Source: a virus (lineage: Duplodnaviria > Caudoviricetes). Taken from it: 64,000 bases of DNA. The notes below the pieces were generated by a model. That model had not been told where the DNA came from. It saw only the letters and a list, made by a program, of their open reading frames with translations, and ran no database searches. Position numbers and translations under genes: made by a program. The stretch is taken from IMG/VR virus record IMGVR_UViG_3300005686_000008; one strand, 5' to 3'. Shown here one piece after another: positions 1-64,000 of the stretch. How positions within the stretch are numbered: position 1 is the stretch's first letter; each line of letters starts with the position of its first letter.

Positions 1-116
1 GGTTGTTGTTATTGAATCTGATGAACCAATAGTTATTGGTAATATACGGACGCTCCCTAATGCCTCCGCTGAACAATGGTACATTGTGAATGTTTGCTCT
101 CAACCGGAAGGAAATA

Positions 117-353
117 ATGAAGACTTACCATTCTAAAACACAGTTTCTAGCTAAATGCGCAGCCGTCGCTGTCCCCCTTGTGTCAGCCGTAACCCTCTTT
201 ATCTACTTGTCGATTAAAGGAAAGCCAGAACTCGGCGAAGAAACTGCAAGAGAAATAGCACTTCTTTACTTGTCGTTTTGCACTCTTATCTTCTGTATCA
301 TCACCCCAGTAGCGGCTAAAATAATCGTCCGCACCCCCGCCTGTAAGGAATAA
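117..353 (+). CDS. hypothetical membrane protein (2 TM)
   Basis: ORF with two hydrophobic stretches, in a tightly packed + strand run. Confidence 0.6.
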   Translation: MKTYHSKTQFLAKCAAVAVPLVSAVTLFIYLSIKGKPELGEETAREIALLYLSFCTLIFCIITPVAAKIIVRTPACKE

Positions 354-529
354 TGCTTGAAGAACTATATCGCAGTCAAAAACGAACTCTTCCGTAATGA
401 CTCCGAAAGAACTTGGGTCGCTACCTTCCAATCCGAAAATGACTGCCAGGCAGTCTGTAAAAGCCTCAACCAGAAAAACCCGCGCAAAGAAACTAGACAA
501 CTCCAAGAAGTTCAATCAGAAAAGTAAAT

Positions 530-712
530 ATGCGATTCCTTGTTAACTTCATATTGGTCTCTTTTGACTTCTTCATCATTGTAATCGAAATCGCTGTATG
601 CTTCTTCCAGCTTATGCTGGAAATCTCCCTCTTTTGTTTTGAAATCATTTCTGATATATTCTTCTCATTTATCGCCTTCACTGCCTATAGTATTAGACAA
701 CTCTTTAGGTAA
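530..712 (+). CDS. small hydrophobic protein
   Basis: 60 aa ORF, very hydrophobic. Confidence 0.5.
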   Translation: MRFLVNFILVSFDFFIIVIEIAVCFFQLMLEISLFCFEIISDIFFSFIAFTAYSIRQLFR

Positions 713-717
713 GAAAT

Positions 718-942
718 ATGACGCTCCATAAAATCATCCACATCCTGAGATTCGTTATGTACTTCGTTACATTGGTCTACTTCTCATACCAAACATACGA
801 ATCTGCTCAAAGAAAAGAAATTGGCCTTATGTTTTGCTCGGTTTTCCTTGCATCGCTATCGCTCCTCCTGATTATAGGATATCTTACTCCAAGATGTAGA
901 ATCTGCGAAAGACAAGACCCTCCCATCGGTCCCCCAACCTGA
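718..942 (+). CDS. hypothetical membrane protein
   Basis: 2 TM segments, C-terminal CxxC. Confidence 0.6.
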   Translation: MTLHKIIHILRFVMYFVTLVYFSYQTYESAQRKEIGLMFCSVFLASLSLLLIIGYLTPRCRICERQDPPIGPPT

Positions 943-953
943 AGGATAAGATA

Positions 954-1256
954 ATGTTCGCTAGATTCCTCGATGAAGAAGAAGCCCTTGAACAAGCCAG
1001 AATAATCGGAGAAAAATGGGGATACGGAAACTGTATCCAATACCTCCAATATGCCTGGGCTGACTCCCTTATCGAAAAATACCCCTCCGTCTCCCGCTCC
1101 ACAGCAGCTATAAGCGCAGGGATAACTGACCCTGAAGAAATTGAAGCCTATGCCAAAGGATTCAATGTCCTCAAAAACCCGTCAACCAAAGGCCTCCAAA
1201 ATGCCGCGCAAGAAAATAACGCTCAAACAAGTACAGTTAAACCTCAAAACGCTTAG
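954..1256 (+). CDS. hypothetical protein
   Basis: ORF with AGGA upstream, packed in operon. Confidence 0.65.
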   Translation: MFARFLDEEEALEQARIIGEKWGYGNCIQYLQYAWADSLIEKYPSVSRSTAAISAGITDPEEIEAYAKGFNVLKNPSTKGLQNAAQENNAQTSTVKPQNA

Positions 1257-1680
1257 AAGAAGATCTGACTCGGCAGAAGATGAATTCAAGAAAGAATTCC
1301 AAAGAATTAATGACTGGGTACAAATAGTTGGAACAGATGCCCTTGGAATAGATAATGACCTCTCTAACCTTATGAAAATGTACTACGCGGCAAATGTTCA
1401 TAGAAACTTGGCAGACTTCGTTGAAAAAACGCAATATAGTGGAGTTCAAGATATGCACCCCTTCGCTTTTCCTGATAATGATACCGGCGCTCTTGGAATG
1501 AAATCGGGACAAACCTTGATAGATAATGAGGGTAATATCTGTACCGCTGATGAGTTCCTTACAGATGGAGAAGTCTTTGTCTCCTATCCAGATGGTTCCT
1601 ATTCTACTCTCAAATGGACGCAAGTAAGACCGCCAACACCAGAAGAAATGGATAAGTTCAATGGACAAAACAAAAAATAA
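1201..1680 (+). CDS. hypothetical protein
   Basis: ORF track 1141..1680; ATG at 1201 (MPRKK) is the likelier start. Confidence 0.6.
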   Translation: MPRKKITLKQVQLNLKTLRRRSDSAEDEFKKEFQRINDWVQIVGTDALGIDNDLSNLMKMYYAANVHRNLADFVEKTQYSGVQDMHPFAFPDNDTGALGMKSGQTLIDNEGNICTADEFLTDGEVFVSYPDGSYSTLKWTQVRPPTPEEMDKFNGQNKK

Positions 1681-1885
1681 GGTCATATGGGCAAATAAAT
1701 ACGTCGATTATGATAAACTCTCTCCCTTAGAGAAAAAGGCTTTCGAAATCTGTAGTAAAATAACCTATGACCACGCCGGTATCCCTCCCTACATCGACGT
1801 AGTACAAGGCACCGAAGTCTGGGCGCAAGATGGAAATGACCTTAAAAAACAAGTCATTGAGATCCTGAAGGGAAAAGCAAAATGA
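1661..1885 (+). CDS. hypothetical protein
   Basis: ORF overlapping both neighbours. Confidence 0.6.
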   Translation: MDKTKNKVIWANKYVDYDKLSPLEKKAFEICSKITYDHAGIPPYIDVVQGTEVWAQDGNDLKKQVIEILKGKAK

Positions 1886-2166
1886 AGTTCTTTGAATTCT
1901 CAAATACGTCCGGCGAAATCTTCCGAGCTAAGTTCACTACAAAACAAGAAAAACTCAAAGCTTATAAACGGATGTGGAACTATTATAATAATGATAATAG
2001 ACTCCATCCTATCTTGGAGTTCCTTGACCTGGCAGAAGAACAAGAACTAAAACTCTATACTAAGGCTGAACAAGGTAATGTCTGGGCTATCCAGAGATGC
2101 TTGAGAATCATGTGGAGTAGAACTGACCTGTCTTCCTTCTATGGCAAAATTGTAACTATCAGATAG
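1882..2166 (+). CDS. hypothetical protein
   Basis: ATGA overlap with upstream stop. Confidence 0.65.
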   Translation: MKFFEFSNTSGEIFRAKFTTKQEKLKAYKRMWNYYNNDNRLHPILEFLDLAEEQELKLYTKAEQGNVWAIQRCLRIMWSRTDLSSFYGKIVTIR

Positions 2167-2178
2167 GATTGTAAGGCA

Positions 2179-2373
2179 ATGAAAATCACACCACAACAAA
2201 TGCAAGAACTTGACCAGGCAACAGCACGCTATGTTGACCTCATAACTCCTTCCCTCAAAAGACTTTATGATAACCTCATAGAGTCAGGAATACCCAAGGA
2301 AGTTGCAGCCCAAGCATTAGCAAGAGCAGCATCTGACCTGTTCATATCGTTCCTTGGTATTAAGAGAGAATAA
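2179..2373 (+). CDS. hypothetical protein
   Basis: packed ORF. Confidence 0.6.
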   Translation: MKITPQQMQELDQATARYVDLITPSLKRLYDNLIESGIPKEVAAQALARAASDLFISFLGIKRE

Positions 2374-2379
2374 CAAAGT

Positions 2380-2598
2380 ATGGATACCGTCCTAACAATT
2401 CTCAAGTTCATTGCTATTGGCGTTGGAGTCATCATCGCTATCCCTGTAGCCGTTGTTCTTCTTGGAATGGCTGTCGCAATACTCGGCGCTATCGTTGAAG
2501 CAGGCGTCTTCCTCTTCCTCTTCCTTGTTGCCGCTGCCGCTAGCTTCTTTAATGCTTTCTTCGAAACGTTCTTTACCCCAAAGAACCCCAAAACCTAA
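2380..2598 (+). CDS. hypothetical membrane protein
   Basis: long hydrophobic helices. Confidence 0.65.
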   Translation: MDTVLTILKFIAIGVGVIIAIPVAVVLLGMAVAILGAIVEAGVFLFLFLVAAAASFFNAFFETFFTPKNPKT

Positions 2599-2613
2599 GA
2601 AAGTTTCGCGCAT

Positions 2614-2901
2614 ATGAAAAAAGCTTTCACCCTCATCGAAATTCTTGTTGTCGTTATTATCTTTGCCATCATTGTTCTAATCATAACCGCTGTTACTCCC
2701 TCGTCAAAAAGAAATACACCAAAACAACCAACAGTACCCGCAAACTTCACTGTACTCTCCAGAGAAGCTACAGGAGCAACCTGCTGCGAACCCTTCATCA
2801 TTATTGTCAAAGATTTACAGACAGAGCAGGAATATATCATCATTGAGGACGGTAGCGGAGTCTCTATAACCCCAAGATTGCCAAAGAAAGAAGAACGATA
2901 A
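2614..2901 (+). CDS. prepilin-type N-terminal cleavage/methylation domain protein
   Basis: MKKAFTLIEILVVVIIFAII class III signal peptide. Confidence 0.8.
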   Translation: MKKAFTLIEILVVVIIFAIIVLIITAVTPSSKRNTPKQPTVPANFTVLSREATGATCCEPFIIIVKDLQTEQEYIIIEDGSGVSITPRLPKKEER

Positions 2902-3395
2902 TGTCAAAGCTTAGAAGAGGCTTCGTCGAGCCTCCTGAAATCCTCGTTATCCTCGCTATCATCTGCCTACTCATTGGTATCCTCATACCAGCAATAGGTA
3001 AAGCCAGAGAAGCTGTTCGAAGGAATGCCGCCGCACAACCCCAAAGCATCTCCCAAGAAGAAAAAGATAGACTGCAAAAAGATGGCGAACTATCTGCCAG
3101 AGAACGAGCTGAAATCGCTAGAAAACAAAATGAGGCAGACTCTAGAGAAAATGAACAATCCCTCCTTAACCGAATCCGACAAGAAGAACAAACTGAACTC
3201 CAAATCCAACAAGAATACGCTAGCCAACTCCAACCCCTTTCCTTTATAGTCTCTAACTGGCAACTCAATAGAAAAGAAAATCTTAAAGTATTCGTTCTCT
3301 ATGATATCCAAAATAAACAGGAATATATCATTGTCCAAAATGTTTATAACCCCGAAGTTATGACCATTACCCCGAGAATCAAAAATGACCACTGA
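2901..3395 (+). CDS. prepilin-like N-terminal protein, paralogous C-terminus to 2614..2901
   Basis: RRGF...EILVILAIICLLIGILIPAIGKAREA; both proteins end in QEYII...ITPR. Confidence 0.75.
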   Translation: MSKLRRGFVEPPEILVILAIICLLIGILIPAIGKAREAVRRNAAAQPQSISQEEKDRLQKDGELSARERAEIARKQNEADSRENEQSLLNRIRQEEQTELQIQQEYASQLQPLSFIVSNWQLNRKENLKVFVLYDIQNKQEYIIVQNVYNPEVMTITPRIKNDH

Positions 3396-3618
3396 TTATG
3401 CAACACTTAAAAAGTCCGTATCAGAACTCCAAACTATCATAGAAGAACATGAACGCTATAAACGAGCGCTCCTCATTATCTCTAGCCCAGTTCCAGCAGC
3501 CCTCTCTCCCCATGATATAGCGCTACATGCCCTCAAGGATTGGCCCTTCCCTGACCCGCCAAAACCCCAACCCAAACCTTGCCGTATCTGCGGAGACCCT
3601 GACTGTAAGAAAGATTAA
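3385..3618 (+). CDS. hypothetical protein
   Basis: packed ORF, C-terminal CxxCxxxxC. Confidence 0.6.
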   Translation: MTTDYATLKKSVSELQTIIEEHERYKRALLIISSPVPAALSPHDIALHALKDWPFPDPPKPQPKPCRICGDPDCKKD

Positions 3619-3621
3619 CAT

Positions 3622-3823
3622 AATGAGAATGAATAATAAAAAAAGATGCACAACCTATACCTGGCAATGCCCTATCTGCCGTAAAACCTATTCGGAACTT
3701 GTATCCTATTGCCAGCCCTGCCATAAAGCCGAAATAGATGATCCATCCCTCCGATATGCCGCTAACCCAAACGCCCGAAATATACCATCCAAACCTAAGA
3801 CTAAACTTCCCAAAAGACCCTGA
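3622..3823 (+). CDS. small zinc-ribbon protein
   Basis: CPIC...CQPC; start MRMNNK. Confidence 0.55.
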
Positions 3824-3829
3824 TACCCT

Positions 3830-4123
3830 ATGCAAACACCCGTTCTCTCCAAAGTAGTCGTTTCTCCCCAATCAATCCAGTTTTTCGCGCAAAAGAAACT
3901 CGTCGCCAGTATCACCCCTACCTCCATCAACGCCCCAGCTTCTAAACACAATAAGAACCTGATACCCTACCCAAGACAATCTACTAGCCTCCAACTGTCC
4001 TCTAATATCCTCTCATTCTCCTCAACCTCCTATGCTGCCACTGATTCCTTCAATATCGCTATTGTACCTAATGACCTTAAAGAACAAGTTTCTATAGCTA
4101 TCGCAAAGGAACCCTCCCCATGA
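3830..4123 (+). CDS. hypothetical protein
   Basis: ATG 31 nt after a GACTAAACTT motif (3799). Confidence 0.55.
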   Translation: MQTPVLSKVVVSPQSIQFFAQKKLVASITPTSINAPASKHNKNLIPYPRQSTSLQLSSNILSFSSTSYAATDSFNIAIVPNDLKEQVSIAIAKEPSP

Positions 4124-4297
4124 AACCAATCAAAGATTATCTCAAAGACCCGCCCACAATGTTCCTCGTTGTTATCTCTATCTTCTTCCTCTGTACAATC
4201 ATCAATCTTGCTATTAGTATCCTCCACCTCTTCATTAATCACTAATCCTTCAAAACCTTCGAAAACTTTATACTAGGAAATCTTACAGGAAAGTTTT

Positions 4298-4747
4298 ATG
4301 AATATCAAAATGTATATCAAAAACCTGTTCAAGAAACTCTTTATTTCGGAGAACCCGTTCTATCCGTTCAAGGCGGCAATCGCTATCTTCTGTATCATCC
4401 TTCTTGTTGATTATTGTATCATGGGAAGTCTCAATGTCGTTGTCTTCTTTATGTCTGCTATGACCCTCGCTACAATGTTCCCAATCTGCTTGTATAATGA
4501 ACGCCTGCTCCAAGAAAAACAACTCAGAGAAATACAAGCACAAAAAGAACATCTTGAACTCGAAAAATCTATCAAGTATTGTATGGAAATGAATAATGTC
4601 ATTCGAGAAGAGAATAGTATAAAATCTCCTGACACTGAATCGAAATGTTCCACTGCGCAAGCCCAGATTGCAAGTAGAGAAGAAAGCGGTAGGTTTCCTG
4701 CTCCTAAAGGAAGATGGCCCACTGTTTACCGAGATTCTGACCTCTAA
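4298..4747 (+). CDS. hypothetical membrane protein
   Basis: 2 TM segments followed by a coiled coil. Confidence 0.65.
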   Translation: MNIKMYIKNLFKKLFISENPFYPFKAAIAIFCIILLVDYCIMGSLNVVVFFMSAMTLATMFPICLYNERLLQEKQLREIQAQKEHLELEKSIKYCMEMNNVIREENSIKSPDTESKCSTAQAQIASREESGRFPAPKGRWPTVYRDSDL

Positions 4748-4892
4748 ATGAGGTTTTTGTTGGTAAAGTTTATACTACTTCTACACTTTGCTACACTTTG
4801 CACCACATAACGACACTTTTCGTATCTATACCCGCTTCTCTCTTCCAGTAACTTTTCCCGCTTTCATCAAAATATAACACAGGAAATAATAG

Positions 4893-5192
4893 ATGATTCC
4901 CCCAACTCTTTCTCCCCTCTTTGTTTATTCTTTCATCTATGTTGCAATGGGCGCTATTACAGCCTTTGGAGTTACCTCTCAAGATGAAGAATCTGCTCAG
5001 CCCGTTCCCTCTTGGACTTTCTTATTGAGCTTCTTCTTTTGGCCCGTCTTCATCTTTGTTTATTTCTTTCTAACTTTGCTTACAGCCGTCCATAAAGGGC
5101 TTGAGCTTGCTAATACGCTATGGATTCAAAAATCTTATGGTAAAACGTCTTTTTGGGCCATCCTCAAAGACCTTTCAAAGGACAAAAAATGA
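4893..5192 (+). CDS. hypothetical membrane protein
   Basis: hydrophobic helices, FFWP motif. Confidence 0.6.
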   Translation: MIPPTLSPLFVYSFIYVAMGAITAFGVTSQDEESAQPVPSWTFLLSFFFWPVFIFVYFFLTLLTAVHKGLELANTLWIQKSYGKTSFWAILKDLSKDKK

Positions 5193-5860
5193 GAATACGC
5201 AGGGTACAAGTAGAATGGTCCACTGGTAAGGCGAACCTTGATCTTCGCAATGAAGCGGGTTTACCATTATCTCTTGTGGGGATTGTTGGGCCTAACGGCT
5301 CGGGTAAGAGTTTATTACAATTGCTAGCACTGCGCTGTTTCAAGAACAGCATGAGTCCTAACACTGTTTTCCTCGATTGGGATGATGTCTCTGGTAGCGT
5401 AGAGATGGAATATGGCGGGGCCATAGCAACAGCGATTGTTCATAATGGCAAGATAGTGCAAAACTTAGTATTTCCAAATATGACGGTAGACAAGATGAGG
5501 ATGCAGGGAGGGGTACTTGGGTATACTCGTCATAGGTTCTCTTGGGAGTTAGCTCGTTGGGGAGAGAGCAACGAGATGGGGTTAGGGGAGAAGGGCATAA
5601 CATCTATCCTTCATGATTTGTACAAGGGCGATATTAGGAATAGCGTGATATGGGTTGATGACTTTGCTATTGGCTTGGATAAAGAGAACTCTTCCAGGTT
5701 CCTGCAAACTTTGATAAAGAAGTGTTTAGAGAAGAGCAATCAGTTGATATTTAGTACAACTGGGAATGCTGGGGTAGGGGAGTCTGGGGTATCAGTTGAG
5801 TGTACAAGGTTCTTAGCTGATAAGGTTGATCTTGTATCTACTGTCTTGAAGAAGTTATGA
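5189..5860 (+). CDS. ABC/AAA-type P-loop ATPase
   Basis: Walker A GPNGSGKS, Walker B-like IWVDD, LIFST. Confidence 0.75.
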   Translation: MRIRRVQVEWSTGKANLDLRNEAGLPLSLVGIVGPNGSGKSLLQLLALRCFKNSMSPNTVFLDWDDVSGSVEMEYGGAIATAIVHNGKIVQNLVFPNMTVDKMRMQGGVLGYTRHRFSWELARWGESNEMGLGEKGITSILHDLYKGDIRNSVIWVDDFAIGLDKENSSRFLQTLIKKCLEKSNQLIFSTTGNAGVGESGVSVECTRFLADKVDLVSTVLKKL

Positions 5861-5986
5861 CTAGCACTGATTCCACTAAATTGGTTTCTTCTACAAAGGA
5901 AGAAATGGAGGAGATGCTTCCACTGCGCTGTTGTTCCACTGCGCCTCTGGGACTAAACTTTCTTTTGCGCGAAAAAACTGATTCCA

Positions 5987-6721
5987 TCAAAACTTATAGT
6001 AACGGTCTTGATGTTCTTGGACATCTCGGAGGAACTGGTCCTTATCATCTCTGATTTTGAACTTAAGTCCGGCATTCAGTCGCAGTAGGTTTTCGGTCAA
6101 GCGAGAGACACGATTGGACCCATCTTGGAAGGGTTTGATACAGGCGATTCCGAGGGACGTAGTATAAATCTTACGTTCCAAGTTTTTCCAATCTGATTCT
6201 TCCATAAGTCTGGGGTTATCGAGTTGGTCTTTGATAGAGAGTACATAGGAGGAGTAATCTTGGAAGAGGCTGATGAGGAGAGGTTGGATTTGTTCTGGGG
6301 GAGGCATTTGGCGATGGCCCAGGGACTTTTCATGGATACGGTATTGACCGAGTTCATCTTTGGAGGGATAATCAATGGAGTTAATAAGTTCTTCTCCCTT
6401 TTTCCAAAAGTCATGAAGTAAGTTCTTATGAAGTTGTTTCAACCACGGGAACTGTGAATCGAAGTTCTTCATTGTTATAAGATTTGCTTTTGGGAACAGG
6501 TTTGGATTTTCAGCAAGTTGTATAACAAGGTGGATACATCTCATTTGACCTGATACGGCTGGATGCGCTCTACCCTGGAAGAGCAGGTTAGATTGGACTT
6601 CTTCTCGTTTCATGAAGATTCTTTCCATTTCATTAGAGTGGAGGATGAAGTCTATTTTTTCATCTTCTGTTACTTCCGGGAAGTAGCGTCTATCGAAGTC
6701 AGTGATTGGGATAAGTTCCAT
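5987..6721 (-). CDS. Fic/Doc family protein with non-canonical active-site motif
   Basis: HSNEME N-terminus, LHKNLL, GQYR, KPFQDGSNRVSR versus canonical HPFxDGNGRxxR. Confidence 0.8.
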   Translation of the reverse strand: MELIPITDFDRRYFPEVTEDEKIDFILHSNEMERIFMKREEVQSNLLFQGRAHPAVSGQMRCIHLVIQLAENPNLFPKANLITMKNFDSQFPWLKQLHKNLLHDFWKKGEELINSIDYPSKDELGQYRIHEKSLGHRQMPPPEQIQPLLISLFQDYSSYVLSIKDQLDNPRLMEESDWKNLERKIYTTSLGIACIKPFQDGSNRVSRLTENLLRLNAGLKFKIRDDKDQFLRDVQEHQDRYYKF

Positions 6722-6894
6722 ATTTGTTAATATCGGCCTTTCGTTGGGCGAAGTTTGGCAGGCACGATAGGGTAATCGTTATGAGTGTGGGGAAGGGGTT
6801 TGTTTGGCGTTGAAATTCTTTTGTGGAGCGCTTGCTGGTGGCTTTTCGGTTGCCTATAGTTCGTATGATGGGAGAGGTCGTTGGAGCTTTCGTT

Positions 6895-7566
6895 ATGGCA
6901 AAAAGTCGTCAACTGTACCTTGATGTTGCTTCGCATGCGGAGATTCCTCTAGCAAACAGAAAAGAGGTTGTTTCAGGAAGGGGCGGGGAGCTTAGGGTTC
7001 CTCGCCGTTATCATTTGAAGGCGGACAAGCTTATTGCTTTGCGCAATCAGATGAAGGAATCTGGTCATTTCATATCTCCTTACGGGGCGAATCGTCTCTA
7101 CACATTTATCATTGAGGCCTTATCCGAGTTAGGGACGAACAAGCCTCACGCATGCAATGTGGTATGGGAGAAGTTCAAGGAGGTAGCATCTCGTCCTGGG
7201 ACGACGAAGGCAGGGAAGACGGCGTGGGAGCGTTTTTCTGAGCGTCCCAGTCGCAGCGCGACGACCGGGCTTGACGATTTTTCTCGGTTTCTTCAGAACC
7301 TTGAGGTACTTCAGAGGCTTGGGGGAGATCATCCTTACGGGTTCAAGCTATCGCAGGTGGGCGCTTGTATTGACATCTTGATGGACATTGAGACGGGGAT
7401 GAAGGTACAGCTTCGGACTGGGATTACTGATGGCGAGCCTGTGAAGCCTGTTAACATGAGTCGTAAGAGGGTATATAAGAAGACGGTTGATTTCATTCCT
7501 GCTGGAACGTTGATTGATGCGGTCTTTTCTGATGACGAGGGGGCTTCAGAGGAGTCCGAGGACTAA
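6895..7566 (+). CDS. hypothetical protein
   Basis: long ORF, GGAG upstream; its TAA stop is part of a GACTAAACTT motif. Confidence 0.7.
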   Translation: MAKSRQLYLDVASHAEIPLANRKEVVSGRGGELRVPRRYHLKADKLIALRNQMKESGHFISPYGANRLYTFIIEALSELGTNKPHACNVVWEKFKEVASRPGTTKAGKTAWERFSERPSRSATTGLDDFSRFLQNLEVLQRLGGDHPYGFKLSQVGACIDILMDIETGMKVQLRTGITDGEPVKPVNMSRKRVYKKTVDFIPAGTLIDAVFSDDEGASEESED

Positions 7567-7700
7567 ACTTTTTTGGCGGAAAATTAGGCTATCCGTTCGC
7601 TCTCGCCATGAGCGGATTCTTTGGACCCCTAGGGAGTTTCTCTGGGGGTCTTTTCTAGACAGAGAGAGTTTTCAGGTAGCAACATATAGGAATCATTCGT

Positions 7701-8729
7701 ATGGGACGGAAGAGCGTAACGGTTCCAAAGGATCAGGGCGCTGGGTTATCGAACGAGCAGCGGATTGGGGTATTACTTCAGCACACATGCGACAATGATA
7801 GCGTCTTCTATGCATTATGTCGGATGAGGCCAAATCTTGCTGCGATTGAGGACAACGAGACGCGCCGGCGGTATGCAAGGAATCATGGCGTTGAGTGTCC
7901 TGCATTTGACGCAATATTCCATCAACGGTTACTAGAGCAGATCCGCAAAGTCAAGTGCAAATACATGGAGGAAGTCAGGAAGGATGAGGTTCTGAAGCCT
8001 TCCAAGAACGACGATGGCTCGGCTGTGAAGGTTGCAGATATTGAGATTGCTGACATTCCGAGGTTTAGTCTGGGCATTCCGGCTTTGGACCAGATTTTGG
8101 GGAAGGATGACAAGACCGGCATATATGGGATGCCGAAGGGGTCTTGTCTTATTTTCGGCGCGGAAAGAGGAACTGGCAAAACCAGGCTATCAGTAGAGGT
8201 AGCATCTCATGTAGGAAGTCCTTGGCGTCACATCGACGCCAATGGCAATAACGGCGTTTTGTATATTCAGAACGAGGAGAAGCTTTCCGTCTTCAGGGCA
8301 AGGGCTGCGAGGTCTTGGACGGATGAGCATAATATTTGGGTTTCTTCTTCTGACAATCTACTTCAGCATCAGTTTCTGATTGACAAGCACAAACCGAAGC
8401 TTGTGATTATTGATTCGATGCAGGATACGGTTCAGGCTCGTTATACTGGCGGCTTGATCAATATGTTAACTACCTATAAAGCGATAGCAGAGGATACTGG
8501 TATTTCTTTCTGGTTGATTTCTCACCTGACGGTAAAGGGGACCATCAAGGGAGGGAGTTATCCTGGGCACAAAGTGGACATCGAGTTGATTGCAGTTCGG
8601 AACAAGGAGGACAAGGGGTTATTTGATGTATCTTGTCCTGTGAAGAACAGGTACGGGGCTACGAACATTGTATCTACCTTTAGGCATACTGACTCTGGGG
8701 TTCGGTTTGTAGCGATGAGAGAGACCTGA
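7701..8729 (+). CDS. RadA/Sms-like RecA-fold ATPase
   Basis: GIPALDQILG, GAERGTGKT, LYIQNEE, IIDSMQ, KNRYG (RadA KNRFG motif). Confidence 0.8.
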   Translation: MGRKSVTVPKDQGAGLSNEQRIGVLLQHTCDNDSVFYALCRMRPNLAAIEDNETRRRYARNHGVECPAFDAIFHQRLLEQIRKVKCKYMEEVRKDEVLKPSKNDDGSAVKVADIEIADIPRFSLGIPALDQILGKDDKTGIYGMPKGSCLIFGAERGTGKTRLSVEVASHVGSPWRHIDANGNNGVLYIQNEEKLSVFRARAARSWTDEHNIWVSSSDNLLQHQFLIDKHKPKLVIIDSMQDTVQARYTGGLINMLTTYKAIAEDTGISFWLISHLTVKGTIKGGSYPGHKVDIELIAVRNKEDKGLFDVSCPVKNRYGATNIVSTFRHTDSGVRFVAMRET

Positions 8730-8757
8730 GTTTGGTTCTAGTTTGGGATTTTATATG

Positions 8758-8790
8758 AACAGCCTCCGAATAGGGGGCTGTTTTCTTTCT
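8758..8790 (+). terminator. intrinsic terminator
   Basis: AACAGCCTCC-GAATA-GGGGGCTGTT followed by T-rich tail. Confidence 0.7.
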
Positions 8791-9028
8791 AACTTTATGT
8801 TGCCGACTAAACTTTTGCGCGAAAAAATAAGGTTGTCGGATAGAATAGGATAAGAAGGGGTAGTCTAGCGGGCTAAACTTTCTTAGGAAAAAAGAAACTT
8901 ATCAGAAAGATGGACAGACGTAAAGATGCTGGCTAAACTTTCTGAGGCGAAAAGAAAGAATGTCAAAGTCGAGCGAAATGTAAGTAGCAATAACTTTGAC
9001 GGACGAATCCTTCTAAAGGAGAAAGCAA

Positions 9029-9682
9029 ATGGCGACTGAGCAGAACGGCGTAGCGGTAGCGGATGAGCAGGTGCAGTCGGTGGCGGCGGCTTTGGCGCAG
9101 TCCACGGAGTCGGCGGGGGCGGTTGCCCAGCCGGTGGTTGCGGAGGCGGTTGCCCCGGCGCAGACGGATGCGGGGCAGTTGGACGCGCTGCGGGCGCTGT
9201 TCGCATCGCTCGATGAGCAGCGGGACTCGTTGATGGAGCAGATTCGGGCGGCTGGCGGGACCACGGGGCGTCGGGGTCGTCCGAAGGGTTCCAAGAACCG
9301 CAAGCCCTCGAAGGCCAAGGCGAAGCCGAAGGCCAAGGCTGGCAAGCGGGGTCGTCCGGCTGGCTCGAAGAACAAGGCTCCTCGCGCCTCGAAGCGTGCG
9401 AGCAACGAGACTTCGCTGATTGTCTCGGTTGCTCAGGCTCTCAGCAATGCGAAAGAGCCGATGAACAACACGCAGATTTGCGAAGCGGTGGAGGCTGCGG
9501 GCTATCAGACGAAGGCCGGCTCCTTCAAGACGATGGTGGCGCAGTCGCTCGTCAAGCTCAACGGTCTGCGGGTTGGCAACAGCCACGTTGTGAACCGTCC
9601 CTCGCATGGTCACTACGTCGCTGGCAGCGGCATGGCGGCGTACCTCGCCGACCCCTCGAAGGCCGTTGTCATCGAGGAGTAA
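9029..9682 (+). CDS. nucleoid-like DNA-binding protein (AT-hooks plus winged-helix-like C-terminus)
   Basis: two GRPxGSKN AT-hook motifs, K/A-rich linker, strong SD AAAGGAG, terminator at 9706-9740. Confidence 0.75.
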   Translation: MATEQNGVAVADEQVQSVAAALAQSTESAGAVAQPVVAEAVAPAQTDAGQLDALRALFASLDEQRDSLMEQIRAAGGTTGRRGRPKGSKNRKPSKAKAKPKAKAGKRGRPAGSKNKAPRASKRASNETSLIVSVAQALSNAKEPMNNTQICEAVEAAGYQTKAGSFKTMVAQSLVKLNGLRVGNSHVVNRPSHGHYVAGSGMAAYLADPSKAVVIEE

Positions 9683-9813
9683 TCAGTTCGGGTCTCGGAA
9701 GGGCAAGCCCCCTCTCTTCATGGGAGGGGGTTTTATTTTTGCAGAAAATCCTAGGACTAAACTTTCCCAAAGGATATGGAAAGCATAAGATTCACGATAC
9801 GGAGATAAAACAG

Positions 9814-11475
9814 ATGGCTAACGTCACGATTCCCAAGTCCTTTTTCATCAAAGAGCGCCGCATGTATTCTCACTGGCGCTTTGCCTTCTGGCGCGAACTT
9901 TTCCAGAACTCAACAGACGCAGGGGCATCCGAGATCAAGGTTGAACTCGTTCAAAAAGAAAACGGGGTCATTGGCGTTTCATTTGACGACAATGGAACTG
10001 GGATGACCAGGGAGGTTTTGGAGAACGTCTACTTCAAGCTTGGAGAGACCACCAAGAACTCTGGGTCAACGGTTGGCGGATTTGGACGCGCTCGTATCCT
10101 GACCTGTTTCTCAATGAAGAACTATACCATTCATACCCTGAACAATCTGGTTCAAGGGGATGGCGGCAGCTACGATATTGCTGAGGTTGACCCTCGCGAG
10201 GGCTGTCTCGTACAGGTTGAGATGGAAGACGAGAGTTTTGGCTCTTTGCATGATGCTCTTCAGCAGTATCTTTCTCAGAGTCAGATGCCTTGCGATGTGT
10301 ACGTCAACGGCAGTCGTTGGAGGAGCTGGCTTTATCGCCGTCAGCTTACTCGTCAGCTCGAACTGAACGGAGTTCCTTTTGCGAGCATGTACGTCAACAA
10401 GAGCGGATCATCCGGTCTTCTTGTTGTTCGCGTCAACGGTACGGTGATGTACAGCCAGTCAACGTCGGCGAAGGCTCAGGTTATCATTGAGGTTGACTCC
10501 TCGATGAGTCGCGAGGTTTTGACGGCAAACCGCGATGGAATGCATTCTCAGTACAGCGCCGTCATGAGCAGCTTTGTTGAGGAGCTATCCGTTGATACGG
10601 TCTCAGCGTTGAAGCCTCGTTTCAAGAGGAAGGACGCAACGATTCGCGGTCGCGGTCTTATCTACTCAGTTCCGAACTCTAAGAAGAGGGAGGAGTCTCT
10701 CAAGAAGATCGAAAAGATCGCTTCTGAGTATGGAGTTCCTCAGTTGTCAGCAGCTCGTTTGAGCGGCGGAATTTCAGTTCATTCTGAGGGCATTACTGAG
10801 GTTCTGAAGACGGCGGACCTTCTTGGTCGTACCAAGGAAGTTGTCACGATGGCTCGCATTTCCGAGGTAATCGGAGGAGAATCTGGCGACATTTTCACGA
10901 AGAAGACGCAAGACCGTCTTTTCGCTCCGGTTGCTCCTCAGGTTGGAGAGCCTTTCGTCAATGATCTTCCTGACATCTTTATTGTTGATGAATCAGAGAA
11001 TCCTCTGGTTCGCAAGGTGATTGACGCATACAACCCTGAAGGCTGGGTTGTCATGGCAAATGGGGACAAGACCTTCAACAAGGGCAGCAAGCATTATAAG
11101 TTGTTGATGTTGTGGAAGATTGCTTGTCAATATGCGATTGACGCAATGATGGTTGCCCATCCTGAGATTTCTCAGGTGGCCTGGGGTCTTGGCTGGGTTT
11201 TCTGCGACAGTTCAGAAGCTCGTCATATGGCGATTCGGGGCGGGTCAGTTCTTCTGATCAACCCGGTTGACAAGAATGGCAAGATGAAGTATGGGGTTCG
11301 CGATCAGCAGGACCACAAGAAGATGATGGCGTTGGCGAAGCATGAGGTTGCGCATACTGCTTTTTTATACCACAATGAGGAGTATGCAAACATGCTGACC
11401 GACATTGATGAGAACTACGACGAGAGAGAAGTCTACAGAAAAATGAGGGAGTTCCTCGACGGCTCTGACGACTAA
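9814..11475 (+). CDS. GHKL (HATPase_c/Hsp90/MORC-like) ATPase with C-terminal HExxH motif
   Basis: RELFQNSTDA, DDNGTGM, GGFGRA; KHEVAH near the C-terminus; SD GGAG before ATG 9814. Confidence 0.8.
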   Translation: MANVTIPKSFFIKERRMYSHWRFAFWRELFQNSTDAGASEIKVELVQKENGVIGVSFDDNGTGMTREVLENVYFKLGETTKNSGSTVGGFGRARILTCFSMKNYTIHTLNNLVQGDGGSYDIAEVDPREGCLVQVEMEDESFGSLHDALQQYLSQSQMPCDVYVNGSRWRSWLYRRQLTRQLELNGVPFASMYVNKSGSSGLLVVRVNGTVMYSQSTSAKAQVIIEVDSSMSREVLTANRDGMHSQYSAVMSSFVEELSVDTVSALKPRFKRKDATIRGRGLIYSVPNSKKREESLKKIEKIASEYGVPQLSAARLSGGISVHSEGITEVLKTADLLGRTKEVVTMARISEVIGGESGDIFTKKTQDRLFAPVAPQVGEPFVNDLPDIFIVDESENPLVRKVIDAYNPEGWVVMANGDKTFNKGSKHYKLLMLWKIACQYAIDAMMVAHPEISQVAWGLGWVFCDSSEARHMAIRGGSVLLINPVDKNGKMKYGVRDQQDHKKMMALAKHEVAHTAFLYHNEEYANMLTDIDENYDEREVYRKMREFLDGSDD

Positions 11476-11563
11476 ACTTTTTCTTGGCTTTTCAAGAAAA
11501 GGCTTGCGTTCTCGGCCCATGAATCTATCAATATATGACCAACAGAAAGAGTAGGGTATTGTT

Positions 11564-12124
11564 ATGGGTCTATTCGGCAGCAAAGAAGAGGAACTTCTCA
11601 GTTCTCTTTCCGAGCAGATTGCCGAACGGGTCCAAGCGTCGAACTCTTCTGTCAAGCCCTTACTAAAACGGTTTGTATATTCTCGCGCAAAACAGAATAT
11701 ACTCGCCCTTCATCCGAACTGGACGAATAAAGGGGTCTTGGGGCCTGATTCTCTTGACCATCTTGCCGAACAAGGCGTTATCATTGATTTGAGCTATTTC
11801 CCCAAAAAGGTCATGGACGAGTTTTTGGCTGCGATGGAACGAGAAATCATTCGTAAGAAGGAACCAATCGTTGAGATTGTTGTCGAAAAGCCTGCTGAAG
11901 TTGTCTTCAACGAGATTGATAAAAAGATTGGACCTGGCGGACAGACTGTTTTGATGATGGCGGCTGGCAGAGGAGACTACGATGAGGTCGTCCGCTTGGT
12001 CGAGGTCGAGAAAGCAAGGGTTGATGTGGTTGATAACAAGGGCATGACGGCGGCTGTGCGGGCGCAGCGTCTTGGTCATGCGAGAGTCGCTCAGTATTTG
12101 ATGCAAATCAGAACGATTACCTAA
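11564..12124 (+). CDS. ankyrin-repeat protein
   Basis: GQTVLMMAAGRG...DNKGMTAA...GHARVAQYL. Confidence 0.75.
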   Translation: MGLFGSKEEELLSSLSEQIAERVQASNSSVKPLLKRFVYSRAKQNILALHPNWTNKGVLGPDSLDHLAEQGVIIDLSYFPKKVMDEFLAAMEREIIRKKEPIVEIVVEKPAEVVFNEIDKKIGPGGQTVLMMAAGRGDYDEVVRLVEVEKARVDVVDNKGMTAAVRAQRLGHARVAQYLMQIRTIT

Positions 12125-12193
12125 CAGAAAAAAATGATTACGAATCACAAGTTTGGCTTTACTGGCTAAACTTTCGAACGTATCCTTTAAGGT

Positions 12194-12649
12194 ATGAAAG
12201 TAGCCATGCCCAACGAAACGGAAAGTCAAAGTGTTCTTTGTTACCTGACTGATTGGCAGGAAAGGCCTTCAGAGGGGCCGAAGAGCAAGACGGACACCTT
12301 ACGTTTCAGGTTTGGGATTTCTGTATCTCCGAACCAGTGGATGCTGACGGAGTTTAGGGATGCTCTTGCGTTGCATCGAACCTATGCTTCGAACTTTTCG
12401 GACCTGACGCCGACTTTCAAGACGATTGCTGGGATTAGGGCTTTTGATGGTATCAAGAAGGTTCAAGAGGCATTGGAGGCGGTAGCAAAAATCAATCCAA
12501 ACTTGAAGCCTTTGCCAACAAAAGACGATATTGAGTTGGCATTGGATTTCGCCAACCAAGTAGATTCTTTCTATCAAACGGATTTTGCAATCCATGATAA
12601 TGTACGAGAGAGGTACTTTGGGGCTGGCGGGGAAGAAGACGACGAATGA
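12194..12649 (+). CDS. hypothetical protein
   Basis: ATG exactly 30 nt after motif at 12164. Confidence 0.7.
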   Translation: MKVAMPNETESQSVLCYLTDWQERPSEGPKSKTDTLRFRFGISVSPNQWMLTEFRDALALHRTYASNFSDLTPTFKTIAGIRAFDGIKKVQEALEAVAKINPNLKPLPTKDDIELALDFANQVDSFYQTDFAIHDNVRERYFGAGGEEDDE

Positions 12650-13098
12650 AGACTGCAAAGCTTGTCAAGACAATTGAGATTAATCATCCCGAATATCCTG
12701 GGACGGTTATTAGTTTGAATATTTACGAGGTTGAAGGCGGCTATGTAGGCGTAGACTCTTCTTTTACGGATGAGGTTGCGAACTACATTGCGAATCCTTA
12801 CGCCGAGTGTCAGTTGGTTAAGCTTCCTGATCCGATTGGGAATGATGAAGAGATTGACCCTCCTCTGGAGGAGGATGAACTCGTTGGGTTCTTGCGCATT
12901 TTGACTGCATTTGACTCAACGATTCAACTTTTGCCAGTTGAGCAGCAAGAGATCATTATGAACGGTTTGGCGAAGAGGTCTGGTTTGGCTCGCGACCGTT
13001 TGAGCGTGTTGCTCGGGTTGGCTCGTCAGGAAGTTGATTCTGCTGCTTTGTTCCAGTTTGTACAGGCCTTGAAGCCCGAAAGCGAAAATGGGGATTGA
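12646..13098 (+). CDS. hypothetical protein
   Basis: ATGA-coupled ORF. Confidence 0.7.
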   Translation: MKTAKLVKTIEINHPEYPGTVISLNIYEVEGGYVGVDSSFTDEVANYIANPYAECQLVKLPDPIGNDEEIDPPLEEDELVGFLRILTAFDSTIQLLPVEQQEIIMNGLAKRSGLARDRLSVLLGLARQEVDSAALFQFVQALKPESENGD

Positions 13099-13744
13099 TA
13101 ATCTCATAATCATTGGCGACATTCATGGGAAATGGCCCATGCTGAAGAATGTCTGCGACAAGTACAAGGACAAGACTGTTCTTGGGCTTGGAGATGTCGG
13201 TCTGGGCTTTTTTGGGAGCAGAGAGCCGAAGCTTCCTGAGAACTTTCGTTTTTTCCGCGGAAATCATGATAACCCCGCCGTCTGCAAGGCTCACCCTCAG
13301 TACACCGTTGATTACGGAATGTGGGAGGGCGTCTACATTCTCGCCGGCGCTGACTCCATTGACAAGAAATGGAGAACTGAAGGTAGGGATTGGTGGCCTG
13401 ATGAGCAGTTGAGCCGTGAGAACATGGAGTTAGCTTTGGAGGACTATGCCAAGGCAAAGCCCGACATTTTGATTTGCCATGAGGCTCCCTTCAGGATTCA
13501 CGAGATTGCTCGGGCGGCTTCAGTTACGCATGACCGCAACAACGAGGGCTGGGGCGGCGCAAAGGGCAACTCCACCGCCTTTTTGTTGGATTCGATGATT
13601 CAGGCTCATATGCCGAAGATGTTGGTACATGGGCATTGGCATAACCCGTTGATTTACAAGCATTGGGGCTGTGTTTTCATCTCTTTGGCGGAACTTGAGG
13701 CGTTGGATTTGGCTGAGGCTGCAAAATTCTTTCGTGTTTTTTGA
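13088..13744 (+). CDS. calcineurin-like metallophosphoesterase
   Basis: GDIHG, GDVG, GNHD, HEAP, GHWH motifs. Confidence 0.9.
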   Translation: MGIDNLIIIGDIHGKWPMLKNVCDKYKDKTVLGLGDVGLGFFGSREPKLPENFRFFRGNHDNPAVCKAHPQYTVDYGMWEGVYILAGADSIDKKWRTEGRDWWPDEQLSRENMELALEDYAKAKPDILICHEAPFRIHEIARAASVTHDRNNEGWGGAKGNSTAFLLDSMIQAHMPKMLVHGHWHNPLIYKHWGCVFISLAELEALDLAEAAKFFRVF

Positions 13745-13752
13745 AGGAGTTC

Positions 13753-13781
13753 TTGACATCTAGCCGAAAGAGGTATAGAGT
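13753..13781 (+). promoter_or_regulatory. sigma70-type promoter for the Leu leader/tRNA-Leu array
   Basis: TTGACA-17 nt-TAGAGT, 7 nt before the leader ATG. Confidence 0.7.
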
Positions 13782-13788
13782 GACCATT

Positions 13789-13836
13789 ATGAAGAATGCA
13801 TCCTTGTTATCCTTGAGCCTACTACTCCTCAGTTGA
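13789..13836 (+). CDS. Leu-rich attenuator leader peptide MKNASLLSLSLLLLS
   Basis: 7 of 15 codons are Leu (TTG,TTA,TTG,CTA,CTA,CTC,CTC); overlaps alternative hairpins. Confidence 0.8.
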   Translation: MKNASLLSLSLLLLS

Positions 13837-13910
13837 GGGGCAGAAGTCTCATTGCTTGCAAGGCAAGTTGTGACCCTGCTCCTCCCCAAAGAGAAGTAGG
13901 GTTTTTTGTT
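13822..13910 (+). promoter_or_regulatory. transcription attenuator (1:2 pause, 2:3 antiterminator, 3:4 terminator)
   Basis: seg1 CTACTCCTC 13822-30, seg2 GAGGGGCAG 13835-43, seg3 CTGCTCCTC 13876-84, seg4 GAGAAGTAGGGT 13891-902 plus poly-T. Confidence 0.8.
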
Positions 13911-13927
13911 TTGGCAAGTAAATATTC

Positions 13928-14001
13928 GCTCGTGTATCCCAACTGGCAGAGGAGCAATCCTGAGAAGGTTGTTGTTGGTGGTTCGAATCCACTCATGAGC
14001 A
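13928..14001 (+). tRNA. tRNA-Leu(GAG), short variable loop
   Basis: GCTCGTG/CATGAGC acceptor, CAATC-CTGAGAA-GGTTG, TTCGAAT loop. Confidence 0.85.
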
Positions 14002-14007
14002 TTTGTA

Positions 14008-14091
14008 GCGGCTATGGCGGAACTGGCAGACGCAACAGCTTGAGGTGCTGTCTCTCGAAAGGGAATGGAGGTTCAAATCCTCTTAGCCGCA
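14008..14091 (+). tRNA. tRNA-Leu(GAG)
   Basis: GCGGCTA/TAGCCGC, ACAGC-TTGAGGT-GCTGT, long V arm. Confidence 0.9.
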
Positions 14092-14102
14092 TTTGACAAT
14101 TA

Positions 14103-14183
14103 GGCCCTGTGGCGTAACGGCAGCCGCGCCAGACTTAGGATCTGGTCCCGTAAGGGGTGGAGGTTCAAATCCTCTCAGGGTCA
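14103..14183 (+). tRNA. tRNA-Leu(TAG)
   Basis: CCAGA-CTTAGGA-TCTGG, long V arm. Confidence 0.9.
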
Positions 14184-14197
14184 TTTGGAAAAAGCAG

Positions 14198-14280
14198 GCC
14201 CCTGTGGCGAAACGGCAGACGCGGCAGATTCAAAATCTGCTTCCCGCAAGGGAGTGGAGGTTCAAGTCCTCTCAGGGGCA
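14198..14280 (+). tRNA. tRNA-Leu(CAA)
   Basis: GCAGA-TTCAAAA-TCTGC, long V arm. Confidence 0.9.
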
Positions 14281-14286
14281 TTTAGA

Positions 14287-14360
14287 GAGCATGTGGCGAA
14301 ACGGCAAACGCGCCAAGCTCAGAACTTGGTTCTCTGGAGGTTCGAATCCTCTCATGCTCA
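14287..14360 (+). tRNA. tRNA-Leu(CAG), short variable loop
   Basis: GAGCATG/CATGCTC, CCAAG-CTCAGAA-CTTGG. Confidence 0.85.
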
Positions 14361-14378
14361 TTCCGCAGGCTAAACTTT

Positions 14379-14452
14379 GGCCCCGTAGCACAATTGGCAG
14401 ATGCACTCGATTTAAGGTCGAAGGGTTGAGAGTTCGAATCTCTCTGGGGCTA
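14379..14452 (+). tRNA. tRNA-Leu(TAA), short variable loop
   Basis: GGCCCCG/TGGGGCT, CTCGA-TTTAAGG-TCGAA. Confidence 0.8.
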
Positions 14453-14457
14453 TTCTG

Positions 14458-14820
14458 ATGGCATTAGTTGTTTGTTCAAATCCTCTTGGTCGGGCGCTCA
14501 AGTCTTCTCTTGTAGAGAAAGCAACAGAGCTGGCACGAAAGGATATTGCTCACGCAATAGTTTGCGATTGGATTAGCATTTACAGAGCATGCTTTGACAT
14601 GAATGAGCCAGACATTGACTGGGATATGTGGACAAAGTATGTGAATGAGTTGGAATCTTCTTTATTAACTTTCATTGACAGAGGAGAGATTGCCAAACGA
14701 AGAATTTTGTTTTCTTCGATTATTAGACCCCGTGGCGGAACCGGCAGACGCAACGGACTTAAAATCCGTAGACCTTCAAAAGTCATGGGGGTTCAAGTCC
14801 CCCCGGGGCCATTAGACTAA
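14458..14820 (+). CDS. hypothetical protein whose 3' end overlaps a tRNA-Leu
   Basis: ORF fills the gap between tRNAs; last ~30 codons run through the tRNA. Confidence 0.45.
   Translation: MALVVCSNPLGRALKSSLVEKATELARKDIAHAIVCDWISIYRACFDMNEPDIDWDMWTKYVNELESSLLTFIDRGEIAKRRILFSSIIRPRGGTGRRNGLKIRRPSKVMGVQVPPGPLD
14726..14811 (+). tRNA. tRNA-Leu(TAA)
   Basis: ACGGA-CTTAAAA-TCCGT, long V arm. Confidence 0.9.
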
Positions 14821-14881
14821 ACTTTTTGCCAAGTAGTGATACGCTGTAGGGACAGCCTTTTTCTAGTCGATGTAACACTGC

Positions 14882-14982
14882 GCGGCAGATAAAAAGCTCA
14901 CTACTCGTTTGGTAGGCGAATATCATCAGTTGACTTGATGGTTGAAAAGGAGAGCTAGCGGGTCAAAAACCCGCCTGCCGCT
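14882..14982 (+). ncRNA. tRNA-like structured RNA (acceptor stem plus T-like arm, atypical core)
   Basis: GCGGCAG/CTGCCGC 7 bp stacked on GCGGG-TCAAAAA-CCCGC; internal AGCTC/GAGCT helix with two hairpins. Confidence 0.55.
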
Positions 14983-14987
14983 TTAGA

Positions 14988-15242
14988 ATGAAGCTTTATC
15001 CTCGTCACAGGAAGGTTCTTTCCGCCGTCAACGGGTATAGCGATCTCAATTATGTCTGTCAAAGAACAGGCGTTCAATCCGTAATTCAGGTTGCAAAAGA
15101 GTTAGAAAAGGCCGGTCTTATTCGTGTCAGGAAAAGAGGCTATATGAAACGGCGCTCTTATTCCTATTCACTCGTTAAGACCAAAGGGGCCTACGAAAGA
15201 ACCGCTGCTGGTCATAAGATTGTGGGGAAACATGCTTGGTAA
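14988..15242 (+). CDS. putative winged-helix DNA-binding protein
   Basis: basic; ...VAKELEKAGLIRVR...YSL wHTH-like pattern. Confidence 0.55.
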   Translation: MKLYPRHRKVLSAVNGYSDLNYVCQRTGVQSVIQVAKELEKAGLIRVRKRGYMKRRSYSYSLVKTKGAYERTAAGHKIVGKHAW

Positions 15243-15471
15243 CACTACGCCGGATTTGGACTCTCAGGGTCGTGACCGGAACGACTATGCTCGCTGCAAG
15301 ATGTGTAACGCTTCTGCGCTGGACAAGGAAGTTCATCTTGAGCCGAGCAGGTCTGCTCTTATCTTTGGTCCGTTCCCTGGGATGAGGGTTCCGATGGAAC
15401 ATCGCTGCACTGATTGCGAGCAAAAGGTCTGCGACGGTATTAACAAAACATTGGAAGCGATGAAAAGATGA
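15232..15471 (+). CDS. small zinc-finger protein
   Basis: CKMC...CTDC. Confidence 0.6.
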   Translation: MLGNTTPDLDSQGRDRNDYARCKMCNASALDKEVHLEPSRSALIFGPFPGMRVPMEHRCTDCEQKVCDGINKTLEAMKR

Positions 15472-15893
15472 GAATCATGTTCTTAGATGACATGAAGAGC
15501 AGGCGAGACGCTTTCAAGCAAAATGCTATTGGTCACATTGTTGACTTTGCCTCCACTGCGCAGGAGGCGATTGCTTTTTTGCGCGCAAATAAATACGACG
15601 CCATCTACCTCGACCATGACCTAGAGGCTGAGCATTATCAAACCAACGAGGAGTACCACGAAGACGGTAGTTTCGTTGCTCGCAATTTGGTTGATATGAA
15701 TCAGCATCATGGAGTCATTGTCGTTGTTCATAGTCTCAACCCGAGCGGAAGATTGAATATTAGAAGCATTCTTAAGGAAAGCTTTGATGTTTGGCTTCCA
15801 GAGAACTTCAGGGGCATTAGCGAGCTTTGGAAGATTGAAGTGAATGTTATTATTGGAGCAATCAAGAAATATAACAAACAGTCAAAGGACTAA
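15468..15893 (+). CDS. cyclic-phosphate-processing receiver-like domain protein
   Basis: IMFLDD...IYLDHDL...VVHSLNP signature. Confidence 0.8.
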   Translation: MRIMFLDDMKSRRDAFKQNAIGHIVDFASTAQEAIAFLRANKYDAIYLDHDLEAEHYQTNEEYHEDGSFVARNLVDMNQHHGVIVVVHSLNPSGRLNIRSILKESFDVWLPENFRGISELWKIEVNVIIGAIKKYNKQSKD

Positions 15894-15958
15894 ACTTTTT
15901 TCTCCTTGAAATAGGTACTTGTCGATATACTGGTCGATAATGCCTAAAGGAGGGCGTC

Positions 15959-16255
15959 ATGACTGTTAATGAATTTCTTGACATTGTGCAGGTCGGATAT
16001 GTCGTTCAAATAGTCTGGAACGGGCCTTTGTTTGACCCTGATTTGATTGTCAAACCTGGTGAAAAAACAGTCGGCCTTAGTAAGGTGTATACTTGCGGAT
16101 TTGTTGCATACACTGAACCGGGCGGATCTTTCATTTCTATTGGAATAGATGCAATGTATGAAGCTGAAGGAACTTCTCCTAGCTTTAGAAGTATTGTAAC
16201 TATTCCTGTTTCTTCTATTGAGAGCGCAGAGATTTATGGCGCAATTGTGAAATAA
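15959..16255 (+). CDS. hypothetical protein
   Basis: SD AAGGAGG. Confidence 0.65.
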   Translation: MTVNEFLDIVQVGYVVQIVWNGPLFDPDLIVKPGEKTVGLSKVYTCGFVAYTEPGGSFISIGIDAMYEAEGTSPSFRSIVTIPVSSIESAEIYGAIVK

Positions 16256-16323
16256 AAGAAGGAATTCAGGAAGCGTAATCGGTATGAGTGTAAAATCGGT
16301 TCACAATTCTGTGAGATTCATTC

Positions 16324-16352
16324 TTGACTTTTGCGGAAATAGCCGATAGAGT
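16324..16352 (+). promoter_or_regulatory. sigma70-type promoter for the Trp leader/tRNA-Trp pair
   Basis: TTGACT-17 nt-TAGAGT; same -10 as the Leu promoter. Confidence 0.65.
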
Positions 16353-16371
16353 ATGGCGGAGTAGTACAGAA

Positions 16372-16437
16372 ATGAACAACAAGATAGTACATCAGGTGAT
16401 TTGGCATGTCATTACCTTCAGGGGTAAGGGCTGTTGA
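16372..16437 (+). CDS. Trp-containing leader peptide MNNKIVHQVIWHVITFRGKGC
   Basis: GGAG SD, single TGG at 16402, overlaps antiterminator segment. Confidence 0.65.
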   Translation: MNNKIVHQVIWHVITFRGKGC

Positions 16438-16500
16438 CTACTTGATGTATGTTGACGGATTCTCGAACCCCTGAGCAAAAGTGCTTAGGGGTTTTTTGTT
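16388..16500 (+). promoter_or_regulatory. transcription attenuator upstream of tRNA-Trp genes
   Basis: terminator AACCCCTGAGCA/TGCTTAGGGGTT plus T-run; antiterminator TTCAGGGGT (16417-25) pairs ACCCCTGAG; competing helix 16388-97/16440-49. Confidence 0.7.
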
Positions 16501-16532
16501 TGGTTCTTTGACAAGTGAATAGTTAGCATTTT

Positions 16533-16603
16533 ACGCCGTTGGTCTAGTGGCTGGGCCTTGGATTCCAAATCCAACGACGCGGGTTCGATTCCCCCACGGC
16601 GTG
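16533..16603 (+). tRNA. tRNA-Trp(CCA)
   Basis: ACGCCGT/ACGGCGT, TTGGA-TTCCAAA-TCCAA. Confidence 0.88.
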
Positions 16604-16608
16604 TTCAT

Positions 16609-16681
16609 CCGCCGTTAGCTCAACTGGTAGAGTTCTGGATTCCAAATCCAGCGGTTGCGGGTTCGATTCCCCCACGGCGGG
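16609..16681 (+). tRNA. tRNA-Trp(CCA)
   Basis: CCGCCGT/ACGGCGG, CTGGA-TTCCAAA-TCCAG. Confidence 0.9.
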
Positions 16682-16778
16682 CTTGCTGGCTAAACTTTTC
16701 TTGTGATTTCACAAAATAATGAGAAAGGTCTAGTCGATAAGACCTATAGTTTCTTTCCTTTCTTTTTGGAGATTTTCA

Positions 16779-17117
16779 ATGTCTGATACCAAGTCTTCTC
16801 GTCCTCGTCGTCCTCTTCAGAAGCCTGTTTTCATTATTCAGGATTTCGATCCTTCGAATCCCGAACACATGAAGGGCAATGTTCCGATTATCCTGAACAA
16901 GGCTTTGGCCTTGGAACTCGTCAAGTTCATCAGGGAAAGCGAACTTGGACCGAACGAAGGACATATTTACGCCATGCAGGGACGCTTGGGGCGTTGGTAC
17001 AAGAACCGTATCGAACATATCAGGAAGTTGAAGGCTGAAGAGGCCAAAACTGCGCTTCCTGAAGAAGTTCATGATGAGATTCATGAAGAGTCTCATGAGA
17101 ACCCGGTTCAAGGCTGA
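16779..17117 (+). CDS. hypothetical protein
   Basis: GGAG SD, coding-like composition. Confidence 0.7.
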   Translation: MSDTKSSRPRRPLQKPVFIIQDFDPSNPEHMKGNVPIILNKALALELVKFIRESELGPNEGHIYAMQGRLGRWYKNRIEHIRKLKAEEAKTALPEEVHDEIHEESHENPVQG

Positions 17118-17127
17118 GCAGTTATTT

Positions 17128-17200
17128 GGGCGCATACGTCAGCGGCTAGACGGCTTCCTTTACACGGAAGAGGGCGGGGGTTCAAATCCCTCTGCGCTCA
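17128..17200 (+). tRNA. tRNA-Val(TAC)
   Basis: CTTCC-TTTACAC-GGAAG. Confidence 0.9.
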
Positions 17201-17221
17201 TTTCCCTATGTGGGATTTGAT

Positions 17222-17294
17222 GGTGGCTATAGTTCAAAGGCTAGAATACCTGGTTGTGAGCCAGGGGGTACGGTTTCGAGATCCGTTAGCCACC
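17222..17294 (+). tRNA. tRNA-His(GTG)
   Basis: G-1, GTGGCTA/TAGCCAC, CCTGG-TTGTGAG-CCAGG. Confidence 0.85.
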
Positions 17295-17307
17295 CTTTGA
17301 TTTGTTT

Positions 17308-17379
17308 AGGACTGTAGCTCAGAGGCAGAGCATTCCCTTGATAAGGGAGGGGTCGGGATTTCAATATTCCCCAGTCCTA
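17308..17379 (+). tRNA. tRNA-Ile(GAT)
   Basis: AGGACTG/CAGTCCT, TTCCC-TTGATAA-GGGAG. Confidence 0.85.
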
Positions 17380-17386
17380 TTTTCCC

Positions 17387-17476
17387 CGGATAGTGTCCTG
17401 AGTTGGCTAAGGGGCCGCCTGATAAGCGGTGCATACTCCACAAGAGTATATGTAGGTTCGAGTCCTATCTATCCGA
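17387..17476 (+). tRNA. tRNA with GAT (Ile) anticodon and long variable arm
   Basis: CGGATAG/CTATCCG, GCCGC-CTGATAA-GCGGT, V arm ATACTC-CACAA-GAGTAT. Confidence 0.75.
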
Positions 17477-17488
17477 TTATAATCTTAT

Positions 17489-17562
17489 GGGCGTCTGGCG
17501 CAATTGGCTAGCGCGCTTCTTTGACGTAGAAGAGGTTCCGGGTTCGAGTCCCGGGATGCCCA
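17489..17562 (+). tRNA. tRNA-Val(GAC)
   Basis: CTTCT-TTGACGT-AGAAG. Confidence 0.9.
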
Positions 17563-17597
17563 CTTCAGACTAAACTTTTTGGGGAGAATATTAAGAC

Positions 17598-18477
17598 ATG
17601 CGTAAGGACATGAAAAAGGTCGTTACTGAGAAGGGCGCTGTCGGAGGCGTCGGCAATTTCATGATCCGCCGCAATCGTCGTCAGGTTAAGAAGGCCTGCT
17701 TGGACGGTAACGAAGACGTTGATTCTCTCAACTTCCACGGAATCAGGAAGGTTCACACCTCCAGCCCCTGTTCTTGGGATAACCTCAAGTCATCGGGGTG
17801 CAACTCGAATGTCATCCGTCGTTACCTCAAGTCCCGTGTTGGCCAGGTGTGGAACGATGTCTACAGCGACATGAGCAAAAACCTGGACCGTAAGGCTCTC
17901 GATAATGTCAACTGGATGGTCGAAACCAAGACTTTCTTTGAGAATGGCAAGATTTGGGTCGCCGGCATCCCTCCCACTGTCCTTGGTTTGTCGTACCATC
18001 GCGATGAGTTCTATGTTGACCCGAGGGACGGGACACTGCGCTGCATGCCGCAGGCCGCAGGCTCCTGGCGGTAAGCATTACGCCGCTCGTCGCATGGAGA
18101 TGATGGACAGGTTCCGCTACATTGATTCAAAGAAACCTCTCGTTCAGTACCACTGCATCAATGGTATTTGGTACGAGATCAAGCTCCGCGAGGCTTCTGC
18201 TTCCGAGAAGAAGGAGAAGTCCTTCGGCGAGTACCGTCGCAACTACAATCGTGCGACTTTCATGCTTGAGACGGAGTGGTGCAGGATTTACAACAACGCC
18301 ATTGTTGACCAGCTTGTTGAAAACCACAGGGAAGCTCTCGTTTTCGAACGTGATAATGTTTGGGAGCTTTGCGTTTCACTGTTTCGCGGTCATTACTTAC
18401 CCATCTCGAAGAGGCAGATTTCCTCGAAGGAGATTCGTCTCGTTAAGGAGTTGATGGAAGAGAGAGACAAGGAGTGA
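17598..18477 (+). CDS. conserved hypothetical protein split by a +1 frameshift near 18065-18074
   Basis: 17598..18074 stops at TGG CGG TAA; coding continues in +1 frame (KHYAARR...) to 18477. Confidence 0.55.
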
Positions 18478-18518
18478 AGTCTGTAGGACTAAACTTCTGT
18501 AAGTCGAAAAATGTTTGA

Positions 18519-18594
18519 GGGATGCGTGTTGCCGAACGGTTTAGGCTCTCGACTCATAATCGAGGCAATGTGGGTTCAAGTCCCACCCATCCCA
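18519..18594 (+). tRNA. tRNA-Met/Ile2(CAT)
   Basis: CTCGA-CTCATAA-TCGAG, GTGGG-TTCAAGT-CCCAC. Confidence 0.8.
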
Positions 18595-18600
18595 TTTGTT

Positions 18601-18672
18601 AGGCTCTTAGCTCAGCGGTAGAGCAGGAAACTCATAATTTCTTGGTCGCCGGTTCGAATCCGGCAGAGCCTA
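18601..18672 (+). tRNA. tRNA-Ile2/Met(CAT)
   Basis: AGGCTCT/AGAGCCT, GGAAA-CTCATAA-TTTCT. Confidence 0.88.
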
Positions 18673-18676
18673 TTTT

Positions 18677-18877
18677 ATGCCGAAAGCAAAAATCAGAGAC
18701 CCCTGGAATGTTGTTGAAGAAACAATAACCAGAGCTGTTCGAAGAGCCTGGGAACGACGCTTGTACAAGCATGTCGAATGTCCCATCAAAGATGATGCTG
18801 AAGTTCAACGTATTATCGACACTGTTTCTGATGAAGTTCTAGTTCAGATCATGGAAACCATCAGCTTTGAGGATTAA
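18677..18877 (+). CDS. hypothetical protein
   Basis: packed ORF. Confidence 0.6.
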   Translation: MPKAKIRDPWNVVEETITRAVRRAWERRLYKHVECPIKDDAEVQRIIDTVSDEVLVQIMETISFED

Positions 18878-18879
18878 TA

Positions 18880-19095
18880 ATGAAGCTTACGCAAATTGAA
18901 CAAGGTCAAACGGTAAAATACAAAGGCTCCAACTACGTTGTTATGTTGACCTGGGGAAATCGCGCCATTCTTTCTCCTATTGTAGGAGATCAGCGTATCG
19001 AGGTTGATGTAGGAGAGATTTCTGGACTTGTTCGGGTTTCTCCTGCTCAGCAGTTTGTTTTGGATTCGCAGGCTAAACTTCCGCAGCAGTCCTAG
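18880..19095 (+). CDS. hypothetical protein
   Basis: packed ORF. Confidence 0.6.
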   Translation: MKLTQIEQGQTVKYKGSNYVVMLTWGNRAILSPIVGDQRIEVDVGEISGLVRVSPAQQFVLDSQAKLPQQS

Positions 19096-19100
19096 GGGAT

Positions 19101-19490
19101 ATGGCACAACTCTCCCCCAATCCCCATCAGCCCACTGAACCGAATGTCAGCTTTGAGGATTTTTCCCTAGAGGGGATGCGTCGGGCTGACAAGTACGTTC
19201 AAGATTTGATTGACAAGATGCAGCAGAAGGATCCGGACGATCCGAACTGCGACATTCGGGGAGTGATTCTTTCATTCCCTCGGGGCGATGGTGCTGCTTA
19301 CTACATTGTCAGCAAAGTCCGCCCACTGACTGTCGAGCATATTCCTGTCTGCGATGCATGGCGGGCCTATCCGGAAGATCTTGTTTTGAGGGGCATCAAC
19401 AAGGCCTACATCATGGACATCCTCCGCATGGAGAAGAGGATGCGGGGAGCGTTAGGCGTCCGTCAGCGCGGCTGGGCACCCGGCAACTAA
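19101..19490 (+). CDS. hypothetical protein
   Basis: ATG 30 nt after motif; stop inside next motif. Confidence 0.75.
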   Translation: MAQLSPNPHQPTEPNVSFEDFSLEGMRRADKYVQDLIDKMQQKDPDDPNCDIRGVILSFPRGDGAAYYIVSKVRPLTVEHIPVCDAWRAYPEDLVLRGINKAYIMDILRMEKRMRGALGVRQRGWAPGN

Positions 19491-19514
19491 ACTTTCTGCG
19501 CGCAAAAAAGAGGC

Positions 19515-19748
19515 ATGGCAAAGACCAAGAAAACCTCGAAGCGCTTCTATTTGATGTATGTTTGCGGAGGGACTGATCCGATGGTACTCGGTCGCTCTCA
19601 CAAGGACTATGATGGCGTTTTGAGGGCGGCTCGAAAGTTTGTCAGGGGAGATGATTACAAAGAGGGCGAGGACGGTGTTTTTTACCTCGTTACTACCAGC
19701 AGAACCGTGAGAGCTGGTTCATTCGACAGTTCAGAACTTGAGGATTAA
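19515..19748 (+). CDS. hypothetical protein
   Basis: ATG 30 nt after motif. Confidence 0.7.
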   Translation: MAKTKKTSKRFYLMYVCGGTDPMVLGRSHKDYDGVLRAARKFVRGDDYKEGEDGVFYLVTTSRTVRAGSFDSSELED

Positions 19749-19751
19749 GTC

Positions 19752-19946
19752 ATGGGTATGGTAAGCAAAGAACTGATGGAAGGCATGGAAGTCAACGTTT
19801 CCGCTCCCGAAGAGGGCGATTCTCATCCCGGTCCTTTTGTGGGACTGGTTGCTGGTATTCAGGAAGATACCATTCTGGTCAAGGATCAGGATGGAAACGT
19901 GTTTGAAATGGGCAAGGCGAGGGTCAAGCCGATTTCTGAGGACTAA
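19752..19946 (+). CDS. hypothetical protein (SH3-like?)
   Basis: packed ORF, stop inside motif. Confidence 0.65.
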   Translation: MGMVSKELMEGMEVNVSAPEEGDSHPGPFVGLVAGIQEDTILVKDQDGNVFEMGKARVKPISED

Positions 19947-19990
19947 ACTTTCCGCGCAAAAACGGAAGGTATCTCAAAGGGAACAAAGAA

Positions 19991-20167
19991 GTGAAGGATA
20001 ACAGCTTTTGGATTGTGGTTGAAGAGGGGAAGTCACTAGCGAGCGGAATTCGTTGTGACGGCGGAAAGTCGGAAGCCAAGAACCTCCGAAAAGAGATGGA
20101 ACAGCAGGGCGGCAAATGGAAGGCCCTGAAGACGACGAAGAAAGAGATTGTTTCCTCGAACGCTTGA
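19991..20167 (+). CDS. small hypothetical protein (58 aa, GTG start)
   Basis: read manually: VKDNSFWIVVEEGK...; AAAGGG SD. Confidence 0.5.
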   Translation: MKDNSFWIVVEEGKSLASGIRCDGGKSEAKNLRKEMEQQGGKWKALKTTKKEIVSSNA

Positions 20168-20294
20168 GCTTGAAAAGGTGAAACGAACGAGGATACAATG
20201 AAGAGCATGTTCCTTGGGCCTTTCGATGGCAGCCTGCAAGGGACAACCCACTGCGACGGAAACGACGTAATGGGTGTTTGACGGTTTCTTTGAT

Positions 20295-20621
20295 AAGTGA
20301 ATATGGTAAGCGGTGGCTGAAAACCTAATGTCTATCTCCAGACATAAGGCACTGAGTTTATGGTGACTCAGGTACGAGTAAGCCATTTTGGTGTAGTGCA
20401 GAAGGAAAACGGGTATCCGGCAAAGGCCATAGGAAAACCGTTGGGGCGCTAAAATCTCGACTGGCCATACTAACAATGACCAGGGGAGCGGGATTGCAGG
20501 TAACCATTCCTGCCTCGGAGAGACCTGATTCGAAGCGGGTTTCATTGATGAGTCGCATAATAACATCAGGATGGACGAAAATTCAGAGGCTAGTAACCTC
20601 TGCCGCTTACCATGTTCACTT
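20295..20621 (+). ncRNA. large structured ncRNA of unknown class
   Basis: 22-bp terminal helix with G-U pairs enclosing at least 6 hairpins; no + strand ORF. Confidence 0.7.
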
Positions 20622-20636
20622 TTCAATGGAGGTTTT

Positions 20637-20753
20637 ATGTGGTACAAAGTAGAACACAATCCACCGGATGATGACAACAGCGGTAGCGATTCGAATTGCC
20701 CTTGCGGTGATTCTGATTGCGACGGCGGCGGTAGCGATGGCGATTACGATTGA
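20637..20753 (+). CDS. 38-aa acidic Cys-containing peptide
   Basis: GGAGG SD; MWYKVEHNPPDDD...CPCGDSDC. Confidence 0.5.
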   Translation: MWYKVEHNPPDDDNSGSDSNCPCGDSDCDGGGSDGDYD

Positions 20754-20934
20754 ACCAATAGGGTCGTGTCGAACTTCTCCGTAGTAAGTTGACATGCTCC
20801 TAGCCGATGCAAGCGGCGAAGATTATGACGGAGCGTTGGGCTACGACTGAGCGGTAGCAGCGAATCCACTGTGCGGTGCAAGCCGAAGTTCAGCGGCAAT
20901 CAACTCCTGCAAGAGTTGGATTGCATTTACAGAT

Positions 20935-21010
20935 TGCGGAGTAGAGGAGTCTGGCCGTCCTCGTCTGGCTCATAACCAGGAAATCGCAGGTTCAAATCCT
21001 GCCTCCGCTA
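20935..21010 (+). tRNA. tRNA-fMet-like (CAT)
   Basis: unpaired 1:72, GCGGAG/CTCCGC, TCTGG-CTCATAA-CCAGG. Confidence 0.85.
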
Positions 21011-21083
21011 TTCAAGGATTGGTCGCCTTGTAAATCAACAGACCTATTCTGTGTACTTAGGGTCGCTCCCTCGGGAAAGAATA

Positions 21084-21158
21084 ACGCCCAAAGCCTAAAT
21101 GGTGAGGCACTCGGCTTTCATCCGAGGTATCTAAGGTTCGAATCCTTAGTGGGATGTT
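21084..21158 (+). tRNA. tRNA-Glu(TTC), irregular acceptor stem
   Basis: CTCGG-CTTTCAT-CCGAG, CTAAGG-TTCGAAT-CCTTAG. Confidence 0.7.
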
Positions 21159-21679
21159 CCGTTCGAGTAGGTAGAACTTCTTAGAGATGGAGTAGGTCTA
21201 GTAAAACCTGAAAAGGTCGAAAAACCGTAGATAACTTTTCTGAGAAAGCCCTCACTGAGGGAAAATCCTATCTAGAGCGCCATCTAGATCGGTGTCAAGA
21301 ACCACCGAGAGGCGCAGTTGAGATGTTGGGTGAAACTCCCTTCATTCTCGCTTTCAGTAGACCCACGTTGGTATGAGGCTCGCCTCGGCAAGACCTGCAC
21401 CCAACCTCTGGGAGAGCAAGAACTGAACCGTATACTCGATGCATGCCCGGGGTTTAAAACGGTTCTCTACTGGATTTCGCCGTCAGAGCTACCGCAAGGA
21501 AAACTCTGGCGGCGTTTTCTTTTGTAGGCAGGCTAAACTTTTAGCCGATATGAGGGGGACTTATCCAGACCTTTTCCCTGTCTGGCTAAACTTTCGTACC
21601 AAAAAGGGATACTGTCTTACCCAAATCCTCTACCTTGTCGGAACGAGTAGGTTTGGGTACTTTAGTAGGAGTCCTCAAC

Positions 21680-22597
21680 ATGAAGTTCTTTGCATCTCTT
21701 CTTGCGTTAGTCTGTGCTGTGGTAGCGTTTGCCCAGCCCATTCCACCGAAGGCTACGGCTGGTCCTGCGGTGGCTTCTCTCGATGATGTCGTCATTGACG
21801 AAGGCCCTCTGGTTTATTACCCGGCTCGCGACCCCCTCGCCTATATGGGGCAGGCGTGCTACGACCAGATGGAGCTGACCTGTTTCGGCGTTCAGACCAA
21901 TCAGACCGTTTGGAACCTCGACCTCAGTTCTCCGCCCACTGGCAACTACGCAAGCGGGCTGACTCGCAGCAACCTTCCGTTCAATGTGCAGTTCTCCGTC
22001 TTCATCGTTCGTGATGTGGATGACCCTTCTTTGGACCGTATGGGTACTTGGTATGGCGTCATCAGCGGCGATAACGGGAGTTTTCACTGCGGAGGTTACT
22101 ACTTCGAGCTTGGAGGCTTTGCGTCTATTGTCCCTCTTTATGCTCGCAGCGAGCAGGCGGAGATGTTCTCGATTCACGAGAATCTTTTGAGCTTGAGCGA
22201 CGGCGGCGGCTACGATGGTCGCCAATGGAACTGCGCTCTTGACGAAACTGCATTGTTCCAGGCGCAGCAGAACTACATCAACGCCACCGCATGTGCGGAT
22301 GCCCATTTCAATCGCTACATGGGCATCGCCCTCTCTTGTACGGCGATTGGAGTCGGCTCTTGCTGGATTTCGTTCGGAGCCGGCTGTATCGGCGCGCTCA
22401 TCTGCGATGGAGTCATTCTCATCAAGGATATCTTCTGGCAGCGCGAGTTCATGGGCGAGCAGAACCGCGCTCGGTCATGCCTCTGCCTTGAGTCCAACTG
22501 GCGCACGGCTCACCCCGGACAGCCGATTCCGAACTCGTCTTGCGGCGATTTCCATTGTCCTGACTCTCCCGGAGTTGATATCCCCAAGCTCGACTAA
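21680..22597 (+). CDS. secreted Cys-rich protein with hydrophobic Gly/Cys hairpin
   Basis: signal peptide MKFFASLLALVCAVVAFA, AGGAG SD. Confidence 0.75.
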   Translation: MKFFASLLALVCAVVAFAQPIPPKATAGPAVASLDDVVIDEGPLVYYPARDPLAYMGQACYDQMELTCFGVQTNQTVWNLDLSSPPTGNYASGLTRSNLPFNVQFSVFIVRDVDDPSLDRMGTWYGVISGDNGSFHCGGYYFELGGFASIVPLYARSEQAEMFSIHENLLSLSDGGGYDGRQWNCALDETALFQAQQNYINATACADAHFNRYMGIALSCTAIGVGSCWISFGAGCIGALICDGVILIKDIFWQREFMGEQNRARSCLCLESNWRTAHPGQPIPNSSCGDFHCPDSPGVDIPKLD

Positions 22598-22635
22598 ACT
22601 TTCTTTGGAAGTTTATTTTCTCAAAGGAAGAATCA

Positions 22636-22806
22636 ATGACAACGCTTCAAATTTCCATCTCCCTCATGCTCTTGCTCCTTGTCTCGCTCTTTATTCGGGC
22701 GAAGCGTAAGGGCATGAAAATGGACGGTCGGACGGTTGGACTTGGAATCCTCTTGGGTATTGGGTTGGCTTTCGGCCTTCCGCTCTTGTTCAACCTGCTT
22801 TCGTAA
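22636..22806 (+). CDS. 56-aa two-TM membrane protein
   Basis: read manually: MTTLQISISLMLLLLVSLF...GLGILLGIGLAFG; AAAGGA SD; terminator follows. Confidence 0.6.
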   Translation: MTTLQISISLMLLLLVSLFIRAKRKGMKMDGRTVGLGILLGIGLAFGLPLLFNLLS

Positions 22807-22957
22807 TCCATCCTGTCCATCTTAGACTCCCCATCCCTACTCGCTGTACGGGGTGGGGAGTTTTTCTTTTTGCAGGCTAAACTTTGCTGGGCGAAATGCA
22901 AAGAGTCAGAAGCAGAGGAGTATCTGCCTGACAAGGTTCATAAGATGGAGAAAGCAA

Positions 22958-23515
22958 ATGTCTGACACCGCGACGAAGAAGGAGAAGAAGGCCAAGGCGA
23001 AGAAGCCCGTTGAGGCAACTCCGACTGCGGCTCCCGTTGAGGCTCCGCAGGACACTGCGCCGGTTCTGGAGGCGAAGGTTGATGCGGTCCCCGAGGCGAA
23101 GCCCGAGGACGCGAAGACCGATTCGGCGAAGCGCAAGAAGAAGAACACGACCGTTGCGGTCATCGACCCCTCGAACCCCGAGAGCGTGACACAGTTCCTC
23201 AGCGAGTTCCTCGCTCAGTCGGCTGCTCAGCCTCCGACGAAGGGCTACGACCAGCACGTGAACCGCGAGGGCTTCGTCCATGCGGGGACGGCTCAGCGGC
23301 TCAGCAACGGCGGCATCTCGAACATGCTGGCGGTTCAGTTCGACATCCTGGCTCGTCGTTCGCTCGATGGCGACAAGGCTGCTGGCGAGTTCTATGACGC
23401 CATGCTGAACTTCGCCACGAGCCGGCGCGACCAGCTCAAGGCCGAGCGCAAGGCGAAGATTCTCGCCGAGGCGGAGGCCATTCGCGCTGAGGAGGCTGCG
23501 AAGGCGAACGCCTAA
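22958..23515 (+). CDS. hypothetical protein, paralog of 23759..24166
   Basis: GGAG SD, strong codon bias, C-terminus ILAEAEAIRAEEAAKANA, own terminator. Confidence 0.8.
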   Translation: MSDTATKKEKKAKAKKPVEATPTAAPVEAPQDTAPVLEAKVDAVPEAKPEDAKTDSAKRKKKNTTVAVIDPSNPESVTQFLSEFLAQSAAQPPTKGYDQHVNREGFVHAGTAQRLSNGGISNMLAVQFDILARRSLDGDKAAGEFYDAMLNFATSRRDQLKAERKAKILAEAEAIRAEEAAKANA

Positions 23516-23758
23516 CGAACTCTCTCTCCTCCATGACCCCCTGGCGCAAAAGCGTAGGGGGTCTTTCTTTTGCTGGCTAAACTTTTTGCGCAAGGGGAAA
23601 GAGAAGAACGGCCAACAACCCAACAGACAGAAGGGAAGTTGGATTGCAAGACTAAACTTTCTTGCAAAAAACGGTTAGTATCAGATGAGAGCCGAAACAG
23701 AAGTAGGCTTTCCAAACAAGGCCCAAATAAAGGGCAGTTCAAGAAAGAGGAATGAATC

Positions 23759-24166
23759 ATGAGCGAAGCAACCAAGAAGACCCGCGCCTCCCGCAACAAC
23801 CACATCGCGACGAAGGACAACGCCATCACCGATGCGAAGTCGGCGCAGTTGTTCGTTGAGTCCGCTCGTCACGCCACGGCTGGCGACAAGCCCTCCACGA
23901 TGTTCAACGGTTCGGGTTTCGTCACCCCCTCCGCCCTCGATGGCCAGGACGCCGAGAACCTCGTTCGGATGGGCGCGACCATCAACGACGCTCTGGCTCG
24001 CATGGTTTCGCAGAACGCCGAGCAACGCGATATCGCCGAGCTCGGCCTCCGCATCCTCGCTCAGCACGCTGCCGACGCCAGCGAGATTCAGCGGCAGGCT
24101 CGTCGCGCCGCCGTCCTCGCCGAAGCCGAGCGCATCCGCGCCGAAGACGCAACGGCGAACGCCTAA
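23759..24166 (+). CDS. hypothetical protein, paralog of 22958..23515
   Basis: C-terminus VLAEAERIRAEDATANA, terminator 24183-24207. Confidence 0.8.
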   Translation: MSEATKKTRASRNNHIATKDNAITDAKSAQLFVESARHATAGDKPSTMFNGSGFVTPSALDGQDAENLVRMGATINDALARMVSQNAEQRDIAELGLRILAQHAADASEIQRQARRAAVLAEAERIRAEDATANA

Positions 24167-24245
24167 TCAGCCAATCCAAGAGAGCCGTCCGAAAGGGCGG
24201 CTTTTTTATTTGACAGGCTAAACTTATTTGGGAGCAATGGAATCT

Positions 24246-24551
24246 ATGACAACGCCCAAAGAACAATGCTCTGACCCCTTTTGTCGTTGCCATGATAAGT
24301 TTACTGGTCCGGGCTGCTGCGGAGACTGCAAAATGCTCCCCATCGTTCAAGTAACTCTTGGGCTTGCTCTCGCCGACCATACTTGGATTGAGCGGGTTGT
24401 CGAGTTCGAGTGCGACCCTGAGTTTGACGATGACGATTCGTTTGACTTGCAGGAAACTGCTGCTAATCATTTGATGTCCAAGAATCAGGAAGAAATGGAC
24501 AAGTTGGCTCCATCTGGCTGGTTCTTAATCGCCTGGCAATGGAAGGAATAA
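24246..24551 (+). CDS. hypothetical Cys-rich protein
   Basis: ATG 30 nt after motif at 24216. Confidence 0.65.
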   Translation: MTTPKEQCSDPFCRCHDKFTGPGCCGDCKMLPIVQVTLGLALADHTWIERVVEFECDPEFDDDDSFDLQETAANHLMSKNQEEMDKLAPSGWFLIAWQWKE

Positions 24552-24552
24552 C

Positions 24553-24927
24553 ATGCCTACTCCGATTACCGTCCCTGTTCTCGATGACGCCGAGAAGTGG
24601 TTGCGCGAGAATTTCCATGATCTGATGACCGACACGGTTTGTACGGTTCTCCCGGACCACAAGGTAGACCTTGATGGGAAGACTCGTTGGACTGATTCTG
24701 AGGATGGCTCAGAGAAAATCCTTGAAATGAAGGATTATGTCAACGGAATGTCTCTTCTCTTCAACCAAATCGGTCGCAAGTGGGTTGATGAGAATGGGAA
24801 TCAGCGCGGGTTGTTTGTCGGCTGCATTACGAACCCTGCTGACTTGATTGACCCCGGCAATTGGGACGCAGAGGTTGTTGATGCCTTTTTCCAACTCTGC
24901 TATTATGGAGAGGTTATCTACGGATGA
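24553..24927 (+). CDS. conserved phage hypothetical protein
   Basis: C-terminal DAEVVDAFFQLCYYGEVIYG pattern. Confidence 0.75.
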   Translation: MPTPITVPVLDDAEKWLRENFHDLMTDTVCTVLPDHKVDLDGKTRWTDSEDGSEKILEMKDYVNGMSLLFNQIGRKWVDENGNQRGLFVGCITNPADLIDPGNWDAEVVDAFFQLCYYGEVIYG

Positions 24928-25051
24928 TTAATCCGTTCAAGTTCCTCTGTTGTTGGTTCCGAGGTAAACATTCCTTCCGCTTTACATGCCGTCATCGTTG
25001 CGCATATTGCGGTAGGGATTTTGGTCAATGGGCAAGCAAATAGGGTGCTAT

Positions 25052-25522
25052 ATGCTTTCCAGATATGAAAAAGCGCAAATGGAAGAAGAATTGGCGGAAT
25101 TGACCCGAGAGTTGAACTCTTTAAGTTCTCCATCGGGTAGGATTGAAAACCGCTGTAATAAATGCAGAGCAACCCTCACATATGACAATCAAGGAGAACT
25201 ATGTGATGGACTCTGCAAAAGCTGCGAGAGTTCTTATAACATTGAGCGGATTGTAGAAGCGGGAAGAGAGGCGGGAGTTTACCCCTCTGACATTCGTAAA
25301 GACATTAATGAGAAGTATCCTCCCATCGTTTTGCTTCTTTGTCCTTATTGCGACAACGCTTGTTATCCAGAAGAATATGAACAAGGAGGGCATAGCGGAT
25401 GTATTCGCGATAACGAAGGAACCAAAGAAAGAATACAGAGAAGAATTGATAGGATCAATCATCTTCTAAACGAAGACCGCGAAGAAGCTTTGAAAAACTA
25501 TCGTGAGGAATTAAACTCATGA
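25052..25522 (+). CDS. zinc-finger protein
   Basis: multiple CxxC. Confidence 0.6.
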   Translation: MLSRYEKAQMEEELAELTRELNSLSSPSGRIENRCNKCRATLTYDNQGELCDGLCKSCESSYNIERIVEAGREAGVYPSDIRKDINEKYPPIVLLLCPYCDNACYPEEYEQGGHSGCIRDNEGTKERIQRRIDRINHLLNEDREEALKNYREELNS

Positions 25523-25713
25523 ATATGACATGGCGGCAACTCTTAGAGATTTTGTCCCAAATGCCTAACGAGCGTTTGGATGACAACGTAACCGTCTTCG
25601 TTTGCGGCGAGTTTTTCCCAGTGCTGAGCATAGGTAAGGTTGAGAACGACCAAGACGAAGAGGGCGGCGGAGTCTTGGACGACGGCCATTCCTATCTCAT
25701 CGTTAACGACTAA
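25519..25713 (+). CDS. hypothetical protein
   Basis: GAGG SD, stop in motif. Confidence 0.7.
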   Translation: MNMTWRQLLEILSQMPNERLDDNVTVFVCGEFFPVLSIGKVENDQDEEGGGVLDDGHSYLIVND

Positions 25714-25737
25714 ACTTTCTGCGCGGATAAAAGAAGT

Positions 25738-26268
25738 ATGAACAGCAACCTTGCCCAAGAGATTCTCCAAGACGCAGCTCGTCGCCTCGATGACAAGGGA
25801 GAAGGAGATGACTTTTCTCTTGAACAATGCGATGCGATTGCGAACGCTGTCAGTAAGGTTATGGAGGGCAAGGTCGTTGCTCGTTCTGCTGACCTTGACG
25901 GCATCTATAATGCGCTTGAGTACGCTTGCTCCTTCATCAAGGCTGGTCGTAAGGAGATGGACTCGACGGCTCGGGACCAGCTTTTGGTTGCGATGGAGCA
26001 AATCCGTCGCTATTCGAGGGGCGAACCCGAAGAGGGCGGCGAGGTTGTCCAAGACTCTTCGATCACATTCAAAGTTGATGATGTGCCGATTCGGGTTGGT
26101 AACGACATGAGGGTGGAGGCTTCTCTCCCTGACGGCGCAATGCTCGTTGTTGTTCTGACGCACGAAGGCATCATCATGGACTTTTGGCCCGAGGACGCAG
26201 ACGAGCCTGCGGCTACTTCTTCGATGATGTACGATGAGCAGGCTGTGGAGATGACAGAAGGACTATAA
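25738..26268 (+). CDS. hypothetical protein
   Basis: ATG 30 nt after motif. Confidence 0.75.
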   Translation: MNSNLAQEILQDAARRLDDKGEGDDFSLEQCDAIANAVSKVMEGKVVARSADLDGIYNALEYACSFIKAGRKEMDSTARDQLLVAMEQIRRYSRGEPEEGGEVVQDSSITFKVDDVPIRVGNDMRVEASLPDGAMLVVVLTHEGIIMDFWPEDADEPAATSSMMYDEQAVEMTEGL

Positions 26269-26269
26269 A

Positions 26270-26485
26270 ATGATCTACATTGAAAAAGAGCAAGCTTCTC
26301 AGACTTCTGAGGGAGACTTTACCCTTCCCTGGTGGGTTGCGAGATTTCCGGTCAATACATGGCCCGAAAAGGTGGACTTTGATGGGTTCATCTATCGCAT
26401 GGACCAGTTCAGAAGGGACAGCGTTGGAGAGGTTCTGTCTGTCACATACATTTGCGGAGACAAGAAGCTTGTTGTTACAAGTTAG
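26270..26485 (+). CDS. hypothetical protein
   Basis: packed ORF. Confidence 0.6.
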   Translation: MIYIEKEQASQTSEGDFTLPWWVARFPVNTWPEKVDFDGFIYRMDQFRRDSVGEVLSVTYICGDKKLVVTS

Positions 26486-26522
26486 GACAGACTAAACTTT
26501 TTGAGCAGCATTGGACAAAGCA

Positions 26523-26735
26523 ATGAGCGAGAAAATCAAAAAGGTTCTCTTGACGGATGAGGAGCGGCGGATTAAAGTTGAGGAGGCTATCCGCTTTTTT
26601 CAGTCAAGCAAGAAGACTGAACAAGACCTCTATAACCTCATCAGTAATCTTACAGCAATCTACAACGATAGCGTCCCGGGCGGTCGAGAGATGGATTTTA
26701 TCTTGAGTTGGGTTGCGAGTTTCCCTGACAACTAA
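26523..26735 (+). CDS. hypothetical protein
   Basis: between two motifs. Confidence 0.6.
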   Translation: MSEKIKKVLLTDEERRIKVEEAIRFFQSSKKTEQDLYNLISNLTAIYNDSVPGGREMDFILSWVASFPDN

Positions 26736-26776
26736 ACTTTTAGACTTGGTAGCTCAGTTGGTAGAGCAGCGGCCTT

Positions 26777-26848
26777 GAAGACGTAGCTCAGCGGTAGAGC
26801 AGTGGACTTTTAATCCATTGGCCGAGGGTTCAAATCCCTCCGTCTTCA
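26777..26848 (+). tRNA. tRNA-Lys(TTT)
   Basis: GAAGACG/CGTCTTC, GTGGA-CTTTTAA-TCCAT. Confidence 0.92.
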
Positions 26849-26901
26849 TTAAAAAGAAGGATTCTTATATAGACCGACAGAATACATTTCTGGAGGTGTA
26901 T

Positions 26902-27330
26902 ATGAATCCAAAAGGAAAAGGCGAAAAAGCTCAGTTGATAGTAATGGGAGAGTTTGCGAAACTTGACATTCCGGTTTTGGTTCCGCTAAGCGATAACCTA
27001 CCATTTGACTTTGTTGCCGTAATAAACGGTAATCTCAAAAAGGTGCAGGTCAAGTCAAGCGAAGGCGTTCAGAGAACAGGATCAAGAGAATTCAAACTTC
27101 GCAAGACAAACTGGTACAAAAAGACTCACAAGGGATATACAGAGCAAGACTGCGACCTAATAATCTGCTACGATCACGAAACGAATGATCTGTATGTCCT
27201 AAAACCTGAGCATTTTATTGGCGCAAAAAGTTTTGCCATCAGGAAAGAAAAGGCTAAAAACGGTCAAACCAAAGGACTAAACTTTCACGAGGATTTTGTT
27301 CTCACGAAGGAAAGGTTAGAGCAGGTATGA
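26902..27330 (+). CDS. PD-(D/E)XK endonuclease, I-Ssp6803I / group I intron-associated type
   Basis: KGKGE...PFDFV...KVQVKS...Y...CD pattern; GGAGG SD. Confidence 0.8.
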   Translation: MNPKGKGEKAQLIVMGEFAKLDIPVLVPLSDNLPFDFVAVINGNLKKVQVKSSEGVQRTGSREFKLRKTNWYKKTHKGYTEQDCDLIICYDHETNDLYVLKPEHFIGAKSFAIRKEKAKNGQTKGLNFHEDFVLTKERLEQV

Positions 27331-27917
27331 AGAAGATTGTTCTTTTTGTTTTTTCTTTTCTTTGCCTTACTAATGCAGGGTGTCATTATCCAACCGTTGC
27401 AGAGCAATGGGAGAATGATCCTCGAATGAAAGAGGCCGCAGAAAAAGCAAAGCAAGAACAATCTCAGTGGGAAAAAGAAAGAATTGAAAGAGAAGACGGT
27501 TTTGCGAAGTTCCAAGCGCAAATGGATAAACTTCGAGAAGCTGAAAAAAAGAGACAAGAGATCGACAATAGGAAAATCTCTCGTAAAGCAATCAAAGCAA
27601 TTGATCTTTACATTGCTTTTCTGGAAAAGCACGAAAACCCGACAGATGATGAGGTTTACATTTCGCCGGAATGTCTCACTTGGTGGGGACAAGTAAAAAA
27701 AGGCATGAGCGAAGAGCGATTGCTTGCAGAAATCAATTATTATCGAGAACTTCATTCTTTTATTGAAAGTGGAGTTGATGAGAATTGTTTTCTTGCTCAT
27801 ATGGAATACCTCCGCCTCACTTTGGGGTATCTCGATTCAAGCAAAGTTACGGTGCAGGGGTATTTCAGAAAAGACGGAACATATGTTAGTCCTCATTTTA
27901 GATCACGACCAAAGTAA
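27327..27917 (+). CDS. putative lipoprotein
   Basis: signal ending NAG-C; C-terminal VQGYFRKDGTYVSPHFRS motif. Confidence 0.7.
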   Translation: MKKIVLFVFSFLCLTNAGCHYPTVAEQWENDPRMKEAAEKAKQEQSQWEKERIEREDGFAKFQAQMDKLREAEKKRQEIDNRKISRKAIKAIDLYIAFLEKHENPTDDEVYISPECLTWWGQVKKGMSEERLLAEINYYRELHSFIESGVDENCFLAHMEYLRLTLGYLDSSKVTVQGYFRKDGTYVSPHFRSRPK

Positions 27918-27955
27918 GCCGTTGGTCGCGGGTTCGAGTCCCGCCCGGGTCATTT

Positions 27956-28252
27956 ATGAACAACGATAAAGTTGAGCAGATTTTCGCGGAAGAGGTAGAA
28001 GACATCTGCAAGCAACTGCGCGAAAAGCTCAAAGGTCGTCGTTCAAAGTCTTCTCATGGAGTCATTCATATTACCATCAATCCTTTTGGAGGAGAGGAGA
28101 TATGGAACTTCGGAGAGCCGAATATCCATACAACGAGAATTGATGTTCAAATTGGAGGAATGAGTCGCCGAGAAGAAGTTGGCTCCTTCAAAAATATGGA
28201 TGAGGCTTTTTCTGCGATAAAAAAAGTTGCGCAGATAATTGGTCTTATCTGA
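27956..28252 (+). CDS. hypothetical protein
   Basis: ORF. Confidence 0.6.
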   Translation: MNNDKVEQIFAEEVEDICKQLREKLKGRRSKSSHGVIHITINPFGGEEIWNFGEPNIHTTRIDVQIGGMSRREEVGSFKNMDEAFSAIKKVAQIIGLI

Positions 28253-28283
28253 AGACTAAACTTTTTACGGAAGGTTGAAGGCT

Positions 28284-28532
28284 ATGGACCTCAAGCAACT
28301 GATTTTCGAGAAGGATGGCAGCCGGATGACCGTCTCAAGGACGGAGGGCGGCTTCTTGTTTGAGACGAGCAAGAGCAAGTTCATCCGCAGGCATGGCGAA
28401 TCAATCGAGTTCCTCACGAGTTCGGCTTGCGAGAGCGACCCTGATTTCGCCACAGCATCAGAGCAGTTGAAGAACTCTCATCGGGGGATTCTGAATACGG
28501 CTTATGCTGGTATGTTGAACATGCTGTCATGA
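28284..28532 (+). CDS. hypothetical protein
   Basis: ATG 30 nt after motif. Confidence 0.7.
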   Translation: MDLKQLIFEKDGSRMTVSRTEGGFLFETSKSKFIRRHGESIEFLTSSACESDPDFATASEQLKNSHRGILNTAYAGMLNMLS

Positions 28533-28573
28533 AAAAGCGCAAGACTAAACTTCCGAAGAAGAAGGGGAAGAGT

Positions 28574-28861
28574 ATGGATACTTCTCTTGTTAAAGTCTCA
28601 AGGCCTACCCCTCCGCCCGGAGCCGTTGCAGTCTATGACGATTCCGCTCGGTACAAGTTCGGGTTTGGCGTTGCCTCGCAGAGCAGCGGGCGCATCTACA
28701 AGATTTCGTTTGATGCGGCTCCTGGCTGTCTGTATTGGAAATGCTCTTGTCCGGGCTGCATCTCTCATGGAGACTGCAAGCATCTGAGGGCTTGCGGCTT
28801 GAAGGGGAAGAACGGCGGCAAGCAGATTGATTTCGCCAAGAAGCATGGGTTCCTTCGCTGA
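28574..28861 (+). CDS. SWIM zinc-finger protein
   Basis: WKCSCP...CKH. Confidence 0.75.
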   Translation: MDTSLVKVSRPTPPPGAVAVYDDSARYKFGFGVASQSSGRIYKISFDAAPGCLYWKCSCPGCISHGDCKHLRACGLKGKNGGKQIDFAKKHGFLR

Positions 28862-28889
28862 CTAAACTTCCGCTCCCAAAATGTGGAGC

Positions 28890-29297
28890 ATGATTACCAT
28901 TCCTATTGAAGATGTGGAAGGTCTGGTTCGGGCAGTTGAAGACTTCTTTGGCCCTGATATCTTTGTTCACTCATCCGAGACAGAAACAAAGACGGCCAAC
29001 CTCCACAAGTATGGGAAGGCTATCAAAGACATTCTTGACAAGAAGCGCAACGCAGAAGCCGAGGCCAAGCGCATCTACGAAACAATTGAGGCTCTTCCCA
29101 CTGCTGACCGTCTGGCCGAGATGAATGGGCTGCAAGAGTTCCTTGACGACACCTGCCATGACCTTGCCTCAAATGAGGGGTCTGACATCAACAATGAGGG
29201 CATCGAGGCTCAGATTGCTTTTGTCATTGAGGAATTAGGCATGGAAGAGGCAAAGCGCCAGTTGAACGTTTGGTTTGATGGACGCTTGGAGTTCTAA
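28890..29297 (+). CDS. hypothetical protein
   Basis: ATG 30 nt after motif. Confidence 0.7.
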   Translation: MITIPIEDVEGLVRAVEDFFGPDIFVHSSETETKTANLHKYGKAIKDILDKKRNAEAEAKRIYETIEALPTADRLAEMNGLQEFLDDTCHDLASNEGSDINNEGIEAQIAFVIEELGMEEAKRQLNVWFDGRLEF

Positions 29298-29299
29298 AA

Positions 29300-29503
29300 A
29301 TGGAAAAGAAGGCAACGAAGGCTCAGAAGGCCAACAAGCGGCTTCGTCAGCATAATTCCATTGAAGGAATCGCTTTTCGGCAAGGCTGGGACGCTTCTTC
29401 TGAACTTGGATTTTGTCGGGATTTCATTCTGAGCGACTCCAAGCGTGGCGATGCGTTTATCCGCTTCTTGCGGAACAAGGCAAAAAAGGAAAATGAAATA
29501 TGA
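29300..29503 (+). CDS. hypothetical protein
   Basis: packed ORF. Confidence 0.65.
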   Translation: MEKKATKAQKANKRLRQHNSIEGIAFRQGWDASSELGFCRDFILSDSKRGDAFIRFLRNKAKKENEI

Positions 29504-29718
29504 ACAAGCCCTTCATTGTTATTAACGTTGTTGATGGCAACGTTGCGGTTGTTTATATGAGGGATTCTGAAGAGGCAGCTCTCGAACTTGCCGTTTCGAT
29601 GGCGCAAGAGCAGTGCAACGAGCCTGAAGAGGACATTCGGCAGCAGTTGATGGAGAACTGGCTTTTCGTTCCTCCGAACGAAGACTTCAATGTTTGTATC
29701 CAGCAGCCCAAAGACTAA
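29500..29718 (+). CDS. hypothetical protein
   Basis: coupled ORF, stop in motif. Confidence 0.65.
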   Translation: MNKPFIVINVVDGNVAVVYMRDSEEAALELAVSMAQEQCNEPEEDIRQQLMENWLFVPPNEDFNVCIQQPKD

Positions 29719-29742
29719 ACTTTCTGCGCGAAGAAAGAAAGT

Positions 29743-30069
29743 ATGCCGAGGAAGTTAACCAAGCCCCGTCCCAACGTCTTTGCGAAGGACTACGCTCCTT
29801 ACGGAACGACCACGCAGAGAGGAAACCCCGATGACTGGCGCAAAGCCTATGAACATCGCATGATGGGCGAGGAGGAGGCGGTTGCGGTACTCGACAAGGA
29901 CAACCCGTACACTGTTTTGGGCTTGTCGCAGGGCGCAGACAAGGATGCTGTCAAGAGGGCGTTCCGCGCCTACTCGATGAAGTGGCATCCTGACGTTTGC
30001 AAGGAACCCAACGCAGCCGAGATGTTCAAGAAGGGTCATGCGGCTTATTCTTTACTGATGGGGAAATAA
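29743..30069 (+). CDS. J-domain (DnaJ-like) protein
   Basis: NPYTVLGL...VKRAFR...WHPD...AY. Confidence 0.88.
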   Translation: MPRKLTKPRPNVFAKDYAPYGTTTQRGNPDDWRKAYEHRMMGEEEAVAVLDKDNPYTVLGLSQGADKDAVKRAFRAYSMKWHPDVCKEPNAAEMFKKGHAAYSLLMGK

Positions 30070-30070
30070 C

Positions 30071-30688
30071 ATGACAGAAGCCAAGCAAAAGCCCGACCGG
30101 GTTATCCGGGTCACCAAGAAGACCTTGAAGTTCTGGCGCGAAAATCTGGCTCGCAAGAGTTGGAACCCCGAGTACCCCGCTGGCGAGGTAATCCAAGAGG
30201 TTGCCAAGACTTTTGGAGTCGCAGGAACGAGGTACGAGGTTGCGCTGAAGTTGGTCAACTCCGAGCCGGACCGGGCAAGAGAGGCTGGCGGCGGACTCGG
30301 AGAACCGTCTGGCGGGCCATACCTCGATGCGATTTTGTTCGCCGATGGTTCGGAGCAATGCGTTCTGCCTCCCGAGCGCGAGCAGCTTGACGGCGAGTAC
30401 GTTTTCCGCGATTCGGTTGAGAACCGCGACATCCGGGTTCTGGTCAAAGGTCCGGATGTGAAGAAGCATGTGCTTCACAGGGATGGATGGAAGACCGAGT
30501 GGTGGATGGAGGATGGAGAGGTTTGCGTTAGCGTCTATCGCAAGGAGTTCTCTCCTTCTGGTCCCTTCTATAGCGATAAGCCCTGCCTTGAGTGGAGTTT
30601 CCCAAAGGTTCCGGGCAACAACATCTTGGGCAATGCGGCTATCTACCTTGACCAAGCGATTCTGTACGCCAAGAATCCTCCAAACTAA
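30071..30688 (+). CDS. hypothetical protein
   Basis: long ORF, stop in motif. Confidence 0.7.
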   Translation: MTEAKQKPDRVIRVTKKTLKFWRENLARKSWNPEYPAGEVIQEVAKTFGVAGTRYEVALKLVNSEPDRAREAGGGLGEPSGGPYLDAILFADGSEQCVLPPEREQLDGEYVFRDSVENRDIRVLVKGPDVKKHVLHRDGWKTEWWMEDGEVCVSVYRKEFSPSGPFYSDKPCLEWSFPKVPGNNILGNAAIYLDQAILYAKNPPN

Positions 30689-30727
30689 ACTTTTTCCGCG
30701 CAAAGAAAAGTCAGAAAGGAACTCAAA

Positions 30728-31285
30728 ATGCCCGCCAAGACAACCAAGAAGACGACCAAGAAGGCAACCAAGAAATCCGCCAAGAAGACCAAGAAGGCCG
30801 CTCCTCCGCAGGAGAACTTCGGCAAGGTCTATATCAGCGCAGAGCAGGCTGGCAAGTTGGACGGCAGCGGAGATGGGATGGGCGAGAGTTTTTGGGTTGT
30901 CCTTCTGGACGAGAAGAACACCGCCGAAGTGCGCAACAACTGCATGTGCGGTCTTTGCGTCGGCGATGTGATTGAGTTCAAGGAATACGTCGAAGACGAC
31001 GGAATCCATCATCCGAGGGAGTTCGTGAAGGTCATCAAGCGCGTTGCGGAAGCCTTTGGCCTTTACTACACCTTCCCCGGTCTCAAGGGGAAGACTTCGG
31101 GCGATAAGTTCCCCGAGGACTGCCAAAAGCATCTGCATATGCTCAACGAGCATAACATCAAGTTCGAGGGGATGGTTCCTGGTCTCGCGAGCGTTTCCAA
31201 ACCCGTCGAAATGAGCGATGAAAAGTTCTTCGCTCTCCTTAACAGCGGCCCCATGACCTTCTCGACCTCCAAGATTGAGGACTAA
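30728..31285 (+). CDS. hypothetical protein with Lys-rich histone-like N-terminal tail
   Basis: PAKTTKKTTKKATKKSAKKTKK; AAAGGA SD. Confidence 0.75.
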   Translation: MPAKTTKKTTKKATKKSAKKTKKAAPPQENFGKVYISAEQAGKLDGSGDGMGESFWVVLLDEKNTAEVRNNCMCGLCVGDVIEFKEYVEDDGIHHPREFVKVIKRVAEAFGLYYTFPGLKGKTSGDKFPEDCQKHLHMLNEHNIKFEGMVPGLASVSKPVEMSDEKFFALLNSGPMTFSTSKIED

Positions 31286-31323
31286 ACTTCCCCTACCGCT
31301 TTCCAACACAAAAGGAGAACCCA

Positions 31324-31986
31324 ATGCCCGTACAGACGACTATTCTTGATATCGTGGAGGTTTTGCTTCCTGTCGTTTCTACCTGCTCCCATCAAACAGG
31401 GAACATCAACATCATCTTTATCCCGATTGCGGATGAGAATTGTTTTATTGCGAACTGGGGAAGCGGCTCCGAAGACGAGGATGTGGATTCTTGCATCGAG
31501 TGCGAGACTTTGGGAGAGTTGGGCGATGCCCTGCCCTTCTTCTTCATCCCTGCCATCTGCAAACCCAATTCGGATGATGATAGGGAGATTGTCGTTGTCT
31601 TGAAGATGGATGTTTCTGTCATCGAGACCCTGACCAATCTCGTCAACAACTATGCGGAGGAGAAGCTTTCCCCGAAGGAGCTTCGCGTCTATCCAGCGCA
31701 TGAGGAGATGTGCAACAAACTTGCTGACAATTTCCATGTTTTTGTCCAGCAAGGAAATGACGGGGACTTTTTTGACGACGATTGGACGTTCGATAAGCCC
31801 CGCTTCGTTGAGCGCAATAAGGCTGTAGTGGTTGGATACAACGGAGTTCATCTGTCCGCTGATATCTCAACAGTCGGCGACAATGAGCAAGAAATCTGTT
31901 CGGTTGAAACCATTTGGCTCAGTAAGAACGACCTTGCTGCACTGAATAGTTGGCTGACGAATCGGACAGAGCCAAGCCAGAGGTAA
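31324..31986 (+). CDS. hypothetical acidic protein
   Basis: AAGGAG SD. Confidence 0.7.
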   Translation: MPVQTTILDIVEVLLPVVSTCSHQTGNINIIFIPIADENCFIANWGSGSEDEDVDSCIECETLGELGDALPFFFIPAICKPNSDDDREIVVVLKMDVSVIETLTNLVNNYAEEKLSPKELRVYPAHEEMCNKLADNFHVFVQQGNDGDFFDDDWTFDKPRFVERNKAVVVGYNGVHLSADISTVGDNEQEICSVETIWLSKNDLAALNSWLTNRTEPSQR

Positions 31987-32025
31987 CACCGCGCCGGCTA
32001 AACTTCCTGAGAGGAAAGAACAAGC

Positions 32026-32508
32026 ATGGAAAGCAACGTCACAACTTATTCTCGGGAAAGTTTCATCAAGTTGCTGAGCGACCCCAGCAAGGTTGACGCT
32101 TTCATGGCTTTGTTCAACTCTGCCGCCCTCATCGTTGGCGACTTCGATGACTATGGCGAGGTTTTGCAGAGCAACGAAGCAGGCATGTACGACGAAACAA
32201 CCAACATTGAAAAGCTGCGCGGAGCTATCAACCTCATTAGCCCCGGCATGGTTCCCGAGGGGGATTATCTTCCCCATTTGACAGAGCAGCAGCAGAAGCG
32301 GCTCGAAGAGGTTGCGGCTGAGGTTGTTGCGATTGGCGATGGTGTGGAAACCAAGCCTATAGAAGATGCTGCTTCTGAGGTTGAAACCATGACCCCGAGG
32401 GAACGGCTCGAAGCCACGGGCTATTGGGCAAGTACCGAGGACCGTCAAAGGAGCTTGCGGAAGCGGTTAGGATTCGACCCTGAAAATGGGGAAGAGTTCA
32501 AGGACTAA
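32026..32508 (+). CDS. hypothetical protein
   Basis: motif-to-motif cassette. Confidence 0.75.
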   Translation: MESNVTTYSRESFIKLLSDPSKVDAFMALFNSAALIVGDFDDYGEVLQSNEAGMYDETTNIEKLRGAINLISPGMVPEGDYLPHLTEQQQKRLEEVAAEVVAIGDGVETKPIEDAASEVETMTPRERLEATGYWASTEDRQRSLRKRLGFDPENGEEFKD

Positions 32509-32545
32509 ACTTTCTTCTCATCTTTTATAAGCAAGGAGATATTCA

Positions 32546-32887
32546 ATGTCCGAACTCATCAAGCCCCATGTCCTGACCGAAGCCGAAGCTTTGAAGCGCA
32601 TCAGAGATGCTATTGATAGCATGGACCTTGATGACCTTGCTTGTCTCGTCAGCGACGTTTGTGACACTGATGGACCTGTCGTTGTTGTCCATGACGGCTG
32701 CGAGGCCACGACCGCCGAGGAACTCGGAGCGGACGACACAATTCCCGTTTCTGCTGTCTACGAGAACGGCGAGAATGTCGGCGATTTGGCCGAGGATGGA
32801 ACCATCTACGGCGATGATGCGGAGGATGACGCGGACGAGGCCAAGAATCAGTCCGACAAGTCTTTCGGCGGGATGGATGACGACTAA
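32546..32887 (+). CDS. hypothetical acidic protein
   Basis: AAGGAG SD, stop in motif. Confidence 0.7.
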   Translation: MSELIKPHVLTEAEALKRIRDAIDSMDLDDLACLVSDVCDTDGPVVVVHDGCEATTAEELGADDTIPVSAVYENGENVGDLAEDGTIYGDDAEDDADEAKNQSDKSFGGMDDD

Positions 32888-32911
32888 ACTTTCCTCGCGC
32901 AAAGGAATCGC

Positions 32912-33262
32912 ATGAAGGCTACAAGGTTCAAACTCGAAGGGAAAAGGCATGAGGCCCTTCGGTTCATCAATCGGCAAGAGGGTTTCGAGCTTCTCATGTC
33001 CTGCGAGTGCGTTTTGGTTAATGGGGATTTGCTTGAAGATGGGTTTTATCCCTTCAAGAACGACAGTCAGACTCTTGTTGTTGCGATTCCCGAGCTTGGG
33101 AATAGCAGCAGCAAGGAAAACGAGAACATCCACGAATGGGTGGACAGTTTCGTAGATGGTTTGATGGAAGCGGTCGGGAAGATGAAGGCGGACGAGTTTG
33201 AGGCTGCTTCTTTGGAGGGCATGAAGGGTTACAGTAGGATTGCTCGCTTCCATTGGTATTGA
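32912..33262 (+). CDS. hypothetical protein
   Basis: ATG 30 nt after motif. Confidence 0.7.
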   Translation: MKATRFKLEGKRHEALRFINRQEGFELLMSCECVLVNGDLLEDGFYPFKNDSQTLVVAIPELGNSSSKENENIHEWVDSFVDGLMEAVGKMKADEFEAASLEGMKGYSRIARFHWY

Positions 33263-33457
33263 CGAACTAGCGCGATCGGATGTCGGACCCTAGACTCCCG
33301 TGCGGCGATACGGCACGAACAAAATGGGGTAGGTGTTGCGGTTGCAGTTGCTTCCCCTTTCAGCCTTAAATGCGGAATCGGCAACGGGACAGAGGAGGGT
33401 TTGCAAGCCCTTCTCTGTTCGTTTAAGACTAAACTTCTTGCGCAAAGGAGTGTTGAT

Positions 33458-33778
33458 GTGCCAAAGTCAAATTCCCAAAAGAGGAAACTACCTCCGCTGA
33501 AAGAGGGAGACCTGGTCATCACTGTTTCTCTTGAGTTCCCTAACCATGAACGAGGCGGAGTTCCTCGCAAGTTTGATTTGGTTTGCGACCCCGAGACAAT
33601 GACCGTTCAGTTGGAAGAGGACTTGGTTGAACTTACTGAACCGTTCGACCCCAACGAAGACCCCGACAGTTCTGCTTTGGAGGTTTGCAAAGCCATCGAA
33701 GACGAAGGCATCTCCATGAAGGGGATGCGCCACCATATTGCTGCACTGCTTACGGCGGTCATTGAAGCGACTCCGTAA
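33458..33778 (+). CDS. hypothetical protein
   Basis: GTG 31 nt after motif. Confidence 0.6.
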   Translation: MPKSNSQKRKLPPLKEGDLVITVSLEFPNHERGGVPRKFDLVCDPETMTVQLEEDLVELTEPFDPNEDPDSSALEVCKAIEDEGISMKGMRHHIAALLTAVIEATP

Positions 33779-33808
33779 GACTAAACTTCCAGAGAAAGGA
33801 ACACTGTT

Positions 33809-34150
33809 ATGGCAAAGAAGAAAGCAAAGAAGAAAGCGAAGAAGGTTGTTGCTGACCCCAAGTTCCAGGTTTGGGCGTACTACAGCCATCCGCAAGGGAT
33901 TGACTGGGACAAGGATGACGAGATCCGTAAGGCCGCCGGCAAGGAGGACTTCGGTTCTGGTTTCGGTATGCACGGCGGGCTGCGCGACCTTTCTTTCTTC
34001 GCGCAAAACATGGCTCATGCGCTGCGCATGAAGGACCGCATCCTCAAGCTTCGCTGCGTCGTTCGCGTCGAGGTATCCGAGGACGAGAAGGGCGGCAATA
34101 CGGTCTTTACCAAGAAGAACAAGAAGGGGAAGTGGCAAAGCTACGGTTGA
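33809..34150 (+). CDS. hypothetical protein
   Basis: ATG 30 nt after motif. Confidence 0.75.
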   Translation: MAKKKAKKKAKKVVADPKFQVWAYYSHPQGIDWDKDDEIRKAAGKEDFGSGFGMHGGLRDLSFFAQNMAHALRMKDRILKLRCVVRVEVSEDEKGGNTVFTKKNKKGKWQSYG

Positions 34151-34354
34151 ATGGGTAAAGTAGGGGAAACCCTCTCTGGCTAAACTTTGACCATTGAGCC
34201 AAAGGATGTTCAGAACTCAAGAACCACTCTAAGGAGCGAGTCAAGTGAGCAAGAAGACCCCTATCAAAGGCAAAAAAGTTGGGAAGACGGTGACTTTCCA
34301 AGCCAAGCCGAAGGTTGACCCCTTGACTAAACTTCCTGCGCAAAAGAAGAAGAT

Positions 34355-34496
34355 GCCGACATAGTTTATCCTGGTTAGAACAGCAATGTTTGACTCAAGT
34401 AGGAGCTAGCGCAGTTCTGAAAAGTAGTCAAACCGAGCCTTGGCGCAAAGGCGGGAAAATTGAAAGAAGGAGGTTCGATCCCTCCTGTCGGCACCA
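34355..34496 (+). ncRNA. enlarged tRNA-like RNA with the anticodon loop replaced by a branched domain; encoded CCA
   Basis: GCCGACA/TGTCGGC-ACCA, D arm, GGAGG-TTCGATC-CCTCC; terminator 34505-34530. Confidence 0.75.
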
Positions 34497-34826
34497 CCGA
34501 TAACAACCCCCGAAATGGGGGTTTTCTTTTGCGATCATCCGTCTAATCGTTATGAGTGAAGAAGATCTACACAACCGCCAAGATCACCTCGTAGATCACC
34601 TCGCACATTTGGCACACAATGACCCACATTCTTAAGCTAACAAGCCACGCGATGTCCGGAGCTGCCACGCGATGTCCGGATGCCCAGGGCAAAAAGCCCA
34701 GGACTCGGAGGAGCCTCTCTTCAGTTCTGAGGCGGAGCCGCTCCGAACTGAGAGTTCCGTTAGGATTTTGGTATCTACAGTACGAGACTCCTCGCTGGCT
34801 AAACTTTCTTTGGAGCAGTTTTGGGT

Positions 34827-35075
34827 ATGAGCGTACAAAGACATTGTTCAATCTACCTCGCCAAGAACGGCAAATGGTACATGGAGCTTGGCGACCAAGA
34901 ATATGACCGCCAAGACGATTCAACGACGTATGGACCCTTTGCCTCAAAGGAGAGGGTCTATGATGAGCTGAGGTTCCATGCGAACCCCGGCGGAAGTTTC
35001 CAAGACGACAGCGGAACTCGTGAAGTTCCTACCGTTTCTCCCAATGGCAGGCCAATCCAAAAACCAAGAGGATAA
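34827..35075 (+). CDS. hypothetical protein
   Basis: ATG 30 nt after motif. Confidence 0.7.
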   Translation: MSVQRHCSIYLAKNGKWYMELGDQEYDRQDDSTTYGPFASKERVYDELRFHANPGGSFQDDSGTREVPTVSPNGRPIQKPRG

Positions 35076-35076
35076 C

Positions 35077-35292
35077 ATGAGCAACAAAAACTGGAACAAC
35101 AGTCACATTCAGTTCGCCCGCCTCATCGCTGAGATTGAAGCGAACGGAGGCTTTACGAACAGTTTGATGGACGACCTTTGCTCCTCGATGGACTTGGAGA
35201 GGATGGACGTTTGCGGCCTCATCAATCGGGCGCAGAGCGAGTGGGACGAAATCAAGGCTCAGATTCCCAAGACGATTCCCAAGAAGAAGTGA
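35077..35292 (+). CDS. hypothetical protein
   Basis: GAGG SD. Confidence 0.65.
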   Translation: MSNKNWNNSHIQFARLIAEIEANGGFTNSLMDDLCSSMDLERMDVCGLINRAQSEWDEIKAQIPKTIPKKK

Positions 35293-35442
35293 ACCGTCCT
35301 CGAAAGATGACGACTAAACTTATCTGATGGCTCTACTACAGAGCAAGGTTTACTTGTCGTTATTGTTCCAAAGGAGGTGCCTTATGTAACCCTAACTATG
35401 GTTTGTTTGCAGGACTAAACTTCCTGAGAAAGATTTAGAGAC

Positions 35443-35709
35443 ATGGAAAACTTCTTGTTTGGTTTCGAGCTTGAGACAGTTAGCCCCTTCGATAAGAGGC
35501 ACTTGTCTTCTGTTCTTAATCAAAGAGGAATCAAGACCGTCGTTTCCGAGGATCTTCATTACAGAGAAAAGAACGCTTACCTGGTTGATGGGTCATACTC
35601 GCTTGTCGATGATGGCAGCATCAAGCCTGATGGGTTAAAGTTTGGTGTTGAGTTTAGGAGTTGCATCTTTGCGCTCCACTGTCTCGACATGCACAAGCCT
35701 CTGGTTTGA
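35443..35709 (+). pseudogene. truncated amidoligase-like N-terminal fragment
   Basis: FGFELET...DGSI...GVEFRS but only 88 aa. Confidence 0.55.
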
Positions 35710-35890
35710 TCGCCACAACCAAGAGACCGGCGTTCTTATGACGAAGGAAACGAAAAACCCTTGGGCTGAGATGGACAAGGGGCGCGAAAAGAAAAGCTAC
35801 GCCTTCCTGGCGGAACGGTTGGACGGGTACTTGAAGGCCCCGTGACTAAACTTCCGTCGCAGAACAAGAAAGCAACAAGGAGTATCAACC

Positions 35891-36127
35891 ATGATTGATT
35901 TCATCGCTCACAACTGGCATTGGTTCGGTTTCACGACCTTCGGAATTCTCATTCTCTGCGTCATCAACTTCATCGTAGCGGCTCGCTACTCGATGAGAAT
36001 GGACCGCCAGGTCTTCGTCTACTCCATCGGTGTCCACCTGTTCCTCGGCCTTCTGTTCCTTCTCTCGGCGATTCCTTTCTCCATCGGCGCAATCATCGCC
36101 ATCATCAAGTACGTTCAGGCTCAGTAA
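35891..36127 (+). CDS. membrane protein (2 TM)
   Basis: AAGGAG SD, hydrophobic. Confidence 0.7.
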   Translation: MIDFIAHNWHWFGFTTFGILILCVINFIVAARYSMRMDRQVFVYSIGVHLFLGLLFLLSAIPFSIGAIIAIIKYVQAQ

Positions 36128-36167
36128 CACTGCGCAGGACTAAACTTTCAGCGCAAAGAGAACTGAC

Positions 36168-36374
36168 ATGAGCAAGGGCATACGAATCAAGAGCGAGAAC
36201 TTCTCGGCAATCTCTGATGCCCTTGAAAAGTCAGGAATTGATTGGTCGGTTTGGAACGCAGAGGCCATGATGGACCCTAACTACAGCGGTCCCATCGACC
36301 TTGAGTGTCACGACAATCATCGTTTCGGAGAATTTTCTCGCATCGTCCGTAGTGTCGAAAAAAGGAGTCAGTAA
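36168..36374 (+). CDS. hypothetical protein
   Basis: ATG 30 nt after motif. Confidence 0.7.
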   Translation: MSKGIRIKSENFSAISDALEKSGIDWSVWNAEAMMDPNYSGPIDLECHDNHRFGEFSRIVRSVEKRSQ

Positions 36375-36637
36375 TGGACCGCATTTTCGCAGGTATCGCC
36401 ATTGGCATCGCCGGTTTCTTCGCTATCATCGCCCTCGCCTTCTGTATCGCTCTCCTCGCTGCCATCCCGCTGTATTTCCTCTGGAACGCCTTCGCTCCGA
36501 CGTACTTCCCGTTCCTCCCCGCGCCCTGGCTCGCCATCCCCTTCTGGCACGTTGTCTGTCTGACATGGCTGCTCAGTATCGTCCGCGGCATCATCATGCC
36601 GAGCGCAGTCGCAAACGCAACGGCCAAGAACGACTAA
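36374..36637 (+). CDS. membrane protein
   Basis: hydrophobic, LWN motif, SD. Confidence 0.7.
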   Translation: MDRIFAGIAIGIAGFFAIIALAFCIALLAAIPLYFLWNAFAPTYFPFLPAPWLAIPFWHVVCLTWLLSIVRGIIMPSAVANATAKND

Positions 36638-36722
36638 ACCTCGTCGTCATGTCCTTGAGCGAGGCCCTGAGCAATCGGGGCCTTTCTCTTGTGACTAAAC
36701 TTTTCGCGCAAAGGAAAGTTGT

Positions 36723-37019
36723 ATGGCAACTGAACTGAAAATCGACAGAGAGAAAGCCAAGTCCGTTTACAGCGGCAAGGATGGCGCATGCTGCTGCGGT
36801 TGCAGCGGAACCCATTACTACGCCTCCAAGCACCGCGAAGAGGCCGGGAAGAGTCGTGGTTACAATGTTGAGGACAAGGAAATCAACGACAAGCAAGTAA
36901 CTCGCATCATCAACAAGATCGAGAAACTCGCAGCGGCAGGCGTCCAGATCGATACTGTTCCCGATGTCTACTTCTCCGCTGTTGAGGGCAAGCGGCTTTA
37001 CATTGTTTATTACAACTAA
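36723..37019 (+). CDS. conserved phage protein with YSGxxGACCCGCxG motif
   Basis: Cys cluster; motif-to-motif cassette. Confidence 0.75.
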   Translation: MATELKIDREKAKSVYSGKDGACCCGCSGTHYYASKHREEAGKSRGYNVEDKEINDKQVTRIINKIEKLAAAGVQIDTVPDVYFSAVEGKRLYIVYYN

Positions 37020-37043
37020 ACTTTCCAATCAGAAGGGAAAGAC

Positions 37044-37442
37044 ATGAAGAACGTAAGATTCCTTACAAGGGATGAGATTCTCGAAACCGATGGCGGACGA
37101 GAAGGAACTCTGAGCGAGAACTACGCCACCGTTCGCAAGGCGGTCGAGAAACTCCCCGGATTTGACCAGGGCTTCTTCATCAATCCCAAGAGCGGCGGCG
37201 AAGATGCCGACTTCCCCGATGATGATGAGAAGGTCGATGTTACCTTCGGTCTGAAAGATGAGGAAACGGGCGAGGTTCTCATTGTTTGGAACTATAAGAG
37301 CGGTCCCGCTTACAACCCCAGAGATAACCTGACACTGGATGACATTTCCGAGTTCTCCATCGGATATGGAGGCGATAAAAAGAAACCGTCCACTGCGCTG
37401 CTCTCCGCTCTGATGGAGGCTTGCGATATCGCCAAGCATTGA
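37044..37442 (+). CDS. hypothetical protein
   Basis: ATG 30 nt after motif. Confidence 0.75.
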   Translation: MKNVRFLTRDEILETDGGREGTLSENYATVRKAVEKLPGFDQGFFINPKSGGEDADFPDDDEKVDVTFGLKDEETGEVLIVWNYKSGPAYNPRDNLTLDDISEFSIGYGGDKKKPSTALLSALMEACDIAKH

Positions 37443-37473
37443 GGACTAAACTTCCTGCGCCCGTTTGTAAGGT

Positions 37474-37683
37474 ATGAACGTCAACGATACCATCCACCGC
37501 CGCTGCCAAGATTGCGGAGAAACCTTTGAGGTTATCGACCCCGATTGCAAGGCGGAGGTTCGCTGCATTTCTTGTCAGGTGCAGTTCCGTATCACCGGCA
37601 AGACGGCTCTTGAGCGGTACGCCGAGGCTCTCGCCGAATCAATGAGCCAAGCCCTCCCCGCAAAGGAGAAGGTGTCATGCTGA
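37474..37683 (+). CDS. zinc-ribbon protein
   Basis: CQDC...CISC. Confidence 0.7.
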   Translation: MNVNDTIHRRCQDCGETFEVIDPDCKAEVRCISCQVQFRITGKTALERYAEALAESMSQALPAKEKVSC

Positions 37684-38114
37684 TTTCAGCCATCGAAGTT
37701 CAAGAGGCAAGGCAACGGCTCATCGCCAAGTACGGACAAGCCTATGGCCTACGGCGCGGCTGGTTGCCTCCAGAAGAAGCCGAGAAGCTGAAGGTCAAAC
37801 TGAAGGTCACTCGCAAGGAGGGCGTTCTGGGGCAGTTCTGTCAGCTCTGGCAAGGCAACGTGTTGGTGGTCGAGTCTTACATCTTCCCGACCCCAAGAGG
37901 AGAGTTCAAGAACGTAAGGGAGTTCATCGAGGCGAAGAAGAAGGAGTGGGAGATTGTCAACCTTCCCACCGAGAACGACCCTCGGTATTACGTTCGCTTG
38001 CTCGCTGTTTATCAGTCAATAGGAACGATGTCGATGGGTTGTGTTGTCGAGGGAGGCAAGAGCGTCGATTGCTACACCGTTGACGATTTGATTGCGGTTG
38101 GCTTTGCCGACTAA
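37677..38114 (+). CDS. hypothetical protein
   Basis: ORF, stop in motif. Confidence 0.7.
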   Translation: MLISAIEVQEARQRLIAKYGQAYGLRRGWLPPEEAEKLKVKLKVTRKEGVLGQFCQLWQGNVLVVESYIFPTPRGEFKNVREFIEAKKKEWEIVNLPTENDPRYYVRLLAVYQSIGTMSMGCVVEGGKSVDCYTVDDLIAVGFAD

Positions 38115-38138
38115 ACTTCCTGCGCAAGGAAAGTAGCT

Positions 38139-38618
38139 ATGAACAATAGCAAACACCGCCAGACTCTCAGCAAGGCAGCTCTCATCGGTCGGCTCAACGG
38201 CATCATCGCCCGCATGGACCGTAACCGCGATGCTTACTTGTGTTCCCACAAGAAGACAAGGGACGCTGACACTGGAAAGCTCCCCGCCGAACTGCTCGCC
38301 ACTGATTTCGCAGCGGCCCAGGCTGAGCTTGAGGCGTTGCACCGCGAGGTCAACACTGATATGGTCGAGGGGTCAACTCTCGAAGGGCAGTACGATAAGA
38401 GCCTTGTGGAGACAACCATCGCGACGGTCTTGGGCAAGGTTCAGCAGCAGTTTGGGCATCAGCCGAACATCCTCGCTACCCTTCAGATGTTCGCGATGCT
38501 CCTTCAGTCCGAACTGTGCCTCAACGCTCATTTCCTCTTTCTCAAGACGGACGCCAATGTGGAGGACCGCATCAACCATCCGAACCTCTACGGTCTTGAC
38601 GGAAACCCCAAGCGTTGA
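38139..38618 (+). CDS. hypothetical protein
   Basis: ATG 30 nt after motif. Confidence 0.75.
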   Translation: MNNSKHRQTLSKAALIGRLNGIIARMDRNRDAYLCSHKKTRDADTGKLPAELLATDFAAAQAELEALHREVNTDMVEGSTLEGQYDKSLVETTIATVLGKVQQQFGHQPNILATLQMFAMLLQSELCLNAHFLFLKTDANVEDRINHPNLYGLDGNPKR

Positions 38619-38646
38619 CTAAACTTTCAGCGCAAGGTAGAATGGT

Positions 38647-38904
38647 ATGAGGTAATGCGGGTCTAACCCCGCTAGAGGATGCGTCCTCTATAGTATAAGC
38701 CGAAAGGCCAGAGAAATACCGCCTCTAGGGATTGGAACCCCTCTAAGAAATCCCCTCGTCGGTAGGTAGCCGAACAGCCGAACCCGAGCGGCAATCGGGA
38801 GTGTATCGCGCCGACCCTAAACAAGTCGGCTTATTTCTTTAATCCCTCTTGTTTCCGTTTGCGGAAACTCGCCGAGTTTAGGAAACTCACCCATAACCAT
38901 TACC
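38647..38904 (+). ncRNA. multi-hairpin ncRNA (~255 nt)
   Basis: starts at motif +30; GGTAATG/CATTACC closing helix, about 9 internal helices, no ORF. Confidence 0.7.
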
Positions 38905-39156
38905 AGACGCCAACATAATCGTTATGAGTGAAATAGTGTTCCAACGGGTTTCAGTGTCCGGATCCCGGATCCGGGTGACCAGTCTCAGGTCAACCGGGTG
39001 TCCGGGTGTCGTAGCCAGAAATTTCTGCGCAGAAACAAACTCCGAACAACCCCAACAGACTAAACTTTCCAATAATCCAAACAGACCAAAGCCTCAACAA
39101 TCCCAACAGACTAAACTTTCCTCGCAATTTTGCAGAGTACCCAATAGGAGAAACCC

Positions 39157-39912
39157 ATGAAACTCATCAGCCGCAAAGAACTCATCGAACGCCTTTACAA
39201 TCAGACGACTCAGACCATCGTTTCGATGGTTTGCGTTACCGAGCCTGACATGAGGGCGAAGGCAATCATCGAAGCCGTCGATATCGCCGTCCCCCAACCG
39301 AACCCCTACCGCATCGGCAAGGGCAAGGCAGCGGTTTCGACCATCAGCAAGGTCTTAAAGGTCAACGGCAAGATTAACGACCGCTACGAGCGCGTCGTTA
39401 CCAACAAGGCCAAGCGCATGATTATCGCCGAGCGCGAGGCCGCGAACCTTGCTCCGCTCTCGCCCGAGCAACTCGATGCAGCAGCGGCGGCGGTCCCCGA
39501 CTTTGGGGAATCTTGGCATACGCCGATTCTCGATGCCGAGGGCAAGCCGACTTGTCTCAGCGTCAACCGCAAGACGCCCGAGAACGGCAAGGTTTATATT
39601 CGGTTCATCTTCAAGGCGAAGGGCGAAGCCGAATACGTCAACAACGACAACGGCGCAACCGAACCGAGCGAGAACGTCTACCCATTCCTCTCTCCCTCAT
39701 CCGACTACAGCAATCAGAATCTCGCCGAGGGCGATGAAGTCCGTTTCGTCGTCTATGACGTTGCCAATATCGCCGAAATCGCGCTTGGCGGCGAACGGCT
39801 CCGCATCCTCGATACCCTCGCCGAACAGTCCGAGGGCATGAGGAATAAGGTTTGGGCAATCGCCGAGGAATACTTGGAGGGCGAACGGAGCATGAGCAAG
39901 GTCGGCAACTAA
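39157..39912 (+). CDS. hypothetical protein
   Basis: AGGAG SD, 251 aa. Confidence 0.8.
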   Translation: MKLISRKELIERLYNQTTQTIVSMVCVTEPDMRAKAIIEAVDIAVPQPNPYRIGKGKAAVSTISKVLKVNGKINDRYERVVTNKAKRMIIAEREAANLAPLSPEQLDAAAAAVPDFGESWHTPILDAEGKPTCLSVNRKTPENGKVYIRFIFKAKGEAEYVNNDNGATEPSENVYPFLSPSSDYSNQNLAEGDEVRFVVYDVANIAEIALGGERLRILDTLAEQSEGMRNKVWAIAEEYLEGERSMSKVGN

Positions 39913-40100
39913 CGCCGGCTAAACTTTCCCCAACCCTCAACCCCAATCGTTTGTCTCCATTGGGGACCGAACGCCAGCCTTACAAGGTTGGCGTTTGGTC
40001 ATTGCAAACACTGAATCATTATGAGTGAAATAGAACAGCCGAGCAAACATTAGCCGACTAAACTTTCAGCGCAGAATTGAGAAGTAACGAAAGGAACCCC

Positions 40101-40514
40101 ATGAACAGCCGCAACCATAACGATGACAGCCTTAACGGTCATGGCTTTTTCGAGCATGACATTCCTTTTGGACAGCCCGAACTCCAGCCCGACAAGGCTA
40201 CGGCGGTCATCGTCAAGGACAGGCCGAAGGACGAAACGAAGGGGCAGCGTCCGCATGTCGTTCTCGTTTGGAATGACCAAGAACATTCGGAATTGTTCGT
40301 CATCGGCGTTCTCATGGAAGTCTGCAAGATGAATTTGCAGCAAGCCATCCAAACGACCATGAAGATTCATGCCGAAGGCAAGGCGGCGGTCATCGGCGGA
40401 TTGTTGGAGTATTGCGAGTTAAAGAGGGACCAGATTGCAACCTTCCGCGATGCCCTTGTCATCTCGATGGGAGGCCCCAACGTCCCCCTCAACGTTACGG
40501 TCGCGGAGGCATGA
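40101..40514 (+). CDS. clpS: ClpS-like adaptor protein
   Basis: VLVWNDQEHSELFVIGVL...TMKIHAEGKAAV. Confidence 0.8.
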   Translation: MNSRNHNDDSLNGHGFFEHDIPFGQPELQPDKATAVIVKDRPKDETKGQRPHVVLVWNDQEHSELFVIGVLMEVCKMNLQQAIQTTMKIHAEGKAAVIGGLLEYCELKRDQIATFRDALVISMGGPNVPLNVTVAEA

Positions 40515-40676
40515 GGCGCAGCGGACTAAACTTCCGCTAGAAGGTACTTTCATGGGCGGGGTATTGAAGCGGCTCTCGGCGAGGCCGCTCTACCCCTTTA
40601 AGCCAACCGAATCGTTATGAGTGTAACGCCATCGCCGACCCCTCCAAACTAAACTTCCGTCAGCAAAGTTATAATC

Positions 40677-40892
40677 ATGGCAGCAGAACCAATCAACACG
40701 AAGCAGCCAGGCGATTGCGGATACGTCTTTTTCTTCCGCGGCAAGGAAATCGCCCTCTACGCTCCGAGCTTGGCAGCGGCAAAGGACAAGGCCGTGACGC
40801 ATTTCAAGGCCCCCAAGAGCCAACGGCATATGGTTCATGGAGGTATCGCAGAGGACAAGGACGGCAAGGAAATCGTCCATACAGCAGACTAA
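40677..40892 (+). CDS. hypothetical protein
   Basis: motif-to-motif cassette. Confidence 0.7.
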   Translation: MAAEPINTKQPGDCGYVFFFRGKEIALYAPSLAAAKDKAVTHFKAPKSQRHMVHGGIAEDKDGKEIVHTAD

Positions 40893-41002
40893 ACTTCTAA
40901 CTTTGTAATTCTCCGCGCATGGTTGTTTGTCTCGCCGACTAAACTTTCAGCGCAGAATTGCAGAGAGTTAGAACAGCCCAAACCCAATGAAAGGACAGAC
41001 AA

Positions 41003-41518
41003 ATGGCAAAGCTCGCTCTCCTCAACCTCGCCGCCTTCGAACTCGCCCGCCGTCGCATCGCCGAACGGAACATTACCCTTCCGAACGATGAACAGATCAT
41101 GGCTGGCAACTACAGCGTTCGCGTTTTCAACAGCCCCCGGCACAGCGATATCTACGTCATGCAACTTCTCTCCACCTTGTTCCGTACCCAACCGAACAAG
41201 GCGGCGGAAATCGCCCTCAAGATCCACGACAGCGGCGATGAGGGAGTTACAATCTTCACCGGCAGCCGCGATAACTGCCGCAACCTCATGCGGGCGTTGG
41301 CGGCTTGGGGCGGCGATGCCGCCGCAAACCTCGCCCTCCGCATCGACAATGACAAGGGACTGTACGCCGAAATGACCGACAACCGCAGCGGCGAAATCGT
41401 ACAGCGCAGCGGCGATGAGGATGAAGGGGCCGACGATGCCGCTCCCCAACTCGCCCCCGCCGTCGCTCCGCCCGTTCGCCCGCTCGATGCGGTTTTCGCT
41501 CGGCTTCTCGGCAACTAA
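41003..41518 (+). CDS. divergent ClpS-like protein
   Basis: YSVRVFNSPRHSDIYVMQLL...AAEIALKIHDSG. Confidence 0.65.
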   Translation: MAKLALLNLAAFELARRRIAERNITLPNDEQIMAGNYSVRVFNSPRHSDIYVMQLLSTLFRTQPNKAAEIALKIHDSGDEGVTIFTGSRDNCRNLMRALAAWGGDAAANLALRIDNDKGLYAEMTDNRSGEIVQRSGDEDEGADDAAPQLAPAVAPPVRPLDAVFARLLGN

Positions 41519-41710
41519 ACTTTCCTCGCCAAAGGAAAGTAGTAAAGGACAGGCAAGGGACTCTGCCTCCGAGACTCGTTCTCGGAGGGGCGTTCAGAGG
41601 ACAGCGGACGGGAAGTAACGCGCCCGAGCCGCACTTGCCATTTAAGCCAATCTAATCGTTATGAGTGAAAGCCGCATCCGAACTAAACTTCGCGCAAGAA
41701 AGTTATAAGC

Positions 41711-41920
41711 ATGGGACTCGGAAAGAAAATCGACGGCAAGTATCAACCCATCAGTAATTACGAAGGCTCATGGGCCGACGTAATGAAGAAGGCAAGAGAA
41801 AGAACTCGCCGCGAAGCCGAGAAGGACAAGAGGCCCTCATCCTTGCTCGCCTACGAAGGAGTCCATACCCTCTCCAACGGCGTCAAGGTTGAGTTTACAA
41901 ATACCAACCGCATCGACTAA
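41711..41920 (+). CDS. hypothetical protein
   Basis: motif-to-motif cassette. Confidence 0.7.
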   Translation: MGLGKKIDGKYQPISNYEGSWADVMKKARERTRREAEKDKRPSSLLAYEGVHTLSNGVKVEFTNTNRID

Positions 41921-41944
41921 ACTTCTAGGGGAAGGATTAGAAAC

Positions 41945-42262
41945 ATGGTAGACTACAATGCTCCATTGTTTCAGCATCCCCAAGAGACTTGGGACAAGGC
42001 GAAATGCGAGAAACTCGCCAAGTATCGCCATGTCGATGCTTTCGGAACCAAGCAAAGCCGCAAGGGGTTTCTAGGCTCGGGCGCAGCCATCCCCGCAAGG
42101 TTCGGCATAACTCGTTACAACGGAGGATGCGAGCGTAATGGCGAATGGTGGCAAGGCGAGAATTTTCCCTTCCCCATCCTTGCCGAAGGGTTTGAGATTG
42201 TTTACGTTCTGACTTGGGGATGGTACATTCAACGTAAGGCAGGCAGCCATGAACGTCAATGA
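41945..42262 (+). CDS. hypothetical protein
   Basis: ATG 30 nt after motif. Confidence 0.7.
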   Translation: MVDYNAPLFQHPQETWDKAKCEKLAKYRHVDAFGTKQSRKGFLGSGAAIPARFGITRYNGGCERNGEWWQGENFPFPILAEGFEIVYVLTWGWYIQRKAGSHERQ

Positions 42263-42440
42263 TGGAATTTTCTACCTCTACTCCGACGATGAGAAGGGGT
42301 TTTGGAACAACGAGAGCGGCTGGGGTTCGCTCGAAACGGCGCAAGAGTATTTGGAGGAGGACTTGCATGGGTACATCCCTAAAGGTTCTCGGTTCGTTTC
42401 CGCAAGCGAAGCCGAAACCCTTTGCGATGACCCAAACTAA
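42249..42440 (+). CDS. hypothetical protein
   Basis: FWNNESGWG; stop in motif. Confidence 0.65.
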   Translation: MNVNDGIFYLYSDDEKGFWNNESGWGSLETAQEYLEEDLHGYIPKGSRFVSASEAETLCDDPN

Positions 42441-42481
42441 ACTTTCGCGCAGGTACTTCTAGGTAGAAAGGACTCTATCCC

Positions 42482-42721
42482 ATGAAGGTTGAAATCCGTC
42501 ATCTCAAGACCCTCAGCCAGCCCAACGGCGAACTCATCGAAATCGTTGAAGTTAACGCCCAAACCATGAACGCCGAACAAATCCAAACAAAGGTTGGTTC
42601 GGCCCTCATCAGCAAGGGCATCGAACTGTTCGGCTCCGAATTCCAATCGGTCGGCAACAACTCCATCTTCGGCGGTTACGTTCGTAACAAGGCCAACGGC
42701 GAATGTATCATCGCCGTTTGA
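42482..42721 (+). CDS. hypothetical protein
   Basis: AAAGGA SD. Confidence 0.7.
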   Translation: MKVEIRHLKTLSQPNGELIEIVEVNAQTMNAEQIQTKVGSALISKGIELFGSEFQSVGNNSIFGGYVRNKANGECIIAV

Positions 42722-42858
42722 GGAGAAACTAAACTTCCGTCGCGGAAGTTAAGAGTATGAAATACAACTCTACTTTCTGCGGCTCGCAAACTCCCCCAAC
42801 TTGGCGTTGGGGGAATCTTTTTGCGCCAGGCTAAACTTCCTGAAAAGAAATGAGAAGC

Positions 42859-43071
42859 ATGGCAACTCAAACAGTCAAATCTCGTTCAAGCAAGCCCCGT
42901 TCAAGCAAGCGGACCCATCTCAACATCAATGTTTCTCTCGAAGTCGATGATGTTGTCAGAGTCGCCGGCTGGCATAAAGCCAACCACATGCTCAACCGCG
43001 TTCTCGCCTTCGCTGCAAACAACAAGGGACGCATCAGCCTCAAGGTAACAAAGCCCACGACGAAGGGCTAA
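42859..43071 (+). CDS. hypothetical basic protein
   Basis: ATG 30 nt after motif. Confidence 0.65.
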   Translation: MATQTVKSRSSKPRSSKRTHLNINVSLEVDDVVRVAGWHKANHMLNRVLAFAANNKGRISLKVTKPTTKG

Positions 43072-43180
43072 CAACGGAGCATGGTACGGGTAAAGGGCGA
43101 GCAGCCTAACCCAGCCCGCAAGGGTATGGGTTCCGTACCGATTTAATGAGGACTAAACTTTCCTTCCAACAATCAAGAGC

Positions 43181-43372
43181 ATGTTGAACTGGAACATTGA
43201 CAAGATGAGAGGGGCAGATAAGAACAGCGTTGAGGTTCAGCTCTTCAATGCAGAGAACGCTCTCTCAAACTGGCGCGAGGATGTAGCGAAAGGGTATTGC
43301 CGTTATGATGCTGGCGAGGAGAGGAAACTCAAGGCGAAGATTAAGGAACTGAGGACTAAACTTCCCGGCTAG
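43181..43372 (+). CDS. hypothetical protein
   Basis: ATG 30 nt after motif. Confidence 0.65.
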   Translation: MLNWNIDKMRGADKNSVEVQLFNAENALSNWREDVAKGYCRYDAGEERKLKAKIKELRTKLPG

Positions 43373-43569
43373 AACCCCCTCCGTTGGGGCGCAGTGGAAG
43401 GGATGCTCTCTCACTCATAATGATTAACATCACAGAGGCACCCCATACCCCTCGCCCGCCCCTTCAGGAAAAGTAAGATATCTATATTTCAAAGGAGTAC
43501 CCTAGAGTATACTCAGTTACAGAAAGAAGGTATCCTCAAAATGTCGATATTATTTTAGGAGGATACCGC

Positions 43570-44004
43570 ATGCCATATAAAAGTGTAGAAAAAAGAACTG
43601 AATGGAAAAGAGAATGGGCAAAGAAAAATAAAGACAAAATACAAGAATATGCCAAGCGATATTATGATAAGAAAAAGAACAGCCTACCAAAGTCTGTAAG
43701 AATAAAGAAGACAAAAGAAGAGATAAAAGAAACAGATACGGTTGCAAGAAAAAGAAGAATACAAAGAAATAGAGAATATATCAATTCTATAAAACAAGGA
43801 AACAAGTGTTTGAAATGCGGAGAATCTCATATTTCATGTTTAGTTTTTCATCATAGAGATAGAAGAGAAAAAGAATATACGATTAGCGATATGGATAACA
43901 TGAGTCTTGAAACAATAAAGAAAGAAATAGAGAAATGCGATATGCTTTGTCATAATTGTCATGCTAAACTACATTATGAAGAAAGAGGGTACGCCGTCAC
44001 TTAA
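43570..44004 (+). CDS. HNH endonuclease
   Basis: CLKC...FHH...CDMLCHNCH; AGGAGG SD. Confidence 0.85.
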   Translation: MPYKSVEKRTEWKREWAKKNKDKIQEYAKRYYDKKKNSLPKSVRIKKTKEEIKETDTVARKRRIQRNREYINSIKQGNKCLKCGESHISCLVFHHRDRREKEYTISDMDNMSLETIKKEIEKCDMLCHNCHAKLHYEERGYAVT

Positions 44005-44100
44005 AATTCGCAATATGGGGGATACCTTATCTCGTTCACAGCAAAGAGGTATTTTTTTGATATTGACGAATTGGTAATAGAAGACTTGCAGGAGAATGAA

Positions 44101-44496
44101 ATGAAAAGGATAGAAAGTAAAAACTACGCAAAATCAAAGACGGCTCAAGTAAATCAAGAAGATATAAGAAGCCGTGTTTTTGATTTTGCTAAAAAGATGT
44201 TTCATCTTGCTAAAAACGCAAGAGTGATTATTAGCATGAACGAGGTAGGAAACTTATTCGTAGGCGAATATGGATGGACAGATGAAGGCAAGAGGATACA
44301 CGATATGTCAGTAAGGGTTCTCTCCAATCCAAGGTCTTCTATTCAAGAACTTTTTGAAATCATAGAAAGCATTATAAATCTAGCAGGCGATAAAGAAGTT
44401 GCGGACGGAACCCCTCCCGGAAGAGGCCAACCTCGTGTTATTGGTCCAGAGTTGATTACTGAATATAGAAACCTAAAAGCAGAAGCCAATTTCTAA
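44101..44496 (+). CDS. hypothetical protein with N-terminal KTAQ motif
   Basis: GGAG SD; flanked by 17-bp direct repeats. Confidence 0.65.
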   Translation: MKRIESKNYAKSKTAQVNQEDIRSRVFDFAKKMFHLAKNARVIISMNEVGNLFVGEYGWTDEGKRIHDMSVRVLSNPRSSIQELFEIIESIINLAGDKEVADGTPPGRGQPRVIGPELITEYRNLKAEANF

Positions 44497-44624
44497 AATT
44501 AGGTATACGTCACTTAAAATTCGCGCACAGAGGGATACCTTGCTTGTTTATTCCTGACCCTAATCAGAAGCCAATATAATAATACAAAGGACTAAACAAT
44601 TATATTGTGGAATCCCACAATATA

Positions 44625-45170
44625 ATGAAAGGCTTTACTCTCATCGAGTTGCTTGTTGTTATAGCGATAGTTGCGATACTCTTATCTCTTGCTATGACGG
44701 CTCTTTCAAAATCTCGTGATACAGCAAGGGGAGCCATCTGTAAAAACAATCTACACCAACTCGCAACTTCTATTCAAATGTACTCGTTTCAATATAATGA
44801 TTTACCAGACGCTTGCCTTATCGAGGGCATGATTTCAGAACATTCTCTTTCAATAAAGCTAGAAAACTTTCTAGACGCTCCAAAACCAGAAATCGGCAAA
44901 AGAGTAAACCCTTGGTGTTGTCCGTTTGACGAGCGATATTATAAACTCTGCGGAGGCAGTTATCATTATGCTCCTGCATCATTACGAAATACCTATACTC
45001 TTCCAGTTTTGAAGATTTACGAGAGTATTCCAAGGATGGCTCTTCTTACGGACATTTCTCCAAGAAAAGATAGCAGTTATCATCTTGCGAGGATTGACGG
45101 TTCGGTTATAGATGCGAATAGGACGACGCCTTTTCCTGATACAAGGTGGTTGTTTGATTATCGAAGGTAA
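44625..45170 (+). CDS. prepilin-type (DUF1559-like) protein
   Basis: KGFTLIELLVVIAIVAILLS...CKNNLHQL...WCCP.D. Confidence 0.85.
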   Translation: MKGFTLIELLVVIAIVAILLSLAMTALSKSRDTARGAICKNNLHQLATSIQMYSFQYNDLPDACLIEGMISEHSLSIKLENFLDAPKPEIGKRVNPWCCPFDERYYKLCGGSYHYAPASLRNTYTLPVLKIYESIPRMALLTDISPRKDSSYHLARIDGSVIDANRTTPFPDTRWLFDYRR

Positions 45171-45189
45171 GGACTGCCGATACTCTAGT

Positions 45190-45483
45190 ATGGCAAAGAA
45201 ACCAATCAAAGAAAAGAAACTAACCAAAGAGAAGATAGCATCGCAAATTGTAAACGAAGCATGTCATCTATACAATAAGATTTTATTTGGACAAAAGAAG
45301 CTCAAAGGAACTTTTGAGGATTTACAACAAGTTTTGGTTGCTTGTATTTATTGCGTTCGAAGCAACAACTATAACGAGGCTCTTATAATTCTTGAAGACT
45401 TATCTTCTGTAAAGAGGTCTAGCAAGACCTTGCGAGACTTGATTACGAAGCACAACGATCTTACAAAGAAATCTAGCACATAA
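45190..45483 (+). CDS. hypothetical protein
   Basis: ORF. Confidence 0.55.
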   Translation: MAKKPIKEKKLTKEKIASQIVNEACHLYNKILFGQKKLKGTFEDLQQVLVACIYCVRSNNYNEALIILEDLSSVKRSSKTLRDLITKHNDLTKKSST

Positions 45484-45736
45484 CGATTTGGCTATTACGA
45501 ATAAAGTAATGGGACTTACATCCGCCCCGATGCTGTAACGAAGGTTCAAACGTTACAGAGCCATCGGGGTTCTTCGTTAATGTCCAACCATCATTCCATC
45601 TTGGCTTGATAGAAATAGCAATTTTTGAACCGCAACCGCATCCGCAAAGATGGACAGAGCAGCCATACTCTTCAGATATGTATAAAGTATCCTTTTCGAC
45701 CTCATTGGGGATATACTCGCAAAAGACAGTTTTCAT
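45473..45736 (-). CDS. DUF6527-like Cys/His protein
   Basis: HLCGCGCG...WTL...GSVTFEPS...CKSHYFI. Confidence 0.75.
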   Translation of the reverse strand: MKTVFCEYIPNEVEKDTLYISEEYGCSVHLCGCGCGSKIAISIKPRWNDGWTLTKNPDGSVTFEPSLQHRGGCKSHYFIRNSQIVMC

Positions 45737-45897
45737 GGATTTTTCTTTCTTTAGATTGATTCTTGGGCTATCTGTATATGCATAGCAATGTTACATCAAA
45801 CCTTGTTTTTCTATAAAGGGAGAAGGTTAGATGATGTCGAAATAAGAAGGGTACAGGATAATTTCGCGCAAAGGCATAAAGCAAGGGATTGGTTTTT

Positions 45898-47592
45898 ATG
45901 TGTGAACATTGCACAAATGATGGTTTAGAAAAGTTTGCTCTTCTCATGGGAAGGCATTTTACTATATATCCATTTCATCAATCCTTAGCAATGCTTCCGC
46001 CCGACATTCAACAGCTTACAGTCAATCGTTATCAAACGCTACTAAACAACCCTGCTTCGGGAGCGAACATCAAACCCATAACAAGAAGCAATGGAGAGAT
46101 GTATGCGGCGGAGATAACAAAAGGGCATCCTGGGTATAGGGCATTAGCCTATAAGCTAGGCGAAATCTTTGTTTGGTATTGGATTGGGGCGCATCGAGAA
46201 TACGAAAAGATGATTTATAAGAGTATTCCGGTTGAAGCCATAAGGAAAGCTCAAAAGGAGTTAGCGAACATGACAAATAAGAAATCTTCGGAATATTTCA
46301 ATCTTAGCAAAGAGGCCCAAGCGGAACCTCCTTATATTCCAGAAGGCGTACAGCCAAATCCTGAATATCAGCAAATGCTAGATAATCATGCCAAGAATCC
46401 AACTCGTTGCTCTCAGTGCGGCGAAGTTATGGACCATAAGAACGTACTAAGTCCATCGCATCCTATGATATATGATTGTCATAAGTGCGGACACAGGTTC
46501 AATCCTGATAATGAAAAGTTTACAGGAAAGTTTGCTCAGTTTGAGGGAAGCATGGGATTACCATCTATTCCTCCATCGCAACCGCCAACAGATCCTACTC
46601 TTCCAAAATCTCCTAATAACAAGTTTGATGAATGTCCGCAATGCGGAGGTCCGATGTCTGATTGGGAGGAGGGGGAGGTTGATGCTTGGAACCAAAGTAC
46701 CGAGACTCATTATACAAAGCCAAGCGGCAAAGAATACAGGACATGCGCCGAGTGCGGTTATAAAGAAGAGCAAGAAGTTTACAACCCAAGAAACGACCCC
46801 GACTATCAGTATGAGAGGATGAGGGATGACGAAATGGACGGGGGAAGATTTGCTTCATCTCTTGGCGCGAAAATTGCCGCTGGCGAGCATCCATCAAAAG
46901 GCGAAGGTCATAAGTGTATGAAGTGCGGCAAGCCAACGCAAGCTGGTTGGGGACCAACGATGTGCGCCGAGTGCGCGAAAAACGAAAAGAAGGCAGGTTC
47001 TTATTTTGATTTGTCAAAGGTATCTCAGGTGAAGAGCGAAACTTGTCCGAAGTGTCATAGCGGGTTTTTATCTCAATGGGAGATGGAGCAAAAGCCATCA
47101 GACCAAGGAACGATGGGTATAACGAACATGCTCAGTCGTTCTTGTAGCAACGATATGTGCGATTTTTATGAAACGAAGCCATATCAAGCCGAGCAGCCCG
47201 GCGGCAATCCTTGGGCCGGTTCAGACTTCTTAGGCAAGGATTCGGATATCCCGGACAGCGATTTTGGTAATAACGATTCTATTGTAGCTTCGGGATCTGG
47301 GAGGAAGACGGCTCAGTTTTTTGACGAAGCGATTCAGCAACCGAATAATGAAGTTATTCCTTGTAACAGGTGCGGCGAGCAGAAGCCTGATGTTGAGGAG
47401 AGGAACTCGTATGGGATATATGCTGGCAGGATGTGCGCTGAGTGCGCATATGATTCATACAGGGATCATTGCGGTCTTGTAAAGAATCCTGACGGAACGT
47501 ACAGCGAAGGCTCTCAGGGGGATACGAGGGAGTTAGAGGACATGGGGGAAGTTATAGAACCGGACGGCAATGACGAAATGAGATATTACTAA
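45898..47592 (+). CDS. modular protein: RelE/ParE-like N-terminal domain plus five zinc-ribbon modules
   Basis: YRALA...VWYWIGAHREYE; repeated CxxC pairs separated by KxAQ-type linkers. Confidence 0.7.
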   Translation: MCEHCTNDGLEKFALLMGRHFTIYPFHQSLAMLPPDIQQLTVNRYQTLLNNPASGANIKPITRSNGEMYAAEITKGHPGYRALAYKLGEIFVWYWIGAHREYEKMIYKSIPVEAIRKAQKELANMTNKKSSEYFNLSKEAQAEPPYIPEGVQPNPEYQQMLDNHAKNPTRCSQCGEVMDHKNVLSPSHPMIYDCHKCGHRFNPDNEKFTGKFAQFEGSMGLPSIPPSQPPTDPTLPKSPNNKFDECPQCGGPMSDWEEGEVDAWNQSTETHYTKPSGKEYRTCAECGYKEEQEVYNPRNDPDYQYERMRDDEMDGGRFASSLGAKIAAGEHPSKGEGHKCMKCGKPTQAGWGPTMCAECAKNEKKAGSYFDLSKVSQVKSETCPKCHSGFLSQWEMEQKPSDQGTMGITNMLSRSCSNDMCDFYETKPYQAEQPGGNPWAGSDFLGKDSDIPDSDFGNNDSIVASGSGRKTAQFFDEAIQQPNNEVIPCNRCGEQKPDVEERNSYGIYAGRMCAECAYDSYRDHCGLVKNPDGTYSEGSQGDTRELEDMGEVIEPDGNDEMRYY

Positions 47593-47675
47593 ACGTGGAA
47601 GTTTTGGATCTGCGCGAAAAAAAATGGGCCGAAAAATTTTGCGAGCGTGGCCGAGCTAAGGGAATGGGGGATTAA

Positions 47676-47873
47676 ATGTCTACATGGTATGAACTATCAA
47701 AAAAGGCGGACGGGCAGTGGCAGAACGTTGGCCTAGCTGAGGTTCAAGACAATGATACGTTTAGAGAGAAGATTCTTGATATGTACAAGAAGAGGTTTCC
47801 TATTCTTCAAATATCAAGACAATTAGGTGTTGGTCTTCATGCCGTTGAGTCAATAGTAAAAGATTCTCTGTAA
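47676..47873 (+). CDS. small HTH protein
   Basis: ILQISRQLGVGLHAVESIV; N-terminal WYELSKKA. Confidence 0.65.
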   Translation: MSTWYELSKKADGQWQNVGLAEVQDNDTFREKILDMYKKRFPILQISRQLGVGLHAVESIVKDSL

Positions 47874-47891
47874 CAAGTGTCAGGAATAAAG

Positions 47892-48257
47892 ATGGCTTGG
47901 TATAAGATAGCACAACTAGCAACAAAGCAACAACTAGTACAAGCCATTGTTCAGGTCAAAGGTACTTTAATTGATAACGGCAGTAGCGTTTCTTGCCTTG
48001 CTCCTCATAAAATGATATGGAATTCTTCTTCCAATCATGAACTAAGTATCATGTATGAGCGAGGATGGAAAAAAGGCGAAGTATATTATGAATTATTACA
48101 AGAGGTTCTCATGGGAGTTTCTCAGTGTAACGATCCAGAATGCGAGTGGTGTAGCGAATTAGGTAATGAAGGCTCTCCAATGGGATTACCATATGGAACA
48201 AATCCAAGAGATTGCATTGTTATAAATGGAGTCCTTCAGCAAAAGGGTGTTGTATAA
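47892..48257 (+). CDS. hypothetical protein
   Basis: N-terminal MAWYKIAQ. Confidence 0.65.
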   Translation: MAWYKIAQLATKQQLVQAIVQVKGTLIDNGSSVSCLAPHKMIWNSSSNHELSIMYERGWKKGEVYYELLQEVLMGVSQCNDPECEWCSELGNEGSPMGLPYGTNPRDCIVINGVLQQKGVV

Positions 48258-49804
48258 TGACAGTATTTGCTTCTAAAATAGATTCTCCCAGAGACCCAAG
48301 ACAGCCTTGGGAAATGACTGGACAAGAATACTTGGCAGACAATTATACTGGCAGTATTTCTTCTGGCGCTTACGATTCTTATGCTGACTCTAAAGGCCTT
48401 GATTGGGTAAAATATGAAAAATTTGGAATACTGATTGATACTCTTAATATAAATGGTCAACCTGTAGAAATACGAGCAAAACAAGAAAAGAACAAATATG
48501 TAAAGCATGATGAAAATGATGAAATTGTTCGAGACCAAAAAGGGATGGCCTTATATCTTACTGATGAAGAGATTCAATCTAAAGGATATTCATTAGAAGA
48601 GTTTACTATTGCGGCTTTTGCGAATAAGATTCCCGTAGGTATTGCGAGCGATGAATGGGGAGCATCTGGTGTCTGGGTTGTAAAGGATTTTCAACGTCAA
48701 GGTTTAGGTATTCGATTACTAGAAGAATTACATCGCCTAAATCCTCGTCTCGCGAAAAATAGGCTTGGTCAAATGACAAATGCTGGTTGGAACATGACAA
48801 AAGCCTATCATAAACGTCTTGTTCAAAAGGCCTTGCAAGAAGGGAAGAGTGTTCCTCAAAATGTTTTACAAGAATATCCGGAATTTGCTAATCAAAAACA
48901 ATCTATGGTTACATATTTCGAACTAGAAAAAATTGCAGATAGACTAACTATTGCGCCAAATGTTTATCCAGAGGACAGACCAATTCTAAAAGACTCTGAT
49001 TATGTTAGAGTTTTTCATGGATTTAGGGATATGGAAGATGCGATAGCAGCATGTCGTTATGGTATATCTGGAAAATCTAGAGTTGGAAGAGTTTATTCGT
49101 ATGAGGCTGACAACAATCCAACAGGCTTATTTGTTACAACCAATCCAAAGGCGGCTGCTGAGTTTGGTGAAGTCATCATTGAGTTCCATGCAAAAGGAAC
49201 AGAGCTAGAGGCTCCTGTTTGGCCGGGAGGCTCATATACCGTTCAAGGTCAAATGGCTCAATACTTTGGTAATAACAAAGCTAAAAGAGAAGAAGCAAGA
49301 CAGTTAGCCCGACAAAGGGCCATTGAAAGAGGATTTGATCCTATCAGCAAGAGCGACCGTCCTGAACTTGCAAATACTCTCATGGCATTTGGAGAAAACC
49401 AAGCGCTCTTTATTGGGCATCTTAATCCAAACAGAATAACTAGAGTCTGGTTGAGAGGAAATAGAGGAGAGCTTCATGTTCTTTCTCGAAGAGAGTTTCT
49501 TGTAAAAAACAAGGGTTACAATTTCTCTCAAAAGAGCGGCAAAGATGCATGGCAAGCATCTCATAGAGCATTTCGAGTTGATGAAGACTTCAATCCAGAT
49601 AAGTTAGTTCAATGGCTTTCTTCCAAATATGGAAATCGTTGGTCTTTCGATGAGGCCAAGAAAATCCTTGTAAGAGCTTTAGGCGCTAAAGACTTATACA
49701 CAATGAAGTATGAGTTATTGAAGTATGTTTGGCCGAAACAGTTACCTGCCGCTCTAAGATGGCTTGGCAGGGAATACAGGGCAACCAACAAATTAACGCC
49801 TTAA
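48257..49804 (+). CDS. GNAT acetyltransferase plus ADP-ribosyltransferase-like fusion
   Basis: VWVVKDFQRQGLG; RVFHG...GLFVTTN..AAAEFG. Confidence 0.7.
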   Translation: MTVFASKIDSPRDPRQPWEMTGQEYLADNYTGSISSGAYDSYADSKGLDWVKYEKFGILIDTLNINGQPVEIRAKQEKNKYVKHDENDEIVRDQKGMALYLTDEEIQSKGYSLEEFTIAAFANKIPVGIASDEWGASGVWVVKDFQRQGLGIRLLEELHRLNPRLAKNRLGQMTNAGWNMTKAYHKRLVQKALQEGKSVPQNVLQEYPEFANQKQSMVTYFELEKIADRLTIAPNVYPEDRPILKDSDYVRVFHGFRDMEDAIAACRYGISGKSRVGRVYSYEADNNPTGLFVTTNPKAAAEFGEVIIEFHAKGTELEAPVWPGGSYTVQGQMAQYFGNNKAKREEARQLARQRAIERGFDPISKSDRPELANTLMAFGENQALFIGHLNPNRITRVWLRGNRGELHVLSRREFLVKNKGYNFSQKSGKDAWQASHRAFRVDEDFNPDKLVQWLSSKYGNRWSFDEAKKILVRALGAKDLYTMKYELLKYVWPKQLPAALRWLGREYRATNKLTP

Positions 49805-50347
49805 ATATTGTTGAACCCAGTACATATCAATAGCATAGTAGTTTTTTACGTTGATTACTGAGGTATCAGTTCTAACAACATTAATAGTTCCGTTTTCTAC
49901 TATAAAGAAGTCCTGCATAAGCTGAAGATTTGGAACCTGTTCATACATCTTTATCATGGGAAGGACATAGTTACGTCTCATGAAATATGGAGCATACAAG
50001 TAACTTCCGCCTCCTTCGCCATACCAGTACAAGATCTTATCATTAGGGCAAGCCCACGGCATTATTCTTTGTTCTACTGAACCGGAAGGAGCAGAGATAA
50101 ATGATGATAGTTTGTATGATAGATTTAGTTCTGGAACAGAACATTCTCTTCCAAATGCATCTGGAAAGTCTTTCCTTTCATCAACGTACATTTGAATGCC
50201 TGTCGCTATTTGTCTGAGATTATTTCTGCAAACGATCTCTCTAGATGTAAACCTAGCCTTTGCAAGAGTAGGCGTAATGATGGCAATAAGAAGTCCGATA
50301 ATAAAAATCACAACAAGCAATTCTATTATTGTAAAACCCTTTGCCAT
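49793..50347 (-). CDS. prepilin-type (DUF1559-like) protein
   Basis: KGFTIIELLVVIFIIGLL...CRNNLRQI...WACP.D; paralog of 44625..45170. Confidence 0.85.
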   Translation of the reverse strand: MAKGFTIIELLVVIFIIGLLIAIITPTLAKARFTSREIVCRNNLRQIATGIQMYVDERKDFPDAFGRECSVPELNLSYKLSSFISAPSGSVEQRIMPWACPNDKILYWYGEGGGSYLYAPYFMRRNYVLPMIKMYEQVPNLQLMQDFFIVENGTINVVRTDTSVINVKNYYAIDMYWVQQYLRR

Positions 50348-50446
50348 ATACACTTAAGTATATATAGGGAGTTTGTAGTCCTCCTATTTTAACATAAATA
50401 CGGCGTTCTTTGTGTTTTTTGGCATTACATGACGATGTTTGTGATT

Positions 50447-50695
50447 ATGGCAAAATCAAAAGGGCGGCGGGGATTAATCACAACCAAGGACTTTGTAAGA
50501 ACGCTTTCCAAGATGGGGATAAGTTGCAAGCAAGTTGAGGGCGGTTATAAGTTTGTGAACCCCAAAACAAAGCAAACAAGCAACATTCATGCTCATGGGG
50601 AAAAGCACGAATTAAATCCATCTGTTATTAAGAAAACTGTTATATGGCTCGGTTTGGATTACGATCAGTTCAATTCGGCGGTTTTTGATCAGTAG
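50447..50695 (+). CDS. HicA-like protein
   Basis: L.KMG....VEGG....P......IH.H...EL....IK, HicA-fold pattern. Confidence 0.55.
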   Translation: MAKSKGRRGLITTKDFVRTLSKMGISCKQVEGGYKFVNPKTKQTSNIHAHGEKHELNPSVIKKTVIWLGLDYDQFNSAVFDQ

Positions 50696-51752
50696 GCTCA
50701 AAAGGCTCTTGGTCATACTGGGGTTCATAGAGCGGCGGCATTGGAGGGGATGGTTTCTTTCTAGTAGGGAATTTAGAACCAACTTCTTTAAGTTGTTTAT
50801 CCCAATGTCTAAAATCTGTCATATTGCTTAGTTTGCTCATGACTGATTCTATTTCACTAGAATCTTCTCCTGTCGCTTCGGAAATAAACGCCAACATCGG
50901 ACCTGATTGGTGAGATGTATTGATAACCAAGTTAATTGAGGATATAGCCAAATTAAAAGGCATATTTGGAATTTGTAATATCATTTTATAAGCATTCTCA
51001 ACTCGGTCTCTAGTTTCGTCTATTCCTCTTTGTTGCCAGAACTCATACCAAATAGGGAAACATGCAAACTGCATAAATTCGAAAAGTATTTCCTCAAGAC
51101 CATAAAACTGAGATAATGCAGAAATAAGTTGTATCATATCATCTTGGTAGAATGTATTTACAAACTCGGAAAAATCCATTTCTTTATAATATTGTTCCAA
51201 TTCTTCTTTTATCTGGTCTTCTGTTTTTTCATTTCCTGAGTCAGAGATAAGATTTTCTAGATCAGCTTCAATTAGTTCATTTTTACAATCATTGAGCCAT
51301 GCTGATATTACTTCAGCTTCTCCGCTTTTTACAGCATAATCCATTTTTTCAAACACTATGCTTGGGTCAATGTTTTTAACATTCTTTTCAACATTAGCTT
51401 CTGTAAGAATTAATTCAGCGACTGCTTCTGGAGTATGACCGTATATATCATCCCATTGTTTAATTCTGTCTTCTGCCCATATTGCAGGCGAAAGAAGCGC
51501 GTGGCCTTGTAGCCAAGTGGCAAAAACTGGTTCTAATATATTAGCAATATCCTGAATACATTGTCGAGTAGAGGCTTCTAAGCCTTTGAGAATATTTTCA
51601 TATCTTTTGGGATAACCCTTAAAACCTTGAGTAGTAATTCTTTGATATTTGTAAACAAGTTCATAGAGAGTCTCAAGACAACTAATAAGAGATCTATTGT
51701 TGTATTGTTTATCCCAGATTTGGCCGTATTTTGCTAGTTCAAACCATCTCAT
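50670..51752 (-). CDS. hypothetical protein with N-terminal WF tag
   Basis: MRWFELAKYGQ; long ORF. Confidence 0.75.
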   Translation of the reverse strand: MRWFELAKYGQIWDKQYNNRSLISCLETLYELVYKYQRITTQGFKGYPKRYENILKGLEASTRQCIQDIANILEPVFATWLQGHALLSPAIWAEDRIKQWDDIYGHTPEAVAELILTEANVEKNVKNIDPSIVFEKMDYAVKSGEAEVISAWLNDCKNELIEADLENLISDSGNEKTEDQIKEELEQYYKEMDFSEFVNTFYQDDMIQLISALSQFYGLEEILFEFMQFACFPIWYEFWQQRGIDETRDRVENAYKMILQIPNMPFNLAISSINLVINTSHQSGPMLAFISEATGEDSSEIESVMSKLSNMTDFRHWDKQLKEVGSKFPTRKKPSPPMPPLYEPQYDQEPFEPTDQKPPN

Positions 51753-51835
51753 GCTTATTATCTTATCGTAAAAAATGAAGTATTCCTTGTTGCTCAAAGG
51801 AAAAGGCCCTTCTTTTTCGATAATATAAGTAAGAT

Positions 51836-52333
51836 ATGTGGTATACTTTAGCCTCAGAAGGAACGGTCACGTTATATCATGGCACAAGTCGTGAGAATTA
51901 TCTTTTAATGAAAATAAGCGGAGTTTTCAAAAGGTCAGGAGTTGCGAATCTAACCACTAATAAAAAGTCAGCTATAGCTTGGGCGAGAGCAATAGCAGGA
52001 GATGACGATCTTGTTGTTTTAACATTTGTTGTACCTGTTGAAATGCTTGATTACAATCTTAATGTTGAAAACGTTCTTGGTCTTACTGATATACCAATGA
52101 AGTTTTGCAAAAAAGTAGAAAAAATACGTCCTGTAGACGAGATAATAGATCCAACAGATGTTATACATGATACAAGGATTAAGAATCTCAAACCAGAAGA
52201 TATGTCTAATCCATCCAACCCTCAGCATGAAAAGCAAATTCAGGACAAGTTGAGTGAATTACGCAGAAATCCTAGTGCATATATCCCTGCATGGATGAAG
52301 AATGATCCGAGATTAAAGGGCTATCTAAGATGA
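51836..52333 (+). CDS. ADP-ribosyltransferase-like protein
   Basis: TLYHGTS...LTTNKKSA..WA. Confidence 0.65.
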   Translation: MWYTLASEGTVTLYHGTSRENYLLMKISGVFKRSGVANLTTNKKSAIAWARAIAGDDDLVVLTFVVPVEMLDYNLNVENVLGLTDIPMKFCKKVEKIRPVDEIIDPTDVIHDTRIKNLKPEDMSNPSNPQHEKQIQDKLSELRRNPSAYIPAWMKNDPRLKGYLR

Positions 52334-55300
52334 ATTGGTACAAGAAAGCACATCAAATGAAGAAGAAAGCAAACGGGCCATGTCCGCAATGCGGCGGTCC
52401 TATGGTTAAGAGGAAGAACAGTAAAACCGGACAAGAATTTTGGGGTTGTTCTAACTACTCAAAGGGATGCAGGGGAACAAAACCTGTTGAAGCTCCTCGC
52501 CAGCAGCCTCAAGCTCCTCAACCAGCTATAGCTCGCCCTCAACCAATTCAGGCTCCGGTTCCAGCTCCTGCGGATAAAAAACTATGGCTTCTCGCAACCA
52601 TGCTTGATGATGGAACTCCTATTGCTGTTACCAGAGGCGTAAACGGGTGGGAGTATAAGAGAGAAAACGGAGAAGAAGGAACTCTTCCAAACGCTAATAT
52701 TGCTAATCTAATAAAGTCTGTTGAAAAAGACGGCAAGAAAGTAAGCGGAGCAGCGCCTGAAGAAGTGTTTAAAATATTCCACCAAATGAACAATCAGCAA
52801 CCTCAAGAGGTTGAAAAGCCAAAGGAAGAGGGAGTTAAGGGAAGAATACCTGCTGATAGAATGAGTCCTCATCAAAAGGGGATTGAGAATTCATTCCTAA
52901 ATACTCAGCAAAGTGTTATGATAAATGCATTAGCAGGCACGGGTAAGACAACAATGCTTCGCCACTTGGCGACTTTCAAAGACCCTGGAGCAAAATGGCT
53001 CTATCTTGTTTTCAACAAGAAGAATCAACTTGAAGCGTCTGAGGGTAAAGGCAAATTCCCTAATGGAGTTGAAGTAAAAACAAGTCACTCATTCCTTGGA
53101 CAAGTTTTAGGTCGCAGCGCTGATCTCAATGCTATTCAAAAAACAGACTTATGGAATAGAGGCGGAGAAAGAATATCAGTCATTCTAGATAGTATGATGG
53201 AGGGAGATAATACTTTCCCTCAATCTGTTCGTTTTGTTGCAAAGCAGGTTATTAAACAAGTTGCGAGCTGGAGTAAGGGTTTTGCTGTTAATCCGGCGTC
53301 CCTGAATGCAGCAGAACAAGTTGCTGCCATAATCAAGCAATATGGGGTTGACACGGATCTTTCTACAAATAAAGACAATCCGCAACCCGGAAGAGCAATT
53401 GATTATACTCCTCAGATAATTGATAAAGTTTTAGACCTTCTTCATTATTGCTTGCCAGGCAATGCCCCAAGCGCAGAACTCGGAATTATGAGAGACCATG
53501 ATGACACGTTATGGTATTCTGCGATTAACCCAAATATCAAGTGGCCTCGTTATGATGTTGTTTTGGCTGACGAAGTACAAGACTTCAATCGTTGTCAAAC
53601 TTTCATGCTTCAAAAACTTTCAGAAGCAGGAGCGAGAGTTGTTGCGGTAGGAGATCCAAATCAGTGTCAACCTGCGGGAACTATAATATCTTTGACTAAT
53701 GGAATTTCTAAACCAATAGAGAACGTTGTTGCTGGAGATGAAGTAATAACATATAACACAAAGAAAAGTTATTTCCCTGGAACAAAAAATCAAGGAAGGA
53801 AAGTTATACAAGTTGCGTCTAGAGATTTCTATGGTCAACTTATAACAATTAAAACGTCAAAATATGAACACAAATGTACACCAAATCACAGGTGCCTTGT
53901 TAAATTTAATGCTGATAATAAATATGCGCTATATCTAATGATAAAAGGAGATTCGGCAAGAGTTGGCATTGCTAAAGTGAAATATTTTCAATCATTTGGA
54001 CCAGCAATGAGAGCTATATCGGAAGAAGCGGATAGTCTTTGGGTTTTAGATGTTTTTGAAACTCAAGAAAAAGCCAGATTGGAGGAAATGCTTACTTGGT
54101 CTAAATTTGGTTTACCTGGTCTTATATTTAAACATAATGGGCAAAAAACAGGATCACAAGAATTTATTGATAAGTTTTACAATCAACTTGGAAATAATCT
54201 AGAAAAAGCTAAAAAATGCCTTTCTCATTATGGAAGAGATTTTTCTTATCCTCTTTGGACAAAAAAAGAACAGGAAAGATTTGGAACGTTAAAACAGAAT
54301 TATATTGGTAGTAAGAAAAGCTTTGTAACTCAATCTTGTAATCTAATTTCTGGAGCTATGCAAGTTAGAACTTTTGAGGGATCTAATAGGGGAGGAAATT
54401 GGGAAACAATTCAGGTATCAAGAGAAGATTCTAATTGTAAAGTTTATAGTCTCGAAGTTGAACCAACAGAAGATGGGAAAAGATTATATATAGCAAATAA
54501 TATAGTTACTCATAACTCTATTTATATGTTTAGAGGAGCTGATGCTCAGGCTTTCAATTCTGTACAACAAGTTCTTGGTAACGCTCCTAATGGCAATGCC
54601 CCGCATTCTCTTCCTGTCAACTATCGCAGCGGTCGCAAGATTATACAATACGTCAATGAGAATACTCACGTTAAGGATCTTCAAGCCGGCAAGGATTTTG
54701 ACGGAACTGTAACAGAGAATCGTCCTGCTGAAGAAGCTGTTAGCGGCATAGTTACAGAAAAGAATAGAGGCGGCAGGCTTGCAATGCAAACCTCATTTAT
54801 TGCAAGAACAAACGCTCCTCTTGTTAGGACGGCTCTTGATTTAATGTCAAATGATGTAGATTTCGTTATGATAGGAAGAGATTTTTCCAAAGAGCTTACA
54901 GACCATATTGAAAACGTAACTGGCAAAGGAAGAAACGCCAAAGTTATTCCTATTAACAATCTTGACATGGCGCTCATTGATTATGTTTCTAGAATGGAAA
55001 ATGCTTGGAAGGGAAAAATAAGCAAAGAAGGCGAACTCAAGGAAATGAAGATCATTAATGATGCCCTTATGGACGTTATTGAGTTTCTAAAAAGAAACAA
55101 CTTCAGAGACAGAAAACTCAACGTTCAGGTTACAAACAGCACAACATTTATTTCTTACATAAAGCAGAAGTTTTCTGGCGTAAATATTGACGACGCTGCT
55201 GAAGCTCAGAAGTTAAGAGAAAGAGACCCTCTATCTTTTGTAACATTAACTTCTGCTCACAGATCCAAGGGTCTTGAGTTTGATAGAGTTTTCATTCTTG

Positions 55301-55902
55301 AACCTCAACTTTTCCCTCATCCAAAGTCTAAGACTCCAGAAGCTTTAGCTCAAGAAGAAAACGCCAAGTATGTTGCATTTACAAGAGCCATGAAAGAGCT
55401 TCATGTTCTTGCTCCAAGCAAGGAAGAGAAGAAGCAAGAAAGAAACGCCTCTTCTAAATCAAAGAAAAAGAACGGATGGTATGTAAAAGCTAAGACTCCA
55501 AAATCAATAAAAGTGGTTGAAGCCTTTATTACTCCTGAAAACCTAAGAACTCTTCAACAAATGGGGTATCAGAAGAATGAAGAGTTTTTCATAGGTCCAT
55601 ACGAGTTGTATATCATAGGTCATCCTGGCGCTCAAATGTATCAACTTGCCATACAAACAAGAAATACTCAGGCCGTAGATATTAAACAACAAAACATGAA
55701 ATTCAAAATGGAGCCAGATACAGATCCTGGCTATATCAATGATATAAAGAGTAAGATTATAGAATGGAAAAGCAAATACGGTGATTTAGTTATTGCGTCT
55801 CATAATCCAAAGAAAACAGAAAAGTACAAAAACATTCTAACTTATCTTGGATTTGAACCAAGGCAAACAAACTTTATGGGTCACACTCTTTATGTAATAT
55901 AA
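52330..55902 (+). CDS. UvrD/SF1 helicase with N-terminal topoisomerase-type C4 zinc ribbon, an intein and an extra C-terminal module
   Basis: CPQCG..M...FWGCS.Y..C; ALAGTGKT, DEVQD, VGDPNQ|SIY.FRGAD, NYRS, HRSKGLEF, YVAFTRA. Confidence 0.9.
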   Translation: MNWYKKAHQMKKKANGPCPQCGGPMVKRKNSKTGQEFWGCSNYSKGCRGTKPVEAPRQQPQAPQPAIARPQPIQAPVPAPADKKLWLLATMLDDGTPIAVTRGVNGWEYKRENGEEGTLPNANIANLIKSVEKDGKKVSGAAPEEVFKIFHQMNNQQPQEVEKPKEEGVKGRIPADRMSPHQKGIENSFLNTQQSVMINALAGTGKTTMLRHLATFKDPGAKWLYLVFNKKNQLEASEGKGKFPNGVEVKTSHSFLGQVLGRSADLNAIQKTDLWNRGGERISVILDSMMEGDNTFPQSVRFVAKQVIKQVASWSKGFAVNPASLNAAEQVAAIIKQYGVDTDLSTNKDNPQPGRAIDYTPQIIDKVLDLLHYCLPGNAPSAELGIMRDHDDTLWYSAINPNIKWPRYDVVLADEVQDFNRCQTFMLQKLSEAGARVVAVGDPNQCQPAGTIISLTNGISKPIENVVAGDEVITYNTKKSYFPGTKNQGRKVIQVASRDFYGQLITIKTSKYEHKCTPNHRCLVKFNADNKYALYLMIKGDSARVGIAKVKYFQSFGPAMRAISEEADSLWVLDVFETQEKARLEEMLTWSKFGLPGLIFKHNGQKTGSQEFIDKFYNQLGNNLEKAKKCLSHYGRDFSYPLWTKKEQERFGTLKQNYIGSKKSFVTQSCNLISGAMQVRTFEGSNRGGNWETIQVSREDSNCKVYSLEVEPTEDGKRLYIANNIVTHNSIYMFRGADAQAFNSVQQVLGNAPNGNAPHSLPVNYRSGRKIIQYVNENTHVKDLQAGKDFDGTVTENRPAEEAVSGIVTEKNRGGRLAMQTSFIARTNAPLVRTALDLMSNDVDFVMIGRDFSKELTDHIENVTGKGRNAKVIPINNLDMALIDYVSRMENAWKGKISKEGELKEMKIINDALMDVIEFLKRNNFRDRKLNVQVTNSTTFISYIKQKFSGVNIDDAAEAQKLRERDPLSFVTLTSAHRSKGLEFDRVFILEPQLFPHPKSKTPEALAQEENAKYVAFTRAMKELHVLAPSKEEKKQERNASSKSKKKNGWYVKAKTPKSIKVVEAFITPENLRTLQQMGYQKNEEFFIGPYELYIIGHPGAQMYQLAIQTRNTQAVDIKQQNMKFKMEPDTDPGYINDIKSKIIEWKSKYGDLVIASHNPKKTEKYKNILTYLGFEPRQTNFMGHTLYVI
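53665..54516 (+). mobile_element. intein (284 aa) in helicase motif III
   Basis: starts CQPAGT, contains CTPNH block B, ends IVTHN followed by Ser. Confidence 0.92.
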
Positions 55903-55911
55903 AGGTCCAGC

Positions 55912-58101
55912 ATGAGATGGTTTACCAAATTATCTGATGAACAAAGCAGAAGGCAGGGATTGCTTAAACAGTTCCCCAAAGCCGATCCTGCGCTTATAGA
56001 TAATGTTATGCAAGCCGATCCGTCTATCAATAAACAATATAGTCGTTTCATTTTGCAATGGGCATTAAACGGCAGCATTCGTTTACCAGAAGATTCCGGA
56101 AGGCTCAGTAGGTCTCTTTCTTTCTTCGGTTCAAACTTCAATAAGTTTCAGAAGAAAGACATTAGCGCTTATCCAACTTTCAATGATTTTGAGTTTGCCG
56201 TTGATAGTGTTATTGATATAATGCAGGGCAAAGACAACAGAAGCAACAGGCAAGTTGTTAGGGACATAAAGACAGAAGGAACCAGAGAAGTTTATCGAGA
56301 TAATGAGTGGCGTATTATTGAGATGACAACGCCTCAAGCCGTATGCGAACTAGGTAAAGGAACGAAGTGGTGTACGGCTGCTGATGATGACGGTCTAGAA
56401 ACTGCTGAGTCTTACCTACAGAGCGGTTCTTTATTTCTCATTTTGTATAATAGCGGAACTAAATGGGAAAAGTATGCTCAGTTCACGAAAGACCTTGATC
56501 AAATAATGGATGTTAGGGATAGGCAGATTGTAAAGCCTCCTCAATCTCTTGTTGTCGCCATTAAGTCCTTGATAGAAAAAGGCATTTTGAGGGCTGACCA
56601 TTTCTGGGAAAACTTTACGGCTTCAAGAGATTACGAAGGGGTAGACCAGGATTTTGTAAATTGGTTCAAGTATGAAGAAGAAAAATCTGATGGATTTTTA
56701 CCTAATGAGGTTCTTAAAGAGATATTCAGGCATATAAAATCTTATGGAGTAAGGATGCCTGCCGTTGAAAACAACATTATATTTACAAGAACAAAGAGCG
56801 ATAAAAAGAAATATCACGGCCTTATTGATGGCGATAGAATATCTGAATATCTTGAAGCTATTGGCGTAAACAAGAGAATAAAAGAAAAAGAGCCTGCTAT
56901 ATTGCAATCTACATTTGCTATGGAATATTACATGGATTTCTACAATGAACTGAAAGGATACAACAGGCTTCGTAAAGAAGTAGTCAAAGATATAAATGGA
57001 CTTGAACGTTGGCCAGAACTTGAGCAAGCCTTTCTATCTAATCCTTATAGATCAGAAGAGATGGTGGAGTATCTTTGGCAGACAAATGGGCATAAGAGAG
57101 CCGAGCCTATTTTTGAGCAATATCTTCTTAATTGCGCGAAACAATCAAAGAGTCAGTCCTTTGAGCATTGTATTCAGTATGCAAAAAACTGTAATATGAG
57201 ATGGGACGAGCTTGAAAAAGCCATTCTATCGACTGAGGATCCAGCATCTCTTACTGAATATGCTGAAGATATTCTTAGACAAAGGTGGCCTGAGGCGGAA
57301 CCTTTGATTCTAAATAACACATGGAATGCGTATTTGTATGCAAGAGAAGTTATTAGAGGAAGATGGCCAGAGCTTGAAAAGATCCTTTTAAGGAGCGGAG
57401 ACGGGTGGACTAGCGCTGCTTATGCTGTAAACGTTATGAGATCAAGATGGCCCGAGATGGAAAGATATATGAAGAATTTTGGATTTGATAACACAAATCA
57501 ATTATATGAAAAGACATTTGGGGTTAAACTGAAAGAGGCTAGCATGACTTGGTATAAAAGGTGTCAAAGACTAACTCCTCAGCAGATGGGGATGTATCAA
57601 AACTTCAAAAGCCCAACTGGTGTTCAGTTGAAAGGTAGCGGAATGTCTGCTGTTTTTCAGATTCCCGGCATCAATCAAACAATCAATGGCGCTCAACTTA
57701 TGAATCAAGTTGTTGCCAGAATAAAAGGCGTTCTTAATCAAAACAACGTTCACACAATAGATACAAGTCCTGTTTCTAGAGCCGATGCTATAGGGTTGGC
57801 AGTAAGTTCTGAACCAGGAACTGTCCATGTCGATATTGCAAAAATATTCAATATAGTCAAGAATCAGACGTTGCCTGCTGTTACCCAACTTGACGGGACA
57901 ACGGTTGACAAAGACGTTCAAAATGACATTATAGGTAAAATTTCATCATACATTACGAATCAGCTAGCAAATACAGCAGCTCACGAATCTCAGCATAATA
58001 TAGACTATTTTCAGAGTTTTCCAAAGGGCAAGTTTGAGTCTCCTGAAGGAGGGGCAGAGGCTTTTGGTAATCAAATAGCAAATCAGTATTTTAGACCATG
58101 A
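55912..58101 (+). CDS. modular protein: PcfJ-like WCT domain, RWPELE repeats, C-terminal HExxH module
   Basis: GTKWCT; 5 RW[PD]E.E repeats; AAHESQH. Confidence 0.7.
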   Translation: MRWFTKLSDEQSRRQGLLKQFPKADPALIDNVMQADPSINKQYSRFILQWALNGSIRLPEDSGRLSRSLSFFGSNFNKFQKKDISAYPTFNDFEFAVDSVIDIMQGKDNRSNRQVVRDIKTEGTREVYRDNEWRIIEMTTPQAVCELGKGTKWCTAADDDGLETAESYLQSGSLFLILYNSGTKWEKYAQFTKDLDQIMDVRDRQIVKPPQSLVVAIKSLIEKGILRADHFWENFTASRDYEGVDQDFVNWFKYEEEKSDGFLPNEVLKEIFRHIKSYGVRMPAVENNIIFTRTKSDKKKYHGLIDGDRISEYLEAIGVNKRIKEKEPAILQSTFAMEYYMDFYNELKGYNRLRKEVVKDINGLERWPELEQAFLSNPYRSEEMVEYLWQTNGHKRAEPIFEQYLLNCAKQSKSQSFEHCIQYAKNCNMRWDELEKAILSTEDPASLTEYAEDILRQRWPEAEPLILNNTWNAYLYAREVIRGRWPELEKILLRSGDGWTSAAYAVNVMRSRWPEMERYMKNFGFDNTNQLYEKTFGVKLKEASMTWYKRCQRLTPQQMGMYQNFKSPTGVQLKGSGMSAVFQIPGINQTINGAQLMNQVVARIKGVLNQNNVHTIDTSPVSRADAIGLAVSSEPGTVHVDIAKIFNIVKNQTLPAVTQLDGTTVDKDVQNDIIGKISSYITNQLANTAAHESQHNIDYFQSFPKGKFESPEGGAEAFGNQIANQYFRP

Positions 58102-60596
58102 AGATAATAGATACACATTCTGGGTGGTTCAAGGAAGCTCAGCTATCCAATTATTTAGTTCAATTGGGGTACAGCCAGCAGTTTATCCAATACGTTTCTA
58201 CATTACCAAAGCATGTTCAAAAGGCGATTGGCAACGAGATAAATAGCAATGGTCCTATTCCTGAACCTCAGTTTATGCCAATGATTCAGCAGTTTCTTTC
58301 TCAGCCGCCTCCGGCCCCAGGTCCAGTTCAGAAAAATCAACCAAGGACTCCGGTTCTTGATGCAAGATTTGCCAACCCGCAAGCAAAAGAAGAGTTTTTC
58401 AAGACCATACCAAAAGAATACGTTCCTTGGGTTATTGGGCAATTGAATAATCAAAGAACGCAGTTTATACCAGATGAAGATTCTCCAAGATTGATTGGCG
58501 CTCTTAAGGCCTTTACTGAACTCAAAGGCAGAGCAGATATTCCTATTGAGAAAGACATAAACAAATATCAAAACCTGTTAGAACTCGAAAATGTTGTTGA
58601 GAGATATTCTGGCACTGGCTCTAAGTCAGGCGGCTATTTACAGTACAATCCAATGAAACTCCCGGGAGTTGAACTTATTGCGACTCTCAAGAACGGAGAA
58701 CAGCTTTACAAAGTTTCTGATGTTGGTTCTGTCGAAAAAATGGGGCTTGGAACAAAATGGTGTACAAGAGGAGACTATGGATCTCGCAGCATGGCTGAAA
58801 GATACATACAGGAATATAAGCATTTGTTTATTATGGTAAAAGACGGCAAGCCATATATGCAGATGACTCCTGACCTTTATCAAATTATGGATGTAAAAGA
58901 TAATCCCATGCCTCTTCCAAAAGAGCTATACAAAATGTTTGGCCCTCAGTATGCTAAACAGATTGGCGTAACTCCCCAGGTTTTGCAGTTATTTGAACAA
59001 GAAGGCGCTGATAAGAACGAGGAGCTTCTTCTAAAGACTGTTGCGAAATCTCCAAATGCAATAAGACTTGCATCTCCTGAGTTAAAGATGAATCCTCAGT
59101 TTGCTATACGAGCTATACAAAATGGCGTGGATTCTAGCGAGTTTGAAGATTTGCTAAATGATAAACATATTGGCGATGATTTTACAAATGTTGTTGAAAG
59201 ATTGCAAGGCAATTACGATTATAGAAACTTGAGCTACAGAGATCTTAGCGACGATCTTGAAAATATCATTTTTGGAAAAGATAACTTTGGAGTAGAGGTA
59301 AGCCTTTCTAGTTGGGACTATACAGAGGCGTATGATGAGGTTCTTGAAGAACTAAGCGGGCGTTCTGGCGGCTACAATAATGATGGAGGAGGCGAAACTC
59401 ATTATTGCGCGAAAGTTCTTGCAAGAGCGGCCATTGAATCTGACATGTGGAAAATAAAAGAGGGAGACTTCAAGCAAGACAAGATAATGTATATTGCTCT
59501 TGGTTTAGCACAAAGCCATCGTAAAGTAAGTAAGATGAACTACGAAAGATCAAATAACGCATACGTTAATCCTCTTATTGAACCATTCCTGGAACCTGCA
59601 AGAAAAGAAATTGAAGAAAGTCTTAAGTATTATGGCAATACTGGAATGGTCAGACCGGATGATTTTGAACAAAGAGTTAGAAAAAGAGCTTTTGAGAAGA
59701 TGCAAGAAGAAAGAAAGTATCCAAATCTAAAGTCTCTTGACGAACTCGATCCGGCTGTTAAGAGAAACTATATTTGCGAAGCTATAGACAAGACTTCTAG
59801 AATATCTCAAGTTTATGATAGAAGACAAAAGAATGATGAGGATTTCTATTTTGAAGATGATTGGATGGAATATCCAGACGAGCCAGATCCTGATGATTTT
59901 GAGAGCGATGATGATTATAGAAAAGCTTATGATGAATGGGAAACCGCAAAAGACAGTCAAAGAGAAGAAGCAGAAACTGAACATAGAAATAATAACCTTC
60001 CTTGGTGTTTGGATGATGCAGTTATAGAGGAAATGGCAAGACTACTTGAAACGACCTACAAGAGTTCTATGAAGCTTCCGTCATGGATGGTTAAAATGTT
60101 TGGGTCTCAAAAGAGCGGATCTCGTCCTCAGTTGATATGGTCGCTTGAGCATCTAATAAGAAAGGCTAAGAAGCCGAAGGCTACCGTAAAGACTAAGAAG
60201 CCAAAAAGAAAGGTAAAAGCAAACGGGTGGTATAGTGTAGCAGGAAACTTGTCAGAGGAGGAATTGGAGAAAAAGAGAAAAAGCGATTTCACAAAACAAT
60301 ATCTAGAGACTGAAATAGAATGTGTCGGCTATCATCACGGGCAAACTGACATGATGGTAAGAGCATATGACACATATACGAATCAATATGTGGGCTATTT
60401 GAGCTATAGTATTTTCAATGATGAGATTCATGTTTCCATGATTGAGGTTCTTCCAAACTACAGAAGGCAAGGAGTAGGCACCCTTCTTATAAAGAAAATG
60501 AAAGAAGAAAATCCTAAAGAGAAACTCGTTCCGGGTTTATTTACAAGCGATGGTTATCCATTTTTCAAGGCCATGAAAAGAAGAAGGGTTGTTTGA
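58098..60596 (+). CDS. modular protein: PcfJ-like WCT domain plus C-terminal GNAT
   Basis: GTKWCT; IEVLPNYRRQGVGTLL. Confidence 0.75.
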   Translation: MKIIDTHSGWFKEAQLSNYLVQLGYSQQFIQYVSTLPKHVQKAIGNEINSNGPIPEPQFMPMIQQFLSQPPPAPGPVQKNQPRTPVLDARFANPQAKEEFFKTIPKEYVPWVIGQLNNQRTQFIPDEDSPRLIGALKAFTELKGRADIPIEKDINKYQNLLELENVVERYSGTGSKSGGYLQYNPMKLPGVELIATLKNGEQLYKVSDVGSVEKMGLGTKWCTRGDYGSRSMAERYIQEYKHLFIMVKDGKPYMQMTPDLYQIMDVKDNPMPLPKELYKMFGPQYAKQIGVTPQVLQLFEQEGADKNEELLLKTVAKSPNAIRLASPELKMNPQFAIRAIQNGVDSSEFEDLLNDKHIGDDFTNVVERLQGNYDYRNLSYRDLSDDLENIIFGKDNFGVEVSLSSWDYTEAYDEVLEELSGRSGGYNNDGGGETHYCAKVLARAAIESDMWKIKEGDFKQDKIMYIALGLAQSHRKVSKMNYERSNNAYVNPLIEPFLEPARKEIEESLKYYGNTGMVRPDDFEQRVRKRAFEKMQEERKYPNLKSLDELDPAVKRNYICEAIDKTSRISQVYDRRQKNDEDFYFEDDWMEYPDEPDPDDFESDDDYRKAYDEWETAKDSQREEAETEHRNNNLPWCLDDAVIEEMARLLETTYKSSMKLPSWMVKMFGSQKSGSRPQLIWSLEHLIRKAKKPKATVKTKKPKRKVKANGWYSVAGNLSEEELEKKRKSDFTKQYLETEIECVGYHHGQTDMMVRAYDTYTNQYVGYLSYSIFNDEIHVSMIEVLPNYRRQGVGTLLIKKMKEENPKEKLVPGLFTSDGYPFFKAMKRRRVV

Positions 60597-60702
60597 TATC
60601 TATAACTTGGCTTAGAGACCAGTTCGGTCTTGTAGAAAATAGAGGTATTTTCTATACCAACTAAGTTTCAGAGAAGAGAGAGAAGACATGACAAGACCTG
60701 CG

Positions 60703-60731
60703 CCCGCTTCTTTATTGAAGCGGGTTTTTTA
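60703..60731 (+). terminator. intrinsic terminator
   Basis: CCCGCTTC-TTTATT-GAAGCGGG-TTTTTT. Confidence 0.8.
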
Positions 60732-60839
60732 TTAGTATTTTGTCGAAAATGATTATAGATAAACGTTAACAGAAAGAAGGATGAAGGCTTTTTTTAGCGA
60801 AATATAGAGGTAGCCTCTAAAATAGTGGAGTCATGTCTA

Positions 60840-63800
60840 ATGGGATGGTTTTCAACAGCAAAATTGCTAGTAAAGTTCGCAGGCCCTAAAGAGAGAATCC
60901 AGCAGTTTAAGATCACAGATCCTGATTTGCAGCTCTTTATTATGCGTTATGATCAGCTCATTAAATGGGGCGGCTATACTGTTGAAAACCCAGGAACAGG
61001 CGAAATTATACAAAAGAAGATTGACCCCAAAAATGGACCTGCTGATGTCAATGAATATATAAAGACCCAACTTGTTCCTAGAGTTTTGAACAAAACTGAG
61101 GAAAAGACTCCAGAAGACGAAATAAATAAAGATAGTTATTTCATGAAAGATTATAATATTGAAGAACGATATAACTTCAATAAACTTAATAACATTCACA
61201 ATCCAGAATTGGAACACGCTTATTGGCTTTGGCAGAATGATCCCAAAGCAGGCGTTGCCTTTTATTTAGGAGTTATTAACAAACAAAAGAAAGATGTATA
61301 TAATGGATGGAAAGAACTTCTTGTAAATCATCAAGAGTATTCTGCTCATCCGGCTTTTGTTTATATGGTACTTTCTCAGGTAGTTGAATCTTCTGATGCT
61401 TCTCAAGAGAAGCCGCCAGTACAGGCAAATCCAATTGTTTTGGCTAAGATGTTCAACAAAGTTAATAAAGCGGTTTTCAAATATAATGGACCAATTAAGG
61501 ATGAAGGGATATATAAGAAGATTCTTGCTCTTTCTAGAGAGACTCTTTCTCCGGAAAAGATATCTGAAACATCAGAAGTTCCGGTGGAAAAAGTTCAGCA
61601 AATTCTTGGATTAAGAGGTAAGAAACTTAATGAAATAGCAAACGAGACTGGAATACCTCAACCTAAAGTTCAACAGGTTATGGGGCTTGCTAAAGAGACT
61701 CGTCCTGCCGCCGATATTGCAGCCGAGACCGGAGTTCCTGTTGATCATGTTCAGGGAGTTATAGATCAAAATAACTCATCTAAGATTGATATTCTAAAGA
61801 CTTATCAAAAAGATCTAAACGAACATAGCCTTGAAATGACAAGGCAGATTTTTGATGAGAAGACAAAATCCGGTTGGATTAAGTTGCCTATGAAAGACAA
61901 CGTAAAGCCCGGAGTTGACGAGAAAGGCAATCCTCTCACAAAAGAACAAGTTTGGGATAAGAACCTAGACATATTGAACAACTTCTCTCTTCCTAATAGC
62001 TGGTGTACCACAAAGAATGTTAATGGTCCATTATACTTATCTGAGGGCGACTTCTGGATTCTTGTTGAAAACGGCAAGGGTTGTGTTGGTATTCGATTTG
62101 GCGAAAAGAATAAGAAAATATATGAGATTGCCGGGGACCAAAGTTTTGCTGGCGGAGTAAGTCGTTCTTGTCCTGTTACTTATTGGAGAGAGATTACAGA
62201 TCTCATATTCAGAGAAGGACTTGAACCAATGATAACTGGCTCTGCGAGGTATCATTGGGAAAGAATTCTCAAAGAAAGAGATAATAACAAGAGCTACTTC
62301 AATGATGATGGAACTCCAAATATGGAGGAAATTGAAGAGCTTATTACAAGAATCAAAGCAGACCCATCCTTGTATAACAATGCTATAAAAAATGAACAAT
62401 TCCAAGAGTTTCCAGAGATAATGCAATCTCTTCAAACAGCTTGTAAGGAAGCGTGGTTTAAGAAAATTCATGCTCTTCAAGGAGCTGACGCTTTCCAGCT
62501 TGCTGAAGATGTTGCTCAAAATGCAGCTCAAATGCCAGATTTCGTTCTAAGAGATCCGGCTTTTATTGAGAATGTTCACGGCAGACTTGCCGCTATGTAT
62601 CAAAACTCCCCTGAACAAGTTGCAAAAGTTTTGGGCAAAGTTCCTAACCACTGGGACATATATCCAAGAGGTAAAGAGATATTTAAGCAAGCAGTTATCA
62701 ATAAGTATGCAAGCGGTTTATATTGGAAATCTAACGTCTTTAGTACAAGTAGAAAAACAAAGGAGATGAAAGAGAGAATAAGGGTTGCCAAAAAGGAGTT
62801 TGAAGATATTCAGAAGGCCATTGGCGATTACATGCCGGAATTAAACGCAGACCATGAGTTTGAAATGGCTATTCAGCAAGCGAAAGTAGAAAGCGCTCCT
62901 GCGGCCATGATAGAGGGTTATTTTGCTATTGATATGCCTCGCGATGCTGTTGCTCAGTTTTTTGATAATCCGGAAAACGTAGATGCTATGGCTAATAACC
63001 TTTCTACAAAAATAAGTCCAGAAGTAAAAGACCCAAGAGATGTAAGAAGAGACCATTCTGTATACTTAGATAAAACATTTGAAAAAGAGCTTTCAGCTAT
63101 TGCTCCATTATGGGTTCGTAGACTTCCTGGATTCCAGTCTTTTGCTGATAAAGTAAAACAAAAGGTTCTTAGAACTAACATTGATATGTTTAGAAAATTT
63201 GAACCTCAATTCAAGAATGATGAGCTTTTCCAAGAGTACAAAAAACACATGCTTCAGCAAGGAGCTTTAAGAAACAGACTAAGATGGGGAGATGAAGAAA
63301 TAGATCCAAGACTTCTTGCCGATCCTGATTATCAAAAAGCGACAGGTCAGGTTGATGATCAAAACATCAATCAAGTTCTTACAATAATGAGAACAAGAGC
63401 ATCTGCATTCCTTACTCTTCCACTGGAAACTCAGCAAAATCCAAAGATTCAAGAGGCATATATTGCAGCAAGAGCAACAACAACAAATGATGCGTTTAAG
63501 GCTCTTCTTGTAAAAGAGTTCCCTCGTTTGCCAGACTTTATGAAAGAAGATCAAAGACTATTGAATGCATATATACTAACAGTTATTAACCTTCTTATAG
63601 TAGCAAGACCTGGATCTAAACAATATCTTGACTGCAAAGATATTGACCCAATGGCGTATATTGAACCAAGAATTATTGAATTGTGCAAAGCCAGAGGAAC
63701 TCCAATCGCCTATAATGCCGAACCATTACCAGAGATAGATCAAGGCGATATTGAATTTGGCGGACCAGATATTCCTCCAGATGAACCAGATAATCCTAAT

Positions 63801-63851
63801 GTAATAGCATCTCAACTAGGCTGGTATAGGAAATCTTCGATAATATATTGA
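60840..63851 (+). CDS. large protein with HTH-like repeats and a WCT domain
   Basis: three EI..ETG[IV]P...VQ repeats; NSWCT; WF tag at N-terminus and WY tag at C-terminus. Confidence 0.75.
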   Translation: MGWFSTAKLLVKFAGPKERIQQFKITDPDLQLFIMRYDQLIKWGGYTVENPGTGEIIQKKIDPKNGPADVNEYIKTQLVPRVLNKTEEKTPEDEINKDSYFMKDYNIEERYNFNKLNNIHNPELEHAYWLWQNDPKAGVAFYLGVINKQKKDVYNGWKELLVNHQEYSAHPAFVYMVLSQVVESSDASQEKPPVQANPIVLAKMFNKVNKAVFKYNGPIKDEGIYKKILALSRETLSPEKISETSEVPVEKVQQILGLRGKKLNEIANETGIPQPKVQQVMGLAKETRPAADIAAETGVPVDHVQGVIDQNNSSKIDILKTYQKDLNEHSLEMTRQIFDEKTKSGWIKLPMKDNVKPGVDEKGNPLTKEQVWDKNLDILNNFSLPNSWCTTKNVNGPLYLSEGDFWILVENGKGCVGIRFGEKNKKIYEIAGDQSFAGGVSRSCPVTYWREITDLIFREGLEPMITGSARYHWERILKERDNNKSYFNDDGTPNMEEIEELITRIKADPSLYNNAIKNEQFQEFPEIMQSLQTACKEAWFKKIHALQGADAFQLAEDVAQNAAQMPDFVLRDPAFIENVHGRLAAMYQNSPEQVAKVLGKVPNHWDIYPRGKEIFKQAVINKYASGLYWKSNVFSTSRKTKEMKERIRVAKKEFEDIQKAIGDYMPELNADHEFEMAIQQAKVESAPAAMIEGYFAIDMPRDAVAQFFDNPENVDAMANNLSTKISPEVKDPRDVRRDHSVYLDKTFEKELSAIAPLWVRRLPGFQSFADKVKQKVLRTNIDMFRKFEPQFKNDELFQEYKKHMLQQGALRNRLRWGDEEIDPRLLADPDYQKATGQVDDQNINQVLTIMRTRASAFLTLPLETQQNPKIQEAYIAARATTTNDAFKALLVKEFPRLPDFMKEDQRLLNAYILTVINLLIVARPGSKQYLDCKDIDPMAYIEPRIIELCKARGTPIAYNAEPLPEIDQGDIEFGGPDIPPDEPDNPNVIASQLGWYRKSSIIY

Positions 63852-63875
63852 AGAACAAGATAGTATGGAGAAAAG

Positions 63876-64000
63876 ATGAGTAGCTCATATTTTGATATTA
63901 CCAAGATTGCTCAGGCTGAAGATGAAGTACCTTTAGAAGAGGTACAACCGCTACAGCCAAGGCAACCAATACAACCAGCACAACCGGCTCAACCAGTACA
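63876..64000 (+). CDS. partial CDS running off the window end
   Basis: GGAG SD, MSSSYFDITKIAQ then QP-rich. Confidence 0.65.
   Translation, partial: MSSSYFDITKIAQAEDEVPLEEVQPLQPRQPIQPAQPAQPV

What the first reader, a model, noticed from the sequence alone, without database searches (positions are those of the whole stretch)
20295..20621. ~330-nt highly structured ncRNA closed by a 22-bp helix
Seen: AAGTGAATATGGTAAGCGGTGG pairs with CTGCCGCTTACCATGTTCACTT using three G-U pairs, which favours RNA-level structure on the + strand. Internal helices include ATGTCT/AGACAT, CTGAGTT/GACTCAG, CTGGCCAT/ATGACCAG, GCAGG/CCTGC, GAGACCTG/CGGGTTTC and TGATG/CATCA. It lacks RNase P and tmRNA signatures. Established: large ncRNAs such as GOLLD and ROOL occur beside phage tRNAs, but this one is shorter and I cannot assign it.
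Basis: partly seen in the sequence, partly recalled or inferred. Interest (0 to 1): 0.7.

Follow-up and report, generated by a model that had tools for sequence, protein, structure and literature searches.

The report
New folded RNA among huge-phage tRNAs
A roughly 335-base stretch between genes of a half-megabase phage is a real gene for an intricately folded non-coding RNA of no catalogued family, kept by five related phages next to their own tRNA genes; what it does is still unknown.

Summary
Window 20290-20626 (+ strand) encodes a structured non-coding RNA. A terminal duplex of about 23 bp closes a 290-nt core of 14 further helices.

- **Homologues:** I found four more full copies and one partial copy in related uncultured ~0.5-Mb phages, 68-89% identical. 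The flanks do not align and the neighbouring 58-aa protein is only 47-79% identical.
- **Covariation:** On a model-fitted alignment, 98% of cells pair. 43 of 91 pairs change on both sides, 0 of 500 shuffles match this, and slid controls pair at 30-48%.
- **Strand and coding:** G-U pairs put the RNA on the + strand. No reading frame is conserved.
- **Known families:** Rfam 15 gives no hit, even at E<=10, in three copies. RNase P RNA, tmRNA, Y RNA, group I intron, retron RNA, GOLLD and ROOL are all rejected.
- **Context:** The gene always lies among phage tRNA genes, with a tRNA-Met(CAT) 70-320 nt away, behind a conserved sigma-70-like promoter. Module order differs between phages, so it is a free-standing gene and not a leader.

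Most likely it is a stable trans-acting RNA cut out of a tRNA-type precursor, as for T4 species 1/2 RNAs and GOLLD/ROOL. Its function is not resolved. The scan has noted other orphan RNAs in phage tRNA arrays on other DNA, but not this family.

The parts
20170..20199 (+). Sigma-70-like promoter (TTGAAA, 18-nt spacer, TACAAT) directly after the stop of the 58-aa ORF. It is the probable start of the transcript that carries the RNA.
   Evidence: The consensus scan scores it 10 of 12. A matching promoter (TTGACA or TTGACG, 17 nt, then TACAAT or TAGAAT) sits at the same place after the ORF in L252, L250 and L268. That it is used is inferred.
20290..20313 (+). P1, 5' strand of the terminal duplex
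   Evidence: It pairs with 20603-20626: 23 bp with one U-U mismatch. In the model core, 3 of 8 pairs change on both sides. In L264 the outer part is rewritten on both strands and still pairs, and L005 has matching 2-nt deletions on both strands.
20315..20384 (+). 5' domain. P2 (20315-18/20381-84) closes a three-way junction with hairpins P2a (20324-33/20340-49, invariant loop 20334-39) and P2b (20352-58/20365-71, loop 20359-64).
   Evidence: One P2 pair reads A-U in 3 copies and G-C in 3. P2a has 3 pairs and P2b has 2 pairs changed on both sides. The P2a loop is invariant in all six copies.
20385..20394 (+). P3, 5' strand of the long-range helix that closes the central domain (partner 20563-20572)
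   Evidence: 8 of 10 pairs changed on both sides, and 100% of cells paired.
20395..20450 (+). Most conserved domain: P4 (20395-99/20446-50), an invariant purine-rich internal loop (20400-07), P5 (20408-12/20438-42) and P6 (20416-21/20426-34)
   Evidence: P4 and the inner part of P6 never vary. All 5 pairs of P5 change on both sides. The loop and junction letters are invariant in all copies.
20452..20495 (+). P7 (20452-59/20489-95) and P8 (20461-68/20476-83), with the conserved junction 20484-88
   Evidence: P7 has 3 pairs and P8 has 4 pairs changed on both sides.
20496..20513 (+). P9 hairpin with a conserved 8-nt loop (20501-08)
   Evidence: 2 of 5 pairs changed on both sides. Four loop letters are complementary to the P2b loop in all five copies, but with one-sided changes only.
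20514..20552 (+). P10 (20514-17/20549-52) and P10a (20520-27/20536-43), with a T-loop-like UUCGAA loop in four of five copies
   Evidence: P10a has 5 pairs and P10 has 2 pairs changed on both sides. P10 is the weakest helix, with 90% of cells paired. The loop differs in L264.
20547..20562 (+). Conserved segment between P10 and P3, mostly unpaired in the model. Its core, GUCGCAUAA, is invariant.
   Evidence: Alignment A7. A possible pairing of its 5' part with 20314-18 is compatible in all copies but unproven, and it conflicts with P2 and P10.
20563..20572 (+). P3, 3' strand
   Evidence: See P3 5' strand.
20573..20602 (+). Junction 20573-83 (GAAA and UUCA letters conserved) and P12 hairpin (20584-89/20597-602)
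   Evidence: P12 has 4 of 6 pairs changed on both sides.
20603..20626 (+). P1, 3' strand of the terminal duplex. It is followed by a U-run in some copies.
   Evidence: The tail is U-rich in the window, L264 and L005 but not in L006 or L268.

Best explanation
Window 20290-20626 (+) is a free-standing gene for a stable, compactly folded non-coding RNA of about 335 nt. The family is not catalogued, and I found it only in one clade of ~0.5-Mb phages.

**Shown:**
- a conserved fold of 15 helices;
- + strand polarity;
- no coding capacity;
- a single copy per genome;
- constant residence among phage tRNA genes, with variable neighbours.

**Inferred:**
- It is transcribed with tRNA genes, from the conserved sigma-70-like promoter at 20170-99 and/or the phage's own RRCTAAACTT signal at 19941.
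- It is released from the polycistronic precursor by host enzymes. RNase III would cut the 19-24 bp terminal duplex, which is the same device that frees 16S and 23S rRNA. tRNA-processing enzymes would cut at the tRNA or tRNA-like modules that abut its 5' side in relatives.
- It then acts in trans through its many invariant unpaired nucleotides, as an RNA-protein particle or an RNA-only assembly. Its role would lie in the tRNA and translation sphere, or in protecting it, as is suspected for other tRNA-linked phage RNAs.

**My odds:** real structured RNA gene 0.93; trans-acting rather than cis-regulatory 0.8; matured through the terminal duplex 0.4. I give no specific molecular function more than 0.15.
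For: **Conservation.** Copies in two IMG/VR contigs are 85-88% identical over exactly this block. The flanks do not align, and a protein 9 kb away is only 55-57% identical. More distant copies (L268, L264) are 68-77% identical, while the neighbouring 58-aa protein falls to 53-64%.

**Fold.**
- 98.2% of 500 cells pair.
- 43 of 91 pairs change on both sides.
- 0 of 500 shuffles reach this, and slid controls pair at 30-48%.
- Separate MFE folds of the five sequences give the same architecture.

**Strand.** 48 of 445 paired cells are G-U. The + strand MFE is -123 kcal/mol and the - strand MFE is -108.

**Non-coding.** Every frame has stops in at least four of the five copies.

**Free-standing gene.**
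- The gene after it is different or absent in each phage.
- A conserved block that lies downstream in the window (20756-20930) lies upstream of the RNA in L268.

**tRNA setting.**
- tRNA-Met(CAT) lies within about 70-320 nt in every copy.
- A T-arm-like hairpin or tRNA-like call lies directly 5' of P1 in L264, L268 and G001.

**Promoter.** A sigma-70-like promoter is conserved after the 58-aa ORF.

**Terminal duplex.** It runs 19-24 uninterrupted bp in all five copies.
Against: - There are no expression data. The transcript ends, its stability and RNase III cleavage are all inferred.
- The family is small: five distinct full sequences from one phage clade. Several covarying pairs may therefore trace to few events, and the alignment was fitted to the model.
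- No partner protein was identified. The always-adjacent 58-aa ORF has no Pfam or PDB match, and its adjacency is partly an ascertainment effect, because I used it to find copies.
- The phage record (73% complete) encodes no RNase III or dsRBD protein, so processing would depend on an unknown host.
- The three candidate tertiary pairings have only one-sided changes.
Confidence: 0.6

Rival explanations
1. It is a cis-acting leader, such as a riboswitch or translational operator, that controls the ORF or tRNAs directly downstream.
For: In the window a GGAGG ribosome-binding site and the ATG of a 38-aa ORF follow P1 within about 11 nt. In L264 a 58-aa ORF starts about 17 nt after P1. The same phage uses leader-peptide attenuators before other tRNA clusters, according to earlier notes.
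Against: The two downstream ORFs are unrelated. G001, G002 and L268 have no ORF there, only non-coding DNA and tRNAs. Module order is shuffled between phages. No terminator/antiterminator alternative was found. At 335 nt and 15 helices it is far larger than known leaders, and no riboswitch family matched.
Confidence: 0.07
2. It is a very divergent member of a known RNA class: RNase P RNA, tmRNA, Y RNA/YrlA, group I intron, retron ncRNA, GOLLD or ROOL.
For: - Its size and closed ends recall RNase P RNA.
- The phage encodes many tRNAs, a Ro60/Rsr protein and RtcB.
- One hairpin has a T-loop-like loop, and one junction resembles the YrlA GNCGAA motif in two copies (PMC4201824).
Against: - No Rfam family reaches E<=10 on the window copy or E<=0.5 on L264 and L268.
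- ARAGORN finds no tmRNA.
- The architecture (P1 closing a 5' three-way junction plus a P3-closed central domain) has no P4-type core.
- The phage's Rsr gene, 66 kb away, has its own YrlA-like RNA right beside it.
- The GNCGAA-like letters are not conserved in L268 or L264.
- No reverse transcriptase is found in the record.
- No gene or tRNA is interrupted, so there are no exons.
Confidence: 0.04
3. It is a self-assembling RNA-only particle. The complementary loop pairs act between molecules, as in phi29 pRNA rings and the GOLLD/ROOL cages, and P1 projects as an arm.
For: Two loop-loop or loop-junction complementarities are kept in all five copies: 20335-39 with 20484-88, and 20361-64 with 20503-06. 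The setting among phage tRNA genes matches GOLLD and ROOL (PMC5737381), which form homo-oligomers (PMC12286853).
Against: The same complementarities can equally be intramolecular, and none has a change on both sides. There is no sequence or model similarity to GOLLD or ROOL. Nothing here measures oligomeric state.
Confidence: 0.12
4. It is a decoy or counter-defence RNA. The long perfect duplex or the conserved loops would soak up a host factor, for example a dsRNA-binding or tRNA-targeting defence protein, or ribosomal anti-Shine-Dalgarno sequences in a phage that relies on leaderless mRNAs.
For: - A 19-24 bp duplex is kept in all copies.
- Invariant purine-rich unpaired motifs and a CU-rich loop are present.
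- The phage carries large tRNA arrays, RtcB and Rsr, consistent with conflict over tRNA.
Against: This is purely inferential. A simple decoy would not need 14 further conserved helices. No host, defence system or target was identified.
Confidence: 0.1
5. It is a DNA-level element (origin, packaging or recombination site) or a chance palindrome-rich spacer.
For: The - strand also folds well (z -5.3).
Against: 10.8% of paired cells are G-U, which would be A-C mismatches on the other strand. Pairing is kept through changes such as A-U to G-C across 43 pairs. The multi-branched fold with short helices is not a cruciform. The block is conserved far above its flanks.
Confidence: 0.02

Closest known systems
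Phage T4 'species 1' and 'species 2' stable RNAs (rnaC, rnaD) of the T4 tRNA gene cluster (from my own knowledge, not re-read here)
   Same: They are non-tRNA structured RNAs encoded inside a phage tRNA cluster, co-transcribed with tRNAs and excised from the precursor. Their function is still unknown.
   Different: They are about 120-140 nt and simple, whereas this RNA has about 335 nt, 15 helices and a 23-bp terminal duplex. There is no sequence relation. Expression of the present RNA has not been shown.
GOLLD (Rfam RF01998) and ROOL (RF03087) large ornate RNAs (PMC5737381; PMC12286853)
   Same: They are large, multi-junction, covariation-supported RNAs of unknown function, often found in phages or prophages and next to tRNA genes. 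They carry conserved loop complementarities.
   Different: They are 580-800 nt against 335 nt here. No covariance-model match was found. They are spread over several bacterial phyla, whereas this family was found only in one clade of huge phages. Oligomerisation was not tested here.
Processing stems of bacterial 16S/23S rRNA precursors and phage T7 RNase III sites (established knowledge)
   Same: In both, a duplex of about two helical turns, formed by sequences flanking a structured RNA inside a polycistronic transcript that also carries tRNAs, serves as the excision site.
   Different: No cleavage has been shown here, and the core is 290 nt and not an rRNA.
Bacterial/phage Y RNAs (YrlA; PMC4201824)
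   Same: Both have a long stem formed by the 5' and 3' ends plus a structured module, and the phage encodes a Ro60/Rsr protein.
   Different: Y RNAs are 80-130 nt, lie beside rsr and carry a tRNA-like domain. This RNA is 335 nt, lies 66 kb from rsr and has no tRNA-like domain. A separate YrlA-like RNA sits next to rsr.

Membership tests
RNase P RNA (Rfam RF00010, RF00011, RF00373, RF02357) | Match to the family covariance model, and a P4 long-range helix built from the conserved CR-I and CR-V sequences | tested here: not met
   No hit at E<=10 on 19900-21000, nor at E<=0.5 on L264 and L268. The covariation-supported fold has no P4-type pseudoknot.
tmRNA (RF00023 and permuted forms) | tRNA-like domain formed by the two ends (acceptor stem plus T-arm) and a tag reading frame | tested here: not met
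   ARAGORN finds no tmRNA in the window and there is no Rfam hit. The ends form a 23-bp plain duplex without a T-arm.
Y RNA / YrlA | Encoded beside the Ro60/Rsr gene | tested here: not met
   The TROVE gene lies at G000:C1:332010-332921, and the element at about 265973-266309, some 66 kb away. A tRNA-like RNA with a 66-nt insert lies 62 nt upstream of the TROVE ORF.
Y RNA / YrlA | 80-130 nt, with a tRNA-like D/T-arm module and the GNCGAA motif (PMC4201824) | tested here: not met
   The length is about 335 nt, and there is no tRNA-model hit inside it. GNCGAA-like letters occur in three copies but are lost in L268 and L264.
Group I intron (RF00028) | Model match, and insertion within a gene with flanking exons | tested here: not met
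   There is no hit. The flanks are unrelated intergenic DNA in each phage.
Retron msr-msd RNA / group II intron | An associated reverse transcriptase gene | tested here: not met
   No RVT_1 match in the 370-kb record. The record is 73% complete, so absence is not absolute. None of the neighbours is a reverse transcriptase.
GOLLD / ROOL | Match to RF01998 or RF03087, and a size of 580-800 nt | tested here: not met
   There is no hit at E<=10, and the length is 335 nt.
GOLLD / ROOL (works-like question) | Homo-oligomeric RNA-only assembly | not testable with these tools
   Conserved loop complementarities exist, but oligomeric state needs biochemistry or cryo-EM.
Stable non-tRNA RNAs of phage tRNA clusters (T4 species 1/2 type; a functional grouping, not a homology family) | A structured, non-coding, conserved RNA gene located within a phage tRNA gene cluster on the same strand | tested here: met
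Stable non-tRNA RNAs of phage tRNA clusters | Accumulates as a discrete processed RNA during infection | not testable with these tools

The most novel reading that the evidence does not exclude
The RNA is a new class of large functional RNA private to ~0.5-Mb phages. Either it is an RNA-only multimer built through its conserved loop complementarities, or it is a tRNA-binding or tRNA-processing RNA. In the second case its invariant UGGU loop would engage tRNA 3'-ACCA ends, as the T-box bulge and RNase P L15 do. Either way it would have a direct role in the phage's take-over of translation.
Probability: 0.15. Interest if true: 0.85.

Novelty: new variant of a known kind. Interest (0 to 1): 0.6.

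Why it matters
Large, intricately folded RNAs with many invariant unpaired nucleotides are rare in bacteria and phages. Historically they have turned out to be ribozymes, RNP cores or, recently, RNA-only cages.

This one adds a well-delimited, covariation-supported 335-nt example from huge phages. These genomes carry unusually rich translation and RNA-repair toolkits; this record has many tRNAs, RtcB and Ro60 with a Y-like RNA. The RNA is small enough for direct probing and cryo-EM, and its homologues already define which helices and loops to mutate.

Its limits are a narrow distribution (five sequences in one clade), an unknown host and no functional clue beyond its context.

Tried and rejected
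**Searches that found nothing new**
- BLASTN of the region against 50,697 GenBank phage records: no match.
- Pattern scans of IMG/VR with five different conserved words: only the two related contigs, plus chance hits screened out by nhmmer or the covariance model. L125 is a coding-sequence coincidence.
A stricter pattern would have been wiser.
- The GTDB genome scan gave 47 chance hits and no model match, so there is no sign of a bacterial or prophage copy.
- The search for related loci with two small neighbouring proteins found nothing useful.

**Readings considered and dropped**
- Hammerhead ribozyme. The stretch at 20546-20580 has UGAUGAG and CGAAA letters, but position C3 is A or U, stem II does not form, and stems I and III do not fit the supported fold. 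Rfam gives no hit.
- A sigma-70 promoter inside P1. A TTGNNA word is conserved at 20289-94, but no -10 element follows, and the letters pair as the outer part of P1.
- The 58-aa ORF as an RNA-binding partner. The AlphaFold model is confident (pLDDT 85.5), but the best PDB match has E 1.1.
- A phage-encoded RNase III or dsRBD protein: none found.

**Technical note**

Full report
**What is there**

The window is part of a 370-kb IMG/VR phage record. Identical copies of the local genes occur on assemblies of about 504-506 kb. The finding lies in a region with 17-19 tRNA genes, all on the + strand. It sits between two copies of the phage's recurrent RRCTAAACTT signal, at 19941 and 21531. That signal has 68 + strand copies in the window against 0.6 expected.

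The unit 19941-21531 holds, in order:
- a conserved 58-aa ORF (19991-20167);
- the element;
- a non-conserved 38-aa ORF (20637-20753);
- further conserved non-coding blocks;
- two tRNAs.

**The observation**

The stretch 20295-20621 folds at -123.2 kcal/mol, with z -5.8 against dinucleotide shuffles. The reverse strand folds less well, at -108.2 kcal/mol. The sixth, TGATG/CATCA, is replaced by a long-range helix.

**Homologues**

DNA searches of GenBank phages found nothing. I reached homologues by two routes.
- A protein 9 kb upstream led to two IMG/VR contigs. Their whole records hold copies that are 85% and 88% identical over exactly this block, while the flanks do not align at all.
- The 58-aa ORF served as a handle in two protein searches, followed by contig look-ups. 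These gave identical copies in five assemblies, a partial copy (L248) and two more distant full copies (L268 and L264, the latter identical to L265).

Pairwise identity of the RNA is 68-89%. The 58-aa protein of the same phages is 47-79% identical. Further pattern scans of IMG/VR, of one metagenome collection and of 185,579 GTDB genomes found no other member. The phage has a single copy. As far as I could search, the family is confined to one clade of huge phages.

**Structure**

I built a covariance model of the 305-nt core. It aligned all copies, scoring 248-360 bits for the full ones.

On that alignment, with P2 corrected by hand, the figures are as follows.
- The model has 15 helices and 91 pairs.
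- 98.2% of cells form standard pairs.
- 43 pairs have changes on both sides.
- 0 of 500 column shuffles reach this.
- Sliding the partners by 1-3 columns drops pairing to 30-48%.

Every helix has compensatory changes except P4 and the tip of P6, which never vary. The alignment was fitted to the model, which favours it. However, independent MFE folds of the five sequences give the same architecture.

The terminal duplex P1 lies mostly outside the model. It runs 19-24 uninterrupted bp in every copy. It is rewritten on both strands in L264, and it carries matching 2-nt deletions on both strands in L005.

G-U pairs make up 10.8% of paired cells, so the RNA is read from the + strand. No frame is open in more than one or two copies.

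Three tertiary pairings are compatible in all five copies but show only one-sided changes. They are leads, not findings.

**What it is not**

- Rfam 15 gives only tRNAs at gathering score. At E<=10 on 19900-21000 it gives only one chance-level match inside the element, and it gives nothing on the L264 and L268 copies at E<=0.5.
- ARAGORN finds no tmRNA.
- Y RNA looked attractive, because the phage has a TROVE/Ro60 gene and RtcB. But that gene is 66 kb away, and a tRNA-like RNA with a 66-nt insert sits 62 nt upstream of it, which is the expected YrlA arrangement (PMC4201824).
- No reverse transcriptase, RNase III or dsRBD gene is present in the record.
- A hammerhead-like letter pattern at 20546-20580 fails on core position C3 and on all three stems.

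**Context and likely working**

- In every copy the RNA lies among tRNA genes, with a tRNA-Met(CAT) 70-320 nt away on one side or the other.
- In L264, L268 and G001 a T-arm-like hairpin or a tRNA-like call directly precedes P1.
- A sigma-70-like promoter follows the 58-aa ORF in the window, L252, L250 and L268.
- The gene after the RNA differs or is missing in each phage.
- The conserved block at window 20756-20930 lies upstream of the RNA in L268.

So the RNA is an independent module and not the leader of a particular gene.

I therefore read it as a stable trans-acting RNA made from a tRNA-type polycistronic transcript. It would be excised through its two-turn terminal duplex (an RNase III-type site, as in rRNA precursors) and through processing of the neighbouring tRNAs. 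This maturation route and any function are inferences.

The many invariant unpaired nucleotides point to a specific partner or to a compact tertiary or quaternary fold. They include the purine-rich loop at 20400-07, the hairpin loop at 20334-39 and the segment at 20551-62.

**Comparison and novelty**

The closest known things share its setting, not its ancestry. They are the T4 species 1/2 RNAs and GOLLD/ROOL, which are often beside tRNAs in phages (PMC5737381) and form RNA-only oligomers (PMC12286853).

A survey of more than 10,000 candidate phage RNAs averaged 67 nt per motif (PMC10690425). I could not check whether a fragment of this RNA is among them.

Earlier notes of this scan report other orphan RNAs in phage tRNA arrays on other genomes. 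A look-up by sequence found this family only on this genome.

**Verdict**

This is a genuine new RNA family of a known kind, with a well-supported fold, a narrow distribution and an unknown function.

Noticed in passing
L262:6074-6196 (- strand) = G000:C1:333073-333195; TROVE ORF at L262:4306-6012 (-): The phage encodes a Ro60/Rsr (TROVE) protein. 62 nt upstream of it lies a 123-nt tRNA-like RNA (tRNA model 39.6 bits) with a 66-nt insert in place of the anticodon arm. This is the arrangement expected of a YrlA-type Y RNA.
   Followed up: partly
G000:C1:300593-301720 (- strand; locus L261/L263): A full-length RtcB RNA ligase gene (348 bits) lies in the same phage. Together with Rsr and the large tRNA arrays, it suggests an RNA-repair toolkit.
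   Followed up: no
window 20756-20930: This non-coding block is conserved at the DNA level in G001 and in L268 (about 5200-5350). In L268 it lies upstream of the 335-nt RNA instead of downstream. Its own MFE is not better than shuffles (z -0.74), so any structure needs covariation analysis.
   Followed up: partly
window 21339-21523: Another block is conserved in both IMG/VR relatives, with tblastx matches in several frames on both strands. That pattern points to conservation at the nucleotide level, so it is a possible further RNA. It ends just before the RRCTAAACTT signal at 21531.
   Followed up: no
window 20934-21011: This tRNA-Met(CAT) is 78 nt long and has a U1-U72 mismatch at the top of the acceptor stem. 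It is initiator-like, but only two G-C pairs close the anticodon stem.
   Followed up: no
window 19991-20167 and homologues (alignment A9): A conserved 58-aa basic protein always lies upstream of the RNA. Only three clusters exist among 1.84 billion representative proteins. The AlphaFold model is confident (pLDDT 85.5), but there is no significant PDB match; the best is the antitoxin ATfaRel2 at E 1.1, which is not evidence.
   Followed up: partly
window 20198-20281; L248:4227-4469: Relatives carry an 80-aa ORF between the promoter and the RNA. The window phage has only a 27-aa remnant with a similar start, so this gene was lost or truncated here.
   Followed up: no
window 20637-20753: A 38-aa Asp/Gly/Ser/Cys-rich ORF with a strong ribosome-binding site lies directly after the RNA. 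It is present in all identical assemblies but absent from every related phage.
   Followed up: partly
L268:5361-5487; L264:3215-3240; L129:7234-7327 (-): tRNA-like or T-arm-like structures abut the 5' side of the RNA in three relatives. L268 has a GGTTCGAATCC-type hairpin followed by an acceptor-like strand. None is called as a normal tRNA.
   Followed up: partly

Follow-up and report, generated by a model that had tools for sequence, protein, structure and literature searches.

A tRNA-Lys(UUU) gene of a huge phage was found to be split in its anticodon loop by a cassette carrying a complete second tRNA-Lys(UUU), the gene of a PD-(D/E)XK nuclease of the I-Ssp6803I family and a cargo open reading frame (ORF2). 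Judged from sequence comparison, this arrangement probably represents a free-standing homing-type nuclease that is linked to an immune tRNA-Lys allele and has inserted at its own target site. The locus lies in a stretch of 64,000 nt (the window) belonging to a phage record of 370 kb, which is 73% complete, and its features are collected in the table below. The first-pass annotation had placed here a tRNA 5′ half, a complete tRNA-Lys, a nuclease gene, a cargo gene and, 1.14 kb further on, the tRNA 3′ half; all of these elements were reproduced at the same positions, and ORF2 does end on the loop TAA of the 3′ half, which thus doubles as its stop codon as had been claimed.

Features of the split tRNA-Lys locus (positions are those of the window)
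Feature	Position	Strand	Evidence or remark
Phage promoter-like motif AACTAAACTT	26730-26739	+	Motif count and spacing
Split tRNA-Lys(UUU), 5′ half, nt 1-34	26743-26776	+	Pairs with 3′ half
Embedded complete tRNA-Lys(UUU) (passenger/replacement)	26777-26848	+	Rfam tRNA, ARAGORN
Conserved 5′ UTR of the nuclease gene, with hairpin	26849-26901	+	Consensus structure from 10 loci
PD-(D/E)XK nuclease, I-Ssp6803I family, putative free-standing homing endonuclease, 142 aa	26902-27330	+	PF11645, 2OST
Second promoter-like copy GACTAAACTT	27275-27284	+	Inside the 3′ end of the nuclease gene
Cargo ORF2, 196 aa	27327-27917	+	No family match
Split tRNA-Lys, 3′ half, nt 36-73	27915-27952	+	Pairs with 5′ half

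The 5′ half comprises the 5′ strand of the acceptor stem (GACTTGG), the D arm, the 5′ strand of the anticodon stem (GCGGC) and the loop bases C32-U33-U34 (CTT), while the 3′ half continues with the loop bases U36-A37-A38 (TAA), GCCGT, a TGGTC variable loop, the T arm, CCGGGTC and the discriminator A. Across the 1138 bp insert that separates them, the two halves pair in 7/7 positions of the acceptor stem (two of them G-U) and 5/5 of the anticodon stem (one G-U), and the D and T stems are complete (4/4 and 5/5, respectively). The embedded tRNA begins at the base immediately after the 5′ half, and the non-coding part of the insert, apart from this tRNA, amounts to only 53 nt. This nested layout is seen again in seven further distinct loci from other metagenomes, which indicates that it did not arise by chance.

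Regarding the identity of the interrupted gene, the nearest intact relatives of the split-gene body were tRNA-Lys(UUU) genes, in a comparison set biased by tRNAs that had been retrieved using parts of the split gene itself. Further, precise excision of the insert in three related loci (L007, L029 and L030) restores a CTTTTAA loop. By these comparisons the split gene was a tRNA-Lys(UUU), that is, the same isoacceptor as the passenger. The rejoined loops that had been worked out for the window, CTTTAA (6 nt) or CTTGTAA with the preceding G, were obtained again, and the tRNA-Thr(UGU) identity offered for the latter was rejected, because the body is closest to tRNA-Lys(UUU) and the relatives restore CTTTTAA. 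An uninterrupted allele, which the first-pass annotation had suggested seeking in related phages, was not found: an empty-site pattern for the rejoined window allele matched only unrelated tRNA-Lys, tRNA-Ile and tRNA-Arg genes, an exact search with the T arm and acceptor of the window gave no match, and the contigs of four DNA runs yielded the source assembly plus chance matches of other tRNAs. One candidate joint in these contigs had 18 other letters between its two sides and was set aside as another tRNA. At the syntenic site of a close relative, phage L024, both the tRNA and the cassette are lacking.

No group I intron or other ribozyme was detected by Rfam at E ≤ 10 between positions 26300 and 28400, and at the gathering score 26 related loci gave tRNAs only, in agreement with the ribozyme-less reading put forward before. 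Neither this locus nor its relatives follow the splice-site rule of group I introns (fixed sites, a terminal G and a restored gene); in L007 and L029, for instance, the loop is restored only if the insert ends in A. The intron mode of ARAGORN did not call the split gene. Inspection of the junctions of seven lineages revealed no bulge-helix-bulge and no conserved exon-intron pairing, the only features common to all being CTT|GAA on the left and TAA on the right, and a CTT/AAG junction pairing is possible in the window and not in L007 or L030.

The family assignment of the nuclease, proposed as I-Ssp6803I-type PD-(D/E)XK on the letters alone, was borne out by profile and structure matches. The PDDEXK_5 search that the first-pass annotation had recommended gave 82.1 bits against PF11645 (cut-off 26.1; E 5e-23) over profile positions 1-136 of 138, and this match was recovered too in a search of the phage's own genome. 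Against the I-Ssp6803I chain 2OST_A the nuclease scored E 4e-9 with residues 4-111 aligned and with PFDFV/YDLV and VQVKSS matching. Across 14 homologues, D36 of the D36...Q49-V50-K51 motif is nearly invariant, and Q49-V50-K51 are invariant. The nuclease belongs to phrog_5018, and PHROG 5018 has no assigned function. The N-terminal signal peptide of ORF2 ends with a lipobox-like NAGC; for ORF2 no family was found in Pfam and PHROG. The cargo slot is variable among the related loci, as the ORF2s of L007, L028, L030 and L032 are unrelated and L025, L033 and L037 have none. The last ORF of the insert stops on the loop TAA in four configurations, namely the ORF2s of the window, L007 and L030 and the nuclease gene of L033.

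The embedded tRNA-Lys(UUU) is canonical (Rfam tRNA, 79.7 bits, E 2e-17; ARAGORN agrees) and is the sole intact tRNA-Lys that ARAGORN found in the 370-kb record. Its anticodon stem, GUGGA/UCCAU, differs from the GCGGC/GCCGU of the split gene. In the 5′ UTR of the nuclease gene, the GGU of the ribosome-binding site (GGAGGU) is held by an ACC in a hairpin, and the consensus structure from 10 loci has 10 pairs, two of them with compensatory changes, which suggests a regulatory role. The motif RRCTAAACTT, with 68 copies on the + strand of the window and none on the − strand, stands most commonly 30 nt from a start codon and may act as a promoter. By this spacing, AACTAAACTT is predicted to start a transcript near 26760, which falls within the 5′ half, 17 nt upstream of the embedded tRNA. 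The second copy, GACTAAACTT, stands 52 nt before the start of ORF2, an arrangement found with identical motif and spacing in L007, and could drive any ORF placed in the cargo slot if the motif is indeed a promoter. An element of ~90 nt upstream of the split gene of L007 and L029 folded no better than shuffled sequences (z −1.4).

Homologues of the nuclease at 36-92% identity, collected from metagenomes and viral contigs, lie ~15-70 nt after a tRNA-Lys(UUU) in all cases except L052, with the reservation that the contig of L048 starts inside the upstream tRNA, so that its anticodon is unseen. Approximately half of the phage homologues are nested in a split tRNA-Lys, with homologous tRNA halves in L007, L025, L029, L033, L030 and L037/38; the same clade commonly has free cassettes that lack the halves (L028, L035 and L043), and split and free states are intermixed in the nuclease tree. 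Among more distant homologues of ~30% identity, examined in four cultured phages, three of the four lie in tRNA clusters: that of Salmonella phage PM10 directly after a tRNA-Asn, that of Synechococcus phage Sf-FR1 directly after a tRNA-Arg, and that of Pectobacterium phage My1 in a tRNA cluster, after a short ORF.

In the split genes the insertion lies at one of at least three points, after nt 32 (L030), after nt 34 (the window, L025, L007/29 and L033) or after nt 38 (L037/38), and the right junctions are likewise of several kinds. A single cut site at which breaks were repaired time and again would be expected to produce such multiple insertion points and right junctions. In addition, the loci show sharp identity boundaries, the signature of homing-type lateral transfer. 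Between L037 and L038, a tract of 100% identity extends from the anticodon stem in the 5′ half as far as nt 66 in the 3′ half, with flanks that are 75-95% identical or unrelated; in L007 and L029 a module of ~100% identity that includes both halves has moved as one unit between contigs differing outside it; and the window and L025 are alike over the cassette only.

Decay of the split genes sets in at their inner parts and proceeds outwards. All eight versions have perfect acceptor, D and T stems, whereas the anticodon stem has fallen to 4/5 pairs in L007 and L033 and to 2-3/5 in L037/38, and the loop is unrestorable in the window (6 nt), in L033 and in L025, where the 3′ side reads TTT. The D, T and variable loops are almost invariant down to 66% nuclease identity, and stem differences always keep pairing, as seen between the window and L007 at 6-67, 31-39, 49-65 and 50-64.

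Based on these comparisons, we propose that the cassette is a PF11645 nuclease gene permanently linked to its own tRNA-Lys(UUU), together with a swappable cargo slot, and that in this phage it occupies the anticodon loop of another tRNA-Lys(UUU) gene, a resident one. The nuclease, whose target the split genes suggest to be tRNA-Lys, would recognise sensitive tRNA-Lys(UUU) alleles by their near-palindromic anticodon stem-loop DNA and cut in the loop, and a cassette-bearing genome would then serve as the template for break repair. The cassette would thereby be copied in, either replacing the tRNA or, as presumably here, landing at the break, with microhomologies of CTT on the left and of the stop-codon TAA on the right. 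The interrupted gene would be dead as a decoder, at no loss to the phage because the cassette supplies tRNA-Lys(UUU); as the insert carries both the nuclease gene and a complete replacement tRNA-Lys, it most likely repays the damage with this spare tRNA rather than by splicing itself out. The passenger is presumed to be spared from cutting by its different anticodon stem. Nevertheless, immunity by the anticodon stem cannot be a simple rule, since the passengers of L032 and L037 carry the stems GCGGC or ACGGA, as found in split genes elsewhere. The two halves may provide homology arms when the cassette homes further into intact tRNA-Lys genes, and in this way the outer parts of the halves would stay tRNA-like. 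Intron-less homing with a replacement tRNA, as the first-pass annotation had supposed, is supported by the nuclease family, the missing ribozyme, the finding that the split gene was a tRNA-Lys, the passenger being the sole intact tRNA-Lys and the signature of lateral transfer. The linkage to tRNA-Lys, the several insertion points, the inside-out decay, the ORFs stopping on the loop TAA and the transcript start predicted inside the 5′ half were also counted in favour of homing; the presence of RtcB in the genome and the failure to find an uninterrupted allele at the syntenic site were counted against it.

A further point that counts against the homing reading is that, for plain relics, the halves are too well preserved. 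We attribute this to repeated homing into intact alleles, yet selection for an RNA function would produce the same pattern. One such possibility is that the halves do not decode and are kept for the cassette, with the ends of a ~1.2-kb transcript pairing as the top half of a tRNA. The acceptor, T and D arms might then recruit RNase P, RNase Z or the CCA-adding enzyme, and the tRNA-like structure might protect or process the nuclease and cargo mRNA. The top stems that stay perfect in all versions while the anticodon arm decays, and the joint travel of both halves with the module in L007 and L029, would fit this view; it is nonetheless unlikely, as half-less cassettes are common in the clade, the predicted transcript start of the window falls inside the 5′ half, and the outer-stem pattern is explained equally well by refreshment from intact targets during homing. 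An altogether different role of the nuclease, which would then not be a homing enzyme, was given still less weight: tRNA-Lys and nuclease would form an accessory module, for instance one supplying tRNA-Lys against host anticodon nucleases alongside a nuclease with another role, and ordinary recombination at repeated promoter motifs would shuffle this module between phages, its position inside a tRNA gene being incidental. tRNA-Lys(UUU) is indeed a classic target of host anticodon nucleases, RRCTAAACTT brackets the modules and could be a recombination point, and the nuclease's PHROG carries no assigned function. Shuffling at motifs, however, would not be expected to yield at least three independent anticodon-loop positions in the same isoacceptor, the identity tract of L037 and L038 ends within the tRNA halves and not at motifs, and the only family member characterised so far is a homing enzyme directed at the anticodon region of a tRNA.

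It is very improbable, in our estimate, that the split tRNA-Lys still works, that is, that host RNase P and RNase Z free the embedded tRNA, another nuclease trims the rest and the phage RtcB reseals the loop. This would amount to a protein-catalysed tRNA intron in a bacterial virus, with the precursor folding as a cloverleaf. Several observations do lean that way: the perfect acceptor, D and T stems with compensatory changes in 8/8 versions, the canonical CTTTTAA obtained by precise excision in L007, L029 and L030, an RtcB encoded by the phage genome (E 7e-105), and, in the window and L025, an embedded tRNA placed right after U34, so that RNase P would leave ...CUU-3′OH. RNase P and RNase Z, however, leave 3′-OH and 5′-P ends, which RtcB does not join; a search of the genome for the T4 Rnl1 family gave no match, with a search control that was itself blank; and an EndA-type splicing endonuclease (PF01974) was absent from the 73%-complete record, with positive controls. 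The loop of the window can be rejoined only to 6 nt or to a Thr anticodon on a Lys body, those of L033 and L025 are unrestorable as well, and the anticodon stem is destroyed in L037/38. In addition, the insertion point varies by lineage without conserved junction pairing or a bulge-helix-bulge, the promoter-motif spacing would start the transcript inside the 5′ half, and there is no need for a second tRNA-Lys(UUU). We also hold it highly doubtful that the split tRNA-Lys(UUU) is still expressed as a functional tRNA, even if only in L007, L029 and L030, with the embedded tRNA as a guide for RNase P and RNase Z. Should this be true, it would constitute the first pathway by which a tRNA of a bacterial virus is spliced by proteins alone, and the intron would itself include a tRNA.

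To our knowledge, homing endonucleases are thought to persist in essential genes only by means of self-splicing introns or inteins, and otherwise to lie between genes. The homing reading preferred here would add a third solution, in which the element inserts right into an essential RNA gene and brings along a complete spare copy of it. It could explain why tRNA genes turn over and are duplicated in large phage genomes, and the independent insertion scars within nt 32-38 would constitute a natural map of the probable cleavage site. With these loci, a whole phage branch of the I-Ssp6803I family tied to tRNA genes has been identified, the subfamily studied here to tRNA-Lys(UUU) and more distant members to tRNA-Asn or tRNA-Arg, and this branch provides concrete candidates for new nucleases that are naturally specific for tRNA genes. 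Nested cassettes may also readily explain some calls of a tRNA with an intron in huge-phage annotations, as eukaryote-mode tRNA finders would name the split gene a tRNA-Thr(TGT) with an intron.

Among known systems, a nuclease with a spare tRNA splitting a tRNA gene was not found described in a literature search. The nearest is I-Ssp6803I, the PD-(D/E)XK homing endonuclease of the Synechocystis tRNA-fMet group I intron (PDB 2OST; Bonocora and Shub 2001), which shares with the phage cassette the PF11645 family, the location in a tRNA anticodon loop and, likely, anticodon stem-loop DNA as target. Unlike that intron, the phage cassette lacks a group I ribozyme, so that no splicing mends the gene it interrupts; its nuclease is accompanied by an entire second tRNA of the same isoacceptor; and the target would be Lys(UUU) in a phage instead of fMet in a cyanobacterium. 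T4 SegB is similar in being a free-standing nuclease gene among phage tRNA genes, patchy among relatives, and in the presumed cutting of tRNA-gene DNA in genomes lacking the nuclease, by which it spreads with the neighbouring tRNAs (PMC2330249). The marks of SegB/SegF-type elements are found here too: a nuclease outside any intron or intein, a linked tRNA-Lys(UUU), patchy presence and sharp identity boundaries. SegB, however, belongs to the GIY-YIG enzymes, recognises the T-psi-C motif and is encoded between genes (PMC2330249), whereas the PD-(D/E)XK enzyme of the present loci is tied to one isoacceptor, and about half of these loci are nested in a copy of the presumed target, which has been destroyed and replaced by the passenger.

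The tRNA introns of Lak megaphages termed enigmatic, among them one in a tRNA-Thr(TGT) that possibly encodes a tRNA (PMC6784885, Fig. 4, Table S6), resemble the cassette in interrupting the anticodon loop of a phage tRNA, in tRNA-like features of the insert and in having no known ribozyme. The Lak inserts are 80-115 nt long, follow the anticodon (from nt 37), contain no protein gene, begin alike with 'tacaa...' and have a mini T arm in common (PMC6784885, Table S6); compared with that table, the present insert measures 1138 bp, lies at 34/35 and has a full canonical tRNA along with nuclease and cargo genes. Phages and islands that integrate into tRNA genes, such as Haemophilus phage HP1, are comparable in that the disrupting element brings sequence keeping a functional tRNA. 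Such elements have an integrase, duplicate only the 3′ part of the tRNA and rebuild the original gene, whereas the phage cassette has no integrase, brings the whole tRNA as a separate gene and leaves the old gene broken. The attP of Haemophilus phage HP1, which contains part of a tRNA-Lys gene, itself appeared as a search match.

A re-reading of the sequence recovered the arrangement laid out in the first-pass annotation, in which a tRNA 5′ half, a tRNA-Lys, a nuclease gene, a cargo gene (ORF2) and the tRNA 3′ half follow one another between 26743 and 27952, and the stop codon of the cargo gene is indeed supplied by the 3′ half. The insert measures 1138 bp, and the two halves that it separates still pair along the acceptor stem (7/7) and the anticodon stem (5/5); the D and T stems are intact as well. 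The PD-(D/E)XK assignment of the nuclease was borne out by its profile match, and the ORF also matched the solved homing endonuclease I-Ssp6803I (PDB 2OST) with an E value of 4e-9; no Pfam or PHROG family was matched by ORF2. The IMG/VR virus record containing the window is 370,652 bp long (estimated completeness, 73%), and an ARAGORN survey of its tRNAs found that the passenger, the complete tRNA-Lys embedded in the insert, is the sole intact tRNA-Lys in the record.

Features of the split tRNA locus, its relatives and the wider phage genome (window coordinates unless a locus is named)
Feature	Coordinates	Strand	Description
tRNA 5′ half	26743-26776		Acceptor strand GACTTGG, canonical D arm, anticodon-stem strand GCGGC, loop bases CTT
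Passenger tRNA-Lys(UUU)	26777-26848		Complete; begins at the base directly after 5′ half; Rfam tRNA 79.7 bits
Nuclease leader	26849-26901		53 nt
Nuclease ORF	26902-27330		142 aa; PF11645 PDDEXK_5, 82 bits (cut-off 26)
ORF2	27327-27917		196 aa; ATGA overlap with nuclease ORF; signal peptide ending in lipobox-like NAGC
tRNA 3′ half	27915-27952		First triplet TAA is the stop codon of ORF2
RRCTAAACTT 10-mer, example positions	25708, 26490, 26730, 27275, 28254, 28543, 28860, 29713	+	Promoter-like motif
25-aa motif	27855-27914; L030:2943-3020		ORF2 C-terminus (window); N-terminal part of ORF2 (L030)
tRNA-shaped gene	34355-34496		Large insert replacing anticodon loop
Split gene of L037/38	L037:2322-2973; L038:2322-2973
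L007/L028-type passenger	L007:2872-2944
About 90-nt element	L007:2740-2827 and L029 equivalent		Between promoter motif and split tRNA
tRNA-Lys array	L046:1682-2558; L047:2288-3164		tRNA-Lys(UUU), tRNA-Lys(UUU), nuclease (46% identity), tRNA-Lys(CUU)
RtcB RNA ligase	G000:C1:300593-301720	-	Full-length, outside window (L042); PF01139, E 7e-105
CUA-anticodon tRNA	C1:363188-363261		ARAGORN label Pyl

On precise excision, the rejoined genes of three related loci have a canonical CTTTTAA loop and are named tRNA-Lys(UUU) by ARAGORN: CTT closes the left piece and T-TAA opens the right one in L007 and L029, and in L030 TTTTAA lies within the right piece. In L037/38 the entire CTTTTAA loop sits within the 5′ piece. 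The nearest neighbours of every rejoined gene were tRNA-Lys(UUU) genes among 115 distinct tRNAs, a set biased towards tRNAs retrieved using parts of the split gene, and intact tRNA-Lys(UUU) genes sharing the T arm and acceptor with the L007-type split gene occur in other phages (L039, L041). Since the relatives restore CTTTTAA and the nearest neighbours are Lys(UUU) genes, the 6-nt loop of the window (CTT+TAA) is taken to carry a one-base scar. Between the two rejoined loops considered in the first-pass annotation, the Lys-like loop minus one base thus stands, and the Thr(UGU) reading is dropped as an artefact: its additional G is the third base of ORF2's final sense codon.

Searches with Rfam returned tRNA and noise only for 26300-28400 at E ≤ 10, and tRNAs only for 26 related loci at the gathering score, in agreement with the proposal that no group I core lies behind the insert. 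The embedded tRNA aside, the insert has just 53 nt of non-coding sequence, and ORF2 is completely different from relative to relative, which therefore leaves no room for a conserved ribozyme core.

We collected 13 protein homologues (43-92% identity) with their contigs, together with viral-contig and metagenome relatives. A tRNA-Lys(UUU) was found 15-70 nt upstream of almost all homologues, among them those as low as 36% in identity and those of AT-rich phages with recoded TAG; L052 is the exception, and the L048 contig starts inside the upstream tRNA, leaving the anticodon outside. Homologues at about 30% identity were also inspected in four cultured phages. The homologue directly follows tRNA-Asn, 24 nt apart, in Salmonella phage PM10 (L058), and tRNA-Arg in Synechococcus phage Sf-FR1 (L059); in these two and in Pectobacterium phage My1 (L056) it lies within a tRNA cluster, its gene overlapping the next tRNA gene in both Sf-FR1 and My1, and no tRNA is annotated near that of Enterococcus phage EFP01. 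My1, PM10 and Sf-FR1 are possible laboratory models for the nuclease family.

Roughly half of the loci have the tRNA-Lys and nuclease pair nested in a split tRNA. The window, L025-27, L007, L029, L033/34, L030/31 and L037/38/L045 have both halves, L032, L048, L049 and L052 show one half only, and neither was seen in L028, L035/36, L043/44, L046/47, L050, L051 and L008-L022. The last-named are AT-rich IMG/VR contigs, 94-192 kb in length, with the match at 3001-3408. TAG is read as sense within their nuclease gene, and they carry a tRNA whose anticodon is UUA; their array runs tRNA-Arg(UCU), tRNA-Lys(UUU), nuclease, tRNA-Pro and two tRNA-Tyr, and the nuclease copy in L022 appears frameshifted. 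In the L046/L047 array, the leading tRNA-Lys gene is unusual in its loop (CTTTTAC) as well as in its D and T arms.

The insertion point differs by lineage, falling after nt 32 (L030), nt 34 (window group) or nt 38 (L037/38), always inside the 7-nt loop; nt 35 is the midpoint both of this loop and of the stem-loop inverted repeat. Right junctions vary as well (AAG|TAA, CAT|TAA, GAG|TAA, TGA|TTT and TTT|TTTAA), and the last ORF of the insert stops on the loop's own TAA in four configurations, comprising three unrelated ORF2s and the L033 nuclease gene. From these junctions, the insert would have been joined through short microhomologies (CTT at its left end, the TAA of a stop codon at its right), which would account for the missing base in the window loop as well. 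Between L037 and L038, identity is 100% over the stretch that begins in the anticodon stem of the 5′ half and runs to nt 66 of the 3′ half, against 75-95% in the upstream flanks, and the downstream flanks are unrelated. L007 and L029 match at about 100% over the module and at 80-90% downstream of it, and upstream of it they are unrelated. Similarity between the window and L025 is confined to the stretch from the 5′ half through the end of the nuclease gene, the syntenic phage L024 has neither tRNA nor cassette between the same flanking genes, and split and free states are intermixed inside one well-supported clade of the nuclease tree. The variable junctions and identity profiles point to a cassette that is probably mobile by break repair. 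The split gene of L037/38 is identical to the L007/L028-type passenger at 61 of 73 positions, including the whole T arm; thus the passenger of one cassette type may later have become the victim of another, in a succession of cassettes. The L037 and L032 passengers have unusual T loops (TGCAAGT, TGCAATT) and anticodon stems like those of split genes elsewhere.

Despite differing sequences, all eight split-gene versions keep full pairing in the acceptor (7/7), D (4/4) and T (5/5) stems, and their D, T and variable loops hardly vary, so that the well-kept halves could reflect an RNA function, such as an RNA-level role of the tRNA-like top half. A look through sequencing runs turned up no RNA run containing the sequence. 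The acceptor "covariation" is in good part a C/U change opposite G, which keeps pairing either way. Against decoding, the part that a decoder needs most, the anticodon arm, is the part that decays: its stem pairs at 4/5 in L007 and L033 and at 2-3/5 in L037/38, the loop is not restorable in the window, L033 and L025, and no conserved pairing is common to the junctions. The genome search gave no EndA-type splicing endonuclease (archaeal controls were positive), and RtcB is the sole RNA ligase found there; RNase P and RNase Z ends are not known to be RtcB substrates. Furthermore, the RRCTAAACTT motif, with 68 copies on the + strand of the window and none on the - strand, most commonly begins 30 nt before a start codon, and one copy lies only 3 nt ahead of the 5′ half, so the predicted transcript start is near 26760, inside that half. 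For these reasons we ascribe the intact outer stems to what would be repeated homing into intact tRNA-Lys genes, with the recipient supplying the outer arm parts.

Lys identity, linkage, exchange profiles and the absence of a ribozyme together support the original reading of intronless homing, with damage offset by a presumably resistant tRNA copy instead of splicing. Judged from sequence, the locus is likely to represent such homing with a built-in replacement tRNA, in a form for which we found no description: our literature search found none of a nuclease cassette with a complete spare tRNA nested in a same-isoacceptor gene, or of systematic PF11645-tRNA-Lys linkage. I-Ssp6803I is housed in a group I intron of tRNA-fMet, and the family's taste for tRNA anticodon regions is known from it; the window insert shares the enzyme family but, by Rfam, has no group I intron. 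T4 SegB is a free-standing phage homing endonuclease among tRNA genes (PMC2330249). Lak megaphages carry a tRNA-like insert inside a phage tRNA (PMC6784885), but inserts of that kind are short, lack ORFs and come after the anticodon, whereas that of the window is far longer, holds two ORFs and follows nt 34.

The nuclease leader is conserved, the same spacer being found in L007, L025, L028, L030, L032, L033, L035, L037 and L043. The leader could fold into a hairpin in which the ribosome-binding site, GGAGGU, has its GGU paired with ACC; the inner helix shows two compensatory pairs, and the structure looks like a brake on nuclease translation. The conserved 3′ end of the nuclease gene contains an RRCTAAACTT copy that encodes GLNF, 52 nt before ORF2. 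The ORF2 proteins of the window and L030 have in common the 25-aa motif GY(F/I)RKDGT.V..H.RS.P (60% identity, E 1e-5), the remainder of both being unrelated. The roughly 90-nt element, part of the near-identical module shared by L007 and L029, may represent a small RNA or else a 15-codon ORF; its folding was no better than that of shuffles (z -1.4). Among the 25 tRNA genes of the record, those for one amino acid stand together (for example seven Leu, two Trp, four Glu and three Arg), and the CUA anticodon of one tRNA suggests an amber suppressor. A second interrupted tRNA-like gene of this phage is the tRNA-shaped one at 34355-34496, which starts precisely 30 nt after a GACTAAACTT motif.

Follow-up and report, generated by a model that had tools for sequence, protein, structure and literature searches.

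A tRNA-shaped RNA of an uncultured huge phage with a branched domain in place of its anticodon loop: a candidate non-decoding RNA

The genomes of large phages are rich in tRNA genes, of which an increasing number turn out to carry interruptions that lack an explanation. The species 1 RNA of phage T4 (rnaC), a stable RNA of 139 nt, has an obscure function and lacks a full cloverleaf. Group I introns measure ~200 nt or more and possess a catalytic core (P3-P9). YrlA (RF02553) consists of a tRNA-like module and, apart from it, a helix for protein docking (Chen et al., 2014, PMC4201824), and the sequence GNCGAAN0-1G was described for this RNA as the recognition motif of bacterial Ro60, or Rsr (PMC4201824). 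TROVE proteins with a tRNA-like partner have been mentioned in jumbo phages (PMC7824862), and “enigmatic” introns were described in the tRNAs of Lak megaphages, the inferred products being normal tRNAs of defined type (Devoto et al., 2019, PMC6784885). Precedents exist both for tRNA-like ncRNAs (YrlA, T4 species 1 RNA) and for huge-phage tRNAs with inserts that lack an explanation; the sequence family reported here (two lineages, its own CCA, a branched loop-E domain) appears not to have been described in the literature searched.

The window, that is, the whole stretch of DNA analyzed (64,000 nt, to which positions without a prefix refer), corresponds to the minus strand of G000:C1:222598-286597, G000 being a 370.6-kb IMG/VR contig that is ~73% complete. 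Several samples, ERZ761579, SRR2082604 and JGI 3300005675 among them, yielded contigs of this phage, the longest of 505 kb, in which the 3.3 kb surrounding the gene under study are identical. This uncultured phage of ~500 kb carries a gene for an RNA of 142 bases in which the tRNA body is correct and the CCA end is encoded. G000 encodes a DNA polymerase, helicases, an RtcB (G000:C1:300593-301720) and a TROVE/Ro60 protein (G000:C1:331305-333011), the last of these ~80 kb from the 142-nt gene. Stop-codon recoding was discarded, since the genome reads well in the standard code (code 11). An amber-reading tRNA(CUA) gene was located at G000:C1:363188-363261 (minus), and most of the genome has ORFs in agreement with the standard code. 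In total, 27 tRNA-type genes were found by ARAGORN in intron mode, all of them on the plus strand of the window. RF00005 also matched two sites (+) without an ARAGORN call, 21087-21154 (38.9 bits) and 18528-18587 (36.6 bits, model positions 7-64 only), which may be degenerate or partial tRNA genes. The features of the locus are the following:

34245-34364, plus strand: a 39-aa, very basic ORF with a GTG start, the stop codon of which overlaps tRNA positions 8-10
34325-34334, plus strand: the cassette start motif GACTAAACTT, a repeated motif, with its core CTAAACTT at 34327-34334
34335-34354, plus strand: a 20-nt leader with a GCGCA element (34338-34342)
34355-34496, plus strand: the 142-nt tRNA-shaped RNA, with acceptor stem (34355-61/34486-92), D arm (34364-81), T arm (34469-85) and discriminator A plus CCA (34493-96)
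34383-34463, plus strand: the remnant anticodon stem (G.A plus CAAU/AUUG), enclosing the 71-nt insert (34388-34458), from the Rfam alignment
34388-34433, plus strand: the long arm of the insert, in which an 8-bp helix GUUUGACU/AGUCAAAC leads via an internal loop to an inner hairpin of 6 bp, from the MFE and centroid folds
34437-34452, plus strand: the side hairpin GCCUU-GGCGCA-AAGGC, with 5 bp and the loop GGCGCA
34505-34533, plus strand: an intrinsic terminator, with a CCCCC/GGGGG stem (34505-34523) and a T run, from the terminator scan

The tRNA model RF00005 matched 34355-34496 (+) with 38.8 bits, above its curated cut-off of 29, aligning model positions 1-71 and inserting 67 nt in the anticodon loop. 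The acceptor stem comprises 7 bp (G1-C72, C2-G71 and C3-G70 among them, followed by A73), the D stem 4 bp, with G18-G19 in the loop, and the T stem 5 bp, with the loop UUCGAUC. These three arms had been proposed from the letters of the DNA alone, in what is called here the sequence-only reading, and all of them were recovered. By direct reading, the variable loop has 5 nt, and U8, A14, G18-G19, the U15-A48 Levitt pair, the U12-A23-A9 triple and the T loop are in place as tertiary elements. The acceptor, D and T arms are thus predicted to fold as a normal tRNA L-shape. The decoding part, by contrast, is missing: the stem has 4 bp plus G.A in place of 5 bp, 71 nt stand where the 7-nt anticodon loop would be, and the base at position 32 is paired within the insert helix (G32 with C79). 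ARAGORN did not call the 142-nt gene by default and accepted it only when introns were allowed, with a splice choice that gave Pro(UGG) here and Ser(UGA) for the copy in the homologous contig L264 described below; this choice is arbitrary. The fold energy is weak evidence for a structured RNA by itself and is not exceptional (z = -2.5 over the full RNA, and -1.5 when the insert is taken alone).

A 25-nt pattern with two free positions, covering the T arm and the 3′ acceptor strand, matched tRNA-Met(CAU) genes of three Saccharibacteria metagenome-assembled genomes:

L282:2853-2927, L283:2782-2858 and L284:59-133: tRNA-Met(CAU) genes with the same T arm and 3′ acceptor strand

These matches are a weak lead on the possible origin of the body and no evidence on the host.

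In place of the anticodon loop, the remnant stem (the G.A pair and four Watson-Crick pairs) opens into a three-way junction, from which two hairpin arms emerge. The long arm is a rod of ~20 bp including its internal loop, in which AGUA stands opposite GAA (34396-401 and 34419-25) and which looks like a motif of the loop-E/G-bulge type. Beyond it lies the inner hairpin GGAGCU/AGUUCU (34402-18), with the loop AGCGC, so that the inner and side hairpins show the same palindromic GCGC in their loops (AGCGC and GGCGCA). All of the helices claimed in the sequence-only reading (CAAU/AUUG, GUUUGACU/AGUCAAAC, GGAGCU/AGUUCU and GCCUU/AAGGC) were found again, and all are kept in the homologue. The insert has no second copy in the phage genome, and a mobile-element copy was rejected on account of this uniqueness. 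The sequence AUUGAAAG lies directly 3′ of the side hairpin; mimicry of a CRISPR repeat is an idea only.

A permissive Rfam scan of 351 nt (E up to 10) returned tRNA only and no intron, ribozyme, riboswitch, tmRNA or Y RNA. Hammerhead, HDV-like, twister, pistol and hatchet ribozymes were discarded because the strands of the junction do not fit them and Rfam gave no match. A tmRNA was rejected on the basis of the C3-G70 pair (not G3.U70), the full D arm, the length of only 142 nt and a blank ARAGORN tmRNA search. A group I intron was likewise rejected, the insert of 67-71 nt being far below the size of the catalytic core and without an Rfam intron match at E up to 10. In the sequence-only reading, the RNA had been judged too short for either of these two classes.

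Homologues were reached via the neighboring 113-aa protein, which led to four syntenic contigs (L264, L265, L266 and L267). The copy in L267 is identical to that of the phage, and six more contigs of the same phage are 100% identical as well and hence uninformative on variation. The check for covariation was answered by L264, in which the neighboring protein is 68% identical and a 142-nt homologue (L264:1029-1170) scored 161.6 bits with the model R1, built in this analysis. One sample that holds the variant is SRR17410015. Between the two RNAs, 13 of 142 bases differ and 39 of 39 pairs stay standard. Six of the differences fall in helices, three in the D loop and one each in the variable loop, the T loop, a hairpin loop and the junction. 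In the side hairpin, two double compensatory changes (C-G to A-U and U-A to C-G) accompany a change of G-C to G.U, with an invariant loop. The long arm is invariant save for A50G in the inner hairpin, which turns A-U into G.U, and an A to G change at the first base of the loop, and the four pairs of the anticodon stem are all kept. When 13 random substitutions were simulated, zero broken pairs were obtained in 4.5e-4 of the trials (0.045%), and at least two compensatory doubles in 6e-3 of them. In the body, the changes are at positions 16, 17, 20a, 47 and 60, which vary among tRNAs. The preservation of 39/39 pairs over 13 substitutions, together with body changes at tRNA-variable positions, indicates that body and insert have been under joint selection for structure.

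This case is built on two sequence variants only, and the flanks are also ~90% identical, so that the amount of conservation says little and only the pattern of the changes counts. For the 8-bp helix and the loop-E region, invariant in both sequences, covariation gives no support. The same data bear on the possibility that the gene is a dead tRNA gene, broken by a neutral or selfish insertion and with its decay still to come. In favor of this reading, the gene has no anticodon loop and belongs to a small family, and its flanks are as similar as the RNA itself. Nevertheless, no pair was broken after 13 substitutions, two double compensatory changes occurred, the insert is without another genomic copy, and the start motif, the CCA and the terminator were kept in both lineages. 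With this pattern, a dead gene is highly improbable.

The sister lineages L265 and L266 hold an unrelated RNA in the same slot, with the basic-peptide gene on one side and the downstream element on the other, as in the phage:

L265:2541-2660 and L266:1568-1680: a small RNA candidate, formed by a hairpin with a 12-nt loop and then a terminator

An unrelated hairpin RNA in this position is hard to square with a decoding tRNA. The contig G003 is also syntenic and ends about where the gene would lie. No homologue was found by blastn or megablast in phage records, by blastn or model R1 in 14 related phage contigs reached via the DNA polymerase, by model R1 at 14 more loci reached via neighbor proteins, by pattern scans of viral contigs or by scanning the genome collection with an insert pattern. 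A search by pattern for the gene without its interruption returned a single chance match, which fell in a coding region, a metagenome pattern scan gave 9 chance hits, all in coding sequences, and a palindromic-pattern scan, with a poorly chosen pattern, gave chance hits only.

The gene signals were also analyzed. The first base of the RNA (G1) lies 30 nt from the start of GACTAAACTT (34325) and 20 nt past the end of CTAAACTT. On the plus strand of the window, the core CTAAACTT occurs 68 times where 2.7 copies would be expected, spread over 3801-43363. An ATG begins 20 nt past the end of the motif in 25 of these 68 copies, and GCGCA occurs within 16 nt after it in 15 (1.1 expected). The core was also detected in L264, where the spacing to G1 is identical, and in L265 and L266; 16.8 kb of the syntenic relative G003 contained 0 copies. 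Judging from this distribution, CTAAACTT probably serves as a promoter element that is specific to the phage and similar to a -10 box, while a sigma-70 scan found nothing at the locus. Thus, of the earlier placement of the RNA at +30 of a promoter, the distance from a repeated motif stands, and the promoter role is the inferred part. The 20-nt leader would presumably be cut off by RNase P. The GCGC loops of the RNA were also considered as mimics of the GCGCA-bearing transcript leaders, an idea left unsupported by a similar rate of GCGCA leaders in lineages without the RNA.

Downstream, the RNA has its own terminator, as had been noted from the letters, and in L264 its stem is kept and its loop altered. 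A conserved element, GTTATGAGTGAAG (34540-34560), follows 3′ of the terminator in all four lineages, whichever RNA precedes it. The CCA is encoded in this gene only, in agreement with the sequence-only reading, and in 0 of the 26 other tRNA-type genes of the contig, which run into T-rich sequence. With its own motif, its own terminator and the sole encoded CCA, the 142-nt gene differs in its signals from those other 26 genes.

The 39-aa basic ORF upstream is, from the reading of the alignment, a real gene: by eye, its N-terminal codons shared with L264 show 7 synonymous and 0 non-synonymous changes, and the ORF was also found in L266. It had no match in Pfam. Owing to a 33-nt deletion relative to L264, the ORF runs on across the start motif and ends within the tRNA-shaped gene. 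Its product is possibly a candidate partner of the 142-nt RNA, by position alone. A mini-ORF at the 5′ end of the RNA (ATG-CCG-ACA-TAG, with the ATG at 34352-54) was discarded because ACG replaces the ATG in L264 and the mini-ORF is therefore not conserved.

The reading of the gene as a working tRNA requires that the insert be removed. In this alternative, the transcript would be a precursor tRNA with a protein-spliced intron, cut by an endonuclease and ligated by the phage RtcB to give a tRNA(UUG) or an ochre-reading tRNA(UUA). The insert follows U33 in the anticodon loop, which is precisely the site of tRNA introns, the RtcB ligase that this reading needs is encoded by the phage, ARAGORN in intron mode accepts the gene as an interrupted tRNA, and an amber-type tRNA(CUA) is carried by the same phage. 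Lak megaphage tRNAs with unexplained introns provide a published parallel (PMC6784885). Against it, neither a bulge-helix-bulge motif nor an EndA-type endonuclease was found. In the reading of the fold, the anticodon stem continues straight into the 8-bp helix without 3-nt bulges, for which reason a bulge-helix-bulge intron was rejected; and PF01974, the family of EndA-type endonucleases, was absent from G000 (73% complete) and from the complete relative G004 in a search that detected it in 4 archaea as a control.

The possible products of simple excision are also problematic. On a body with a short variable arm, they are 7-base loops with UUG (Gln), UUA (ochre) or Ser anticodons incompatible with that body, and the choice made by ARAGORN, Pro(UGG) here vs. 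Ser(UGA) in L264, is arbitrary. All of these loops begin with G32, and a G at this position is unusual for a real anticodon loop. The acceptor stem (G1-C72, A73) is unlike that of the true tRNA-Gln of a relative (U1-A72, G73), and the genome reads well in the standard code. Furthermore, the interior of the insert is conserved and covarying far from any splice site, and the whole gene is replaced by the hairpin RNA in L265 and L266. Taken together, a spliced precursor is considered unlikely.

Other tRNA-shaped RNAs of the clade were also compared. About a dozen other insert-bearing genes of this kind were found in the phage and its relatives by ARAGORN in intron mode and Rfam. Seven of them share a module formed by AAAACAYCUU..CC, a variable hairpin and then GUCGAA.GGA.GAAGGUUAAC. 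The Rsr motif GNCGAAN0-1G was exact in 5 of 13 other insert-bearing genes vs. 4 of 166 ordinary tRNAs. One of these RNAs adjoins the Ro60 gene of the phage:

G000:C1:333073-333195 (L237:31-153), minus strand: a tRNA-shaped RNA of 123 nt, an extra arm of which carries the Rsr motif GUCGAACG, 62 nt upstream of the TROVE/Ro60 gene

The same module is present in six more RNAs of G001 and G004, two of the G004 copies lying ~1 kb upstream of the TROVE gene of that phage. These RNAs look like non-permuted, tRNA-ended Y RNAs, a counterpart of YrlA, and the occurrence of the Rsr motif in tRNA-shaped genes beside TROVE suggests that the clade makes Y RNAs on a tRNA frame. Five other insert-bearing genes (L228, L229, L230, L231 and L234, from G001, G004 and G005; 107-168 nt) are without an exact Rsr motif, and the insert of L231 contains a second hairpin that resembles a T arm. 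The clade seems to harbor several classes of such interrupted genes side by side.

The 142-nt RNA could then be a second Y RNA of the phage Ro60, with the insert as a divergent docking arm, acting with RtcB in RNA repair or decay. The phage encodes both TROVE and RtcB, other tRNA-shaped RNAs of the clade carry GNCGAA(N)G and adjoin TROVE, and the helix UUUGACU/AGUCAAA resembles the metazoan Y RNA helix UUGACU/GGUCCGA (PMC4201824). Nevertheless, the helix has neither the bulged C nor the G.U pair found at the metazoan site, GNCGAAN0-1G is absent from the 142-nt RNA and from its L264 homologue, the TROVE gene is ~80 kb away rather than adjoining, and the RF02553 (YrlA) and RF00019 (Y_RNA) models gave no match at the locus. 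A second Y RNA is, in our estimation, distinctly unlikely. Because of its different insert, the lack of the Rsr motif, the distance from TROVE and the lack of a YrlA match, the 142-nt RNA is not filed here as a Y RNA, though it may work like one.

In the reading preferred here, to which about an even chance is given, the 142-nt RNA is stable, is built on a tRNA frame and does not decode. With a conserved branched domain of 71 bases in the place of an anticodon loop, it is most likely such a look-alike rather than a working tRNA. This reading draws on the true tRNA body, the joint constraint on body and insert, the lack of a known intron or ribozyme family, the distinct gene signals and the replacement in sister lineages, and the apparent use of tRNA frames for other non-decoding RNAs of the clade favors it as well. 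The proposal in the sequence-only reading of a tRNA mimic or a new ncRNA is accordingly retained over a decoding tRNA, in view of the missing anticodon loop, the lack of a fitting intron type, the compensatory changes and the gene's own signals. One of its variants, in which the RNA would be a decoy of anticodon nucleases, is unlikely, given that it lacks the loop at which they cut.

As a non-decoding RNA, the molecule would be transcribed from the phage CTAAACTT start motif, RNase P would remove the leader of ~20 nt, and the 3′ end would be trimmed back from the terminator to the encoded CCA, giving the 142-nt RNA. Since it could not read a codon, it would act through binding. The tRNA half might recruit or occupy proteins that recognize the tRNA elbow or the CCA end, and the insert, with its putative loop-E motif and two GCGC-loop hairpins, might offer a second docking surface or engage in loop-loop pairing, following an adaptor or decoy logic as in Y RNAs such as YrlA. 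A more specific version, which we regard as quite unlikely, is a new class of phage RNA in which a complete tRNA frame, with RNase P maturation, CCA end and L-shape, displays a two-site docking domain (loop-E plus twin GCGC loops) that tethers or traps a host or phage factor; that factor may be a tRNA-end-directed defense enzyme or a reader of the GCGCA element at the start of the phage cassette transcripts.

If the evenly weighted reading of a non-decoding RNA is correct, this case would show that some interrupted phage tRNA genes are selected non-decoding RNAs, neither broken nor intron-bearing. The phage that carries it also encodes Ro60, RtcB and tRNA-shaped RNAs that look like Y RNAs. Should a partner be found, the RNA would exemplify the reuse of the tRNA shape by phages for regulation, RNA repair or counter-defense, and it would be a natural counterpart of the laboratory “tRNA scaffold” for RNA expression.

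Compared with the systems described above, the group I introns of bacterial tRNA genes share the position of the interruption; they have ~200 nt or more and a catalytic core, in contrast to the 67-71 nt of this insert. T4 species 1 RNA, compared here by description and not by sequence, is similar in size, lies among phage tRNA genes and has a tRNA-like T arm and acceptor end, whereas it has no full cloverleaf and was not recognized by RF00005 in the search run here. The Lak megaphage genes are also interrupted tRNA genes of very large phages, with inserts of no known intron class, yet they were inferred to yield defined normal tRNAs, whereas the 142-nt RNA gives no convincing excision product and its insert appears structurally constrained throughout. 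The Rsr-motif RNAs of the clade (represented by the one at G000:C1:333073-333195) differ in the position of their module, between the D arm and the (pseudo-)anticodon arm, in the Rsr motif, in the lack of CCA and in an unrelated insert sequence; they have in common with the 142-nt RNA the same genome, a tRNA frame with tRNA ends, an extra structured module and a similar RF00005 match (39.6 bits). YrlA is circularly permuted, with both of its ends in the Ro60-binding stem, has a loop-capped acceptor stem without CCA, contains GNCGAAN0-1G and adjoins rsr, whereas the 142-nt RNA has tRNA-type ends with CCA, no such motif and a distant TROVE gene. Both nevertheless combine a tRNA-like module (D arm, T arm, acceptor and tertiary pairs) with a docking helix, which in the 142-nt RNA would be provided by the insert, both occur in phages that encode Ro60, and a possible adaptor logic completes the likeness.

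Follow-up and report, generated by a model that had tools for sequence, protein, structure and literature searches.

A short peptide at the termini and domain junctions of unrelated enzymes of a giant sludge phage most likely marks them for head loading and cleavage

Introduction

Why do about twelve unrelated enzymes of a giant sludge phage carry the same short peptide at their ends and at the junctions between their domains? The enzymes are encoded in a gene cluster within the window, the whole 64,000-nucleotide stretch of DNA analysed here, which belongs to a 370-kb genome record. The original prediction, made from the letters of this stretch, had proposed a portable tag that would load a set of enzymes into the phage head and be cleaved. 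A precedent is found in phage T4: its prohead protease, gp21, removes a capsid-targeting sequence (CTS) from the internal proteins IPI-III and from Alt (Mullaney and Black 1996, reviewed in PMC5694885). Alt is an ADP-ribosyltransferase that is packaged, and gp21 trims it at its two ends (PMC5694885). No published description of the present tag was found in the literature.

Results

Two related forms of a tag enriched in one gene cluster

The tag occurs in a short form, W-[YF]-x-x-[AS], and in a long form, [FYW]-[FYN]-x-L-x-K-x-[AS]-[QD], which terminates in K-x-A-Q. It is carried by twelve open reading frames (ORFs) with different Pfam domains or with none (Table 1), and all 16 motif sites of the original prediction, together with its bare K-T-A-Q and K-F-A-Q sites, were found in place. 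A frequency no higher than chance had been named as the outcome that would speak against such a tag; the frequency observed is far above it. In the crude set of 358 genes (110,119 residues) used for the enrichment counts, the strict long form was observed 6 times, compared with 0.06 in shuffles and 0 in reversed sequences. Over the 370-kb genome, the density of K-x-A-Q was 1.1 per 1000 residues in the cluster and the head module versus 0.14 elsewhere (about 8-fold; Fisher p = 1.9e-8), and the reversed pattern was flat, without enrichment. The W-[YF]-x-x-[AST] pattern is present in 11 copies in the cluster, a rate about 8 times that of the rest of the genome, and 7 of the genome's 12 protein starts of the type M-x(0-3)-W-[YF] fall within this cluster of 15 genes. 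Hardly any tags occur in the remaining 316 predicted proteins. As the copies differ in synonymous codons, the repeat is one of protein and not of DNA. A chance resemblance might be suspected from the short form, which has three defined residues and, over the whole genome, is scarcely more frequent than in shuffles (27 versus 19.7 for W-[YF]-x-x-[AS]); a further possibility would be an N-terminal segment inherited within one paralogous family. Neither is credible to any real extent: the domains behind the tags come from different families, and chance is excluded by the clustering, the terminal position, the conservation in relatives and the independently trained matrix described below.

Table 1. 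Tags and tagged modules in the window (window coordinates).
Feature	Coordinates	Strand	Context
K-T-A-Q site	44137..44148	+	Near N-terminus of 141-residue ORF 44071-44496
567-residue protein	45889..47592	+	Zinc-ribbon segments separated by four sites
Long tags	46294-46320, 47002-47028	+	Inside 567-residue protein
Bare sites	K-F-A-Q 46528-46539, K-T-A-Q 47305-47316	+	Inside 567-residue protein
Hybrid tag, W-Y then E-L-S-K-K-A-D	47685..47702	+	Start of 65-residue ORF 47676-47873
Short tag W-Y-K-x-A-Q	47898..47915	+	Right behind Met, start of ORF terminating at 48257
Internal long tag	48914..48940	+	ORF 48212-49804, junction of weak GNAT-like half and ART-fold module
Predicted cargo module, ADP-ribosyltransferase (ART) fold	48941..49804	+	AlphaFold2 model, weak PDB fold matches
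Hybrid tag, W-F-E-L-A-K then Y-G-Q	51729..51746	-	Behind Met (51750-51752), gene 50670-51797
Short tag	51839..51856	+	Start of 165-residue ORF 51836-52333; retained in relatives
Short tag	52336..52353	+	Start of UvrD-type helicase 52330-55902; second Met and zinc ribbon follow immediately
Internal short tag	55477..55494	+	Lys-rich linker upstream; junction of helicase and extra C-terminal module (55495-55902)
Short tag	55918..55935	+	Start of 729-residue protein 55912-58101
Internal short tag	57550..57567	+	Immediately N-terminal to small zincin module 57568-58101
HExxH of small zincin module	57982-57996	+	
Short tag W-F-K-x-A-Q	58125..58142	+	Near start of 832-residue protein 58098-60596
Internal short tag	60228..60245	+	Between Lys-rich linker and GNAT module 60246-60596; same place in G001 and G004
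Short tag, then K-F-A-G site	60846..60863	+	Start of 1008-residue protein 60825-63851; retained in relatives
Short tag	63822..63839	+	Extreme C-terminus of 1008-residue protein; retained in G001 and G004
Long tag	63888..63914	+	Start of SNF2-type helicase, 63876 to 67007 (window numbering, past the window end)

The motif is shared with head-assembly proteins

The head module spans the genes from terminase to capsid, with the portal gene in between, and K-x-A-Q is common to its proteins and to the tagged enzymes. The carriers are the portal, a protease-scaffold fusion and several small proteins of the terminase-capsid interval; several small head-module proteins begin with the motif, and this start is retained in relatives. 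The 396-residue protein adjoining the portal has two long-form sites, conserved islands amid variable linkers in 7 relatives, and [FY]-N-[LMIF]-x-K-x-A-Q is present in 109 of its 120 homologues (31-64% identity), with a Lys-rich stretch upstream of the conserved site. When a matrix was trained only on head-protein sites from the homologues of other phages, 6 hits of at least 8 bits were obtained in the cluster versus 0.75 expected, and the first long tag of the 567-residue protein scored 22 bits. In proteins that are well conserved overall, some K-x-A-Q sites could have been kept through ordinary structural constraint. Portability and sharing with head proteins, as originally proposed, were both recovered; a propeptide was not evident in the major capsid protein, and the N-terminus of this protein is like that of phage G gp27. 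As the head module has a single copy of the short form, located at a C-terminus, and as the final residue of this form is variable (Q, S, K, G, H), its putative identity with the K-x-A-Q site derives from the hybrid copies and from the position and behaviour that the two forms share.

The protease fusion (genome coordinates 156305-162280) is encoded between the portal (164605-166908) and major capsid (154632-155528) genes, as expected for an HK97-type (S78) protease. Its prohead-protease domain matched the PHROG head maturation protease (E = 2.9e-11) and scored 16 bits with Pfam Peptidase_S78_2, below the 24-bit cut-off; its structural model is poor (pLDDT 37). The catalytic-type motifs N-H-Q, G-T-S-M-G and E-D-S-F-V-V-N-P-A are invariant and, we presume, fit the HK97-type family. 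Combined, the PHROG match, the sub-cut-off Pfam score and the motifs point to a putative HK97-type (S78-like) protease. Fused to this domain is a scaffold-like protein of 1991 residues in which x-A-Q sites are numerous, six T-Q-A-Q repeats among them, and K-x-A-[SGQ] sites lie immediately behind the protease. No match to PF03420 (Peptidase_S77) was found in the 370 kb of the record, which is 73% complete.

Tags mark module boundaries

Among the domains named in the original prediction, the UvrD-type helicase, the GNAT of the 832-residue protein and the HExxH site were confirmed, as was the SNF2-type helicase; the ADP-ribosyltransferase held at fold level only, and RelE had no match in Pfam or PHROGs. 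The GNAT of ORF 48212 is a weak match below the Pfam cut-off. At least two effector-type domains are joined in one polypeptide in several instances (helicase and extra module, GNAT-like and ART fold, unnamed domain and zincin, unnamed domain and GNAT). The SNF2-type helicase has a W-Y tag at its C-terminal end as well, and its long tag is invariant in three phages, the Pro/Gln linker behind it being variable.

The proposal that the tag is portable and falls at domain boundaries was borne out by comparison with relatives. The module behind an internal tag is found there as a separate tag-led gene or differently fused, and splits, fusions and swaps of modules fall exactly at tags (relatives G001, G003 and G004). 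In G001 the ART-fold module is a separate gene beginning M-S-W-Y-D-L-A-K-F-A-D, and in G001 and G004 the helicase terminates 10-12 residues past the tag equivalent to 55477-55494. The tag might act by docking without cleavage, binding the scaffold, the portal or the capsid interior and loading proteins intact, as encapsulin cargo peptides do and as happens for the phage N4 virion RNA polymerase; internal copies would then be relics of gene fusion. The occurrence of tags at N-termini, at C-termini and internally, the variable final residue of the short form, and the Met behind many internal tags, expected if once-separate genes fused, would all agree with this. We nevertheless consider it unlikely, as internal tags are retained without decay in relatives at 45-70% identity, and as the K-x-A-Q of the long form reappears both in the fusion of protease and scaffold-like protein and at conserved head-protein sites.

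The zincin constitutes its own family of 45 representatives, and a tag precedes the module whether it stands alone or is part of a polyprotein; in 29 of 38 representatives the tag stands immediately before the domain, with no linker (regex search). This placement would suit cutting by another peptidase, either the tag-bearing small zincin or a host enzyme, maybe after injection, which would free active modules. Autoprocessing of polyvalent proteins by embedded metallopeptidases, which would lend support to such a scheme, has been argued by Iyer et al. 2017 (PMC5512222). Cutting by such a peptidase is quite improbable, given that the zincin was not found in G001 (334 kb), G006 and three other records (incomplete) and the tags persist, that its syntenic slot in G001 is occupied by another module, and that the motif is common to head-module proteins adjoining a serine protease.

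The leader of the ART-fold module varies with the prohead protease

The AlphaFold2 model of the ART-fold module has a pLDDT of 94.9, and its best PDB matches are mostly ADP-ribosyltransferases (ART toxins, DarT, Tpt1), all of them weak (E of at least 0.006, TM-scores 0.24-0.55). The module has no Pfam match, and its H-G and S-Y-E motifs are invariant or almost so; it is a putative ADP-ribosyltransferase, supported at the level of the fold. Clade-specific leaders are found in its 164 homologues: among 102, the leader type of this phage was present in 15 (control rate 4%) and an [LI]-x-E leader in 71 (control rate 14%). In T4-like phages, the leaders terminate in the established T4 gp21 motif, which argues further against loading without cleavage. 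All 7 records with a T4-type protease (PF03420) have [LI]-x-E leaders on the ART-fold module, and all 3 records with the protease-scaffold fusion of this phage have W-Y or K-x-A leaders; there are zero mixed records, in a comparison of two clades that phylogeny confounds and in which many records are fragments. Short aromatic-basic terminal peptides can act as protease-recognition or sorting signals, and on that ground the tag could be unrelated to the capsid, serving for example in timed degradation, localisation or membrane association. Such a role is highly improbable, as the motif is specifically enriched in the head module and the leader type tracks the type of prohead protease.

Discussion

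Because the peptide corresponds to a motif found repeatedly in head-assembly proteins, its most likely role is to mark the enzymes so that they are loaded into the head and cut by the head protease. We favour, as a probable reading, that it is this clade's own version of the T4 peptide for capsid targeting and cleavage, used in addition inside polyproteins. As a short linear signal, it would dock the tagged protein onto the assembling head core, and its end would be the motif cut by the phage's own putative HK97-type (S78-like) protease, approximately hydrophobic-x-K-x-A-Q, with a predicted scissile bond behind Q or D. Since tags stand at N-termini, at C-termini and between modules, the enzymes would be packed, cut and delivered: helicases, the ART-fold enzyme, acetyltransferases and the small zincin would enter the head, their chains would be cut to separate the modules during maturation, and the products would be delivered alongside the DNA.

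The tag resembles the T4 CTS in several respects. Firstly, a short terminal peptide is carried by unrelated proteins (those of T4 being non-essential); secondly, it terminates in a motif common to core or scaffold proteins (here K-x-A-Q, with a predicted function); thirdly, one cargo is an ADP-ribosyltransferase (here a putative one, by fold). T4 Alt, trimmed at both ends, resembles the doubly tagged proteins. The two systems differ in code (W-[YF] and K-x-A-Q here, [LI]-x-E in T4), in protease (HK97/S78-like and fused to a protein of about 2000 residues, with no S77 protease found) and in the internal tags, known here from sequence, which divide polyproteins of 500-1200 residues. In phiKZ and SPN3US, head and ejection proteins are matured by gp175 and gp245 at the motif [SAG]-x-E (PMC5694885, PMC10052503). 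The likenesses are a giant phage with many internal head proteins, substrates with more than one cleavage motif each, and processing of portal and scaffold (here as predicted); those phages have long propeptides, an S80 protease and sites mapped by mass spectrometry, whereas the leaders here have 5-12 residues and the cleavage motif is a predicted one. The polyvalent proteins (Iyer, Burroughs, Anand, de Souza and Aravind 2017, PMC5512222), for which packaging, delivery and the freeing of modules by proteolysis have been predicted, are likewise multi-enzyme chains combining helicase, ART (here putative), acetyltransferase and zincin modules, but that study describes no common delimiter peptide and proposes embedded metallopeptidases as the processing enzymes. 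The polyvalent signature families (ART-PolyVal, MPTase-PolyVal and others) had no Pfam match here at E <= 0.01. Encapsulin cargo-loading peptides may be similar in that a short peptide at either protein end docks cargo inside an HK97-fold shell; encapsulin loading involves no protease, nor does its cargo pass to another cell.

More broadly, phage-G-like huge phages may follow a polyprotein strategy, a proposal that we hold tentatively, with the balance slightly against it. An HK97-type protease, joined to a giant scaffold, would read a single address-and-cut code, hydrophobic-x-K-x-A-Q with W-Y as its minimal form; freely recombining strings of host-takeover enzymes would be loaded as one chain and cut to separate the modules before injection, and the tag would also serve as the recombination joint in module shuffling.

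Should the favoured reading hold, T4's load-then-cut principle also arose in combination with another protease family and another code, and a dsDNA phage applies it to the processing of polyproteins. There would be practical use, too, for a 6-12-residue leader able to bring foreign proteins into a very large capsid. The tag would also provide a simple sequence rule for picking out which proteins are injected by a large group of huge phages that is almost uncultured, and the proteins so listed would be the first-strike tools of these phages against host defences.

Tag forms and distribution

The sites from which a packaging and cleavage tag had been predicted are all present in the sequence at the coordinates given (positions in window numbering unless stated). 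The short form of the tag, W-[YF]-x-x-[AS], mostly stands directly after the initiator Met and is also found inside proteins behind Lys-rich linkers and, in two cases, at the very C-terminus. For the long form the pattern is [FYW]-[FYN]-x-L-x-K-x-[AS]-[QD], and hybrid copies at 47685 and 51729 have a short-form beginning and a long-form end. The best short copies have the sequence W-[YF]-K-x-A-Q, so that the two forms agree, at matching spacing, in a hydrophobic residue, a Lys, a small residue and, in most cases, a Gln. Twelve ORFs between 44071 and 67007 carry at least one copy; the tag-free genes of the cluster are one small ORF and two paralogous pilin-like genes. The latter encode proteins of ~186 residues with a prepilin-type N-terminus (G-F-T-L/I-I-E-L-L-V-V); they are similar to the pseudopilins of type II secretion and could be a clue to the host group. 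Synonymous codons for the same motif residues vary among the copies, indicating that selection acts on the peptide; a DNA-level repeat or recombination signal was rejected on the same ground. A literature search with the motif strings returned nothing relevant.

The window corresponds to the minus strand of positions 222598-286597 in a single virus contig of 370,652 bp (CheckV completeness 73%), and a second assembly of the same phage measures 505 kb. The standard genetic code suits the genome, and an alternative code was rejected as the origin of short upstream ORFs. Enrichment was assessed on a crude, codon-usage-based set of 358 genes, almost all on one strand. The strict long form occurred six times, compared to 0.06 in shuffled and 0 in reversed proteomes. 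K-x-A-Q was found 32 times genome-wide (16.7 expected), and 19 of these copies lie in the cluster and the head module (the stretch from the terminase to the capsid gene), which together make up 16% of residues. Each of the two regions has 1.1 copies per 1000 residues, compared to 0.14 in the rest of the genome (Fisher p = 1.9e-8). From its own composition each region would be expected to hold only 2-3 copies, and the reversed pattern is flat across regions. W-[YF]-x-x-[AST] is enriched in the cluster only (11 copies), which also holds 7 of the genome's 12 M-x(0-3)-W-[YF] starts.

The long form in a conserved head protein

A protein of 396 residues, whose gene lies two places upstream of that for the portal, carries two long-form sites, both of which are invariant islands in an N-terminal half that varies among seven relatives. 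Site 1 survives heavy insertions and deletions and forms the N-terminus of some homologues, and site 2 is followed immediately by a C-terminal domain that is strongly conserved. The pattern [FY]-N-[LMIF]-x-K-x-A-Q, with a Lys run before it and mostly His or Ala after it, was present in 109 of 120 homologues (31-64% identity). When the phage proteome was scored with a weight matrix derived exclusively from foreign copies of site 2, six matches reached at least 8 bits, compared to 0.75 in shuffles. Among the segments recovered were site 1, the N-termini of the SNF2 protein and of a head-module protein and, with 22 bits, the cluster tag at 46294. Combined, the matrix and the conservation among homologues indicate that the long enzyme tags and the head-protein site are, at the level of sequence, one motif. 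The short form is tied to the head motif only indirectly.

Head module and putative prohead protease

The original prediction had raised the question whether capsid or scaffold propeptides share K-x-A, and K-x-A-Q is indeed found in the portal (two sites), the protease-scaffold fusion and small head-module proteins. Two further sites lie in a 412-residue protein, and several small proteins encoded between the terminase and portal genes have the long form or M-x-K-T-A-Q at their start. Seven related contigs keep these sites and tagged starts. No propeptide was apparent in the capsid protein. At its C-terminal end the portal resembles HNH endonuclease families over ~100 residues (PHROG 559, residues 640-744), and a K-K-A-Q site falls inside this part, close to its end.

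Positions of features in the phage genome and in the window
Feature	Position	Strand	Remark
Large terminase	genome 180213-183230		PHROG match
DUF192 (COG1430) protein	genome 172076-173110 (L009:12076-13110)	minus	in head module, adjoins scaffold-like proteins
Portal	genome 164605-166908 (L009:4605-6908)	minus	PHROG match
Protease-scaffold fusion, 1991 residues	genome 156305-162280 (L025:6305-12280)	minus	between portal and capsid genes
Capsid protein	genome 154632-155528		PHROG match
Pilin-like gene	window 44607-45170	plus	inside tagged cluster
ART-fold module	window 48941-49804		
Pilin-like gene	window 49793-50353	minus	inside tagged cluster
Intein in UvrD-type helicase	window 53665-54516		284 residues
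G-T-K-W-C-T-type motif	window 56365, 58755, 61998		three consecutive large proteins

Residues 60-190 of the 1991-residue fusion match a head maturation protease (PHROG, E = 2.9e-11) and, weakly, Pfam Peptidase_S78_2. In five phages three motifs are invariant, N-H-Q, G-T-S-M-G and E-D-S-F-V-V-N-P-A, which presumably represent the catalytic His, the catalytic Ser and the terminal strand of the HK97 gp4 family. The domain contains a Cys/His-rich insert and is fused to ~1700 low-complexity residues rich in Gly, Ala and Glu. K-V-A-S and K-T-A-G sites lie directly C-terminal of it, and six tandem repeats of the type Y-P-E-V-I-T-Q-A-Q, each ending in T-Q-A-Q, and two K-x-A-Q sites lie farther along; relatives keep the fusion at 1872-2010 residues. 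An AlphaFold2 model of the protease from a 5-row alignment was unusable (pLDDT 37), a sequence search against solved structures returned nothing relevant, and the predicted complex of the protease domain with the tagged SNF2 N-terminus scored 0.20, against a mark of 0.32.

The nearest cultured relative is Bacillus phage G, whose gp27 is 50% identical to the major capsid protein. No M-W-[YF] starts were found in phage G, and its first 50 kb lack a homologue of the 396-residue protein, which makes it unfit as a direct experimental proxy; a 2025 multi-omics paper on phage G reports no cleavage sites. In positions 1-25000 of its genome (L039), at least seven head-module proteins (gp5, gp9, gp10, gp12, gp13, gp17 and gp20) start with a common peptide of the type [KS]-R-L-[KI]-K, which may be phage G's own leader.

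Leader type and protease type

The ART-fold module gave a high-confidence fold whose best PDB matches, all weak, are mostly ADP-ribosyltransferases, and 164 homologues were found. In close relatives the leader is of the W-Y or K-x-A-[DQE] type. In more distant ones it ends in [LI]-x-E with Ala or Val next, which we take to be the consensus of the T4 prohead protease gp21. In Alt of T4 the corresponding sequences are I-T-E and L-T-E (PMC5694885). Of the homologues, 102 could be anchored: the leader contains [LI]-x-E in 71 of them (control segments, 14%) and is of this phage's type in 15 (controls, 4%). When leaders were aligned on a conserved Pro, the Glu of [LI]-x-E fell opposite the D/Q of K-x-A-[DQ], from which we infer that cleavage would occur after the D/Q.

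Twenty IMG/VR records encoding the ART-fold module, many of them fragments, were searched for protease type. Seven of them yielded a T4-type protease (PF03420), invariably alongside [LI]-x-E leaders, and three yielded the protease-scaffold fusion (1872-2010 residues), invariably alongside W-Y or K-x-A leaders; no mixed record was seen. Since two clades are compared and many records are fragments, this association is supporting evidence, rather than proof, that leader type follows protease type. The ~300-residue ART-fold family is widespread in T4-like phages with [LI]-x-E leaders (records L048, L051, L055, L064, L065, L067 and L072), and from these leaders its members there are probably enzymes that, like Alt, are packaged and processed by gp21.

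Splits and fusions of modules at the tags

The cluster is syntenic in three related phage records (G001, G003 and G004), and the predicted placement of internal copies at domain boundaries is supported by the way these relatives split or fuse modules at tags. The ART-fold module lies behind an internal tag in this phage and is a gene of its own with a hybrid-tag start in G001. The helicases of G001 and G004 lack the intein and end 10-12 residues past a W-Y tag that is internal in this phage. This intein lies within the G-D-x-x-Q-S-I-Y motif. Its first residue is Cys and its last two are His-Asn, with Ser next in the chain; it is absent from the orthologues of all three relatives. In three phages the SNF2 protein has an invariant long tag at its N-terminus, behind which the Pro/Gln linker varies. 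A pattern search of viral contigs found no relatives of the 1008-residue protein. The G-T-K-W-C-T-type motif is part of an unnamed domain, shared by three consecutive large proteins, that matched only PHROG 28193, and that weakly, and has no Pfam family.

A small zincin is fused to an unrelated domain in this phage, free-standing in G004 and fused to the helicase in G003, each time with a tag before it. When 1.84 billion representatives were searched in full with HMMER, the family comprised 45 members; a regular expression found the tag directly before the domain in 29 of the 38 examined, and more were seen by eye, in free-standing proteins of ~190 residues as well as in polyproteins of up to 1544 residues. 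That the zincin almost always bears the tag would fit a role as the tag peptidase, and autoprocessing by metallopeptidases was proposed by Iyer et al. for the polyvalent proteins that they described. However, it was not found in the examined parts of five related records in which tags persist, and we rank it below the putative HK97-type protease, which would read the tag. Iyer et al. mention no delimiter peptide.

T4 offers a close precedent, as a leader of 10-20 residues, which gp21 removes, brings its internal proteins and the ADP-ribosyltransferase Alt to the core, and both ends of Alt are trimmed (PMC5694885). The simplest account of the sequence data is that the tag would be this clade's own counterpart to the capsid-targeting peptide of T4, one that serves not only at termini but also within polyproteins.
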